Part shown: positions 1 to 64,000 of the stretch, piece by piece
How positions within the stretch are numbered: the first letter of the stretch is position 1
How the letters are laid out: the number at the start of each line of letters is the position of its first letter
Origin: Eledone cirrhosa
Lineage: Eukaryota
Direction of reading: 5' to 3'
DNA: 64,000 bases
Assembly (NCBI GenBank): GCA_964016885.1
Contig: OZ024741.1
Location: 256,866,001 to 256,930,000 of the forward strand
The notes under the pieces: generated by a model
What the model saw: only the letters and a program-made list of their open reading frames with translations
Database searches by the model: none
What the model was told of the DNA's origin: nothing
Position numbers and translations under genes: made by a program

Positions 1-739
1 ACTTACGAGTGTTCTGACTTACGAGTGTTCCGATTTACGAGTGTTTCGGCTTATGAGTGTTTCGACTTACGAATGTTTTTGCTTACGGGTGTTTCGACTT
101 ACGAATGTTTTTGCTTACGAGTGTTTCGGCTTACGAGTGTTTCGACTTACGAGTGTTTCGGCTTACGAGTGTTTTGACTTACGAATGTTCTGACTACGAG
201 TGTTCTGACTTACGAGTGTTTCGGCTTATGAGTGTTTCGGCTTACGAGTGTTTCGACATACGGGTGTTTCGACTTACGGTGTTTCGGCTTACGAGTGTTT
301 CGACTTACGAGTGTTCTGACTTACGAGTGTTCTGACTTACGAGTGTTCTGACTTACGAGTGTTCCGACTTACGAGTGTTTCGGCTTACGAGTGTTTCGGC
401 TTACGAGTGTTTCGGCTTACGAGTGTTTCGACTTACGAGTGTTTCGACTTACGAGTGTTTCGACTTACGAGTGTTTTGACTTACGGTGTTTCGGCTTACG
501 AGTGTTTCGACTTACGAATGTTTTGACTTACTGGTGTTTTGACATACGAGTGTTTCGATACGAGTGTTTCGACTTACGAGTGTTCTGACTTACGAGTGTT
601 CTGACTTACGAGTTTTCTGACTGACGAGTGTTCTAACTTACGAGTGTTCTGACTTACGAGTGTTCTGACTTACGAGTGTTCCGACTTACGAGTGTTTCGG
701 CTCACCAGTGTTTCGGCTTACGAGTGTTTCGACTTACGA

Positions 740-808
740 AAATAACAAATAGACGCGGTTTCAAATCTCTATACTTTTCAAATTCATTACATTAATCTTT
801 ATTTATAC
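740..808 (+). repeat. 69-bp AT-rich linker, first of 32 copies (AAATAACAAATAGACGCGGTTTCAAATCTCTATRCTTTTCAAATTCATTACATTAATCTTTATTTATAC)
   Basis: Copies start at 740, 2063, 3951, 4923, 6173, 7423, 8390, 8738, 10121, 11088, 11436, 12742, 13033, 13842, 15502, 15917, 17033, 17466, 18299, 20955, 21927, 25091, 26350, 27673, 29416, 31336, 32292, 38973, 40967, 47763, 49757 and 60010. Each follows GACTTAYGA and precedes GTTTCGCYTTAC. Confidence 0.97.
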
Positions 809-3800
809 GTTTCGCTTTACGAGTGTTTCGACTTACGAGTGTTTCGACTTACGAGTGTTTCGGCTTACGATTGTTTTGACTTACGAGTGTTTTGACTTAC
901 GGGTGTTTCGGCCTACGAGTGTTTCGACTTACGAGTGTTCTGACTTACGAGTGTTCTGACTTACGAGCGTTCCGACTTACGAGTGTTTCGGCTTACGAGT
1001 GTTCCGACTTACGAGTGTTTCGACTTACGAGTGTTTCGACTTACGAGCGTTTTGACTTACGAGTGTTTTGACTTACGGTGTTTCTGCTTACGAGTGTTTC
1101 GACTTACGAGGGTTAAGACTTACGGGTGTTTTGACATACGAGTGTTTCGACTTACGAGTGTTACCAGTGTTCTGACTTACGAGTGTTTCGACTTACGAGT
1201 GTTCTGACCTACGAGTGTTCTGACTTACGAGTGTTTCGACTTACGAGTGTTTTGACTTACGGGTGTTTCGACTTACGAGTGTTTCGACTTACGAGTGTTT
1301 CGAGTTACGGGTGTTTCGACTTACGAGTGTTTTGACTTACGAGTGTTAAGACTTACGGGTGTTTTGACATACGAGTGTTTCGATACGAGTGTTTCGACTT
1401 ACGAGTGTTTTGACTTACGGGTGTTTTGACATACGAGTGTTTCGAAACGAGTGTTTCGACTACGAGTGTTTCGACTTACGAGTGTTTCGGCTTACGAGTG
1501 TTTCGACATACGGGTGTTTCGATTTACGGTGTTTCGGCTTACGAGTGTTTCGACTTACGAATGTTCTGACTTACGAGTGTTCTGACTTACGAGTGTTCTG
1601 ACTTACGAGTGTTCTGACTTACGATTGTTCCGACTTACGAGTGTTTCGGCTTACGAGTGTTTCGGCTTACGAGTGTTTCGACTTACGAGTGTTTCGATTT
1701 ACGAGTGTTTCGACTTACGAGTGCTTTGACTTACGGTGTTTCGGCTTACGAGTGTTTCGACTTACGAGTGATTTGACTTACTGGTGTTTTGACATACGAG
1801 GGTTTCGATACGAGTGTTTCGACTTACGAGTGTTTTAACTTACGGTTGTTTCGAATTACGCGTGTTTCGACTACGAATGTTCCGACTTACGAGTGTTTCG
1901 ACTTACGAGTGTTTCGACTTACGAGTGCTTTGACTTACGAATGTTTTGACTTACTTCGACTTACGAGTGATCTGACTTACGAGTGTTCCTACTTACGAGT
2001 GTTTCGACTTACGAGTGTTTCGACTTGCGAGTGTTTCGACATACGAGTGTTTCGACTTACGAAAATAACAAATAGACGCGGTTTCAAATCTCTATGCTTT
2101 TCAAATTCATTACATTAATCTTTATTTATACGTTTCGCTTTACGAGTGTTTCGAGTTACGAGTGTTTCGACATACGAGTGATTCGGCTAACGAGTGTTTT
2201 GATTTACGAGTGTTTTGACTTACGGGTGCTTCGACTTACGCGTGTTTCGACTTACGAGTGTTTCGACTTACGAGTGTTTCGACTTACGATTGTTTCGGCT
2301 TACGAATGTTTCGACTTACGAGTGTTCTGACTACGAGTGTTCTGACTTACGGGTGTTCTGACTTACGAGTGTTCCGACTTACGAGTGTTTCGGCTTATGA
2401 GTGTTTCGACTTACAAGTGCTTCGACTTACGAGTGTTTCGGCTTACGGGTGTTTCGACTTACGAATGTTTTTGCTTACGAGTGTTTCGGCTTACGAGTGT
2501 TTCGGCTTATGAGTGTTTCGACTTACAAGTGTTTTGACTTACGGGTGTTTTGACATACGAGTGTTTCGATACGAGTGTTCTGACTTACGAGTGTTTCCGC
2601 TTACGAGTGTTTCGGCTTACGAGTGTTTCGACTTACTAATGTTTTTACTTACGAGTGTTTCGGTGTACGAGTGTTTCGACTTAAGGATGTTTCGACTTAC
2701 GAGTGTTTCGACTTACGAGTGTTTCGACTTACGAGTGTTTCGACTTACGAGTGTTTTGGCTTACGAATGTTTTGACATACGGGTGTTTCGACTTACGGGT
2801 GTTTCGGCTTACGAGTGTTTCGACTTATGAGTGTTCCGACTTACGAGTGTTTCGACTTACGAGTGTTCTGACTACGAGTGTTCTGACTTACGTGTGCTCT
2901 GACTTACGAGTGTTTCGACTTACGAGTGTTCCGACTTACGAGTGTTTCGACTTACGAGTGTTTCGACTTACGAGCGTTTTGACTTACGAGTGTTTTGACT
3001 TACGGTGTTTCTGCTTACGAGTGTTTAGACTTACGAGGGTTAAGACTTACGGGTGTTTTGACATACGAGTGTTTCGACTTACGAGTGTTACGAGTGTTTC
3101 GACTTATGAGTGTTCCGACTTACGAGTGTTTCGACTTACGAGTGTTCTGACTACGAGTGTTCTGACTTACGGGTGCTCTGACTTACGAGTGTTTCGACTT
3201 ACGAGTGTTTCGACTTATGAGTGTTTCGGCTTACGAGTGTTTTGACTTACGAGTGTTCTGACTACGAGTGTTCTGACTTACGAGTGTTTCGGCTTATGAG
3301 TGTTTCGACTTACGAGTGTTTCGGCTTATGAGTGTTTCGACTTACGAGTGTTTCGGCTTACGAGTGTTTCGACTTACGAGTGTTTCGACTTACGAGTGTT
3401 TCAACTTACGAGTGTTTCGACTTACGAGTGTTTCGACTTACGGGTGTTTCGACTTACGAGTGTTTCGACTACGAGTGTTTCGACTTACGAGTGTTTCGGC
3501 TTACGAGTGTTTCGACATACGGGTGTTTCGACTTACGGTGTTTCGGCTTACGAGTGTTTCGACTTACGAGTGTTCTGACTTACGAGTGTTCTGACTTACG
3601 AGTGTTTCGGCTTACGAGTGTTTCGGCTTACGAGTGTTTCGGCTTACGAGTGTTTCGACTTACGAGTGTTTCGACTTACGAGTGTTTCGACTTACGAGTG
3701 TTTCGACTTACGGTGTTTCGGCTTACGAGTGTTTCGACTTACGAGTGTTTTGACTTACTGGTGTTTTGACATACGAGTGTTTCGATACGAGTGTTTCGAC

Positions 3801-4569
3801 TTACGAGTGTTCTGACTTACGAGTGTTCTGACTTACGAGTGTTCTAACTTACGAGTGTTCTGACTTACGAGTGTTCTGACTTACGAGTGTTCCGACTTAC
3901 GAGTGTTTCGGCTCACCAGTGTTTCGGCTTACGAGTGTTTCGACTTACGAAAATAACAAATAGACGCGGTTTCAAATCTCTATGCTTTTCATATTCATTA
4001 CATTAATCTTTATTTATACGTTTCGCCTTACGAGTGTTTCGACTTACGAGTGTTTCGACTTACGAGTGTTTCGGCTTACGAGTGTTTCGACTTACGAGTG
4101 TTTTGACTTACGGGTGTTTTGACATACGAGTGTTTCGATACGAGTGTTCTGACTTACGAGTGTTCTGACTTACGAGTGTTCTGACTTACGAGTGTTCTGA
4201 CTTACGAGTGTTCCGATTTACGAGTGTTTCGGCTTATGAGTGTTTCGACTTACGAATGTTTTTGCTTACGGGTGTTTCGACTTACGAATGTTTTTGCTTA
4301 CGAGTGTTTCGGCTTACGAGTGTTTCGACTTACGAGTGTTTCGGCTTACGAGTGTTTTGACTTACGAATGTTCTGACTACGAGTGTTCTGACTTACGAGT
4401 GTTTCGGCTTATGAGTGTTTCGGCTTACGAGTGTTTCGACATACGGGTGTTTCGACTTACGGTGTTTCGGCTTACGAGTGTTTCGACTTACGAGTGTTCT
4501 GACTTACGAGTGTTCTGACTTACGAGTGTTCTGACTTACGAGTGTTCCGACTTACGAGTGTTTCGGCTT

Positions 4570-7500
4570 ACGAGTGTTTCGGCTTACGAGTGTTTCGGCT
4601 TACGAGTGTTTCGACTTACGAGTGTTTCGACTTACGAGTGTTTCGACTTACGAGTGTTTTGACTTACGGTGTTTCGGCTTACGAGTGTTTCGACTTACGA
4701 GTGTTTTGACTTACTGGTGTTTTGACATACGAGTGTTTCGATACGAGTGTTTCGACTTACGAGTGTTCTGACTTACGAGTGTTCTGACTTACGAGTGTTC
4801 TGACTGACGAGTGTTCTAACTTACGAGTGTTCTGACTTACGAGTGTTCTGACTTACGAGTGTTCCGACTTACGAGTGTTTCGGCTCACCAGTGTTTCGGC
4901 TTACGAGTGTTTCGACTTACGAAAATAACAAATAGACGCGGTTTCAAATCTCTATACTTTTCAAATTCATTACATTAATCTTTATTTATACGTTTCGCTT
5001 TACGAGTGTTTCGACTTACGAGTGTTTCGACTTACGAGTGTTTCGGCTTACGATTGTTTTGACTTACGAGTGTTTTGACTTACGGGTGTTTCGGCCTACG
5101 AGTGTTTCGACTTACGAGTGTTCTGACTTACGAGTGTTCTGACTTACGAGCGTTCCGACTTACGAGTGTTTCGGCTTACGAGTGTTCCGACTTACGAGTG
5201 TTTCGACTTACGAGTGTTTCGACTTACGAGCGTTTTGACTTACGAGTGTTTTGACTTACGGTGTTTCTGCTTACGAGTGTTTCGACTTACGAGGGTTAAG
5301 ACTTACGGGTGTTTTGACATACGAGTGTTTCGACTTACGAGTGTTACCAGTGTTCTGACTTACGAGTGTTTCGACTTACGAGTGTTCTGACCTACGAGTG
5401 TTCTGACTTACGAGTGTTTCGACTTACGAGTGTTTTGACTTACGGGTGTTTCGACTTACGAGTGTTTCGACTTACGAGTGTTTCGAGTTACGGGTGTTTC
5501 GACTTACGAGTGTTTTGACTTACGAGTGTTAAGACTTACGGGTGTTTTGACATACGAGTGTTTCGATACGAGTGTTTCGACTTACGAGTGTTTTGACTTA
5601 CGGGTGTTTTGAAATACGAGTGTTTCGAAACGAGTGTTTCGACTACGAGTGTTTCGACTTACGAGTGTTTCGGCTTACGAGTGTTTCGACATACGGGTGT
5701 TTCGATTTACGGTGTTTCGGCTTACGAGTGTTTCGACTTACGAATGTTCTGACTTACGAGTGTTCTGACTTACGAGTGTTCTGACTTACGAGTGTTCTGA
5801 CTTACGATTGTTCCGACTTACGAGTGTTTCGGCTTACGAGTGTTTCGGCTTACGAGTGTTTCGACTTACGAGTGTTTCGATTTACGAGTGTTTCGACTTA
5901 CGAGTGTTTTGACTTACGGTGTTTCGGCTTACGAGTGTTTCGACTTACGAGTGTTTTGACTTACTGGTGTTTTGACATACGAGGGTTTCGATACGAGTGT
6001 TTCGACTTACGAGTGTTCTGACTTACGAGTGTTCTGACTTACGAGTGTTCTGACTGACGAGTGTTCTAACTTACGAGTGTTCTGACTTACGAGTGTTCTG
6101 ACTTACGAGTGTTCCGACTTACGAGTGTTTCGGCTCACCAGTGTTTCGGCTTACGAGTGTTTCGACTTACGAAAATAACAAATAGACGCGGTTTCAAATC
6201 TCTATACTTTTCAAATTCATTACATTAATCTTTATTTATACGTTTCGCTTTACGAGTGTTTCGACTTACGAGTGTTTCGACTTACGAGTGTTTCGGCTTA
6301 CGATTGTTTTGACTTACGAGTGTTTTGACTTACGGGTGTTTCGGCCTACGAGTGTTTCGACTTACGAGTGTTCTGACTTACGAGTGTTCTGACTTACGAG
6401 CGTTCCGACTTACGAGTGTTTCGGCTTACGAGTGTTCCGACTTACGAGTGTTTCGACTTACGAGTGTTTCGACTTACGAGCGTTTTGACTTACGAGTGTT
6501 TTGACTTACGGTGTTTCTGCTTACGAGTGTTTCGACTTACGAGGGTTAAGACTTACGGGTGTTTTGACATACGAGTGTTTCGACTTACGAGTGTTACCAG
6601 TGTTCTGACTTACGAGTGTTTCGACTTACGAGTGTTCTGACCTACGAGTGTTCTGACTTACGAGTGTTTCGACTTACGAGTGTTTTGACTTACGGGTGTT
6701 TCGACTTACGAGTGTTTCGACTTACGAGTGTTTCGAGTTACGGGTGTTTCGACTTACGAGTGTTTTGACTTACGAGTGTTAAGACTTACGGGTGTTTTGA
6801 CATACGAGTGTTTCGATACGAGTGTTTCGACTTACGAGTGTTTTGACTTACGGGTGTTTTGACATACGAGTGTTTCGAAACGAGTGTTTCGACTACGAGT
6901 GTTTCGACTTACGAGTGTTTCGGCTTACGAGTGTTTCGACATACGGGTGTTTCGATTTACGGTGTTTCGGCTTACGAGTGTTTCGACTTACGAATGTTCT
7001 GACTTACGAGTGTTCTGACTTACGAGTGTTCTGACTTACGAGTGTTCTGACTTACGATTGTTCCGACTTACGAGTGTTTCGGCTTACGAGTGTTTCGGCT
7101 TACGAGTGTTTCGACTTACGAGTGTTTCGATTTACGAGTGTTTCGACTTACGAGTGATTTGACTTACGGTGTTTCGGCTTACGAGTGTTTCGACTTACGA
7201 GTGATTTGACTTACTGGTGTTTTGACATACGAGGGTTTCGATACGAGTTATTCGACTTACGAGTGTTCTGACTTACGAGTGTTCTGACTTACGAGTGTTC
7301 TGACTTACGAGTGTTCTAACTTACGAGTGTTCTGACTTACGAGTGTTCTGACTTACGAGTGTTCCGACTTACGAGTGTTTCGGCTCACCAGTGTTTCGGC
7401 TTACGAGTGTTTCGACTTACGAAAATAACAAATAGACGCGGTTTCAAATCTCTATGCTTTTCAAATTCATTACATTAATCTTTATTTATACGTTTCGCTT

Positions 7501-7640
7501 TACGAGTGTTTCGACTTACGAGTGTTTCGACTTACGAGTGTTTCGGCTTACGATTGTTTTGACTTACGAGTGTTTTGACTTACGGGTGTTTCGGCTTACG
7601 AGTGTTTCGACTTACGAGTGTTCTGACTTACGAGTGTTCT
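4570..7640 (+). repeat. Higher-order tandem repeat, period 1250 bp (about 2.5 copies)
   Basis: Linkers at 4923, 6173 and 7423. Matching ORF pairs 5166/6416 (identical) and 5572/6822 (one residue differs) are offset by 1250. Confidence 0.9.
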
Positions 7641-10600
7641 GACTTACGAGTGTTTCGGCTTACGAGTGTTTCGACTTACGAGTGTTGTGACTTACGAGTG
7701 TTTCGACTTACGAGCGTTCCGACTTAGGAGTGTTTCGGCTTACGAATGTTCCGACTTACGAGTGTTTCGACTTACGAGTGTTTCGACTTACGAGCGTTTT
7801 GACTTACGAGTGTTTTGACATACGGTGTTTCTGCTTACGAGTGTTTCGACTTACGAGTGTTAAGACTTACGGGTGTTTTGACATACGAGTGTTTCGACTT
7901 ACGAGTGTTACGAGTGTTCTGACTTACGAGTGTTTCGACTTACGAGTGTTCTGACCTACGAGTGTTCTGACTTACGTGTGTTTCGACTTACGAGTGTTTT
8001 GACTTACGGGTGTTTCGACTTACGAGTGTTTCGACTTACGAGTGTTTCGAGTTACGGGTGTTTCGACTTACGACTGTTTTGACTTACGAGTGTTAAGACT
8101 TACGGGTGTTTTGACATACGAGTGATTCGATACGAGTGTTTCGACTTACGAGTGTTTTGACTTACGGGTGTTTTGACATACGAGTGTTTCGATACGAGTG
8201 TTCTGACTTACGAGTGTTCTGACTTACGAGTGTTCTGACTTACGAGTGTTCTGACTTACGAGTGTTCTGACTTACGAGTGTTCCGACTTACGAGTGATCT
8301 GACTTACGAGTGTTCCTACTTACGAGTGTTTCGACTTACGAGTGTTTCGACTTGCGAGTGTTTCGACTTACGAATGTTCCGACTTACGAAAATAACAAAT
8401 AGACGCGGTTTCAAATATCTATGCTTTTCAAATTCATTACATTAATCTTTATTCATACGTTTCGCTTTACGTGTGTTTCGGCGTACGAGTGTTTCGACTT
8501 ACGAGTGTTTTAACTTACGGTTGTTTCGACTTAAGCGTGTTTCGACTACGAATGTTCCGACTTACGAGTGTTTCGACTTACGAGTGTTTCGACTTAAGAG
8601 TGCTTTGACTTACGAATGTTTTGACTTACTTCGACTTACGAGTGATCTGACTTACGAGTGTTCCTACTTACGAGTGTTTCGACTTACGAGTGTTTCGACT
8701 TGCGAGTGTTTCGACTTACGAGTGTTTCGACTTACGAAAATAACAAATAGACGCGGTTTCAAATCTCTATGCTTTTCAAATTCATTACATTAATCTTTAT
8801 TTATACGTTTCGCTTTACGAGTGTTTCGAGTTACGAGTGTTTCGACATACGAGTGATTCGGCTAACGAGTGTTTTGATTTACGAGTGTTTTGACTTACGG
8901 GTGCTTCGACATACGCGTGTTTCGACTTACGAGTGTTTCGACTTACGAGTGTTTCGACTTACGATTGTTTCGGCTTACGAGTGTTTCGACTTACGAGTGT
9001 TCTGACTACGAGTGTTTTGACTTACGGGTGTTCTGACTTACGAGTGTTCCGACTTACGAGTGTTTCGGCTTATGAGTGTTTCGACTTACAAGGGCTTCGA
9101 CTTACGAGTGTTTCGGCTTACGGGTGTTTCGACTTACGAATGTTTTTGCTTACGAGTGTTTCGGCTTACGAGTGTTTCGGCTTATGAGTGTTTCGACTTA
9201 CAAGTGTTTTGACTTACGGGTGTTTTGACATACGAGTGTTTCGATACGAGTGTTCTGACTTACGAGTGTTTCCGCTTACGAGTGTTTCGGCTTACGAGTG
9301 TTTCGACTTACTAATGTTTTTACTTACGAGTGTTTCGGTGTACGAGTGTTTCGACTTAAGGATGTTTCGACTTACGAGTGTTTCGACTTACGAGTGTTTC
9401 GACTTACGAGTGTTTCGACTTACGAGTGTTTCGAGTTACGGGTGTTTCGACTTACGAGTGTTTTGACTTACGAGTGTTAAGACTTACGGGTGTTTTGACA
9501 TACGAGTGTTTCGATACGAGTGTTTCGACTTACGAGTGTTTTGACTTACGGGTGTTTTGACATACGAGTGTTTCGAAACGAGTGTTTCGACTACGAGTGT
9601 TTCGACTTACGAGTGTTTCGGCTTACGAGTGTTTCGACATACGGGTGTTTCGATTTACGGTGTTTCGGCTTACGAGTGTTTCGACTTACGAATGTTCTGA
9701 CTTACGAGTGTTCTGACTTACGAGTGTTCTGACTTACGAGTGTTCTGACTTACGATTGTTCCGACTTACGAGTGTTTCGGCTTACGAGTGTTTCGGCTTA
9801 CGAGTGTTTCGACTTACGAGTGTTTCGATTTACGAGTGTTTCGACTTACGAGTGCTTTGACTTACGGTGTTTCGGCTTACGAGTGTTTCGACTTACGAGT
9901 GATTTGACTTACTGGTGTTTTGACATACGAGGGTTTCGATACGAGTGTTTCGACTTACGAGTGTTCTGACTTACGAGTGTTCTGACTTACGAGTGTTCTG
10001 ACTTACGAGTGTTCTAACTTACGAGTGTTCTGACTTACGAGTGTTCTGACTTACGAGTGTTCCGACTTACGAGTGTTTCGGCTCAACAGTGTTTCGGCTT
10101 ACGAGTGTTTCGACTTACGAAAATAACAAATAGACGCTGTTTCAAATCTCTATGCTTTTCAAATTCATTACATTAATCTTTATTTATACGTTTCGCTTTA
10201 CGAGTGTTTCGACTTACGAGTGTTTCGACTTACGAGTGTTTCGGCTTACGATTGTTTTGACTTACGAGTGTTTTGACTTACGGGTGTTTCGGCTTACGAG
10301 TGTTTCGACTTACGAGTGTTCTGACTTACGAGTGTTCTGACTTACGAGTGTTTCGGCTTACGAGTGTTTCGACTTACGAGTGTTGTGACTTACGAGTGTT
10401 TCGACTTACGAGCGTTCCGACTTAGGAGTGTTTCGGCTTACGAATGTTCCGACTTACGAGTGTTTCGACTTACGAGTGTTTCGACTTACGAGCGTTTTGA
10501 CTTACGAGTGTTTTGACATACGGTGTTTCTGCTTACGAGTGTTTCGACTTACGAGTGTTAAGACTTACGGGTGTTTTGACATACGAGTGTTTCGACTTAC

Positions 10601-11660
10601 GAGTGTTACGAGTGTTCTGACTTACGAGTGTTTCGACTTACGAGTGTTCTGACCTACGAGTGTTCTGACTTACGTGTGTTTCGACTTACGAGTGTTTTGA
10701 CTTACGGGTGTTTCGACTTACGAGTGTTTCGACTTACGAGTGTTTCGAGTTACGGGTGTTTCGACTTACGACTGTTTTGACTTACGAGTGTTAAGACTTA
10801 CGGGTGTTTTGACATACGAGTGATTCGATACGAGTGTTTCGACTTACGAGTGTTTTGACTTACGGGTGTTTTGACATACGAGTGTTTCGATACGAGTGTT
10901 CTGACTTACGAGTGTTCTGACTTACGAGTGTTCTGACTTACGAGTGTTCTGACTTACGAGTGTTCTGACTTACGAGTGTTCCGACTTACGAGTGATCTGA
11001 CTTACGAGTGTTCCTACTTACGAGTGTTTCGACTTACGAGTGTTTCGACTTGCGAGTGTTTCGACTTACGAATGTTCCGACTTACGAAAATAACAAATAG
11101 ACGCGGTTTCAAATATCTATGCTTTTCAAATTCATTACATTAATCTTTATTCATACGTTTCGCTTTACGTGTGTTTCGGCGTACGAGTGTTTCGACTTAC
11201 GAGTGTTTTAACTTACGGTTGTTTCGACTTAAGCGTGTTTCGACTACGAATGTTCCGACTTACGAGTGTTTCGACTTACGAGTGTTTCGACTTACGAGTG
11301 CTTTGACTTACGAATGTTTTGACTTACTTCGACTTACGAGTGATCTGACTTACGAGTGTTCCTACTTACGAGTGTTTCGACTTACGAGTGTTTCGACTTG
11401 CGAGTGTTTCGACTTACGAGTGTTTCGACTTACGAAAATAACAAATAGACGCGGTTTCAAATCTCTATGCTTTTCAAATTCATTACATTAATCTTTATTT
11501 ATACGTTTCGCTTTACGAGTGTTTCGAGTTACGAGTGTTTCGACATACGAGTGATTCGGCTAACGAGTGTTTTGATTTACGAGTGTTTTGACTTACGGGT
11601 GCTTCGACATACGCGTGTTTCGACTTACGAGTGTTTCGACTTACGAGTGTTTCGACTTAT
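6710..11660 (+). repeat. Higher-order tandem duplication, period 2698 bp (about 1.8 copies)
   Basis: Offset 2698 for ORF pairs 6822/9520, 7454/10152, 7730/10428, 8473/11171 and 8769/11467, and for linkers 7423/10121, 8390/11088 and 8738/11436. Confidence 0.92.
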
Positions 11661-11914
11661 GGTGTTTCGGCTTACGAGTGTTTCGACTTACGAGTGTTTT
11701 GACTTGCGAGTGTTTTGACTTACGGTGTTTCTGCTTACGAGTGTTTCGACTTACGAGTGTTATGACTTACGGGTGTTTTGACATACGAGTGTTTCGATAC
11801 GAGTGTTTCGACTTACGAGTGTTTTGACTTACGAGTGTTTCGAGTTACGAGTGTGTCGAATTACGAATGTTTTTACTTACGAATGTTCTGACTTACGGGT
11901 GTTTCGGCTTACGA

Positions 11915-14900
11915 GTGTTTCGACTTACGAGTGTTTTAACTTACGGGTGTTTCTACTTACGCGTGTTTCGACTTGCAAGTGTTTCGACTTACGAGTGTTT
12001 CGACTACGAATGTGCCGACTTACGAGTGTTTCGACTTATGAGTGTTTCGACTTACGAGTGTTCTGACTTACGGGTGTTCCGACTCACGAGTGTTTCGGCT
12101 TACGATTGTTTTGACTTACGATTGTTTTGGCTTACGAATGTTTCGACTTACGAGTGTTTCAACTTACGAGTGTTTTGACTTACGGTGTTTCGGCTTACGA
12201 GTGTTTCGACTTACGAGTGTTTTGACTTACGGGTGTTTTGACATACGAGTGTTTCGATACGAGTGTTCTGACTTACGAGTGTTCTGACTTACGAGTGTTC
12301 TGACTTACGAGTGTTCTGACTTACGGGTGTTCTGACTTACGAGTGTTCCGACTTACGAGTGTTTCGGCTTATGAGGGTTTCGACTTACGAGTGCTTCGGC
12401 TTACGAGTGTTTCGACCTACGAATGTTTCGGCTTACGAGTGTTTCGACTTACGAATGTTTTGGCTTACGAGTGTTTCGGCTTACGAGTGTTTCGTATTAC
12501 GAGTGTTTCGACTTACGAGTGTTTTGACTTACGTTGTTTCGGCTTACGAGTGTTTCGACTTACGAGTGCTTTAACTTACGGGTGTTTCGACTTACGCGTG
12601 TTTCGACTTACGTATGTTCCGACTTACGAGTGTTTCGACATACGAGTGTTTCGGCTTACGAGTGTTTCGACTTACGAGTGTTTCGACTTACGAGTGTTCT
12701 GACTTACGAGTGTTCTGACTTACGAGTGTTCTGACTTACGAAAATAACGTATAGACGCGGTTTCAAATATCTATGCTTTTCAAATTCATTACATTAATCT
12801 TTATTTATACGTTTCGCTTTACGAGTGTTTCGGCGTACGAGTGTTTCGACTTACGAGTGTTTTAACTTACGGTTGTTTCGACTTACGCGTGTTTCGACTT
12901 ACGAATGTTCCGACTTACGCGTGTTTCGACTTACGAGTGTTTCGACTTACGAGTGTTTCGACTTACAAATGTTCCGACTTACGAGTGTTTCTACTTACGA
13001 GTGTTTCGGCTTACGAGTGTTTCGACTTACGAAAATAACGTATAGACGCGGTTTCAAATATCTATGCTTTTCAAATTCATTACATTAATCTTTATTTATA
13101 CGTTTCGCTTTACGAGTGTTTCGGCGTACGAGTGTTTCGACTTACGAGTGTTTTAACTTACGGTTGTTTCGACTTACGCGTGTTTCGACTACGAATGTTC
13201 CGACTTACGAGTGTTTCGACTTACGAATGTTTTGACTTACGGGTGTTTCGACTTACGCGTGTTTCGACTTACGAATGTTCCGACTTACGAGTGTTTCGAC
13301 ATACGAGTGTTTCGGCTTACGAGTGTTTCGACTTACGAGTGTTTCGACTTACGAGTGTTCTGACTTACGAGTGATCTGACTTACGAGTGTTCCTACTTAC
13401 GAGTGTTTCGACTTACGAGTGTTTCGGCTTACGAGTGTTTCGGTGTTTCGGCTTACGTGTGTTTCGACTTACGAGTGTTTTGACTTACGAGTGTTTCGGC
13501 TTATGAGTGTTTCGACTTACGAGTGCTTCGGCTTACGAGTGTTTCGACTTACGAGTGTTTCGGCTTACGAGTGTTTCGGCTTACGAGTGTTTCAACGTAC
13601 GAATGTTTTGGCTTACGAGTGTTTCGGCTTATGAGTGTTTCGACTTACGAGTGTTTCGGCTTACGTGTGTTTCGACTTACGAGTGTTTCGACTTACGAGT
13701 GTTTCGGCTTACGAGTGTTTCGGCTTACGAGTGTTTCGACTTACGAGTGTTTCGACTTACGAGTGTTTCGACTTACGAGTGTTTCGACTTACGAGTGTTT
13801 TGACTTACGGTGTTTCGGCTTACGAGTGTTTCGACTTATGAAAATAACAAATAGACGCGGTTTCAAATCTCTATGCTTTTCAAATTCATTACATTAATCT
13901 TTATTTATACGTTTCGCTTTACGAGTGTTTCGACTTACGAGTGTTTCGACTTACGAGTGTTTCGGCTTACGATTGTTTTGACTTACGAGTGTTTTGACTT
14001 ACATGTGTTTCGACTTACGCGTGTTTCGGCTTACGAGTGTTTCGAATTACGAGTGTTCTGACTACGAGTGTTCTGACTTACGGGTGTTCTGACTTACGAG
14101 TGTTCCGACTTACGAGTGTTTAGGCTTATGAGTGTTTCGACTTACGGGTGTTTTTGCTTTCGAGTGTTTCGACTTACGAGTGTTTCGGGTTACGAGTGTT
14201 TCGACTTACGAATGTTTTCGCTTACGAGTGTTTCGGCTTACGAGTGTTTCGACTTACGAGTGTTTCGACTTACGAGTGTTTTGACTTACGGTTTTTCGGC
14301 TTGCGAGTGTTTTGACATACGAGTGTTTTGACTTACGGGCGTTTCGACTTACGGGTGTTTCGACTTACGAGTGTTTCGACTTACGAGTGTTCTGACTTAC
14401 GAGTGTTCTGACTTGCGAGTGTTCCGACTTACGAGTGTTTCGGCTTACGAGTATTTCGACATACGAGTGTTTTGACATACGGATGTTTCGACTTACGGGT
14501 GTTTCGACTTACGAGTGTTTCGACTTACGAGTGTTTTAACTTACGGGTGTTTCTACTTACGCGTGTTTCGACTTGCAAGTGTTTCGACTTACGAGTGTTT
14601 CGACTATGAATGTGCCGACTTACGAGTGTTTCGACTTATGAGTGTTTCGACTTACGAGTGTTCTGACTTACGGGTGTTCCGACTGACGAGTGTTTCGGCT
14701 TCCGATTGTTTTGACTTACGGTTGTTTTGGCTTACGAATGTTTCGACTTACGAGTGTTTCAACTTACGAGTGTTTTGACTTACGGTGTTTCGGCTTACGA
14801 GTGTTTCGACTTACGAGTGTTTTGACTTACGGGTGTTTTGACATACGAGTGTTTCGATACGAGTGTTCTGACTTACGAGTGTTCTGACTTACGAGTGTTC

Positions 14901-16500
14901 TGACTTACGAGTGTTCTGACTTACGGATGTTCTGACTTACGAGTGTTCCGACTTACGAGTGTTTCGGCTTATGAGGGTTTCGACTTACGAGTGCTTCGGC
15001 TTACGAGTGTTTCGACCTACGAGTGTTTCGGCTTACGAGTGTTTCGACTTACGAATGTTTTGGCTTACGAGTGTTTCGGCTTACGAGTGTTTCGAATTAC
15101 GAGTGTTTCGACTTACGAGTGTTTTGACTTACGGTGTTTCGGCTTACGAGTGTTTCGACTTACGAGTGTTTTAACTTACGGGTGTTTCGACTTACGCGTG
15201 TTTCGACTTACGAATGTTCCGACTTACGAGTGTTTCGACATACGAGTGTTTCGGCTTACGAGTGTTTCGACTTACGAGTGTTTCGACTTACGAGTGTTCT
15301 GACTTACGAGTGTTCTGACTTACGAGTGTTCTGACTTACGAGTGTTCCGACTTACGAGTGTTTCGACTTACGAGTGTTTTGACTTACGCGTGTTTCGACT
15401 TACGAGTGTTTCGACTTACGAGTGTTTCGACTTACAAATGTTCCGACTTACGAGTGTTTCTACTTACGAGTGTTTCGGCTTACGAGTGTTTCGACTTACG
15501 AAAATAACATATAGACGCGGTTTCAAATATCTATGCTTTTCAAATTCATTACATTAATCTTTATTTATACGTTTCGCTTTACGAGTGTTTCGGCGTACGA
15601 GTGTTTCGACTTACGAGTGTTTTAACTTACGGTTGTTTCGACTTACGCGTGTTTCGACTACGAATGTTCCGACTTGCGAGTGTTTCGGCTTACGAGTGTT
15701 TTGACTTACGGTGTTTCGGCTTACGAATGTTTCGACTTACGAGTGTTTTGACTTACTGGTGTTTTGACATACGAGTGTTTCGATACGAGTGTTTCGACTT
15801 ACGAGTGTTCTGACTTACGAGTGTTCTGACTTACGAGTGTTCTGACTTACGAGTGTTCCGACTTACGAGTGTTTCGGCTCACCAGTGTTTCGGCTTACGA
15901 GTGTTTCGACTTATGAAAATAACAAATAGACGCGGTTTCAAATCTCTATGCTTTTCAAATTCATTACATTAATCTTTATTTATACGTTTCGCTTTACGAG
16001 TGTTTCGACTTACGAGTGTTTCGACTTACGAGTGTTTCGGCTTACGATTGTTTTGACTTACGAGTGTTTTGACTTACATGTGTTTCGACTTACGCGTGTT
16101 TCGGCTTACGAGTGTTTCGAATTACGAGTGTTCTGACTACGAGTGTTCTGACTTACGGGTGTTCTGACTTACGTGTGTTCCGACTTACGAGTGTTTCGGC
16201 TTATGAGTGTTTCGACTTACGGGTGTTTCGGCTTTTGAGTGTTTCGACTTACGAGTGTTTCGGGTTACGAGTGTTTCGACTTACGAATGTTTTCGCTTAC
16301 GAGTGTTTCGGCTTACGAGTGTTTCGACTTACGAGTGTTTCGACTTACGAGTGTTTTGACTTACGGTTTTTCGGCTTGCGAGTGTTTCGACATACGAGTG
16401 TTTTGACTTACGGGCGTTTCGACTTACGGGTGTTTCGACTTACGAGTGTTTCGGCTTACGAGTGTTTCGACATACGAGTGTTTTGACATACGGATGTTTC
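11915..16500 (+). repeat. Older, more diverged block duplications (offsets 2600 and 2075 bp)
   Basis: ORF pairs 12343/14943 and 12534/15134 (offset 2600) carry several substitutions. Pair 13873/15948 is offset 2075. Confidence 0.8.
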
Positions 16501-18298
16501 GACTTACGGGTGTTTCGACTTACGAGTGTTTCGACTTACGAGTGTTCTGACTACGAGTGTTCTGACTTACGGGTTCTTTGACTTACGAGTGTTTCGACTT
16601 ACGAGTGTTTCGACTTATGAGTGTTTCGGCTTACGAGTGTTTTGACTTACGAGTGTTCTGACTACGAGTGTTCTGACTTACGAGTGTTTCGGCTTATGAG
16701 TGTTTCGACTTACGAGTGTTTCGGCTTATGAGTGTTTCGACTTACGAGTGTTTCGACTTACGAGTGTTTCGACTTACGAGTGTTTTGACTTACGGTGTTT
16801 CGGCTTACGAGTGTTTCGACTTACGAGTGTTTTGACTTACTGGTGTTTTGACATACGAGTGTTTCGATACGAGTGTTTCGACTTACGAGTGTTCTGACTT
16901 ACGAGTGTTCTGACTTACGAGTGTTCTAACTTACGAGTGTTCTGACTTACGAGTGTTCTGACTTACGAGTGTTCCGACTTACGAGTGTTTCGGCTCACCA
17001 GTGTTTCGGCTTACGAGTGTTTCGACTTACGAAAATAACAAATAGACGCGGTTTCAAATCTCTATGCTTTTCATATTCATTACATTAATCTTTATTTATA
17101 CGTTTCGCCTTACGAGTGTTTCGACTTACGAGTGTTTCGACTTACGAGTGTTTCGGCTTACGATTGTTTTGACTTACGAGTGTTTTGACTTACGGGTGTT
17201 TCGGCTTACGAGTGTTTCGACTTACGAGTGTTTTGACTTACGGGTGTTTTGACATACGAGTGTTTCGATACGAGTGTTCTGACTTACGAGTGTTCTGACT
17301 TACGAGTGTTCTGACTTACGAGTGTTCTGACTTACGAGTGTTCTGACTTACGAGTGTTCTGACATACGAGTGTTCTGACTTACGAGTGTTCTGACTTACG
17401 GGTGTTTCGACTTACGAATGTTTTTGCTTACGAGTGTTTCGGCTTACGAGTGTTTCGACTTACGAAAATAACAAATAGACGTGGTTTCAAATCTCTATGC
17501 TTTTCAAATTCATTACATTAATCTTTATTTACACGTTTCGCTTTACTAGTGTTTCGACTTACGAGTGTCTCGACTTACGAGTGTTTCGACTTACGAGTGT
17601 TTCGACTTACGAGTGTTTTGACTTACGAGTGTTCTGACTTACGAGTGTTCTGACTTACGAGTGTTTCGACTTACGAGTGTTCTGACTTACGAGTGTTCTG
17701 ACTTACGAGTGTTCCGACTTACGAGTGTTTCGACTTACGAGTGTTTCGACTTACGAGTGTTTCGACTTACGAGTGTTTCGGCTTACGAGTGTTTTGACTT
17801 ACGAGTGTTTCGACTTACGAGTGTTTCGACTTACGAGTGTTCTGACTACGAGTGTTCTGACTTATGAGTGTTTCGGCTTATGAGTGTTTCGACTTACGAG
17901 TGTTTCGGCTTATGAGTGTTTCGACTTACGAGTGTTTCGGCTTACGATTGTTTCGACTTACGAGTGTTTCGACTTACGAGTGTTTCGACATACGGGTGTT
18001 TCGACTTACGAGTGTTTCGACTACGAGTGTTTCGACTTACGAGTGTTTCGACTTACGAGTGTTCTGACTTACGAGTGTTCTGACTTACGAGTGTTCTGAC
18101 TTACGAGTGTTCCGACTTACGAGTGTTTCGACTTACGAGTGTTTTGACTTACGAATGTTCTGACTTACGGGTGTTTCGCCTTACGAGTGTTTCGACTTAC
18201 GAGTGTTTTAAATTACGGGTGTTTCGACTTACGCGTGTTTCGACTTACGAGTGTTTCGACTTACGAGTGTTTCGACTTACGAGTGTTTCGACTTACGA

Positions 18299-18355
18299 AA
18301 ATAACTTTCAAATATCTATGCTTTTCAAATTCATTACATTAATCTTTATTTATAC
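18299..18355 (+). repeat. Truncated linker copy (57 bp; 12-bp internal deletion of AAATAGACGCGG)
   Basis: Reads AAATAAC|TTTCAAATATCTATGC..., whereas full copies read AAATAAC-AAATAGACGCGG-TTTCAAAT. Confidence 0.93.
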
Positions 18356-18875
18356 GTTTCGCTTTACGAGTGTTTACGAGTGACTTACGAATGTTTTGAC
18401 TTCGACTTACGAGTGATCTGACTTACGAGTGTTCCTACTTACGAGTGTTTCGACTTACGAGTGTTTCGACTTGCGAGTGTTTCGACTTACGAGTGTTTCG
18501 GCTTACGAGTGTTTCGATGTTTCGGCTTACGTGTGTTTCGACTTACGAGTGTTTCGACTTACGAGTGTTTCGGCTTATGAGTGTTTCGACTTACGAGTGC
18601 TTCGGCTTACGAGTGTTTCGACTTACGAGTGTTTCGGCTTACGAGTGTTTCGACGTACGAATGTTTTGGCTTACGAGTGTTTCGGCTTATGAGTGTTTCG
18701 ACTTACGAGTGTTTCGACTTACGAGTGTTTCGGCTTACGAGTGTTTCGACTTACGAGTGTTTCGGCTTACGAGTGTTTCAGTGTTTCGGCTTACGTGTTT
18801 TGACTTACGAGTGTTTCGACTTACGAGTGTTTCGGCTTACGAGTGTTTCGGCTTACGAGTGTTTCGGCTTATATA

Positions 18876-18954
18876 TAAACGTTTCTATTTCCATCGTTTT
18901 ATCGTAAACGTTTATATATTTCCATCGTTATATCATAACGTTTATATTTCCGTC
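18876..18954 (+). repeat. Three-copy 29-31-bp tandem repeat (TAAACGTTT(A/C)TATTTCCATCGTT(A/T)TATC)
   Basis: Copies at 18876-18904, 18905-18935 and a partial copy at 18936-18954. Confidence 0.85.
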
Positions 18955-19131
18955 ACTAATCTCTTTTTCTCCTTTTCCGTTTTAACATATATTTATTTCA
19001 AAGATTTCACCGTATAGATAACATATATATTTATACATGCATAAAAGACACACCGAGAGACGGTAAAAATGTGGTGCCAAAAACATTTCTCATCCAAATC
19101 TCAACAATATCAGTATATACACTAGATTTGC

Positions 19132-19166
19132 TAGCAGAAAACCGCCCACCGGGTGGTTTTCTGCTA
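19132..19166. other. 16-bp inverted repeat / hairpin TAGCAGAAAACCGCCC-ACC-GGGTGGTTTTCTGCTA (candidate Helitron 3' terminus)
   Basis: Arms 19132-19147 and 19151-19166 pair at 15 of 16 positions plus one G:T wobble, with a 3-nt loop. It is bounded by CTAG at 19131-19134 and CTAT at 19164-19167. Confidence 0.9.
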
Positions 19167-19167
19167 T

Positions 19168-19289
19168 TCTATATATATAAAACTGAGGATGTCTGTCTGT
19201 GTGTGAGTTTGAATCCCTAAAACTCGAGAACCACCCAACCGACTGTTTTCAAACTTTACACATGTAATACTTATGTTTCAGGGAGTGTT
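19168..19289 (+). mobile_element. Helitron-like 5' segment, copy A
   Basis: Starts TC-TATATATATAAAA, followed by CTGAGGAT(GTCT)2(GT)n and GAATCCCTAAAACTCGAGAACCACCCAACCGACTGTTTTCAAACTTTACAC. A TC start with an AT-rich tract, microsatellite and conserved core matches non-autonomous rolling-circle elements as I recall them. Confidence 0.6.
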
Positions 19290-19459
19290 CTGAGCAAAAA
19301 ATATTTCAAATTTTCAATGTCGTAGGGACCACATTAGGCGATTTAGCGATCTCTCTCTATAATTCTTAGTCTTTCTCTTTTTAGATAGATACATACATAT
19401 AACGTCGTGCCCTTATAATATCTGTCTGTATGTCTGGCTGTCTGCATTACGTCACTTCC

Positions 19460-19576
19460 CTGAGGATGTCTGTGTGTGTGTGTGTGTCTGTGAGTTTGAA
19501 TCCCTAAAATGCGAGAAGTACCCAACCGATTTTTTTCAAACTTTACATGTGTATTACTTATGTTTCAGGGAGTGTT
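19460..19576 (+). repeat. Helitron-like segment, copy B (direct repeat of 19183-19289)
   Basis: Aligns with copy A from CTGAGGATGTCTGT to CAGGGAGTGTT. I counted 9 mismatches in the roughly 85 bp after the microsatellite, and the (TG)n tract is 10 bp longer. Confidence 0.92.
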
Positions 19577-20759
19577 TGTTATGCACATAAAATTCAACCT
19601 TTTGATCTGGTGTTTTGACTTACGAGTGTTTCGATACGAGTGTTTCGACTTACGAGTGTTCTGACTTACGAGTGTTCTGACTTACGAGCGTTCTGACTTA
19701 CGAGTGTTCCGACTTACGAGTGTTTCGGCTTACGAGTGTTTCGACTTACGAGTGTTCTGACTTACGAGTGTTTCGACTTACGAGCGTTCCGACTTACGAG
19801 TGTTTCGACTAACGAGTGTTTCGGCTTACGAGTGTTTCGACTTACGAGTGTTCTGACTTACGAGTGTTCCGACTTACGAGCGTTCCGATTTACGAGTGTT
19901 TCGACTTACGAGTGTTAAGACTTACGGGTGTTTTGACATACGAGTGTTTCGATACGAGTGTTTCGACTTACGAGTGTTACGAGTGTTCTCACTTACGAGT
20001 GTTTCGACTTACGAGTGTTCTGACCTACGAGTGTTCTGACTTACGAGTGTTTCGACTTACGAGTGTTTTGACTTACGGGTGTTTCGACTTACGAGTGTTT
20101 CGACTTACGAGTGTTTCGAGTTACGAGTGTTTCGACTTACGAGTGTTTTGACTTACGAATGTTCTGACTTACGGGTGTTTCGGCTTACGAGTGTTTCGAC
20201 TTACGAGTGTTTTAACTTACGGGTGTTTCGACTTACACGTGTTTCGACTTGCGAGTGTTTCGACTTACGAGTGTTTCGACTACGAATGTTCCGACTTACG
20301 AGTGTTTCGACTTACGAGTGTTTCGACTTACGAGTATTCTGACTTACGGGTGTTCCGACTTACGAGTGTTTCGGCTTACGATTGTTTTGACTTACGATTG
20401 TTTCGGCTTATGAGTGTTTCGACTTACGAGTGTTTCGGCTTATGAGTGTTTCGACTTACGAGTGTTTCAGCTTACGAATGTTTCGACTTACGAGTGTTAA
20501 GACTTACGGGTGTTTTGACATACGAGTGTTTCGATTTACGAGTGTTTCGACTTACGAGTGCTTTGACTTACGGTGTTTCGGCTTACGAGTGTTTCGACTT
20601 ACGTGTGTTTCGACTTACTAATGTTTTTACTTACGAGTGTTTCGGTGTACGAGTGTTTCGACTTAAGGATGTTTCGACTAACGAGTGTTTCGGCTTACGA
20701 GTGTTTCGACTTACGAGTGTTCTGACTTACGAGTGTTTCGACTTACGAGTGTTTTGACT

Positions 20760-22930
20760 TACTGGTGTTTTGACATACGAGTGTTTCGATACGAGTGTTT
20801 CGACTTACGAGTGTTCTGACTTACGAGTGTTCTGACTTACGAGTGTTCTAACTTACGAGTGTTCTGACTTACGAGTGTTCTGACTTACGAGTGTTCCGAC
20901 TTACGAGTGTTTCGGCTCACCAGTGTTTCGGCTTACGAGTGTTTCGACTTACGAAAATAACAAATAGACGCGGTTTCAAATCTCTATGCTTTTCATATTC
21001 ATTACATTAATCTTTATTTATACGTTTCGCCTTACGAGTGTTTCGACTTACGAGTGTTTCGACTTACGAGTGTTTCGGCTTACGAGTGTTTCGACTTACG
21101 AGTGTTTTGACTTACGGGTGTTTTGACATACGAGTGTTTCGATACGAGTGTTCTGACTTACGAGTGTTCTGACTTACGAGTGTTCTGACTTACGAGTGTT
21201 CTGACTTACGAGTGTTCCGATTTACGAGTGTTTCGGCTTATGAGTGTTTCGACTTACGAATGTTTTTGCTTACGGGTGTTTCGACTTACGAATGTTTTTG
21301 CTTACGAGTGTTTCGGCTTACGAGTGTTTCGACTTACGAGTGTTTCGGCTTACGAGTGTTTTGACTTACGAATGTTCTGACTACGAGTGTTCTGACTTAC
21401 GAGTGTTTCGGCTTATGAGTGTTTCGGCTTACGAGTGTTTCGACATACGGGTGTTTCGACTTACGGTGTTTCGGCTTACGAGTGTTTCGACTTACGAGTG
21501 TTCTGACTTACGAGTGTTCTGACTTACGAGTGTTCTGACTTACGAGTGTTCCGACTTACGAGTGTTTCGGCTTACGAGTGTTTCGGCTTACGAGTGTTTC
21601 GGCTTACGAGTGTTTCAACTTACGAGTGTTTCGACTTACGAGTGTTTCGACTTACGAGTGTTTTGACTTACGGTGTTTCGGCTTACGAGTGTTTCGACTT
21701 ACGAATGTTTTGACTTACTGGTGTTTTGACATACGAGTGTTTCGATACGAGTGTTTCGACTTACGAGTGTTCTGACTTACGAGTGTTCTGACTTACGAGT
21801 GTTCTGACTGACGAGTGTTCTAACTTACGAGTGTTCTGACTTACGAGTGTTCTGACTTACGAGTGTTCCGACTTACGAGTGTTTCGGCTCACCAGTGTTT
21901 CGGCTTACGAGTGTTTCGACTTACGAAAATAACAAATAGACGCGGTTTCAAATCTCTATACTTTTCAAATTCATTACATTAATCTTTATTTATACGTTTC
22001 GCTTTACGAGTGTTTCGACTTACGAGTGTTTCGACTTACGAGTGTTTCGGCTTACGATTGTTTTGACTTACGAGTGTTTTGACTTACGGGTGTTTCGGCC
22101 TACGAGTGTTTCGACTTACGAGTGTTCTGACTTACGAGTGTTCTGACTTACGAGCGTTCCGACTTACGAGTGTTTCGGCTTACGAGTGTTCCGACTTACG
22201 AGTGTTTCGACTTACGAGTGTTTCGACTTACGAGCGTTTTGACTTACGAGTGTTTTGACTTACGGTGTTTCTGCTTACGAGTGTTTCGACTTACGAGGGT
22301 TAAGACTTACGGGTGTTTTGACATACGAGTGTTTCGACTTACGAGTGTTACCAGTGTTCTGACTTACGAGTGTTTCGACTTACGGGTGTTCTGACCTACG
22401 AGTGTTCTGACTTACGAGTGTTTCGACTTACGAGTGTTTTGACTTACGGGTGTTTCGACTTACGAGTGTTTCGACTTACGAGTGTTTCGAGTTACGGGTG
22501 TTTCGACTTACGAGTGTTTTGACTTACGAGTGTTAAGACTTACGGGTGTTTTGACATACGAGTGTTTCGATACGAGTGTTTCGACTTACGAGTGTTTTGA
22601 CTTACGGGTGTTTTGACATACGAGTGTTTCGAAACGAGTGTTTCGACTACGAGTGTTTCGACTTACGAGTGTTTCGGCTTACGAGTGTTTCGACATACGG
22701 GTGTTTCGATTTACGGTGTTTCGGCTTACGAGTGTTTCGACTTACGAATGTTCTGACTTACGAGTGTTCTGACTTACGAGTGTTCTGACTTACGAGTGTT
22801 CTGACTTACGATTGTTCCGACTTACGAGTGTTTCGGCTTACGAGTGTTTCGGCTTACGAGTGTTTCGACTTACGAGTGTTTCGATTTACGAGTGTTTCGA
22901 CTTACGAGTGTTTTGACTTACGGTGTTTCG
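20760..22930 (+). repeat. Dispersed near-identical copy of about 3760-5930 (offset 17004)
   Basis: Linkers 3951/20955 and 4923/21927, and ORFs 4240/21244, 4574/21578, 5166/22170 and 5572/22576, all share offset 17004. Confidence 0.88.
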
Positions 22931-25900
22931 GCTTACGAGTGTTTCGGCTTACGAGTGTTTCGGCTTATGAGTGTTTCGACTTACAAGTGTTTTGACTTAC
23001 GGGTGTTTTGACATACGAGTGTTTCGATACGAGTGTTCTGACTTACGAGTGTTTCCGCTTACGAGTGTTTCGGCTTACGAGTGTTTCGACTTACTAATGT
23101 TTTTACTTACGAGTGTTTCGGTGTACGAGTGTTTCGACTTAAGGATGTTTCGACTTACGAGTGTTTCGACTTACGAGTGTTTCGACTTACGAGTGTTTCG
23201 ACTTACGAGTGTTTTGGCTTACGAATGTTTTGACATACGGGTGTTTCGACTTACGGGTGTTTCGGCTTACGAGTGTTTCGACTTATGAGTGTTCCGACTT
23301 ACGAGTGTTTCGACTTACGAGTGTTCTGACTACGAGTGTTCTGACTTACGTGTGCTCTGACTTACGAGTGTTTCGACTTACGAGTGTTCCGACTTACGAG
23401 TGTTTCGACTTACGAGTGTTTCGACTTACGAGCGTTTTGACTTACGAGTGTTTTGACTTACGGTGTTTCTGCTTACGAGTGTTTAGACTTACGAGGGTTA
23501 AGACTTACGGGTGTTTTGACATACGAGTGTTTCGACTTACGAGTGTTACGAGTGTTCTGACTTACGAGTGTTTCGACTTACGAGTGTTCTGACCTACGAG
23601 TGTTCTGACTTACGAGTGTTTCGACTTACGAGTGTTTCGAGTTATGAGTGTTCCGACTTACGAGTGTTTCGACTTACGAGTGTTCTGACTACGAGTGTTC
23701 TGACTTACGGGTGCTCTGACTTACGAGTGTTTCGACTTACGAGTGTTTCGACTTATGAGTGTTTCGGCTTACGAGTGTTTTGACTTACGAGTGTTCTGAC
23801 TACGAGTGTTCTGACTTACGAGTGTTTCGGCTTATGAGTGTTTCGACTTACGAGTGTTTCGGCTTATGAGTGTTTCGACTTACGAGTGTTTCGGCTTACG
23901 AGTGTTTCGACTTACGAGTGTTTCGACTTACGAGTGTTTCAACTTACGAGTGTTTCGACTTACGAGTGTTTCGACTTACGGGTGTTTCGACTTACGAGTG
24001 TTTCGACTACGAGTGTTTCGACTTACGAGTGTTTCGGCTTACGAGTGTTTCGACTTACGGTGTTTCGGCTTACGAGTGTTTCGACTTACGAGTGTTCTGA
24101 CTTACGAGTGTTCTGACTTACGAGTGTTCCGACTTACGAGTGTTTCGGCTTACGAGTGTTTCGGCTTACGAGTGTTTCGACTTACGAGTGTTTCGACTTA
24201 CGAGTGTTTCGACTTACGAGTGTTTCGACTTACGAGTGTTTCGGCTTACGAGTGTTTCGACTTACGAGTGTTTTGACTTACGGGTGTTTTGACATACGAG
24301 TGTTTCGATACGAGTGTTCTGACTTACGAGTGTTCTGACTTACGAGTGTTCTGACTTACGAGTGTTCTGACTTACGAGTGTTCCGATTTACGAGTGTTTC
24401 GGCTTATGAGTGTTTCGACTTACGAATGTTTTTGCTTACGGGTGTTTCGACTTACGAATGTTTTTGCTTACGAGTGTTTCGGCTTACGAGTGTTTCGACT
24501 TACGAGTGTTTCGGCTTACGAGTGTTTTGACTTACGAATGTTCTGACTACGAGTGTTCTGACTTACGAGTGTTTCGGCTTATGAGTGTTTCGGCTTACGA
24601 GTGTTTCGACATACGGGTGTTTCGACTTACGGTGTTTCGGCTTACGAGTGTTTCGACTTACGAGTGTTCTGACTTACGAGTGTTCTGACTTACGAGTGTT
24701 CTGACTTACGAGTGTTCCGACTTACGAGTGTCGGCTTACGAGTGTTTCGGCTTACGAGTGTTTCGGCTTACGAGTGTTTCGACTTACGAGTGTTTCGACT
24801 TACGAGTGTTTCGACTTACGAGTGTTTTGACTTACGGTGTTTCGGCTTACGAGTGTTTCGACTTACGAATGTTTTGACTTACTGGTGTTTTGACATACGA
24901 GTGTTTCGATACGAGTGTTTCGACTTACGAGTGTTCTGACTTACGAGTGTTCTGACTTACGAGTGTTCTGACTGACGAGTGTTCTAACTTACGAGTGTTC
25001 TGACTTACGAGTGTTCTGACTTACGAGTGTTCCGACTTACGAGTGTTTCGGCTCACCAGTGTTTCGGCTTACGAGTGTTTCGACTTACGAAAATAACAAA
25101 TAGACGCGGTTTCAAATCTCTATACTTTTCAAATTCATTACATTAATCTTTATTTATACGTTTCGCTTTACGAGTGTTTCGACTTACGAGTGTTTCGACT
25201 TACGAGTGTTTCGGCTTACGATTGTTTTGACTTACGAGTGTTTTGACTTACGGGTGTTTCGGCCTACGAGTGTTTCGACTTACGAGTGTTCTGACTTACG
25301 AGTGTTCTGACTTACGAGCGTTCCGACTTACGAGTGTTTCGGCTTACGAGTGTTCCGACTTACGAGTGTTTCGACTTACGAGTGTTTCGACTTACGAGCG
25401 TTTTGACTTACGAGTGTTTTGACTTACGGTGTTTCTGCTTACGAGTGTTTCGACTTACGAGGGTTAAGACTTACGGGTGTTTTGACATACGAGTGTTTCG
25501 ACTTACGAGTGTTACCAGTGTTCTGACTTACGAGTGTTTCGACTTACGAGTGTTACCAGTGTTCTGACCTACGAGTGTTCTGACTTACGAGTGTTTCGAC
25601 TTACGAGTGTTTTGACTTACGGGTGTTTCGACTTACGAGTGTTTCGACTTACGAGTGTTTCGAGTTACGGGTGTTTCGACTTACGAGTGTTTTGACTTAC
25701 GAGTGTTAAGACTTACGGGTGTTTTGACATACGAGTGTTTCGATACGAGTGTTTCGACTTACGAGTGTTTTGACTTACGAGTGTTTTGACATACGAGTGT
25801 TTCGAAACGAGTGTTTCGACTACGAGTGTTTCGACTTACGAGTGTTTCGGCTTACGAGTGTTTCGACATACGGGTGTTTCGATTTACGGTTTTTCGGCTT

Positions 25901-26199
25901 ACGAGTGTTTCGACTTACGAATGTTCTGACTTACGAGTGTTCTGACTTACGAGTGTTCTGACTTACGAGTGTTCTGACTTACGATTGTTCCGACTTACGA
26001 GTGTTTCGGCTTACGAGTGTTTCGGCTTACGAGTGTTTCGACTTACGAGTGTTTCGATTTACGAGTGTTTCGACTTACGAGTGTTTTGACTTACGGTGTT
26101 TCGGCTTACGAGTGTTTCGACTTACGAGTGTTTTGACTTACTGGTGTTTTGACATACGAGGGTTTCGATACGAGTGTTTCGACTTACGAGTGTTCTGAC

Positions 26200-28515
26200 T
26201 TACGAGTGTTCTGACTTACGAGTGTTCTGACTGACGAGTGTTCTAACTTACGAGTGTTCTGACTTACGAGTGTTCTGACTTACGAGTGTTCCGACTTACG
26301 AGTGTTTCGGCTCACCAGTGTTTCGGCTTACGAGTGTTTCGACTTACGAAAATAACAAATAGACGCGGTTTCAAATCTCTATACTTTTCAAATTCATTAC
26401 ATTAATCTTTATTTATACGTTTCGCTTTACGAGTGTTTCGACTTACGAGTGTTTCGACTTACGAGTGTTTCGGCTTACGATTGTTTTGACTTACGAGTGT
26501 TTTGACTTACGGGTGTTTCGGCCTACGAGTGTTTCGACTTACGAGTGTTCTGACTTACGAGTGTTCTGACTTACGAGCGTTCCGACTTACGAGTGTTTCG
26601 GCTTACGAGTGTTCCGACTTACGAGTGTTTCGACTTACGAGTGTTTCGACTTACGAGCGTTTTGACTTACGAGTGTTTTGACTTACGGTGTTTCTGCTTA
26701 CGAGTGTTTCGACTTACGAGGGTTAAGACTTACGGGTGTTTTGACATACGAGTGTTTCGACTTACGAGTGTTACCAGTGTTCTGACTTACGAGTGTTTCG
26801 ACTTACGAGTGTTCTGACCTACGAGTGTTCTGACTTACGAGTGTTTCGACTTACGAGTGTTTTGACTTACGGGTGTTTCGACTTACGAGTGTTTCGACTT
26901 ACGAGTGTTTCGAGTTACGGGTGTTTCGACTTACGAGTGTTTTGACTTACGAGTGTTAAGACTTACGGGTGTTTTGACATACGAGTGTTTCGATACGAGT
27001 GTTTCGACTTACGAGTGTTTTGACTTACGGGTGTTTTGACATACGAGTGTTTCGAAACGAGTGTTTCGACTACGAGTGTTTCGACTTACGAGTGTTTCGG
27101 CTTACGAGTGTTTCGACATACGGGTGTTTCGATTTACGGTGTTTCGGCTTACGAGTGTTTCGACTTACGAATGTTCTGACTTACGAGTGTTCTGACTTAC
27201 GAGTGTTCTGACTTACGAGTGTTCTGACTTACGATTGTTCCGACTTACGAGTGTTTCGGCTTACGAGTGTTTCGGCTTACGAGTGTTTCGACTTACGAGT
27301 GTTTCGATTTACGAGTGTTTCGACTTACGAGTGCTTTGACTTACGGTGTTTCGGCTTACGAGTGTTTCGACTTACGAGTGATTTGACTTACTGGTGTTTT
27401 GACATACGAGGGTTTCGATACGAGTGTTTCGACTTACGAGTGTTTTAACTTACGGTTGTTTCGAATTACGCGTGTTTCGACTACGAATGTTCCGACTTAC
27501 GAGTGTTTCGACTTACGAGTGTTTCGACTTACGAGTGCTTTGACTTACGAATGTTTTGACTTACTTCGACTTACGAGTGATCTGACTTACGAGTGTTCCT
27601 ACTTACGAGTGTTTCGACTTACGAGTGTTTCGACTTGCGAGTGTTTCGACATACGAGTGTTTCGACTTACGAAAATAACAAATAGACGCGGTTTCAAATC
27701 TCTATGCTTTTCAAATTCATTACATTAATCTTTATTTATACGTTTCGCTTTACGAGTGTTTCGAGTTACGAGTGTTTCGACATACGAGTGATTCGGCTAA
27801 CGAGTGTTTTGATTTACGAGTGTTTTGACTTACGGGTGCTTCGACTTACGCGTGTTTCGACTTACGAGTGTTTCGACTTACGAGTGTTTCGACTTACGAT
27901 TGTTTCGGCTTACGAATGTTTCGACTTACGAGTGTTCTGACTACGAGTGTTCTGACTTACGGGTGTTCTGACTTACGAGTGTTCCGACTTACGAGTGTTT
28001 CGGCTTATGAGTGTTTCGACTTACAAGTGCTTCGACTTACGAGTGTTTCGGCTTACGGGTGTTTCGACTTACGAATGTTTTTGCTTACGAGTGTTTCGGC
28101 TTACGAGTGTTTCGGCTTATGAGTGTTTCGACTTACAAGTGTTTTGACTTACGGGTGTTTTGACATACGAGTGTTTCGATACGAGTGTTCTGACTTACGA
28201 GTGTTTCCGCTTACGAGTGTTTCGGCTTACGAGTGTTTCGACTTACTAATGTTTTTACTTACGAGTGTTTCGGTGTACGAGTGTTTCGACTTAAGGATGT
28301 TTCGACTTACGAGTGTTTCGACTTACGAGTGTTTCGACTTACGAGTGTTTCGACTTACGAGTGTTTTGGCTTACGAATGTTTTGACATACGGGTGTTTCG
28401 ACTTACGGGTGTTTCGGCTTACGAGTGTTTCGACTTATGAGTGTTCCGACTTACGAGTGTTTCGACTTACGAGTGTTCTGACTACGAGTGTTCTGACTTA
28501 CGTGTGCTCTGACTT
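26200..28515 (+). repeat. Dispersed near-identical copy of about 590-2905 (offset 25610)
   Basis: ORF pairs 983/26593, 1389/26999, 1641/27251, 1789/27399, 2094/27704, 2258/27868 and 2513/28123, and linkers 740/26350 and 2063/27673. Confidence 0.9.
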
Positions 28516-30260
28516 ACCAGTGTTCTGACTTACGAGTGTTTCGACTTACGAGTGTTCTGACCTACGAGTGTTCTGACTTACGAGTGTTTCGACTTACGAG
28601 TGTTTTGACTTACGGGTGTTTCGACTTACGAGTGTTTCGACTTACGAGTGTTTCGAGTTACGGGTGTTTCGACTTACGAGTGTTTTGACTTACGAGTGTT
28701 AAGACTTACGGGTGTTTTGACATACGAGTGTTTCGATACGAGTGTTTCGACTTACGAGTGTTTTGACTTACGGGTGTTTTGACATACGAGTGTTTCGAAA
28801 CGAGTGTTTCGACTACGAGTGTTTCGACTTACGAGTGTTTCGGCTTACGAGTGTTTCGACATACGGGTGTTTCGATTTACGGTGTTTCGGCTTACGAGTG
28901 TTTCGACTTACGAATGTTCTGACTTACGAGTGTTCTGACTTACGAGTGTTCTGACTTACGAGTGTTCTGACTTACGATTGTTCCGACTTACGAGTGTTTC
29001 GGCTTACGAGTGTTTCGGCTTACGAGTGTTTCGACTTACGAGTGTTTCGATTTACGAGTGTTTCGACTTACGAGTGCTTTGACTTACGGTGTTTCGGCTT
29101 ACGAGTGTTTCGACTTACGAGTGATTTGACTTACTGGTGTTTTGACATACGAGGGTTTCGATACGAGTGTTTCGACTTACGAGTGTTTTAACTTACGGTT
29201 GTTTCGAATTACGCGTGTTTCGACTACGAATGTTCCGACTTACGAGTGTTTCGACTTACGAGTGTTTCGACTTACGAGTGCTTTGACTTACGAATGTTTT
29301 GACTTACTTCGACTTACGAGTGATCTGACTTACGAGTGTTCCTACTTACGAGTGTTTCGACTTACGAGTGTTTCGACTTGCGAGTGTTTCGACATACGAG
29401 TGTTTCGACTTACGAAAATAACAAATAGACGCGGTTTCAAATCTCTATGCTTTTCAAATTCATTACATTAATCTTTATTTATACGTTTCGCTTTACGAGT
29501 GTTTCGAGTTACGAGTGTTTCGACATACGAGTGATTCGGCTAACGAGTGTTTTGATTTACGAGTGTTTTGACTTACGGGTGCTTCGACTTACGCGTGTTT
29601 CGACTTACGAGTGTTTCGACTTACGAGTGTTTCGACTTACGATTGTTTCGGCTTACGAATGTTTCGACTTACGAGTGTTCTGACTACGAGTGTTCTGACT
29701 TACGGGTGTTCTGACTTACGAGTGTTCCGACTTACGAGTGTTTCGGCTTATGAGTGTTTCGACTTACAAGTGCTTCGACTTACGAGTGTTTCGGCTTACG
29801 GGTGTTTCGACTTACGAATGTTTTTGCTTACGAGTGTTTCGGCTTACGAGTGTTTCGGCTTATGAGTGTTTCGACTTACAAGTGTTTTGACTTACGGGTG
29901 TTTTGACATACGAGTGTTTCGATACGAGTGTTCTGACTTACGAGTGTTTCCGCTTACGAGTGTTTCGGCTTACGAGTGTTTCGACTTACTAATGTTTTTA
30001 CTTACGAGTGTTTCGATGTACGAGTGTTTCGACTTAAGGATGTTTCGACTTACGAGTGTTTCGACTTACGAGTGTTTCGACTTACGAGTGTTTCGACTTA
30101 CGAGTGTTTTGGCTTACGAATGTTTTGACATACGGGTGTTTCGACTTACGGGTGTTTCGGCTTACGAGTGTTTCGACTTATGAGTGTTCCGACTTACGAG
30201 TGTTTCGACTTACGAGTGTTCTGACTACGAGTGTTCTGACTTACGTGTGCTCTGACTTAC
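26771..30260 (+). repeat. Higher-order tandem duplication, period 1743 bp (2 copies)
   Basis: Offset 1743 for 26999/28742, 27251/28994, 27399/29142, 27704/29447, 27868/29611 and 28123/29866. The junction falls at TTACCAG, 28514 versus 26771. Confidence 0.93.
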
Positions 30261-33199
30261 GAGTGTTTCGACTTACGAGTGTTCCGACTTACGAGTGTTT
30301 CGACTTACGAGTGTTTCGACTTACGAGCGTTTTGACTTACGAGTGTTTTGACTTACGGTGTTTCTGCTTACGAGTGTTTAGACTTACGAGGGTTAAGACT
30401 TACGGGTGTTTTGACATACGAGTGTTTCGACTTACGAGTGTTACGAGTGTTCTGACTTACGAGTGTTTCGACTTACGAGTGTTCTGACCTACGAGTGTTC
30501 TGACTTACGAGTGTTTCGACTTACGAGTGTTTCGACTTATGAGTGTTCCGACTTACGAGTGTTTCGACTTACGAGTGTTCTGACTACGAGTGTTCTGACT
30601 TACGGGTGCTCTGACTTACGAGTGTTTCGACTTACGAGTGTTTCGACTTATGAGTGTTTCGGCTTACGAGTGTTTTGACTTACGAGTGTTCTGACTACGA
30701 GTGTTCTGACTTACGAGTGTTTCGGCTTATGAGTGTTTCGACTTACGAGTGTTTCGGCTTATGAGTGTTTCGACTTACGAGTGTTTCGGCTTACGAGTGT
30801 TTCGACTTACGAGTGTTTCGACTTACGAGTGTTTCAACTTACGAGTGTTTCGACTTACGAGTGTTTCGACTTACGGGTGTTTCGACTTACGAGTGTTTCG
30901 ACTACGAGTGTTTCGACTTACGAGTGTTTCGGCTTACGAGTGTTTCGACATACGGGTGTTTCGACTTACGGTGTTTCGGCTTACGAGTGTTTCGACTTAC
31001 GAGTGTTCTGACTTACGAGTGTTCTGACTTACGAGTGTTTCGGCTTACGAGTGTTTCGGCTTACGAGTGTTTCGGCTTACGAGTGTTTCGACTTACGGTG
31101 TTTCGGCTTACGAGTGTTTCGACTTACGAGTGTTTTGACTTACTGGTGTTTTGACATACGAGTGTTTCGATACGAGTGTTTCGACTTACGAGTGTTCTGA
31201 CTTACGAGTGTTCTGACTTACGAGTGTTCTAACTTACGAGTGTTCTGACTTACGAGTGTTCTGACTTACGAGTGTTCCGACTTACGAGTGTTTCGGCTCA
31301 CCAGTGTTTCGGCTTACGAGTGTTTCGACTTACGAAAATAACAAATAGACGCGGTTTCAAATCTCTATGCTTTTCATATTCATTACATTAATCTTTATTT
31401 ATACGTTTCGCCTTACGAGTGTTTCGACTTACGAGTGTTTCGACTTACGAGTGTTTCGGCTTACGAGTGTTTCGACTTACGAGTGTTTTGACTTACGGGT
31501 GTTTTGACATACGAGTGTTTCGATACGAGTGTTCTGACTTACGAGTGTTCTGACTTACGAGTGTTCTGACTTACGAGTGTTCTGACTTACGAGTGTTCCG
31601 ATTTACGAGTGTTTCGGCTTATGAGTGTTTCGACATACGAATGTTTTTGCTTACGGGTGTTTCGACTTACGAATGTTTTTGCTTACGAGTGTTTCGGCTT
31701 ACGAGTGTTTCGACTTACGAGTGTTTCGGCTTACGAGTGTTTTGACTTACGAATGTTCTGACTACGAGTGTTCTGACTTACGAGTGTTTCGGCTTACGAG
31801 TGTTTCGACATACGGGTGTTTCGACTTACGGTGTTTCGGCTTACGAGTGTTTCGACTTACGAGTGTTCTGACTTACGAGTGTTCTGACTTACGAGTGTTC
31901 TGACTTACGAGTGTTCCGACTTACGAGTGTTTCGGCTTACGAGTGTTTCGGCTTACGAGTGTTTCGGCTTACGAGTGTTTCGACTTACGAGTGTTTCGAC
32001 TTACGAGTGTTTCGACTTACGAGTGTTTTGACTTACGGTGTTTCGGCTTACGAGTGTTTCGACTTACGAGTGTTTTGACTTACTGGTGTTTTGACATACG
32101 AGTGTTTCGATACGAGTGTTTCGACTTACGAGTGTTCTGACTTACGAGTGTTCTGACTTACGAGTGTTCTGACTGACGAGTGTTCTAACTTACGAGTGTT
32201 CTGACTTACGAGTGTTCTGACTTACGAGTGTTCCGACTTACGAGTGTTTCGGCTCACCAGTGTTTCGGCTTACGAGTGTTTCGACTTACGAAAATAACAA
32301 ATAGACGCGGTTTCAAATCTCTATACTTTTCAAATTCATTACATTAATCTTTATTTATACGTTTCGCTTTACGAATGTTTCGACTTACGAGTGTTTCGAC
32401 TTACGAGTGTTTCGGCTTACGATTGTTTTGACTTACGAGTGTTTTGACTTACGGGTGTTTCGGCCTACGAGTGTTTCGACTTACGAGTGTTCTGACTTAC
32501 GAGTGTTCTGACTTACGAGCGTTCCGACTTACGAGTGTTTCGGCTTACGAGTGTTCCGACTTACGAGTGTTTCGACTTACGAGTGTTTCGACTTACGAGC
32601 GTTTTGACTTACGAGTGTTTTGACTTACGGTGTTTCTGCTTACGAGTGTTTCGACTTACGAGGGTTAAGACTTACGGGTGTTTTGACATACGAGTGTTTC
32701 GACTTACGAGTGTTACCAGTGTTCTGACTTACGAGTGTTTCGACTTACGAGTGTTCTGACCTACGAGTGTTCTGACTTACGAGTGTTTCGACTTACGAGT
32801 GTTTTGACTTACTGGTGTTTCGACTTACGAGTGTTTCGACTTACGAGTGTTTCGAGTTACGGGTGTTTCGACTTACGAGTGTTTTGACTTACGAGTGTTA
32901 AGACTTACGGGTGTTTTGACATACGAGTGTTTCGATACGAGTGTTTCGACTTACGAGTGTTTTGACTTACGGGTGTTTTGACATACGAGTGTTTCGAAAC
33001 GAGTGTTTCGACTACGAGTGTTTCGACTTACGAGTGTTTCGGCTTACGAGTGTTTCGACATACGGGTGTTTCGATTTACGGTGTTTCGGCTTACGAGTGT
33101 TTCGACTTACGAATGTTCTGACTTACGAGTGTTCTGACTTACGAGTGTTCTGACTTACGAGTGTTCTGACTTACGATTGTTCCGACTTACGAGTGTTTC

Positions 33200-36100
33200 G
33201 GCTTACGAGTGTTTCGGCTTACGAGTGTTTTGACTTACGAGTGTTCTGACTACGAGTGTTCTGACTTACGGGTGTTCTGACTTACGAGTGTTCCGACTTA
33301 CGAGTGTTTCGGCTAATGAGTGTTTCGACTTACGGGCGTTTCGACTTACGGGTGTTTCGACTTACGAGTGTTTTGACTTATGAGTGTTCAGACTTACGAG
33401 TGTTCTGACTTACGAGTGTTCCGACTTACGACTGTTTCGACTTACGAGTGTTTTGACTTACGAGTGTTCCGACTTACGATTGTTTCGGCTTACGGGTGTT
33501 TCGACGTACGAGTATTTTTGGCTTACGAGTGTTTCGACTTACGAGTGTTTTGAATTACGATTGTTTCGGCTTACGAGTGTTTCGACTTACGAGTATTTCG
33601 ACGTACGAGTTTTTTTTCCTTACGGTGTTTCGGCTTACGAGTGTTTCGACTTATGAGTGTTTCGACTTACGAGTGTTCTGACTTACAAGTGTTCTGACTT
33701 GCGAGTGTTCCGACTTACGAGTGTTTCGGCTTACGAGTGTTTCGACATACGAGTGTTTTGACTTACGGATGTTTCGACTTACGGGTGTTTCGACTTACGA
33801 GTGTTTCGACTTACGAGTGTTTCGGCTTACGAGTGGTTTGACTTACGAGTGTTCTGACTACGAGTGTTCTGTCTTACGAGTGTTTCGACTTACGAGTGTT
33901 TCGGCTTATGAGTGTTTCGACTCACGAGTGTTTCGGCTTACGAGTGTTTCGACTTACGAGTGTTTCGACTTACGGGTGTTTCGACTTACGAGTGTTTCGA
34001 CTACGAATGTTTCGACTTACGAGTGTTTCGGCTTACGAGTGTTTCGACTTATGGGTGTTTCGACTTACGAGTGTTTTTACTTACGGTGTTTCGGCTTACG
34101 AGTGTTTCGACATACGAGTGTTTTGACTTACGGGTGTTTCGACTTACGAGTGTTTCGACTTACGAATGTTTTGACTTACGGGTGTTTCGGCTTACGATTG
34201 TTTCGATTTATGAGTGTTTCGGCTTACGAGTGTTTCGACTTACTAATGTTTTTACTTACGAGTGTTTCGGCGTACGAGAGTTTTGACTTACGAGTGTTTC
34301 TACTTACGAGTGTTTCGACTTACGAGTGTTTTGACTTACGAATGTTTTGACTTACGGGTGTTTCGGCTTACGAGTGTTTCGACTTACGAGCCTTTCGGCT
34401 TACGAGTGTTTCGACTTACTAATGTTTTTACTTACGAGTGTTTCGGCGTACGAGTGTTTCGACTTACGAGTGTTTCGACTTACGGGTGTTTTGACTTACG
34501 GGTGTTTCGGCTTACGAGTGTTTCGACTTACGAGTGTTTTGACTTAAGGGTGTTTCGACTTACGAGTATTTTTGGCTTACGAGTGTTTCGACTTACGAGT
34601 GTTTTGACTTACGAGTGTTCTAATTTACGGATGTTTCGACATACGAGTGTTTTGACTTACGAGTGTTTTGACTTATGAGTGTTTCGACTTACGAGTGTTT
34701 CGGCTTACGAGTGGTTTGACTTACGAGTGTTCTGACTACGAGTGTTTTGACTTACGAGTGTTTCGGCTTATGAGTGTTTCGACTTACGAGTGTTTCGGCT
34801 TATGAGTGTTTCGACTTACGTGTGTTTCGTTTTACGAGTGTTTCGACTTACGAGTGTTTCGACTTACGGGTGTTTCGACTTACGAGTGTTTCGACTACGA
34901 GTGTTTCGACTTACGAGTGTTTCGGCTTACGAGTGTTTCGACATACGGGTGTTTCGACTTACGATGTTTCGGCTTACGAGTGTTTCGACTTACGAGTATT
35001 CTGACTTACGGGTGTTTCGACTTATGGGTGTTTCGACTTAAGAGTGTTTCGACTTACGAGCGCTTCGACTTACGAGTGTTTCGACTTACGAGTGTTCCGG
35101 CTTACGAGTGTTTCGGCTTACGAGTGTTTCGACTTACGAGTGTTCCGGCTTACGCGTGTTTCGACTTACGAGTGTTTCGGCTTATGAGTGTTTCGACTTA
35201 CGAGTGCTTCGGCTTACGAGTGTTTCGACTTACGAGTGTTTCGGCTTACGAGAGTTTCGACTTACGAATGTTTTGGCTTACGAGTGTTTCGCCTTACGAG
35301 TGTTTCGACTTACGGGTGTTTCGACTTACGGGTGTTCCGACTTAAGAGTGATTCGACTTACGGGCGCTTCGACTTACGAGTGTTCCGACTTACGAGTGTT
35401 CCGGCTTACGAGTGTTTCGGCTTACGAGTATTTCGACTTACGAGTGTTCCGGCTTACGCGTGTTTCGACTTACGAGTGTTTCGGCTTATGAGTGTTTCGA
35501 CTTACGAGTGCTTCGGCTTACGAGTGTTTCGACTTACGAGTGTTTCGGCTTACGAGAGTTTCGACTTACGAATGTTTTGGCTTACGAGTGTTTCGGCTTA
35601 CGAGTGTTTCGGCTTACGAGTGTTTCGGCTTACGAGTGTTTCGGCTTACGAGTGTTTTGACTTACGAGTGTTCTGACTACGAGTGTTCTGACTTACGGGT
35701 GTTCTGACTTACGAGTGTTCCGACTTACGAGTGTTTCGGCTAATGAGTGTTTCGACTTACGGGCGTTTCGACTTACGGGTGTTTCGACTTACGAGTGTTT
35801 TGACTTATGAGTGTTCAGACTTACGAGTGTTCTGACTTACGAGTGTTCCGACTTACGACTGTTTCGACTTACGAGTGTTTTGACTTACGAGTGTTCCGAC
35901 TTACGATTGTTTCGGCTTACGGGTGTTTCGACGTACGAGTATTTTTGGCTTACGAGTGTTTCGACTTACGAGTGTTTTGAATTACGATTGTTTCGGCTTA
36001 CGAGTGTTTCGACTTACGAGTATTTCGACGTACGAGTTTTTTCCTTACGGTGTTTCGGCTTACGAGTGTTTCGACTTATGAGTGTTTCGACTTACGAGTG

Positions 36101-38560
36101 TTCTGACTTACGAGTGTTCTGACTTGCGAGTGTTCCGACTTACGAGTGTTTCGGCTTACGAGTGTTTCGGCATACGAGTGTTTTGACTTACGGATGTTTC
36201 GACTTACGGGTGTTTCGACTTACGAGTGTTTCGACTTACGAGTGTTTCGGCTTACGAGTGGTTTGACTTACGAGTGTTCTGACTACGAGTGTTCTGTCTT
36301 ACGAGTGTTTCGACTTACGAGTGTTTCGGCTTATGAGTGTTTCGACTCACGAGTGTTTCGGCTTACGAGTGTTTCGACTTACGAGTGTTTCGACTTACGG
36401 GTGTTTCGACTTACGAGTGTTTCGACTACGAATGTTTCGACTTACGAGTGTTTCGGATTACGAGTGTTTCGACTTATGGGTGTTTCGACTTACGAGTGTT
36501 TTTACTTACGGTGTTTCGGCTTACGAGTGTTTCGACATACGAGTGTTTTGACTTACGGGTGTTTCGACTTACGAGTGTTTCGACTTACGAATGTTTTGAC
36601 TTACGGGTGTTTCGGCTTACGATTGTTTCGATTTATGAGTGTTTCGGCTTACGAGTGTTTCGACTTACTAATGTTTTTACTTACGAGTGTTTCGGCGTAC
36701 GAGAGTTTTGACTTACGAGTGTTTCTACTTACGAGTGTTTCGACTTACGAGTGTTTTGACTTACGAATGTTTTGACTTACGGGTGTTTCGGCTTACGAGT
36801 GTTTCGACTTACGAGTCTTTCGGCTTACGAGTGTTTCGACTTACTAATGTTTTTACTTACGAGTGTTTCGGCGTACGAGTGTTTCGACTTACGAGTGTTT
36901 CGACTTACGGGTGTTTTGACTTACGGGTGTTTCGGCTTACGAGTGTTTCGACTTACGAGTGTTTTGACTTAAGGGTGTTTCGACTTACGAGTATTTTTGG
37001 CTTACGAGTGTTTCGACTTACGAGTGTTTTGACTTACGAGTGTTCTAATTTACGGATGTTTCGACATACGAGTGTTTTGACTTACGAGTGTTTTGACTTA
37101 TGAGTGTTTCGACTTACGAGTGTTTCGGCTTACGAGTGGTTTGACTTACGAGTGTTCTGACTACGAGTGTTTTGACTTACGAGTGTTTCGGCTTATGAGT
37201 GTTTCGACTTACGAGTGTTTCGGCTTATGAGTGTTTCGACTTACGTGTGTTTCGTTTTACGAGTGTTTCGACTTACGAGTGTTTCGACTTACGGGTGTTT
37301 CGACTTACGAGTGTTTCGACTACGAGTGTTTCGACTTACGAGTGTTTCGGCTTACGAGTGTTTCGACATACGGGTGTTTCGACTTACGATGTTTCGGCTT
37401 ACGAGTGTTTCGACTTACGAGTATTCTGACTTACGGGTGTTTCGACTTATGGGTGTTTCGACTTAAGAGTGTTTCGACTTACGAGCGCTTCGACTTACGA
37501 GTGTTTCGACTTACGAGTGTTCCGGCTTACGAGTGTTTCGGCTTACGAGTGTTTCGACTTACGAGTGTTCCGGCTTACGCGTGTTTCGACTTACGAGTGT
37601 TTCGGCTTATGAGTGTTTCGACTTACGAGTGCTTCGGCTTACGAGTGTTTCGACTTACGAGTGTTTCGGCTTACGAGAGTTTCGACTTACGAATGTTTTG
37701 GCTTACGAGTGTTTCGCCTTACGAGTGTTTCGACTTACGGGTGTTTCGACTTACGGGTGTTCCGACTTAAGAGTGATTCGACTTACGGGCGCTTCGACTT
37801 ACGAGTGTTCCGACTTACGAGTGTTCCGGCTTACGAGTGTTTCGGCTTACGAGTATTTCGACTTACGAGTGTTCCGGCTTACGCGTGTTTCGACTTACGA
37901 GTGTTTCGGCTTATGAGTGTTTCGACTTACGAGTGCTTCGGCTTACGAGTGTTTCGACTTACGAGTGTTTCGGCTTACGAGAGTTTCGACTTACGAATGT
38001 TTTGGCTTACGAGTGTTTCGGCTTACGAGTGTTTCGGCTTACGAGTGTTTCGGCTTACGAGTGTTTCGGCTTACGAGTGTTTTGACTTACGAGTGTTCTG
38101 ACTACGAGTGTTCTGACTTACGGGTGTTCTGACTTACGAGTGTTCCGACTTACGAGTGTTTCGGCTAATGAGTGTTTCGACTTACGGGCGTTTCGACTTA
38201 CGGGTGTTTCGACTTACGAGTGTTTTGACTTATGAGTGTTCAGACTTACGAGTGTTCTGACTTACGAGTGTTCCGATTTACGACTGTTTCGACTTACGAG
38301 TGTTTTGACTTACGAGTGTTCCGACTTACGATTGTTTCGGCTTACGGGTGTTTCGACGTACGAGTATTTTTGGCTTACGAGTGTTTCGACTTACGAGTGT
38401 TTTGAATTACGATTGTTTCGGCTTACGAGTGTTTCGACTTACGAGTATTTCGACGTACAAGTTTTTTTTCCTTACGGTGTTTCGGCTTCCGAGTGTTTCG
38501 ACTTATGAGTGTTTCGACTTACGAGTGTTCTGACTTACGAGTGTTCTGACTTGCGAGTGT
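33200..38560 (+). repeat. Linker-free higher-order tandem repeat, period 2425-2427 bp (about 2.2 copies), with an internal 304-bp (19-monomer) duplication
   Basis: ORF series 33384/35811/38236, 33721/36146, 34262/36687 and 35108/37533. Internal pairs 35108/35412 and 35188/35492 are offset 304. Confidence 0.92.
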
Positions 38561-41500
38561 TCCGACTTACGAGTGTTTCGGCTTACGAGTGTTTCGACAT
38601 ACGAGTGTTTTGACTTACGGATGTTTCGACTTACGGGTGTTTCGACTTACGAGTGTTTCGACTTACGAGTGTTCTGACTACGAGTGTTCTGACTTACGGG
38701 TGTTTCGACTTACGAGTGTTCCGACCTACGAGGGTTTCAGCTTACGGGTGTTCCGGCTTATGAGTATTTTCGGCTTACGTGTGTTTCGACTTACGAGTGT
38801 TTTGACTTACGATTGTTTCGGCTTACGAGTGTTTCGACTTACGAGTGTTTCGACTTATGAGTGTTTTGACTTACGATTGTTTCGGCTTACGAGTGTTTCG
38901 ACTTACGAGTGTTCTGACTTACGAGTGTTCTGACTTACGAGTGTTCTGACTTACGAGTGTTTCGACTTACGAAAATAACAAATAGACGCGGTTTCAAATC
39001 TGTATGCTTTTCAAGTTCATTACATTAATCTTTATTTATACGTTTCGCTTTACGAATGTTTCGACTTACGAGTGTTTCGACTTACGAGTGTTTCGACTTA
39101 CGGGTGTTTCGACTTACGAGTGTTTCGACATACGAGTGTTCTGACTACGAGTGTTCTGACTTACGGGTGCTCTGACTTACGAGTGTTTCGACTTACGAGT
39201 GTTTCGACTTACGAGTGTTTCGACTTACGAGTGTTTCTGCTTACGAGTGTTTCGACTTACTAATGTTTTTACTTACGAGTGTTTCGGTGTACGAGTGTTT
39301 CGACTTAAGGATGTTTCGACTTACGAGTGTTTCGACTTACGAGTGTTTTGGCTTACGTGAGTTTCGACTTAAGAGTGTTCTGATTTACGAGTGTTCTGAC
39401 CTGCGGGTGTTCTGATTTACGAGTGTTCCGACTTACGAGTGTTTCGGCTTATGAGTGTTTCGACTTACGAGTGTTTCGGCTTACGAGTGTTTCGACTTAT
39501 GGGCGTTTCGACTTACGAGTGTTTTTACTTACGGTGTTTCGGCTTACGAGTGCTTCGACATACGAGTGTTTTGACTTACGTGTGTTTCGACTTACGAGTG
39601 TTTTGACTTACGAATGTTTTGACTTACGAGTGTTTCGGCGTACGAGAGTTTTGACTTACGAGTGTTTCTACTTACGAGTGTTTCGACTTACGAGTGTTTT
39701 GACTTACGAATGTTTTGACTTACGGGTGTTTCGGCTTACGAGTGTTTCGACTTACGAGTCTTTCGGCTTACGAGTGTTTCGACTTACTAATGTTTTTACT
39801 TACGAGTGTTTCGGCGTACGAGTGTTTCGACTTACGAGTGTTTCGGCTTACGAGTGTTTCGACTTACTAATGTTTTTACTTACGAGTGTTTCGGCGTACG
39901 AGTGTTTCGACTTACGAGTGTTTTTACTTAAGGGTGTTTCGACTTACGTGTATTTTTGGCTTACGAGTGTTTCGACTTACGAGTGTTTTGACTTACGAGT
40001 GTTCTGATTTACGGATGTTTCGACATACGAGTGTTTTGACTTACGATGTTTCGACTTACGAGTGTTTCGACTTACGAGTGTTTCGACTTACGGGTGTTTC
40101 GACTTACGAGTGTTTCAACTTACGAGTGTTTCGACTTACGAATGTTTCGACTTACGGGTGTTTCGGCTTACGAGTGTTTCGACTTACGAGTGTTCTGACT
40201 TACGAGTGTTCTGACTTACGAGTGTTCCGGCTTACGAGTTTTTCGACTTACGAGTGTTTCGACTTACGAGTGTTTCGACTTACGAGTGTTTCGGCTTACG
40301 AGTGGTTTGACTTACGAGTGTTCTGACTACGAGTGTTCTGACTTACGAATGTTTCGGCTTATGAGTGTTTCGACTTACGAGTGTTTCGGTTTATGAGTGT
40401 TGCGACTTACGAGTGTTTCGGCTTACGAGTGTTTGGACTTACGAGTGTTTCGACTTACGGGTGTTTCGACTTACGAGTGTTTCGTCTACGAGTGTTTCGG
40501 CTTACGAGTGTTCGACATACGGGTGTTTCGACTTACGGTGTTTCGGCTTACGAGTGTTTCGACTTACGAGTGTTCTGACTTACGAGTGTTCTGACTTATG
40601 AGTGTTCTGACTTACGAGTGTTCCGACTTACGAGTGTTTCGGCTTACGAGTGTTTCGACTTACGAGTGTTTCGACTTACGAGTGTTTCGACTTATGAGTG
40701 TTTTGACTTACGGTGTTTCGGCTTACGAGTGTTTCGACTTACGAGTGTTTTGACTTACTGGTGTTTTGACATACGAGTGTTTCGATACGAGTGTTTCGAC
40801 TTACGAGTGTTCTGACTTACGAGTGTTCTGACTTACGAGTGTTCTGACTTACGAGTGTTCTAACTTACGAGTGTTCTGACTTACGAGTGTTCTGACTTAC
40901 GAGTGTTCCGACTTACGAGTGTTTCGGCTCACGAGTGTTTCGGCTTACGAGTGTTTCGACTTACGAAAATAACAAATAGACGCGGTTTCAAATCTCTATG
41001 CTTTTCAAATTCAGTACATTAATCTTTATTCATACGTTTCGCTTTACGAGTGTTTCGACTTACGAGTGTTTCGACTTACGAGTGTTTCGGCTTACGAGTG
41101 TTTTGACTTACGAGTGTTTTGACTTACATGTGTTTCGACTTACGCGTGTTTCGACTTACGAGTGTTTCGACTTGCGAGTGTTTCGACTACGGGTGTTTCG
41201 ACTTACGAATGTTTTGACTTACGGATGTTTTGACTTACGGGTGTTTCGGCTTACGAGTGTTTCGACTTACGAGTGTTCTGACTTACGAGTGTTCTGACTT
41301 ACGAGTGTTCTGACTTACGAGTGTTCCGACTTACGAGTGTTTCGACTTAAGAGTGTTTCGGATTACGAGTGCTTCGACTTACGAGTGTTTCGGCTTACGA
41401 GTGTTTCGACTTACTAATGTTTTTACTTACGAGTGTTTCGGCGTACGAGTGTTTCGACTTACGAGTGTTTCGACTTACGGGTGTTTTGACTTACGGGTGT

Positions 41501-44500
41501 TTCGGCTTACGAGTGTTTCGACTTACGAGTGTTTTGACTTAAGGGTGTTTCGACTTACGAGTATTTTTGGCTTACGAGTGTTTCGACTTACGAGTGTTTT
41601 GACTTACGAGTGTTCTAATTTACGGATGTTTCGACATACGAGTGTTTTGACTTACGAGTGTTTCGACTTATGAGTGTTTCGATTTACGAGTGTTTCGGCT
41701 TACGAGTGGTTTGACTTACGAGTGTTCTGACTACGAGTGTTTTGACTTACGAGTGTTTCGGCTTATGAGTGTTTCGACTTACGAGTGTTTCGGTTTACGA
41801 GTGTTTCGACTTACGAGTGTTTCGACTTACGAGTGTTTCGACTTACGAGTGATTCGACCACGAGTGTTTCGACTTACGAGTGTTTCGGCTTACGAGTGTT
41901 TCGACATACGGGTGTTTCGACTTACGATGTTTCGGCTTACGAGTGTTTCGACTTACGAGTGTTCTGACTTACGGGTGTTTCGACTTACTGGTGTTTCGAC
42001 TTAAGAGTGTTTCGACTTACGAGCGCTTCGACTTACGAGTGTTCTGACTTACGAGTGTTCCGACTTACGAGTGTTTCGGCTTACGAGTGTTTCGGCTTAC
42101 TAATGTTTTTACTTACGAGTGTTTCGGTGTACGAGTGTTTCGACTTAAGGATGTTTCGACTTACGAGTGTTTCGACTTACGAGTGTTTCGACTTACGAGT
42201 GTTTCGACTTACGAGTTTTTTGGCTTACGAAGGTTTTGACTTACGGGTGTTTCGACTTACGGGTGTTTCGGCTTACGAGTGTTTCGACTTACGAGTGTTT
42301 TGACTTACGAGTGTTCTGACTTACGAGTGTTCCGACTTACGAGTGTTCCGACTTACGAGTGTTTCGGCTTAAGAGTGTTTCGGCTTACGAGTGTTTCGAC
42401 ATACGGGTGTTTCGACTTACGGTGTTTCGGCTTACGAGTGTTTCAACTTACGAGTGTTTCGACTACGAATGTTTCGACTTACGAGTGTTTTGACTTACGA
42501 GTGTTCTGACTACGAGTGTTCTGACTTACGGGTGTTCTGACTTACGAGTGTTCCGACTTACGAGTGTTTCGGCTAATGAGTGTTTCGACTTACGGGCGTT
42601 TCGACTTACGGGTGTTTCGACTTACGAGTGTTTTGACTTACGAGTGTTCTGACTTACGAGTGTTCTGACTTACGAGAGTTCCGACTTACGACTGTTTCGA
42701 CTTACGAGTGTTTTGACTTACGAGTGTTCCGACTTACGAGTGTTTCGGCTTATGGGTGTTTTGACGTACGAGTATTTTTGGCTTACGAGTGTTTCTACTT
42801 ACGAGTGTTTTGAATTACGATTGTTTCGGCTTACGAGTGTTTCGACTTACGAGTATTTCGACTTACGAGTTTTTTTACTTACGGTGTTTCGGCTTACGAG
42901 TGTTTCGACTTATGAGTGTTCTGATTTACGGATGTTTCGACATACGAGTGTTTTGACTTACGGTGTTTCGACTTACGAGTGTTTCGACTTACGAGTGTTT
43001 CGACTTACGGGTGTTTCGACTTACGAGTGTTTCGACTTACGAGTGTTACGACTTACGGGTGTTTCGGCTTACGAGTGTTTCGACTTACGAGTCTTCTGAC
43101 TTACGAGTGTTCTGACTTACGAGTGTTCCGGCTTACGAGTTTTTCGACTTACGAGTGTTTCGACTTACGAGTGTTTCGGCTTACAAGTGTTTCGGCTTAC
43201 GAGTGGTTTGACTTACGAGTGTTCTGACTACGAGTGTTCTGTCTTACGAGTGTTTCGACTTACGAGTGTTTCGGCTTATGAGTGTTTCGACTCACGAGTG
43301 TTTCGGCTTACGAGTGTTTCGACTTACGAGTGTTTCGACTTACGGGTGTTTCGACTTACGAGTGTTTCGACTACGAATGTTTCGACTTACGAGTGTTTCG
43401 GCTTACGAGTGTTTCGACTTATGGGTGTTTCGACTTACGAGTGTTTTTACTTACGGTGTTTCGGCTTACGAGTGTTTCGACATACGAGTGTTTTGACTTA
43501 CGGGTGTTTCGACTTACGAGTGTTTCGACTTACGAATGTTTTGACTTACGGGTGTTTCGGCTTACGATTGTTTCGATTTATGAGTGTTTCGGCTTACGAG
43601 TGTTTCGACTTACTAATGTTTTTACTTACGAGTGTTTCGGCGTACGAGAGTTTTGACTTACGAGTGTTTCTACTTACGAGTGTTTCGACTTACGAGTGTT
43701 TTGACTTACGAATGTTTTGACTTACGGGTGTTTCGGCTTACGAGTGTTTCGACTTACGAGTCTTTCGGCTTACGAGTGTTTCGACTTACTAATGTTTTTA
43801 CTTACGAGTGTTTCGGCGTACGAGTGTTTCGACTTACGAGTGTTTCGACTTACGGGTGTTTTGACTTACGGGTGTTTCGGCTTACGAGTGTTTCGACTTA
43901 CGAGTGTTTTGACTTAAGGGTGTTTCGACTTACGAGTATTTTTGGCTTACGAGTGTTTCGACTTACGAGAGTTTTGACCTACGAGTGTTCTAATTTACGG
44001 ATGTTTCGACATACGAGTGTTTTGACTTACGAGTGTTTCGACTTATGAGTGTTTCGACTTACGAGTGTTTCGGCTTACGAGTGGTTTGACTTACGAGTGT
44101 TCTGACTACGAGTGTTTTGACTTACGAGTGTTTCGGCTTATGAGTGTTTCGACTTACGAGTGTTTCGGCTTATGAGTGTTTCGACTTACGTGTGTTTCGG
44201 TTTACGAGTGTTTCGACTTACGAGTGTTTCGACTTACGGGTGTTTCGACTTACGAGTGTTTCGACTACGAGTGTTTCGACTTACGAGTGTTTCGGCTTAC
44301 GAGTGTTTCGACATACGGGTGTTTCGACTTACGATGTTTCGGCTTACGAGTGTTTCGACTTACGAGTCTTCTGACTTACGGGTGTTTCGACTTATGGGTG
44401 TTTCGACTTAAGAGTGTTTCGACTTGCGAGCGCTTCGACTTACGAGTGTTCTGACTTACGAGTGTTCCGACTTACGAGTGTTTCGGCTTACGAGTGTTTC

Positions 44501-47500
44501 GACTTACGAGTGTTCCGGCTTACGCGTGTTTCGACTTACGAGTGTTTCGGCTTATGAGTGTTTCGACTTACGAGTGCTTCGGCTTACGAGTGTTTCGACT
44601 TACGAGTGTTTCGGCTTACGAGAGTTTCGACTTACGAATGTTTTGGCTTACGAGTGTTTCGGCTTACGAGTGTTTCGACTTACGGGTGTTTCGACTTACG
44701 GGTGTTCCGACTTAAGAGTGATTCGACTTACGGGCGCTTCGACTTACGAGTGTTCCGACTTACGAGTGTTTCTGCTTACGAGTGTTTCGACTTACGAATG
44801 TTTCGACTTACGAGTGTTTCGGCTTACGAGTGTTTCGACTTACTAATGTTTTTACTTACGAGTGTTTCGGCGTACGAGTGTTTCGACTTACGAGTGTTTC
44901 GGCTTACGAGTGTTTCGACTTACGAGTGTTTTTACTTAAGGGTGTTTCGACTTACGAGTATTTTTGGCTTACGAGTGTTTCGACTTACGAGTGTTTTGAC
45001 TTACGAGTGTTCTGATTTACGAATGTTTCGACATACGAGTGTTTTGACTTACGATGTTTCGACTTACGAGTGTTTCGACTTACGAGTGTTCTGACTTACG
45101 AGTGTTCTGACTTACGAGTGTTCCGGCTTACGAGTTTTTCGACTTACGAGTGTTTCGACTTACGAGTGTTTCGACTTACGAGTGTTTCGGCTTACGAGTG
45201 GTTTGACTTACGAGTGTTCTGACTACGAGTGTTCTGACTTACGAGTGTTTCGGCTTATGAGTGTTTCGACTTACGAGTGTTTCGGTTTATGAGTGTTTCG
45301 ACTTACGAGTGTTTCGGCTTACGAGTGTTTCGACTTACGAATGTTTCGACTTACGGGTGTTTCGACTTACGAGTGTTTCGTCTACGAGTGTTTCGACTTA
45401 CGAGTGTTTCGGCTTACGAGTGTTTCGACATACGGGTGTTTCGACTTACGGTGTTTCGGCTTTCGAGTGTTTCGACTTACGAGTGTTTTGACTTACGAGT
45501 GTTCTGACTTACGAGTGTTCCGACTTACGAGTGTTCCGACTTACGAGTGTTTCGGATTACGAGTGTTTCGGCTTACGAGTGTTTCGGCTTACGAGTGTTT
45601 TGACTTACGAGTGTTCTGACTACGAGTGTTCTGACTTACGGGTGTTCTGACTTACGGTGTTCCGACTTACGAGTGTTTCGGCTAATGAGTGTTTCGACTT
45701 ACGGGCGTTTCGACTTACGGGTGTTTCGAATTACGAGTGTTTTGACTTACGAGTGTTCTGACTTACGAGTGTTTTGACTTACGAGTGTTCCGACTTACGA
45801 GTGTTTCGGCTTACGGGTGTTTCGACGTACGAGTATTTTTGGCTTACGAGTGTTTCGAGTTACGAGTGTTTTGAATTACGATTGTTTCGGCTTACGAGTG
45901 TTTCGACTTACGAGTATTTCGACTTACGAGTTTTTTTACTTACGGTGTTTCGGCTTACGAGTGTTTCGACTTACGAGTGTTTCGACTTACGGGTGTTTTG
46001 ACATACGAGTGTTTCGATATGAGTGCTCTGACTTACGAGTGTTCTGACTTATGAGTGTTCTGACTTACGAGTGTTCTGACTTACGGGTGTTCTGACTTAC
46101 GTGTGTTCCGACTTACGTGTTTCAGCTATGGGTGTTTCGACTTACGAGTGTTTCGACTTACGAATGTTTTGGCTTACGAGTGTTTCGGCTTACGAATGTT
46201 TCGACTTACGAATGTTTTGGCTTACGAGTGTTTCGGCTTATGGGTGTTTCGACTTACGAGTGTTTCGACTTGCGAGTGTTTTGACTTACGGTGTTTCGGC
46301 TTACAAGTTATTCGACATACGAGTGTTTCGACTTACGAGTGTTTCGACTTACGGGTGTTTCGACTTACGAGTGTTTCGACTTACGAGTGTTCTGACTTAC
46401 GAGTGTTCTGACTTACGAGTGTTCTGACTTACGAGTGTTCCGACTTACGAGTGTTCCGACTTACGAGTGTTTTGACTTACGAGTGTTCTGACTTACGAGT
46501 GTTCTTACTTACGAGTGTTCCGACTTACGAGTGTTCCGACTTACGAGTGTTTCGGCTTACGAGTGTTTCGGCTTACTAATGTTTTTACTTACGAGTGTTT
46601 CGGTGTACGAGTGTTTCGACTTAAGGATGTTTCGACTTACGAGTGTTTCGACTTACGAGTGTTTCGACTTACGAGTGTTTTGGCTTACGAATGTTTTTAC
46701 TTACGGGTGTTTCGACTTACGGGTGTTTCGGCTTACGAGTGTTTCGACTTACGAGTGTTTTGACTTACGAGTGTTCTGACTTACGAGTGTTCCGACTTAC
46801 GAGTGTTCCGACTTACGAGTGTTTCGGCTTACGAGTGTTTCGGCTTACGAGTGTTTCGGCTTACGAGTGTTTTGACTTACGAGTGTTCTGACTACGAGTG
46901 TTCTGACTTACGGGTGTTCTGACTTACGAGTGTTCCGACTTACGAGTGTTTCGGCTAATGAGTGTTTCGACTTACGGGCGTTTCGACTTACGGGTGTTTC
47001 GACTTACGAGTGTTTTGACTTATGAGTGTTCAGACTTACGAGTGTTCTGACTTACGAGTGTTCCGATTTACGACTGTTTCGACTTACGAGTGTTTTGACT
47101 TACGAGTGTTCCGACTTACGATTGTTTCGGCTTACGGGTGTTTCGACGTACGAGTATTTTTGGCTTACGAGTGTTTCGACTTACGAGTGTTTTGAATTAC
47201 GATTGTTTCGGCTTACGAGTGTTTCGACTTACGAGTATTTCGACGTACGAGTTTTTTTTCCTTACGGTGTTTCGGCTTCCGAGTGTTTCGACTTATGAGT
47301 GTTTCGACTTACGAGTGTTCTGACTTACGAGTGTTCTGACTTGCGAGTGTTCCGACTTACGAGTGTTTCGGCTTACGAGTGTTTCGACATACGAGTGTTT
47401 TGACTTACGGATGTTTCGACTTACGGGTGTTTCGACTTACGAGTGTTTCGACTTACGAGTGTTCTGACTACGAGTGTTCTGACTTACGGGTGTTTCGACT

Positions 47501-50500
47501 TACGAGTGTTCCGACCTACGAGGGTTTCAGCTTACGGGTGTTCCGGCTTATGAGTATTTTCGGCTTACGTGTGTTTCGACTTACGAGTGTTTTGACTTAC
47601 GATTGTTTCGGCTTACGAGTGTTTCGACTTACGAGTGTTTCGACTTATGAGTGTTTTGACTTACGATTGTTTCGGCTTACGAGTGTTTCGACTTACGAGT
47701 GTTCTGACTTACGAGTGTTCTGACTTACGAGTGTTCTGACTTACGAGTGTTTCGACTTACGAAAATAACAAATAGACGCGGTTTCAAATCTGTATGCTTT
47801 TCAAGTTCATTACATTAATCTTTATTTATACGTTTCGCTTTACGAATGTTTCGACTTACGAGTGTTTCGACTTACGAGTGTTTCGACTTACGGGTGTTTC
47901 GACTTACGAGTGTTTCGACATACGAGTGTTCTGACTACGAGTGTTCTGACTTACGGGTGCTCTGACTTACGAGTGTTTCGACTTACGAGTGTTTCGACTT
48001 ACGAGTGTTTCGACTTACGAGTGTTTCTGCTTACGAGTGTTTCGACTTACTAATGTTTTTACTTACGAGTGTTTCGGTGTACGAGTGTTTCGACTTAAGG
48101 ATGTTTCGACTTACGAGTGTTTCGACTTACGAGTGTTTTGGCTTACGTGAGTTTCGACTTAAGAGTGTTCTGATTTACGAGTGTTCTGACCTGCGGGTGT
48201 TCTGATTTACGAGTGTTCCGACTTACGAGTGTTTCGGCTTATGAGTGTTTCGACTTACGAGTGTTTCGGCTTACGAGTGTTTCGACTTATGGGCGTTTCG
48301 ACTTACGAGTGTTTTTACTTACGGTGTTTCGGCTTACGAGTGCTTCGACATACGAGTGTTTTGACTTACGTGTGTTTCGACTTACGAGTGTTTTGACTTA
48401 CGAATGTTTTGACTTACGAGTGTTTCGGCGTACGAGAGTTTTGACTTACGAGTGTTTCTACTTACGAGTGTTTCGACTTACGAGTGTTTTGACTTACGAA
48501 TGTTTTGACTTACGGGTGTTTCGGCTTACGAGTGTTTCGACTTACGAGTCTTTCGGCTTACGAGTGTTTCGACTTACTAATGTTTTTACTTACGAGTGTT
48601 TCGGCGTACGAGTGTTTCGACTTACGAGTGTTTCGGCTTACGAGTGTTTCGACTTACTAATGTTTTTACTTACGAGTGTTTCGGCGTACGAGTGTTTCGA
48701 CTTACGAGTGTTTTTACTTAAGGGTGTTTCGACTTACGTGTATTTTTGGCTTACGAGTGTTTCGACTTACGAGTGTTTTGACTTACGAGTGTTCTGATTT
48801 ACGGATGTTTCGACATACGAGTGTTTTGACTTACGATGTTTCGACTTACGAGTGTTTCGACTTACGAGTGTTTCGACTTACGGGTGTTTCGACTTACGAG
48901 TGTTTCAACTTACGAGTGTTTCGACTTACGAATGTTTCGACTTACGGGTGTTTCGGCTTACGAGTGTTTCGACTTACGAGTGTTCTGACTTACGAGTGTT
49001 CTGACTTACGAGTGTTCCGGCTTACGAGTTTTTCGACTTACGAGTGTTTCGACTTACGAGTGTTTCGACTTACGAGTGTTTCGGCTTACGAGTGGTTTGA
49101 CTTACGAGTGTTCTGACTACGAGTGTTCTGACTTACGAATGTTTCGGCTTATGAGTGTTTCGACTTACGAGTGTTTCGGTTTATGAGTGTTGCGACTTAC
49201 GAGTGTTTCGGCTTACGAGTGTTTGGACTTACGAGTGTTTCGACTTACGGGTGTTTCGACTTACGAGTGTTTCGTCTACGAGTGTTTCGGCTTACGAGTG
49301 TTCGACATACGGGTGTTTCGACTTACGGTGTTTCGGCTTACGAGTGTTTCGACTTACGAGTGTTCTGACTTACGAGTGTTCTGACTTATGAGTGTTCTGA
49401 CTTACGAGTGTTCCGACTTACGAGTGTTTCGGCTTACGAGTGTTTCGACTTACGAGTGTTTCGACTTACGAGTGTTTCGACTTATGAGTGTTTTGACTTA
49501 CGGTGTTTCGGCTTACGAGTGTTTCGACTTACGAGTGTTTTGACTTACTGGTGTTTTGACATACGAGTGTTTCGATACGAGTGTTTCGACTTACGAGTGT
49601 TCTGACTTACGAGTGTTCTGACTTACGAGTGTTCTGACTTACGAGTGTTCTAACTTACGAGTGTTCTGACTTACGAGTGTTCTGACTTACGAGTGTTCCG
49701 ACTTACGAGTGTTTCGGCTCACGAGTGTTTCGGCTTACGAGTGTTTCGACTTACGAAAATAACAAATAGACGCGGTTTCAAATCTCTATGCTTTTCAAAT
49801 TCAGTACATTAATCTTTATTCATACGTTTCGCTTTACGAGTGTTTCGACTTACGAGTGTTTCGACTTACGAGTGTTTCGGCTTACGAGTGTTTTGACTTA
49901 CGAGTGTTTTGACTTACATGTGTTTCGACTTACGCGTGTTTCGACTTACGAGTATTTCGACTTGCGAGTGTTTCGACTACGGGTGTTTCGACTTACGAAT
50001 GTTTTGACTTACGGATGTTTTGACTTACGGGTGTTTCGGCTTACGAGTGTTTCGACTTACGAGTGTTCTGACTTACGAGTGTTCTGACTTACGAGTGTTC
50101 TGACTTACGAGTGTTCCGACTTACGAGTGTTTCGACTTAAGAGTGTTTCGGATTACGAGTGCTTCGACTTACGAGTGTTTCGGCTTACGAGTGTTTCGAC
50201 TTACTAATGTTTTTACTTACGAGTGTTTCGGCGTACGAGTGTTTCGACTTACGAGTGTTTCGACTTACGGGTGTTTTGACTTACGGGTGTTTCGGCTTAC
50301 GAGTGTTTCGACTTACGAGTGTTTTGACTTAAGGGTGTTTCGACTTACGAGTATTTTTGGCTTACGAGTGTTTCGACTTACGAGTGTTTTGACTTACGAG
50401 TGTTCTAATTTACGGATGTTTCGACATACGAGTGTTTTGACTTACGAGTGTTTCGACTTATGAGTGTTTCGATTTACGAGTGTTTCGGCTTACGAGTGGT

Positions 50501-53500
50501 TTGACTTACGAGTGTTCTGACTACGAGTGTTTTGACTTACGAGTGTTTCGGCTTATGAGTGTTTCGACTTACGAGTGTTTCGGTTTACGAGTGTTTCGAC
50601 TTACGAGTGTTTCGACTTACGAGTGTTTCGACTTACGAGTGATTCGACCACGAGTGTTTCGACTTACGAGTGTTTCGGCTTACGAGTGTTTCGACATACG
50701 GGTGTTTCGACTTACGATGTTTCGGCTTACGAGTGTTTCGACTTACGAGTGTTCTGACTTACGGGTGTTTCGACTTACTGGTGTTTCGACTTAAGAGTGT
50801 TTCGACTTACGAGCGCTTCGACTTACGAGTGTTCTGACTTACGAGTGTTCCGACTTACGAGTGTTTCGGCTTACGAGTGTTTCGGCTTACTAATGTTTTT
50901 ACTTACGAGTGTTTCGGTGTACGAGTGTTTCGACTTAAGGATGTTTCGACTTACGAGTGTTTCGACTTACGAGTGTTTCGACTTACGAGTGTTTCGACTT
51001 ACGAGTTTTTTGGCTTACGAAGGTTTTGACTTACGGGTGTTTCGACTTACGGGTGTTTCGGCTTACGAGTGTTTCGACTTACGAGTGTTTTGACTTACGA
51101 GTGTTCTGACTTACGAGTGTTCCGACTTACGAGTGTTCCGACTTACGAGTGTTTCGGCTTAAGAGTGTTTCGGCTTACGAGTGTTTCGACATACGGGTGT
51201 TTCGACTTACGGTGTTTCGGCTTACGAGTGTTTCAACTTACGAGTGTTTCGACTACGAATGTTTCGACTTACGAGTGTTTTGACTTACGAGTGTTCTGAC
51301 TACGAGTGTTCTGACTTACGGGTGTTCTGACTTACGAGTGTTCCGACTTACGAGTGTTTCGGCTAATGAGTGTTTCGACTTACGGGCGTTTCGACTTACG
51401 GGTGTTTCGACTTACGAGTGTTTTGACTTACGAGTGTTCTGACTTACGAGTGTTCTGACTTACGAGAGTTCCGACTTACGACTGTTTCGACTTACGAGTG
51501 TTTTGACTTACGAGTGTTCCGACTTACGAGTGTTTCGGCTTATGGGTGTTTTGACGTACGAGTATTTTTGGCTTACGAGTGTTTCTACTTACGAGTGTTT
51601 TGAATTACGATTGTTTCGGCTTACGAGTGTTTCGACTTACGAGTATTTCGACTTACGAGTTTTTTTACTTACGGTGTTTCGGCTTACGAGTGTTTCGACT
51701 TATGAGTGTTCTGATTTACGGATGTTTCGACATACGAGTGTTTTGACTTACGGTGTTTCGACTTACGAGTGTTTCGACTTACGAGTGTTTCGACTTACGG
51801 GTGTTTCGACTTACGAGTGTTTCGACTTACGAGTGTTACGACTTACGGGTGTTTCGGCTTACGAGTGTTTCGACTTACGAGTCTTCTGACTTACGAGTGT
51901 TCTGACTTACGAGTGTTCCGGCTTACGAGTTTTTCGACTTACGAGTGTTTCGACTTACGAGTGTTTCGGCTTACAAGTGTTTCGGCTTACGAGTGGTTTG
52001 ACTTACGAGTGTTCTGACTACGAGTGTTCTGTCTTACGAGTGTTTCGACTTACGAGTGTTTCGGCTTATGAGTGTTTCGACTCACGAGTGTTTCGGCTTA
52101 CGAGTGTTTCGACTTACGAGTGTTTCGACTTACGGGTGTTTCGACTTACGAGTGTTTCGACTACGAATGTTTCGACTTACGAGTGTTTCGGCTTACGAGT
52201 GTTTCGACTTATGGGTGTTTCGACTTACGAGTGTTTTTACTTACGGTGTTTCGGCTTACGAGTGTTTCGACATACGAGTGTTTTGACTTACGGGTGTTTC
52301 GACTTACGAGTGTTTCGACTTACGAATGTTTTGACTTACGGGTGTTTCGGCTTACGATTGTTTCGATTTATGAGTGTTTCGGCTTACGAGTGTTTCGACT
52401 TACTAATGTTTTTACTTACGAGTGTTTCGGCGTACGAGAGTTTTGACTTACGAGTGTTTCTACTTACGAGTGTTTCGACTTACGAGTGTTTTGACTTACG
52501 AATGTTTTGACTTACGGGTGTTTCGGCTTACGAGTGTTTCGACTTACGAGTCTTTCGGCTTACGAGTGTTTCGACTTACTAATGTTTTTACTTACGAGTG
52601 TTTCGGCGTACGAGTGTTTCGACTTACGAGTGTTTCGACTTACGGGTGTTTTGACTTACGGGTGTTTCGGCTTACGAGTGTTTCGACTTACGAGTGTTTT
52701 GACTTAAGGGTGTTTCGACTTACGAGTATTTTTGGCTTACGAGTGTTTCGACTTACGAGAGTTTTGACCTACGAGTGTTCTAATTTACGGATGTTTCGAC
52801 ATACGAGTGTTTTGACTTACGAGTGTTTCGACTTATGAGTGTTTCGACTTACGAGTGTTTCGGCTTACGAGTGGTTTGACTTACGAGTGTTCTGACTACG
52901 AGTGTTTTGACTTACGAGTGTTTCGGCTTATGAGTGTTTCGACTTACGAGTGTTTCGGCTTATGAGTGTTTCGACTTACGTGTGTTTCGGTTTACGAGTG
53001 TTTCGACTTACGAGTGTTTCGACTTACGGGTGTTTCGACTTACGAGTGTTTCGACTACGAGTGTTTCGACTTACGAGTGTTTCGGCTTACGAGTGTTTCG
53101 ACATACGGGTGTTTCGACTTACGATGTTTCGGCTTACGAGTGTTTCGACTTACGAGTCTTCTGACTTACGGGTGTTTCGACTTATGGGTGTTTCGACTTA
53201 AGAGTGTTTCGACTTGCGAGCGCTTCGACTTACGAGTGTTCTGACTTACGAGTGTTCCGACTTACGAGTGTTTCGGCTTACGAGTGTTTCGACTTACGAG
53301 TGTTCCGGCTTACGCGTGTTTCGACTTACGAGTGTTTCGGCTTATGAGTGTTTCGACTTACGAGTGCTTCGGCTTACGAGTGTTTCGACTTACGAGTGTT
53401 TCGGCTTACGAGAGTTTCGACTTACGAATGTTTTGGCTTACGAGTGTTTCGGCTTACGAGTGTTTCGACTTACGGGTGTTTCGACTTACGGGTGTTCCGA

Positions 53501-56370
53501 CTTAAGAGTGATTCGACTTACGGGCGCTTCGACTTACGAGTGTTCCGACTTACGAGTGTTTCTGCTTACGAGTGTTTCGACTTACGAATGTTTCGACTTA
53601 CGAGTGTTTCGGCTTACGAGTGTTTCGACTTACTAATGTTTTTACTTACGAGTGTTTCGGCGTACGAGTGTTTCGACTTACGAGTGTTTCGGCTTACGAG
53701 TGTTTCGACTTACGAGTGTTTTTACTTAAGGGTGTTTCGACTTACGAGTATTTTTGGCTTACGAGTGTTTCGACTTACGAGTGTTTTGACTTACGAGTGT
53801 TCTGATTTACGAATGTTTCGACATACGAGTGTTTTGACTTACGATGTTTCGACTTACGAGTGTTTCGACTTACGAGTGTTCTGACTTACGAGTGTTCTGA
53901 CTTACGAGTGTTCCGGCTTACGAGTTTTTCGACTTACGAGTGTTTCGACTTACGAGTGTTTCGACTTACGAGTGTTTCGGCTTACGAGTGGTTTGACTTA
54001 CGAGTGTTCTGACTACGAGTGTTCTGACTTACGAGTGTTTCGGCTTATGAGTGTTTCGACTTACGAGTGTTTCGGTTTATGAGTGTTTCGACTTACGAGT
54101 GTTTCGGCTTACGAGTGTTTCGACTTACGAATGTTTCGACTTACGAGTGTTTCGACTTACGAGTGTTTCGTCTACGAGTGTTTCGACTTACGAGTGTTTC
54201 GGCTTACGAGTGTTTCGACATACGGGTGTTTCGACTTACGGTGTTTCGGCTTTCGAGTGTTTCGACTTACGAGTGTTTTGACTTACGAGTGTTCTGACTT
54301 ACGAGTGTTCCGACTTACGAGTGTTCCGACTTACGAGTGTTTCGGATTACGAGTGTTTCGGCTTACGAGTGTTTCGGCTTACGAGTGTTTTGACTTACGA
54401 GTGTTCTGACTACGAGTGTTCTGACTTACGGGTGTTCTGACTTACGGTGTTCCGACTTACGAGTGTTTCGGCTAATGAGTGTTTCGACTTACGGGCGTTT
54501 CGACTTACGGGTGTTTCGAATTACGAGTGTTTTGACTTACGAGTGTTCTGACTTACGAGTGTTTTGACTTACGAGTGTTCCGACTTACGAGTGTTTCGGC
54601 TTACGGGTGTTTCGACGTACGAGTATTTTTGGCTTACGAGTGTTTCGAGTTACGAGTGTTTTGAATTACGATTGTTTCGGCTTACGAGTGTTTCGACTTA
54701 CGAGTATTTCGACTTACGAGTTTTTTTACTTACGGTGTTTCGGCTTACGAGTGTTTCGACTTACGAGTGTTTCGACTTACGGGTGTTTTGACATACGAGT
54801 GTTTCGATATGAGTGCTCTGACTTACGAGTGTTCTGACTTATGAGTGTTCTGACTTACGAGTGTTCTGACTTACGGGTGTTCTGACTTACGTGTGTTCCG
54901 ACTTACGTGTTTCAGCTATGGGTGTTTCGACTTACGAGTGTTTCGACTTACGAATGTTTTGGCTTACGAGTGTTTCGGCTTACGAATGTTTCGACTTACG
55001 AATGTTTTGGCTTACGAGTGTTTCGGCTTATGGGTGTTTCGACTTACGAGTGTTTCGACTTGCGAGTGTTTTGACTTACGGTGTTTCGGCTTACAAGTTA
55101 TTCGACATACGAGTGTTTCGACTTACGAGTGTTTCGACTTACGGGTGTTTCGACTTACGAGTGTTTCGACTTACGAGTGTTCTGACTTACGAGTGTTCTG
55201 ACTTACGAGTGTTCTGACTTACGAGTGTTCCGACTTACGAGTGTTCCGACTTACGAGTGTTTTGACTTACGAGTGTTCTGACTTACGAGTGTTCTTACTT
55301 ACGAGTGTTCCGACTTACGAGTGTTCCGACTTACGAGTGTTTCGGCTTACGAGTGTTTCGGCTTACTAATGTTTTTACTTACGAGTGTTTCGGTGTACGA
55401 GTGTTTCGACTTAAGGATGTTTCGACTTACGAGTGTTTCGACTTACGAGTGTTTCGACTTACGAGTGTTTTGGCTTACGAATGTTTTTACTTACGGGTGT
55501 TTCGACTTACGGGTGTTTCGGCTTACGAGTGTTTCGACTTACGAGTGTTTTGACTTACGAGTGTTCTGACTTACGAGTGTTCCGACTTACGAGTGTTCCG
55601 ACTTACGAGTGTTTCGGCTTACGAGTGTTTCGGCTTACGAGTGTTTCGGCTTACGAGTGTTTTGACTTACGAGTGTTCTGACTACGAGTGTTCTGACTTA
55701 CGGGTGTTCTGACTTACGAGTGTTCCGACTTACGAGTGTTTCGGCTAATGAGTGTTTCGACTTACGGGCGTTTCGACTTACGGGTGTTTCGACTTACGAG
55801 TGTTTTGACTTATGAGTGTTCAGACTTACGAGTGTTCTGACTTACGAGTGTTCCGACTTACGACTGTTTCGACTTACGAGTGTTTTGACTTATGAGTGTT
55901 CCGACTTACGATTGTTTCGGCTTACGGGTGTTTCGACGTACGAGTATTTTTGGCTTACGAGTGTTTCGACTTACGAGTGTTTTGAATTACGATTGTTTCG
56001 GCTTACGAGTGTTTCGACTTACGAGTATTTCGACGTACGAGTTTTTTTTCCTTACGCTGTTTCGGCTTACGAGTGTTTCGACTTATGAGTGTTTCGACTT
56101 ACGAGTGTTCTGACTTACGAGTGTTCTGACTTGCGAGTGTTCCGACTTACGAGTGTTTCGGCTTACGAGTGTTTCGACATACGAGTGTTTTGACTTACGG
56201 ATGTTTCGACTTACGGGTGTTTCGACTTACGAGTGTTTCGACTTACGAGTGTTCTGACTACGAGTGTTCTGACTTACGGGTGTTTCGACTTACGAGTGTT
56301 CCGACCTACGAGGGTTTCAGCTTACGGGTGTTCCGGCTTATGAGTATTTTCGGCTTACGTGTGTTTCGAC
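38020..56370 (+). repeat. Large tandem duplication, period 8790 bp (about 2.1 copies)
   Basis: Constant offset 8790 across dozens of ORF pairs (38236/47026/55816, 39423/48213, 40998/49788, 43187/51977, 46643/55433) and linkers 38973/47763 and 40967/49757. Confidence 0.96.
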
Positions 56371-59300
56371 TTATGAGTGTTTCGACTTACGAGTGTTTCG
56401 GCTTACGAGTGGTTTGACTTACGAGTGTTCTGACTACGAGTGTTTTGACTTACGAGTGTTTCGGCTTATGAGTGTTTCGACTTACGAGTGTTTCGGCTTA
56501 TGAGTGTTTCGACTTACGTGTGTTTCGGTTTACGAGTGTTTCGACTTACGAGTGTTTCGACTTACGGGTGTTTCGACTTACGAGTGTTTCGACTACGAGT
56601 GTTTCGACTTACGAGTGTTTCGGCTTACGAGTGTTTCGACATACGGGTGTTTCGACTTACGATGTTTCGGCTTACGAGTGTTTCGACTTACGAGTATTCT
56701 GACTTACGGGTGTTTCGACTTATGGGTGTTTCGACTTAAGAGTGTTTCGACTTGCGAGCGCTTCGACTTACGAGTGTTCTGACTTACGAGTGTTCCGACT
56801 TACGAGTGTTTCGGCTTACGAGTGTTTCGACTTACGAGTGTTCCGGCTTACGCGTGTTTCGACTTACGAGTGTTTCGGCTTACGAGTGTTTCGGCTTACG
56901 AGTGTTTCGACTTACGGGTGTTTCGACTTACGGGTGTTCCGACTTAAGAGTGATTCGACTTACGGGCGCTTCGACTTACGAGTGTTCCGACTTACGAGTG
57001 TTTCTGCTTACGAGTGTTTCGACTTACGAATGTTTCGACTTACGAGTGTTTCGGCTTACGAGTGTTTCGACTTACTAATGTTTTTACTTACGAGTGTTTC
57101 GGCGTACGAGTGTTTCGACTTACGAGTGTTTCGGCTTACGAGTGTTTCGACTTACGAGTGTTTTTACTTAAGGGTGTTTCGACTTACGAGTATTTTTGGC
57201 TTACGAGTGTTTCGACTTACGAGTGTTTTGACTTACGAGTGTTCTGATTTACGAATGTTTCGACATACGAGTGTTTTGACTTACGATGTTTCGACTTACG
57301 AGTGTTTCGACTTACGAGTGTTCTGACTTACGAGTGTTCTGACTTACGAGTGTTCCGGCTTACGAGTTTTTCGACTTACGAGTGTTTCGACTTACGAGTG
57401 TTTCGACTTACGAGTGTTTCGGCTTACGAGTGGTTTGACTTACGAGTGTTCTGACTACGAGTGTTCTGACTTACGAGTGTTTCGGCTTATGAGTGTTTCG
57501 ACTTACGAGTGTTTCGGTTTATGAGTGTTTCGACTTACGAGTGTTTCGGCTTACGAGTGTTTCGACTTACGAATGTTTCGACTTACGGGTGTTTCGACTT
57601 ACGAGTGTTTCGTCTACGAGTGTTTCGACTTACGAGTGTTTCGGCTTACGAGTGTTTCGACATACGGGTGTTTCGACTTACGGTGTTTCGGCTTTCGAGT
57701 GTTTCGACTTACGAGTGTTTTGACTTACGAGTGTTCTGACTTACGAGTGTTCCGACTTACGAGTGTTCCGACTTACGAGTGTTTCGGCTTACGAGTGTTT
57801 CGGCTTACGAGTGTTTCGGCTTACGAGTGTTTTGACTTACGAGTGTTCTGACTACGAGTGTTCTGACTTACGGGTGTTCTGACTTACGGTGTTCCGACTT
57901 ACGAGTGTTTCGGCTAATGAGTGTTTCGACTTACGGGCGTTTCGACTTACGGGTGTTTCGAATTACGAGTGTTTTGACTTACGAGTGTTCTGACTTACGA
58001 GTGTTTTGACTTACGAGTGTTCCGACTTACGAGTGTTTCGGCTTACGGGTGTTTCGACGTACGAGTATTTTTGGCTTACGAGTGTTTCGAGTTACGAGTG
58101 TTTTGAATTACGATTGTTTCGGCTTACGAGTGTTTCGACTTACGAGTATTTCGACTTACGAGTTTTTTTACTTACGGTGTTTCGGCTTACGAGTGTTTCG
58201 ACTTACGAGTGTTTCGACTTACGGGTGTTTTGACATACGAGTGTTTCGATATGAGTGCTCTGACTTACGAGTGTTCTGACTTATGAGTGTTCTGACTTAC
58301 GAGTGTTCTGACTTACGGGTGTTCTGACTTACGTGTGTTCCGACTTACGTGTTTCAGCTATGGGTGTTTCGACTTACGAGTGTTTCGACTTACGAATGTT
58401 TTGGCTTACGAGTGTTTCGGCTTACGAATGTTTCGACTTACGAATGTTTTGGCTTACGAGTGTTTCGGCTTATGGGTGTTTCGACTTACGAGTGTTTCGA
58501 CTTGCGAGTGTTTTGACTTACGGTGTTTCGGCTTACAAGTTATTCGACATACGAGTGTTTCGACTTACGAGTGTTTCGACTTACGGGTGTTTCGACTTAC
58601 GAGTGTTTCGACTTACGAGTGTTCTGACTTACGAGTGTTCTGACTTACGAGTGTTCTGACTTACGAGTGTTCCGACTTACGAGTGTTCCGACTTACGAGT
58701 GTTTTGACTTACGAGTGTTCTGACTTACGAGTGTTCTTACTTACGAGTGTTCCGACTTACGAGTGTTCCGACTTACGAGTGTTTCGGCTTACGAGTGTTT
58801 CGGCTTACTAATGTTTTTACTTACGAGTGTTTCGGTGTACGAGTGTTTCGACTTAAGGATGTTTCGACTTACGAGTGTTTCGACTTACGAGTGTTTCGAC
58901 TTACGAGTGTTTTGGCTTACGAATGTTTTTACTTACGGGTGTTTCGACTTACGGGTGTTTCGGCTTACGAGTGTTTCGACTTACGAGTGTTTTGACTTAC
59001 GAGTGTTCTGACTTACGAGTGTTCCGACTTACGAGTGTTCCGACTTACGAGTGTTTCGGCTTACGAGTGTTTCGGCTTACGAGTGTTTCGGCTTACGAGT
59101 GTTTTGACTTACGAGTGTTCTGACTACGAGTGTTCTGACTTACGGGTGTTCTGACTTACGAGTGTTCTGACTACGAGTGTTCTGACTTACGGGTGTTCTG
59201 ACTTACGAGTGTTTCGGCTAATGAGTGTTTCGACTTACGGGCGTTTCGACTTACGGGTGTTTCGACTTACGAGTGTTTTGACTTATGAGTGTTCAGACTT

Positions 59301-62300
59301 ACGAGTGTTCTGACTTACGAGTGTTCCGACTTACGACTGTTTCGACTTACGAGTGTTTTGACTTACGATTGTTTCGGCTTACGGGTGTTTCGACGTACGA
59401 GTATTTTTGGCTTACGAGTGTTTCGACTTACGAGTGTTTTGAATTACGATTGTTTCGGCTTACGAGTGTTTCGACTTACGAGTATTTCGACGTACGAGTT
59501 TTTTTTCCTTACGCTGTTTCGGCTTACGAGTGTTTCGACTTATGAGTGTTTCGACTTACGAGTGTTCTGACTTACGAGTGTTCTGACTTGCGAGTGTTCC
59601 GACTTACGAGTGTTTCGGCTTACGAGTGTTTCGACATACGAGTGTTTTGACTTACGGATGTTTCGACTTACGGGTGTTTCGACTTACGAGTGTTTCGACT
59701 TACGAGTGTTCTGACTACGAGTGTTCTGACTTACGGGTGTTTCGACTTACGAGTGTTCCGACCTACGAGGGTTTCAGCTTACGGGTGTTCCGGCTTATGA
59801 GTATTTTCGGCTTACGTGTGTTTCGACTTACGAGTGTTTTGACTTACGATTGTTTCGGCTTACGAGTGTTTCGACTTACGAGTGTTTCTACTTACGAGTG
59901 TTTTGACTTACGATTGTTTCGGCTTACGAGTGTTTCGACTTACGAGTGTTCTGACTTACGAGTGTTCTGACTTACGAGTGTTCTGACTTACGAGTGTTTC
60001 GACTTACGAAAATAACAAATAGACGCGGTTTCAAATCTGTATGCTTTTCAAGTTCATTACATTAATCTTTATTTATACGTTTCGCTTTACGAATGTTTCG
60101 ACTTACGAGTGTTTCGACTTACGAGTGTTTCGACTTACGGGTGTTTCGACTTACGAGTGTTTCGACATACGAGTGTTCTGACTACGAGTGTTCTGACTTA
60201 CGGGTGCTCTGACTTACGAGTGTTTCGACTTACGAGTGTTTCGACTTACGAGTGTTTCGACTTACGAGTGTTTCGGCTTACGAGTGTTTCGACTTACTAA
60301 TGTTTTTACTTAAGAGTGTTTCGGTGTACGAGTGTTTCGACTTAAGGATGTTTCGACTTACGAGTGTTTCGACTTACGAGTGTTTCGACTTACGGGTGTT
60401 TTGACATACGAGTGTTTCGATATGAGTGCTCTGACTTACGAGTGTTCTGACTTATGAGTGTTCTGACTTACGAGTGTTCTGACTTACGGGTGTTCTGACT
60501 TACGTGTGTTCCGACTTACGTGTTTCAGCTATGGGTGTTTCGACTTACGAGTGTTTCGACTTACGAATGTTTTGGCTTACGAGTGTTTCGGCTTACGAAT
60601 GTTTCGACTTACGAATGTTTTGGCTTACGAGTGTTTCGGCTTATGGGTGTTTCGACTTACGAGTGTTTCGACTTGCGAGTGTTTTGACTTACGGTGTTTC
60701 GGCTTACAAGTTATTCGACATACGAGTGTTTCGACTTACGAGTGTTTCGACTTACGGGTGTTTCGACTTACGAGTGTTTCGACTTACGAGTGTTCTGACT
60801 TACGAGTGTTCTGACTTACGAGTGTTCTGACTTACGAGTGTTCCGACTTACGAGTGTTCCGACTTACGAGTGTTTTGACTTACGAGTGTTCTGACTTACG
60901 AGTGTTCTTACTTACGAGTGTTCCGACTTACGAGTGTTCCGACTTACGAGTGTTTCGGCTTACGAGTGTTTCGGCTTACTAATGTTTTTACTTACGAGTG
61001 TTTCGGTGTACGAGTGTTTCGACTTAAGGATGTTTCGACTTACGAGTGTTTCGACTTACGAGTGTTTCGACTTACGAGTGTTTTGGCTTACGAATGTTTT
61101 TACTTACGGGTGTTTCGACTTACGGGTGTTTCGGCTTACGAGTGTTTCGACTTACGAGTGTTTTGACTTACGAGTGTTCTGACTTACGAGTGTTCCGACT
61201 TACGAGTGTTCCGACTTACGAGTGTTTCGGCTTACGAGTGTTTCGGCTTACGAGTGTTTCGGCTTACGAGTGTTTTGACTTACGAGTGTTCTGACTACGA
61301 GTGTTCTGACTTACGGGTGTTCTGACTTACGAGTGTTCCGACTTACGAGTGTTTCGGCTAATGAGTGTTTCGACTTACGGGCGTTTCGACTTACGGGTGT
61401 TTCGACTTACGAGTGTTTTGACTTATGAGTGTTCAGACTTACGAGTGTTCTGACTTACGAGTGTTCCGACTTACGACTGTTTCGACTTACGAGTGTTTTG
61501 ACTTATGAGTGTTCCGACTTACGATTGTTTCGGCTTACGGGTGTTTCGACGTACGAGTATTTTTGGCTTACGAGTGTTTCGACTTACGAGTGTTTTGAAT
61601 TACGATTGTTTCGGCTTACGAGTGTTTCGACTTACGAGTATTTCGACGTACGAGTTTTTTTTCCTTACGCTGTTTCGGCTTACGAGTGTTTCGACTTATG
61701 AGTGTTTCGACTTACGAGTGTTCCGACTTACGAGTGTTCTGACTTGCGAGTGTTCCGACTTACGAGTGTTTCGGCTTACGAGTGTTTCGACATACGAGTG
61801 TTTTGACTTACGGATGTTTCGACTTACGGGTGTTTCGACTTACGAGTGTTTCGACTTACGAGTGTTCTGACTACGAGTGTTCTGACTTACGGGTGTTTCG
61901 ACTTACGAGTGTTCCGACCTACGAGGGTTTCAGCTTACGGGTGTTCCGGCTTATGAGTATTTTCGGCTTACGTGTGTTTCGACTTATGAGTGTTTCGACT
62001 TACGAGTGTTTCGGCTTACGAGTGGTTTGACTTACGAGTGTTCTGACTACGAGTGTTTTGACTTACGAGTGTTTCGGCTTATGAGTGTTTCGACTTACGA
62101 GTGTTTCGGCTTATGAGTGTTTCGACTTACGTGTGTTTCGGTTTACGAGTGTTTCGACTTACGAGTGTTTCGACTTACGGGTGTTTCGACTTACGAGTGT
62201 TTCGACTACGAGTGTTTCGACTTACGAGTGTTTCGGCTTACGAGTGTTTCGACATACGGGTGTTTCGACTTACGATGTTTCGGCTTACGAGTGTTTCGAC

Positions 62301-64000
62301 TTACGAGTATTCTGACTTACGGGTGTTTCGACTTATGGGTGTTTCGACTTAAGAGTGTTTCGACTTGCGAGCGCTTCGACTTACGAGTGTTCTGACTTAC
62401 GAGTGTTCCGACTTACGAGTGTTTCGGCTTACGAGTGTTTCGACTTACGAGTGTTCCGGCTTACGCGTGTTTCGACTTACGAGTGTTTCGGCTTACGAGT
62501 GTTTCGGCTTACGAGTGTTTCGACTTACGGGTGTTTCGACTTACGGGTGTTCCGACTTAAGAGTGATTCGACTTACGGGCGCTTCGACTTACGAGTGTTC
62601 CGACTTACGAGTGTTTCTGCTTACGAGTGTTTCGACTTACGAATGTTTCGACTTACGAGTGTTTCGGCTTACGAGTGTTTCGACTTACTAATGTTTTTAC
62701 TTACGAGTGTTTCGGCGTACGAGTGTTTCGACTTACGAGTGTTTCGGCTTACGAGTGTTTCGACTTACGAGTGTTTTTACTTAAGGGTGTTTCGACTTAC
62801 GAGTATTTTTGGCTTACGAGTGTTTCGACTTACGAGTGTTTTGACTTACGAGTGTTCTGATTTACGAATGTTTCGACATACGAGTGTTTTGACTTACGAT
62901 GTTTCGACTTACGAGTGTTTCGACTTACGAGTGTTCTGACTTACGAGTGTTCTGACTTACGAGTGTTCCGGCTTACGAGTTTTTCGACTTACGAGTGTTT
63001 CGACTTACGAGTGTTTCGACTTACGAGTGTTTCGGCTTACGAGTGGTTTGACTTACGAGTGTTCTGACTACGAGTGTTCTGACTTACGAGTGTTTCGGCT
63101 TATGAGTGTTTCGACTTACGAGTGTTTCGGTTTATGAGTGTTTCGACTTACGAGTGTTTCGGCTTACGAGTGTTTCGACTTACGAATGTTTCGACTTACG
63201 AGTGTTTCGACTTACGAGTGTTTCGTCTACGAGTGTTTCGACTTACGAGTGTTTCGGCTTACGAGTGTTTCGACATACGGGTGTTTCGACTTACGGTGTT
63301 TCGGCTTTCGAGTGTTTCGACTTACGAGTGTTTTGACTTACGAGTGTTCTGACTTACGAGTGTTCCGACTTACGAGTGTTCCGACTTACGAGTGTTTCGG
63401 ATTACGAGTGTTTCGGCTTACGAGTGTTTCGGCTTACGAGTGTTTTGACTTACGAGTGTTCTGACTACGAGTGTTCTGACTTACGGGTGTTCTGACTTAC
63501 GGTGTTCCGACTTACGAGTGTTTCGGCTAATGAGTGTTTCGACTTACGGGCGTTTCGACTTACGGGTGTTTCGAATTACGAGTGTTTTGACTTACGAGTG
63601 TTCTGACTTACGAGTGTTTTGACTTACGAGTGTTCCGACTTACGAGTGTTTCGGCTTACGGGTGTTTCGACGTACGAGTATTTTTGGCTTACGAGTGTTT
63701 CGAGTTACGAGTGTTTTGAATTACGATTGTTTCGGCTTACGAGTGTTTCGACTTACGAGTATTTCGACTTACGAGTTTTTTTACTTACGGTGTTTCGGCT
63801 TACGAGTGTTTCGACTTACGAGTGTTTCGACTTACGGGTGTTTTGACATACGAGTGTTTCGATATGAGTGCTCTGACTTACGAGTGTTCTGACTTATGAG
63901 TGTTCTGACTTACGAGTGTTCTGACTTACGGGTGTTCTGACTTACGTGTGTTCCGACTTACGTGTTTCAGCTATGGGTGTTTCGACTTACGAGTGTTTCG
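53430..64000 (+). repeat. Derived partial duplications of the 8790-bp unit (offsets 3442 and 5613 bp)
   Basis: Offset 3442: 53572/57014, 54051/57493, 54891/58333. Offset 5613: 54891/60504, 55816/61429, 56472/62085, 57493/63106, 58049/63662. Confidence 0.9.

What the first reader, a model, noticed from the sequence alone, without database searches (positions are those of the whole stretch)
1..64000. Monomer resembles an amplified pogo/Tigger transposase-binding site with CENP-B-box-like geometry: candidate transposon-derived centromeric satellite
Seen: the consensus monomer carries TTCGACTTACGAG, and a frequent variant is TTCGACTTACGGG. Established: the CENP-B box core is TTCG-NNNN-A-NN-CGGG, and CENP-B was domesticated from a pogo/Tigger transposase. 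The variant aligns as TTCG-ACTT-A-(2-nt gap)-CGGG, so all nine core bases are present with 2 nt less spacing. From memory (unverified), TCGACTTACGA also occurs in the termini of Tigger-family elements such as MER47/Tigger5. Inference: the array is a runaway expansion of a DNA-transposon subterminal binding site, giving thousands of phased sites for an active or domesticated CENP-B-like HTH protein. No actual transposon terminus is visible in the window.
Basis: partly seen in the sequence, partly recalled or inferred. Interest (0 to 1): 0.75.

Follow-up and report, generated by a model that had tools for sequence, protein, structure and literature searches.

The report
Mega-satellite of Tigger-like transposon end repeats
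This 16-base satellite DNA grew out of a short repeat inside a rolling-circle jumping gene (a Helitron) and fills several million bases, almost all on one chromosome; its unit was likely taken from the protein-binding ends of a second jumping gene (Tigger), but it is not a true CENP-B box and any centromere role is untested.

Summary
The window is a 16-bp satellite (3,815 parsed monomers, 32 linkers). Its direct source is not a Tigger end. All 20 dispersed linker loci read lie in a non-autonomous Helitron carrying 3-7 units. The large array begins with the Helitron 5' module, the window holds the Helitron 3' half, and intermediates exist (14 units, ~4 kb, 95 kb). A TA-flanked Tigger family, found by transposase profile, has three 16-bp-phased left-end repeats matching the monomer 13, 11 and 12 of 16; 0 of 936 shuffles matched as well across 70 loci. 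Homology stops at the repeats, so capture is inferred. The CENP-B box is not met: 0 strict sites, and about 7% of shuffles resemble it equally. The satellite is not pan-centromeric: 99 of 99 pentamer hits are on chromosome C2, which holds roughly 6-7 Mb of it in a mosaic of satellites. Two intact single-copy Tigger-type genes are untested candidate binders. The scan had not noted this satellite before, but had noted other transposon-born satellites in this genome.

The parts
1..64000 (+). 16-bp satellite array (commonest monomer GTGTTTCGACTTACGA; 253 variants); part of a C2 satellite domain running from about 254.74 to 263.1 Mb
   Evidence: extent
740..809 (+). First of 32 copies of the ~70-bp AT-rich linker, a piece of the Helitron 5' module that precedes the repeat units in dispersed elements
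   Evidence: all 32 starts listed; for the dispersed context
18869..19167 (+). 3' half of the same Helitron, directly after monomers: AT-rich body, hairpin, and an end reading CTAT instead of CTAG
   Evidence: 7 mismatches and one 16-bp gap against dispersed copy L062
19132..19166 (+). Helitron 3' hairpin
   Evidence: -16 kcal/mol, z = -6.9, 0 of 200 shuffles fold as well
19168..19605 (+). 5' part of a second Helitron-like element (TC start) abutting the 3' end, as at most dispersed copies; the array resumes after it
   Evidence: family assignment inferred from its TC start and position
38001..55790 (+). Near-identical 8,790-bp tandem duplication (young higher-order block)
   Evidence: nine 1-kb bins at 99.4-100% identity; its private linker variant occurs 21 times, all within C2:256.90-257.19 Mb

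Best explanation
The array is the expanded internal repeat of a non-autonomous Helitron, and its 16-bp unit was likely acquired from the left-end repeats of a Tigger (pogo-type) transposon, which are predicted to be transposase-binding sites. Shown: dispersed Helitrons carry 3-7 units, intermediates of growing length exist, array edges keep Helitron ends, and nearly all copies lie in one domain on C2. Inferred: a Helitron took up a Tigger end (by capture, or by insertion then deletion), the units were homogenised, and one copy grew by slippage and unequal exchange, re-copying the 5' linker as it went. It most likely behaves now as ordinary chromosome-specific, probably pericentromeric, heterochromatin that needs no binding protein. 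Odds: Helitron origin about 0.93; Tigger ancestry of the unit about 0.7.
For: Helitron: 20 of 20 dispersed linker loci on C1 have a 5' TC start, a 3' CTAG followed by T and a hairpin; 9 of 9 outer 5' ends follow an A; they hold 3 units (5 loci), 4 (14) or 7 (1). Intermediates: intact element with about 14 units (L166); ~4-kb array with 7 linkers ending in body and hairpin (L165); 95-kb C1 array. The C2 domain starts with the Helitron 5' module. Tigger: among 70 loci picked by the HTH_Tnp_Tc5 profile, the three best matches to the tandem monomer are left ends of one TA/TIR family (scores 48, 42, 38; the other 67 score 20-36). The majority of 17 left ends has three phased units matching 13, 11 and 12 of 16; the tandem matches 37 of 48 against a maximum of 34 in 3,000 CpG-preserving shuffles. 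Across all 70 loci it scores 35 of 48, reached by 0 of 936 shuffles. The family's ORF has HTH_Tnp_Tc5 and DDE_1 and matches the CENP-B DNA-binding domain 1hlv at E 3e-6. Location: 99 of 99 pentamer hits are on C2.
Against: No Helitron-Tigger homology beyond the repeat units. No Tigger end with the exact monomer in tandem was found, so the donor is not identified. The whole-set null is only moderately strong: 4 of 936 shuffles reached 34 against the observed 35. The Helitron has degenerate ~15-bp TTT...CG repeats beside the units, so an origin in place remains possible. The 20 dispersed loci were chosen by an exact linker match, which favours Helitrons and young copies. Transposase binding to the Tigger repeats is inferred from their position, not measured.
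Confidence: 0.66

Rival explanations
1. Helitron-born satellite whose unit evolved in place from the element's own degenerate repeats; the Tigger likeness is convergence or chance.
For: No shared flanks with any Tigger locus. Degenerate TTT...CG repeats flank the units. No exact donor was found.
Against: Same sequence and same 16-bp phase as three Tigger end units; 0 of 3,000 and 0 of 936 shuffles reach the observed match. The family was found without selecting on the motif.
Confidence: 0.22
2. The array is an active CENP-B-like system: a host protein domesticated from a Tigger transposase binds the phased monomers at the C2 centromere. This is compatible with the origin in the best explanation but adds function.
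For: Two intact Tigger-type ORFs (C12, 586 aa; C3, 546-aa frame) have no close paralogue in the genome searches and no TIR-like ends detected. Their two presumed recognition helices are close to those of the matching family. Differences between the C12 gene and related pieces in other organisms favour third codon positions (23:13:4 in the 40 of 138 rows shown). The array lies in a multi-satellite domain with a young homogenised block. The satellite is present in contigs of 4 of 4 runs with other organism labels. Pogo transposases were repeatedly domesticated (PMC4231638, abstract).
Against: The satellite is essentially on one chromosome. There are no binding, expression or CENP-A data. The candidate proteins are only 44-48% identical to the matching family's DNA-binding domain. 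The C12 gene's flank belongs to another Tigger family with a different end motif. No clear orthologue of the C12 gene was seen in four runs (partial contigs, inconclusive).
Confidence: 0.09
3. One reading: direct expansion of a Tigger subterminal site with true CENP-B-box geometry into a general centromeric satellite.
For: Motif and phase match to Tigger ends.
Against: Helitron context in 20 of 20 dispersed loci and at array edges. 0 strict boxes and chance-level likeness. One chromosome only.
Confidence: 0.03

Closest known systems
Helitron central-tandem-repeat satellites: Drosophila DINE-TR1 (Dias et al. 2015, seen only as cited in PMC6947457 and PMC9659126) and oyster Cg_HINE / Cg170 (PMC7492417, abstract and introduction; PMC8268682, passages)
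   Same: Non-autonomous rolling-circle element with a 5' module, a microsatellite, then a short tandem array; element-bound and stand-alone arrays coexist; one-sided Helitron ends at arrays.
   Different: Canonical TC...CTAG ends rather than Helentron type; 16-bp unit; multi-megabase array on one chromosome instead of short scattered arrays; the unit matches the end repeats of a different transposon superfamily.
CENP-B box / pogo-Tigger TIR hypothesis (Smit and Riggs 1996; Kipling and Warburton 1997; seen only as cited in PMC5857280 and PMC6947457)
   Same: A satellite motif resembling Tigger ends; the family's transposase is homologous to the CENP-B DNA-binding domain.
   Different: Here the whole monomer is the Tigger-like repeat and a matching family is still in the genome. 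The nine-base box is not met, there is no known binding protein, and the array is not on all chromosomes.
Satellites from DNA-transposon ends: Xstir/Xmix, Tetris TIR-220, miDNA4, ENSAT1 (Table 1 of PMC9659126, read)
   Same: Tandem array derived from a terminal or internal repeat of a class II element.
   Different: Those grow from their own element; here two elements appear to act in relay. That table lists no pogo/Tigger case.
CENP-B-box-like motifs in invertebrate satellites (Meloidogyne, PMC3694981, passages)
   Same: Partial likeness to the box.
   Different: Here the likeness was tested against shuffles and is not significant; the match to a resident Tigger end is.

Membership tests
CENP-B box | Nine essential bases at fixed spacing, nTTCGnnnnAnnCGGGn (PMC11804003, passage) | tested here: not met
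   0 strict sites on both strands; best 8 of 9 at 32 positions; consensus 7 of 9, reached by 7.6% of shuffles
CENP-B box | Bound by CENP-B or a CENP-B-related protein | not testable with these tools
   Needs EMSA or ChIP; candidate ORFs only
Non-autonomous Helitron (source element) | 5' TC and 3' CTRR (PMC3789558, passage) | tested here: met
   20 of 20 for both ends in dispersed copies; the window's own 3' end reads CTAT
Non-autonomous Helitron (source element) | Palindrome near the 3' end | tested here: met
   20 of 20 loci; fold z = -6.9
Non-autonomous Helitron (source element) | Insertion between A and T, without TIRs or target duplication | tested here: inconclusive
   T follows CTAG in 20 of 20 (mostly the TC of the next element); A precedes 9 of 9 outer 5' ends but only 6 of 20 inner ones; no TIR-like start near the units in 20 of 20. 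Empty sites were not compared.
Satellite derived from Helitron central repeats | Same unit in dispersed elements and in long arrays, with element ends at array edges | tested here: met
Tigger/pogo element or MITE as direct source | Monomer cluster bounded by TIRs and TA duplications | tested here: not met
   0 hits for monomer beside a right-hand TIR; none of the 12 TIR-pattern hits carries the monomer in tandem; 0 of 20 dispersed loci
Tigger/pogo subterminal direct repeat (works like) | Sequence and phase match to repeats at the end of a TA/TIR element encoding HTH+DDE | tested here: met
Tigger/pogo subterminal direct repeat (works like) | Homology extending beyond the repeats, proving descent | tested here: not met
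   only the repeat units and simple AT runs align
Centromeric satellite | Megabase array with higher-order blocks | tested here: met
   33 of 44 sampled points in C2:254.74-263.1 Mb are this satellite; 8,790-bp duplication
Centromeric satellite | One large array on each or most chromosomes | tested here: not met
   99 of 99 pentamer hits on C2. The 95-kb C1 array gave no pentamer hit, so arrays of that size elsewhere could be missed, as could unassembled arrays.
Centromeric satellite | CENP-A occupancy or location at the primary constriction | not testable with these tools
   No chromatin or cytogenetic data available

The most novel reading that the evidence does not exclude
An independent CENP-B-like system in a probable octopus: Tigger transposase-binding repeats, relayed through a Helitron, were amplified to several hundred thousand phased sites at the centromere of one chromosome and are bound by a host protein domesticated from a Tigger transposase (C12 or C3 gene). 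This would be the Kipling-Warburton route caught with donor family, carrier and intermediates all still in the genome.
Probability: 0.09. Interest if true: 0.85.

Novelty: new variant of a known kind. Interest (0 to 1): 0.47.

Why it matters
The idea that a centromeric protein-binding motif arose by amplifying pogo/Tigger ends is old, but the mammalian donor element is not in hand (my knowledge). Here a multi-megabase satellite consists of Tigger-end-like repeats, with a matching Tigger family, the Helitron carrier and the size intermediates all present. That makes the idea testable with one gel shift and one ChIP. Even without a function it appears to show a two-transposon relay to a satellite. 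If no protein binds, it is a tidy but ordinary Helitron-born satellite.

Tried and rejected
CENP-B-box geometry: rejected as chance-level. Monomer beside a right-hand TIR: 0 hits. Monomer core followed by A, C or G outside arrays: none among the first 100 of 1,924 places listed, covering C1 and C2 up to 255.4 Mb, apart from one hit next to a linker. Two Tigger-type MITE families found by motif patterns (L023 and L074 types) also resemble the monomer but were selected on the motif, so they were not used as statistical evidence. A motif scan with at most one mismatch in the first 30 transposase loci found nothing; the match appeared only after 40 more loci were fetched (70 of 150 listed). A search for the neighbouring 39-bp satellite used too rare a variant (1 hit), so its distribution is unknown. 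No RNA holder was listed for the Helitron, which says nothing about expression. Laying the C12 gene on four runs gave only partial pieces at mostly 85-95% likeness in two runs and none in two: inconclusive. The HTH exons at C4:234.7 Mb are only 28-38% identical to the matching family's domain for the 4 of 5 fetched that gave a hit: poorer candidates. No structure or complex prediction was run. Literature searches listed no paper on this satellite or on a pogo/Tigger-end-derived satellite; the library lacks most subscription journals, Dfam and Repbase were not available, and no supplements were read. A 325-genome centromere atlas preprint has no occurrence of octopus, cephalopod or mollusc in its main text; its supplements were not seen.
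Full report
1. What is in the window. The 64 kb are one tandem array of period 16. Parsing gave 3,815 monomers in 253 variants; the commonest makes up 23%. A ~70-bp AT-rich linker occurs 32 times, and one 731-bp stretch at 18875-19605 is not satellite. An 8,790-bp block is duplicated at 99.4-100% identity. The window is G000:C2:256,866,001-256,930,000 in a 3.0-Gb genome. The host is probably an octopus; that label comes from earlier scan notes and my recall of a SINE, and was not tested.

2. CENP-B box. The box is nTTCGnnnnAnnCGGGn with nine essential bases (PMC11804003, passages). It occurs 0 times on either strand. The consensus matches 7 of 9 at strict spacing and 8 of 9 with 2 nt of freedom; 7.6% and 6.8% of CpG-preserving shuffles do as well. 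A preprint reports that CENP-B binds canonical rather than degenerate motifs (10.64898/2026.05.25.727640, passages). The box claim fails.

3. The direct source is a Helitron. An exact 24-mer of the linker has 1,912 hits, some as single dispersed copies. I read the first 20 dispersed ones on C1. All 20 have a 5' TC module, a short microsatellite, the linker, 3-7 units (the last one partial), an AT-rich body, a hairpin and CTAG followed by T. These are the defining Helitron ends (PMC3789558, passages). Copies are a median 0.9% from their majority, but the exact-match choice favours young copies. The window's non-satellite stretch is the 3' half of this element, and the C2 domain begins with its 5' module. 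Intermediates are an intact element with about 14 units, a ~4-kb array with 7 linkers ending in body and hairpin, and a 95-kb array on C1 whose edges abut other satellites and show no Helitron ends. Helitron central repeats seeding satellites is known (PMC7492417, abstract and introduction; PMC8268682, passages; DINE-TR1 as cited in PMC6947457).

4. The unit matches Tigger ends. The HTH_Tnp_Tc5 profile gave 150 scored loci; I examined 70 (the 30 best and 40 chosen by hand, partly for long frames). The three best alignments to the tandem monomer are left ends of one family with TA flanks, TIRs and 2.5-2.8 kb length. Its ORF has HTH_Tnp_Tc5 and DDE_1 and matches the CENP-B DNA-binding domain. 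Of 30 left-end loci fetched, I dropped 13 (11 clustered C25 copies, one near-duplicate, the query). The majority of the other 17 has three direct repeats in exact 16-bp phase, matching the monomer at 13, 11 and 12 of 16; the first contains GACTTACGAGTG. At 14 of 16 positions at least two of the three units carry the monomer's base. The tandem scores 37 of 48 against a maximum of 34 in 3,000 CpG-preserving shuffles. Against all 70 loci it scores 35 of 48, reached by 0 of 936 shuffles, although 4 reached 34. These ends are a median 6.7% diverged, older than the Helitron copies read. Against descent: no homology outside the units and no element with the exact monomer behind a TIR. Other Tigger families here have related phased end motifs, so the donor may be a relative not sampled or lost. 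I put Tigger ancestry at about 0.7.

5. Distribution. Of 44 unevenly spaced points sampled in C2:254.74-263.1 Mb, 33 are this satellite (7 inverted, near 259-260 Mb); the rest are 37-, 39-, 45- and 7-bp satellites or other sequence. That suggests roughly 6-7 Mb. The genome holds 2,221 canonical trimers, about what C2 alone predicts at 0.1-0.45 per kb. All 99 canonical pentamers are on C2, 91 in this domain. The satellite is therefore chromosome-specific in this assembly. Both the C1 and C2 arrays lie at about 62-63% of chromosome length among other satellites, sharing an 11/33-bp one. This fits pericentromeric mosaics but does not show a centromere. Contigs from 4 of 4 runs with other organism labels (3 studies) carry the satellite, two of them with the array-type joint, so it is probably older than the host species.

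6. Candidate binders. No full-length frame was seen among the 30 best copies of the matching family within the DNA fetched (longest 478 aa). Two other Tigger-type ORFs are intact, on C12 (586 aa) and C3 (546-aa frame), with no close paralogue found and no TIR-like ends detected. Their presumed recognition helices resemble the family's, at 48% and 44% domain identity. The closest named homologues of the C12 protein are TIGD1-like. A third-position bias in 40 of 138 listed differences hints at selection but could also reflect divergence between active transposon lineages. Domestication, expression and binding are untested. Repeated domestication of pogo transposases is known (PMC4231638, abstract).

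7. Verdict. Shown: a Helitron-born satellite, a statistically supported match to Tigger end repeats, a failed CENP-B box, and confinement to essentially one chromosome. Inferred: uptake of a Tigger end by the Helitron, expansion by slippage and unequal exchange, and a passive heterochromatic role. The pogo-TIR origin of CENP-B boxes is a published idea (as cited in PMC5857280 and PMC6947457, passages). I found no reported satellite built from such repeats in nine library searches or in Table 1 of PMC9659126. New variant of a known kind; interest 0.47.

Noticed in passing
L239:1011-2771 (G000:C12:44.608 Mb): Intact 586-aa Tigger-type ORF, nearest genomic paralogue 76% at DNA level, no TIR detected; its upstream flank matches an old MITE family. 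Candidate domesticated TIGD-like gene.
   Followed up: partly
L353 (G000:C3:41.987 Mb): Second intact Tigger-type frame (546 aa) without detected TIRs.
   Followed up: partly
G000:C25:19.2-23.9 Mb (L287-L302): Dozens of near-identical broken copies of the matching Tigger subfamily clustered on one chromosome, probably inside a large segmental or gene-family amplification.
   Followed up: no
G000:C2:254.3-266 Mb and C1:279.2-279.8 Mb (L113, L114, L163, L164, L179, L181, L185, L190, L198-L200, L341): Mosaic of further satellites (11/33, 39, 45, 7, 37, 57, 18, 25, 20 and 196 bp). The 11/33-bp one occurs at both the C1 and C2 domains and could be a more general centromere-region repeat.
   Followed up: partly
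L054-L073, L167-L169: Helitron-like elements occur in chains: the base after CTAG is usually the TC start of another element, and many have nested 5' ends.
   Followed up: partly
L021-L053, L074-L082, L203-L232, L086-L094: Several Tigger-type families and MITEs in this genome share a related end motif repeated at 15-17-bp phase.
   Followed up: partly
window 1-64000: CpG observed/expected is 2.1 and common monomer variants include CpG-type transitions; methylation state unknown.
   Followed up: no
L129 (G000:C2:257.5 Mb): A stretch that looks like a LINE reverse-transcriptase region lies inside the satellite domain (judged by eye, not tested).
   Followed up: no
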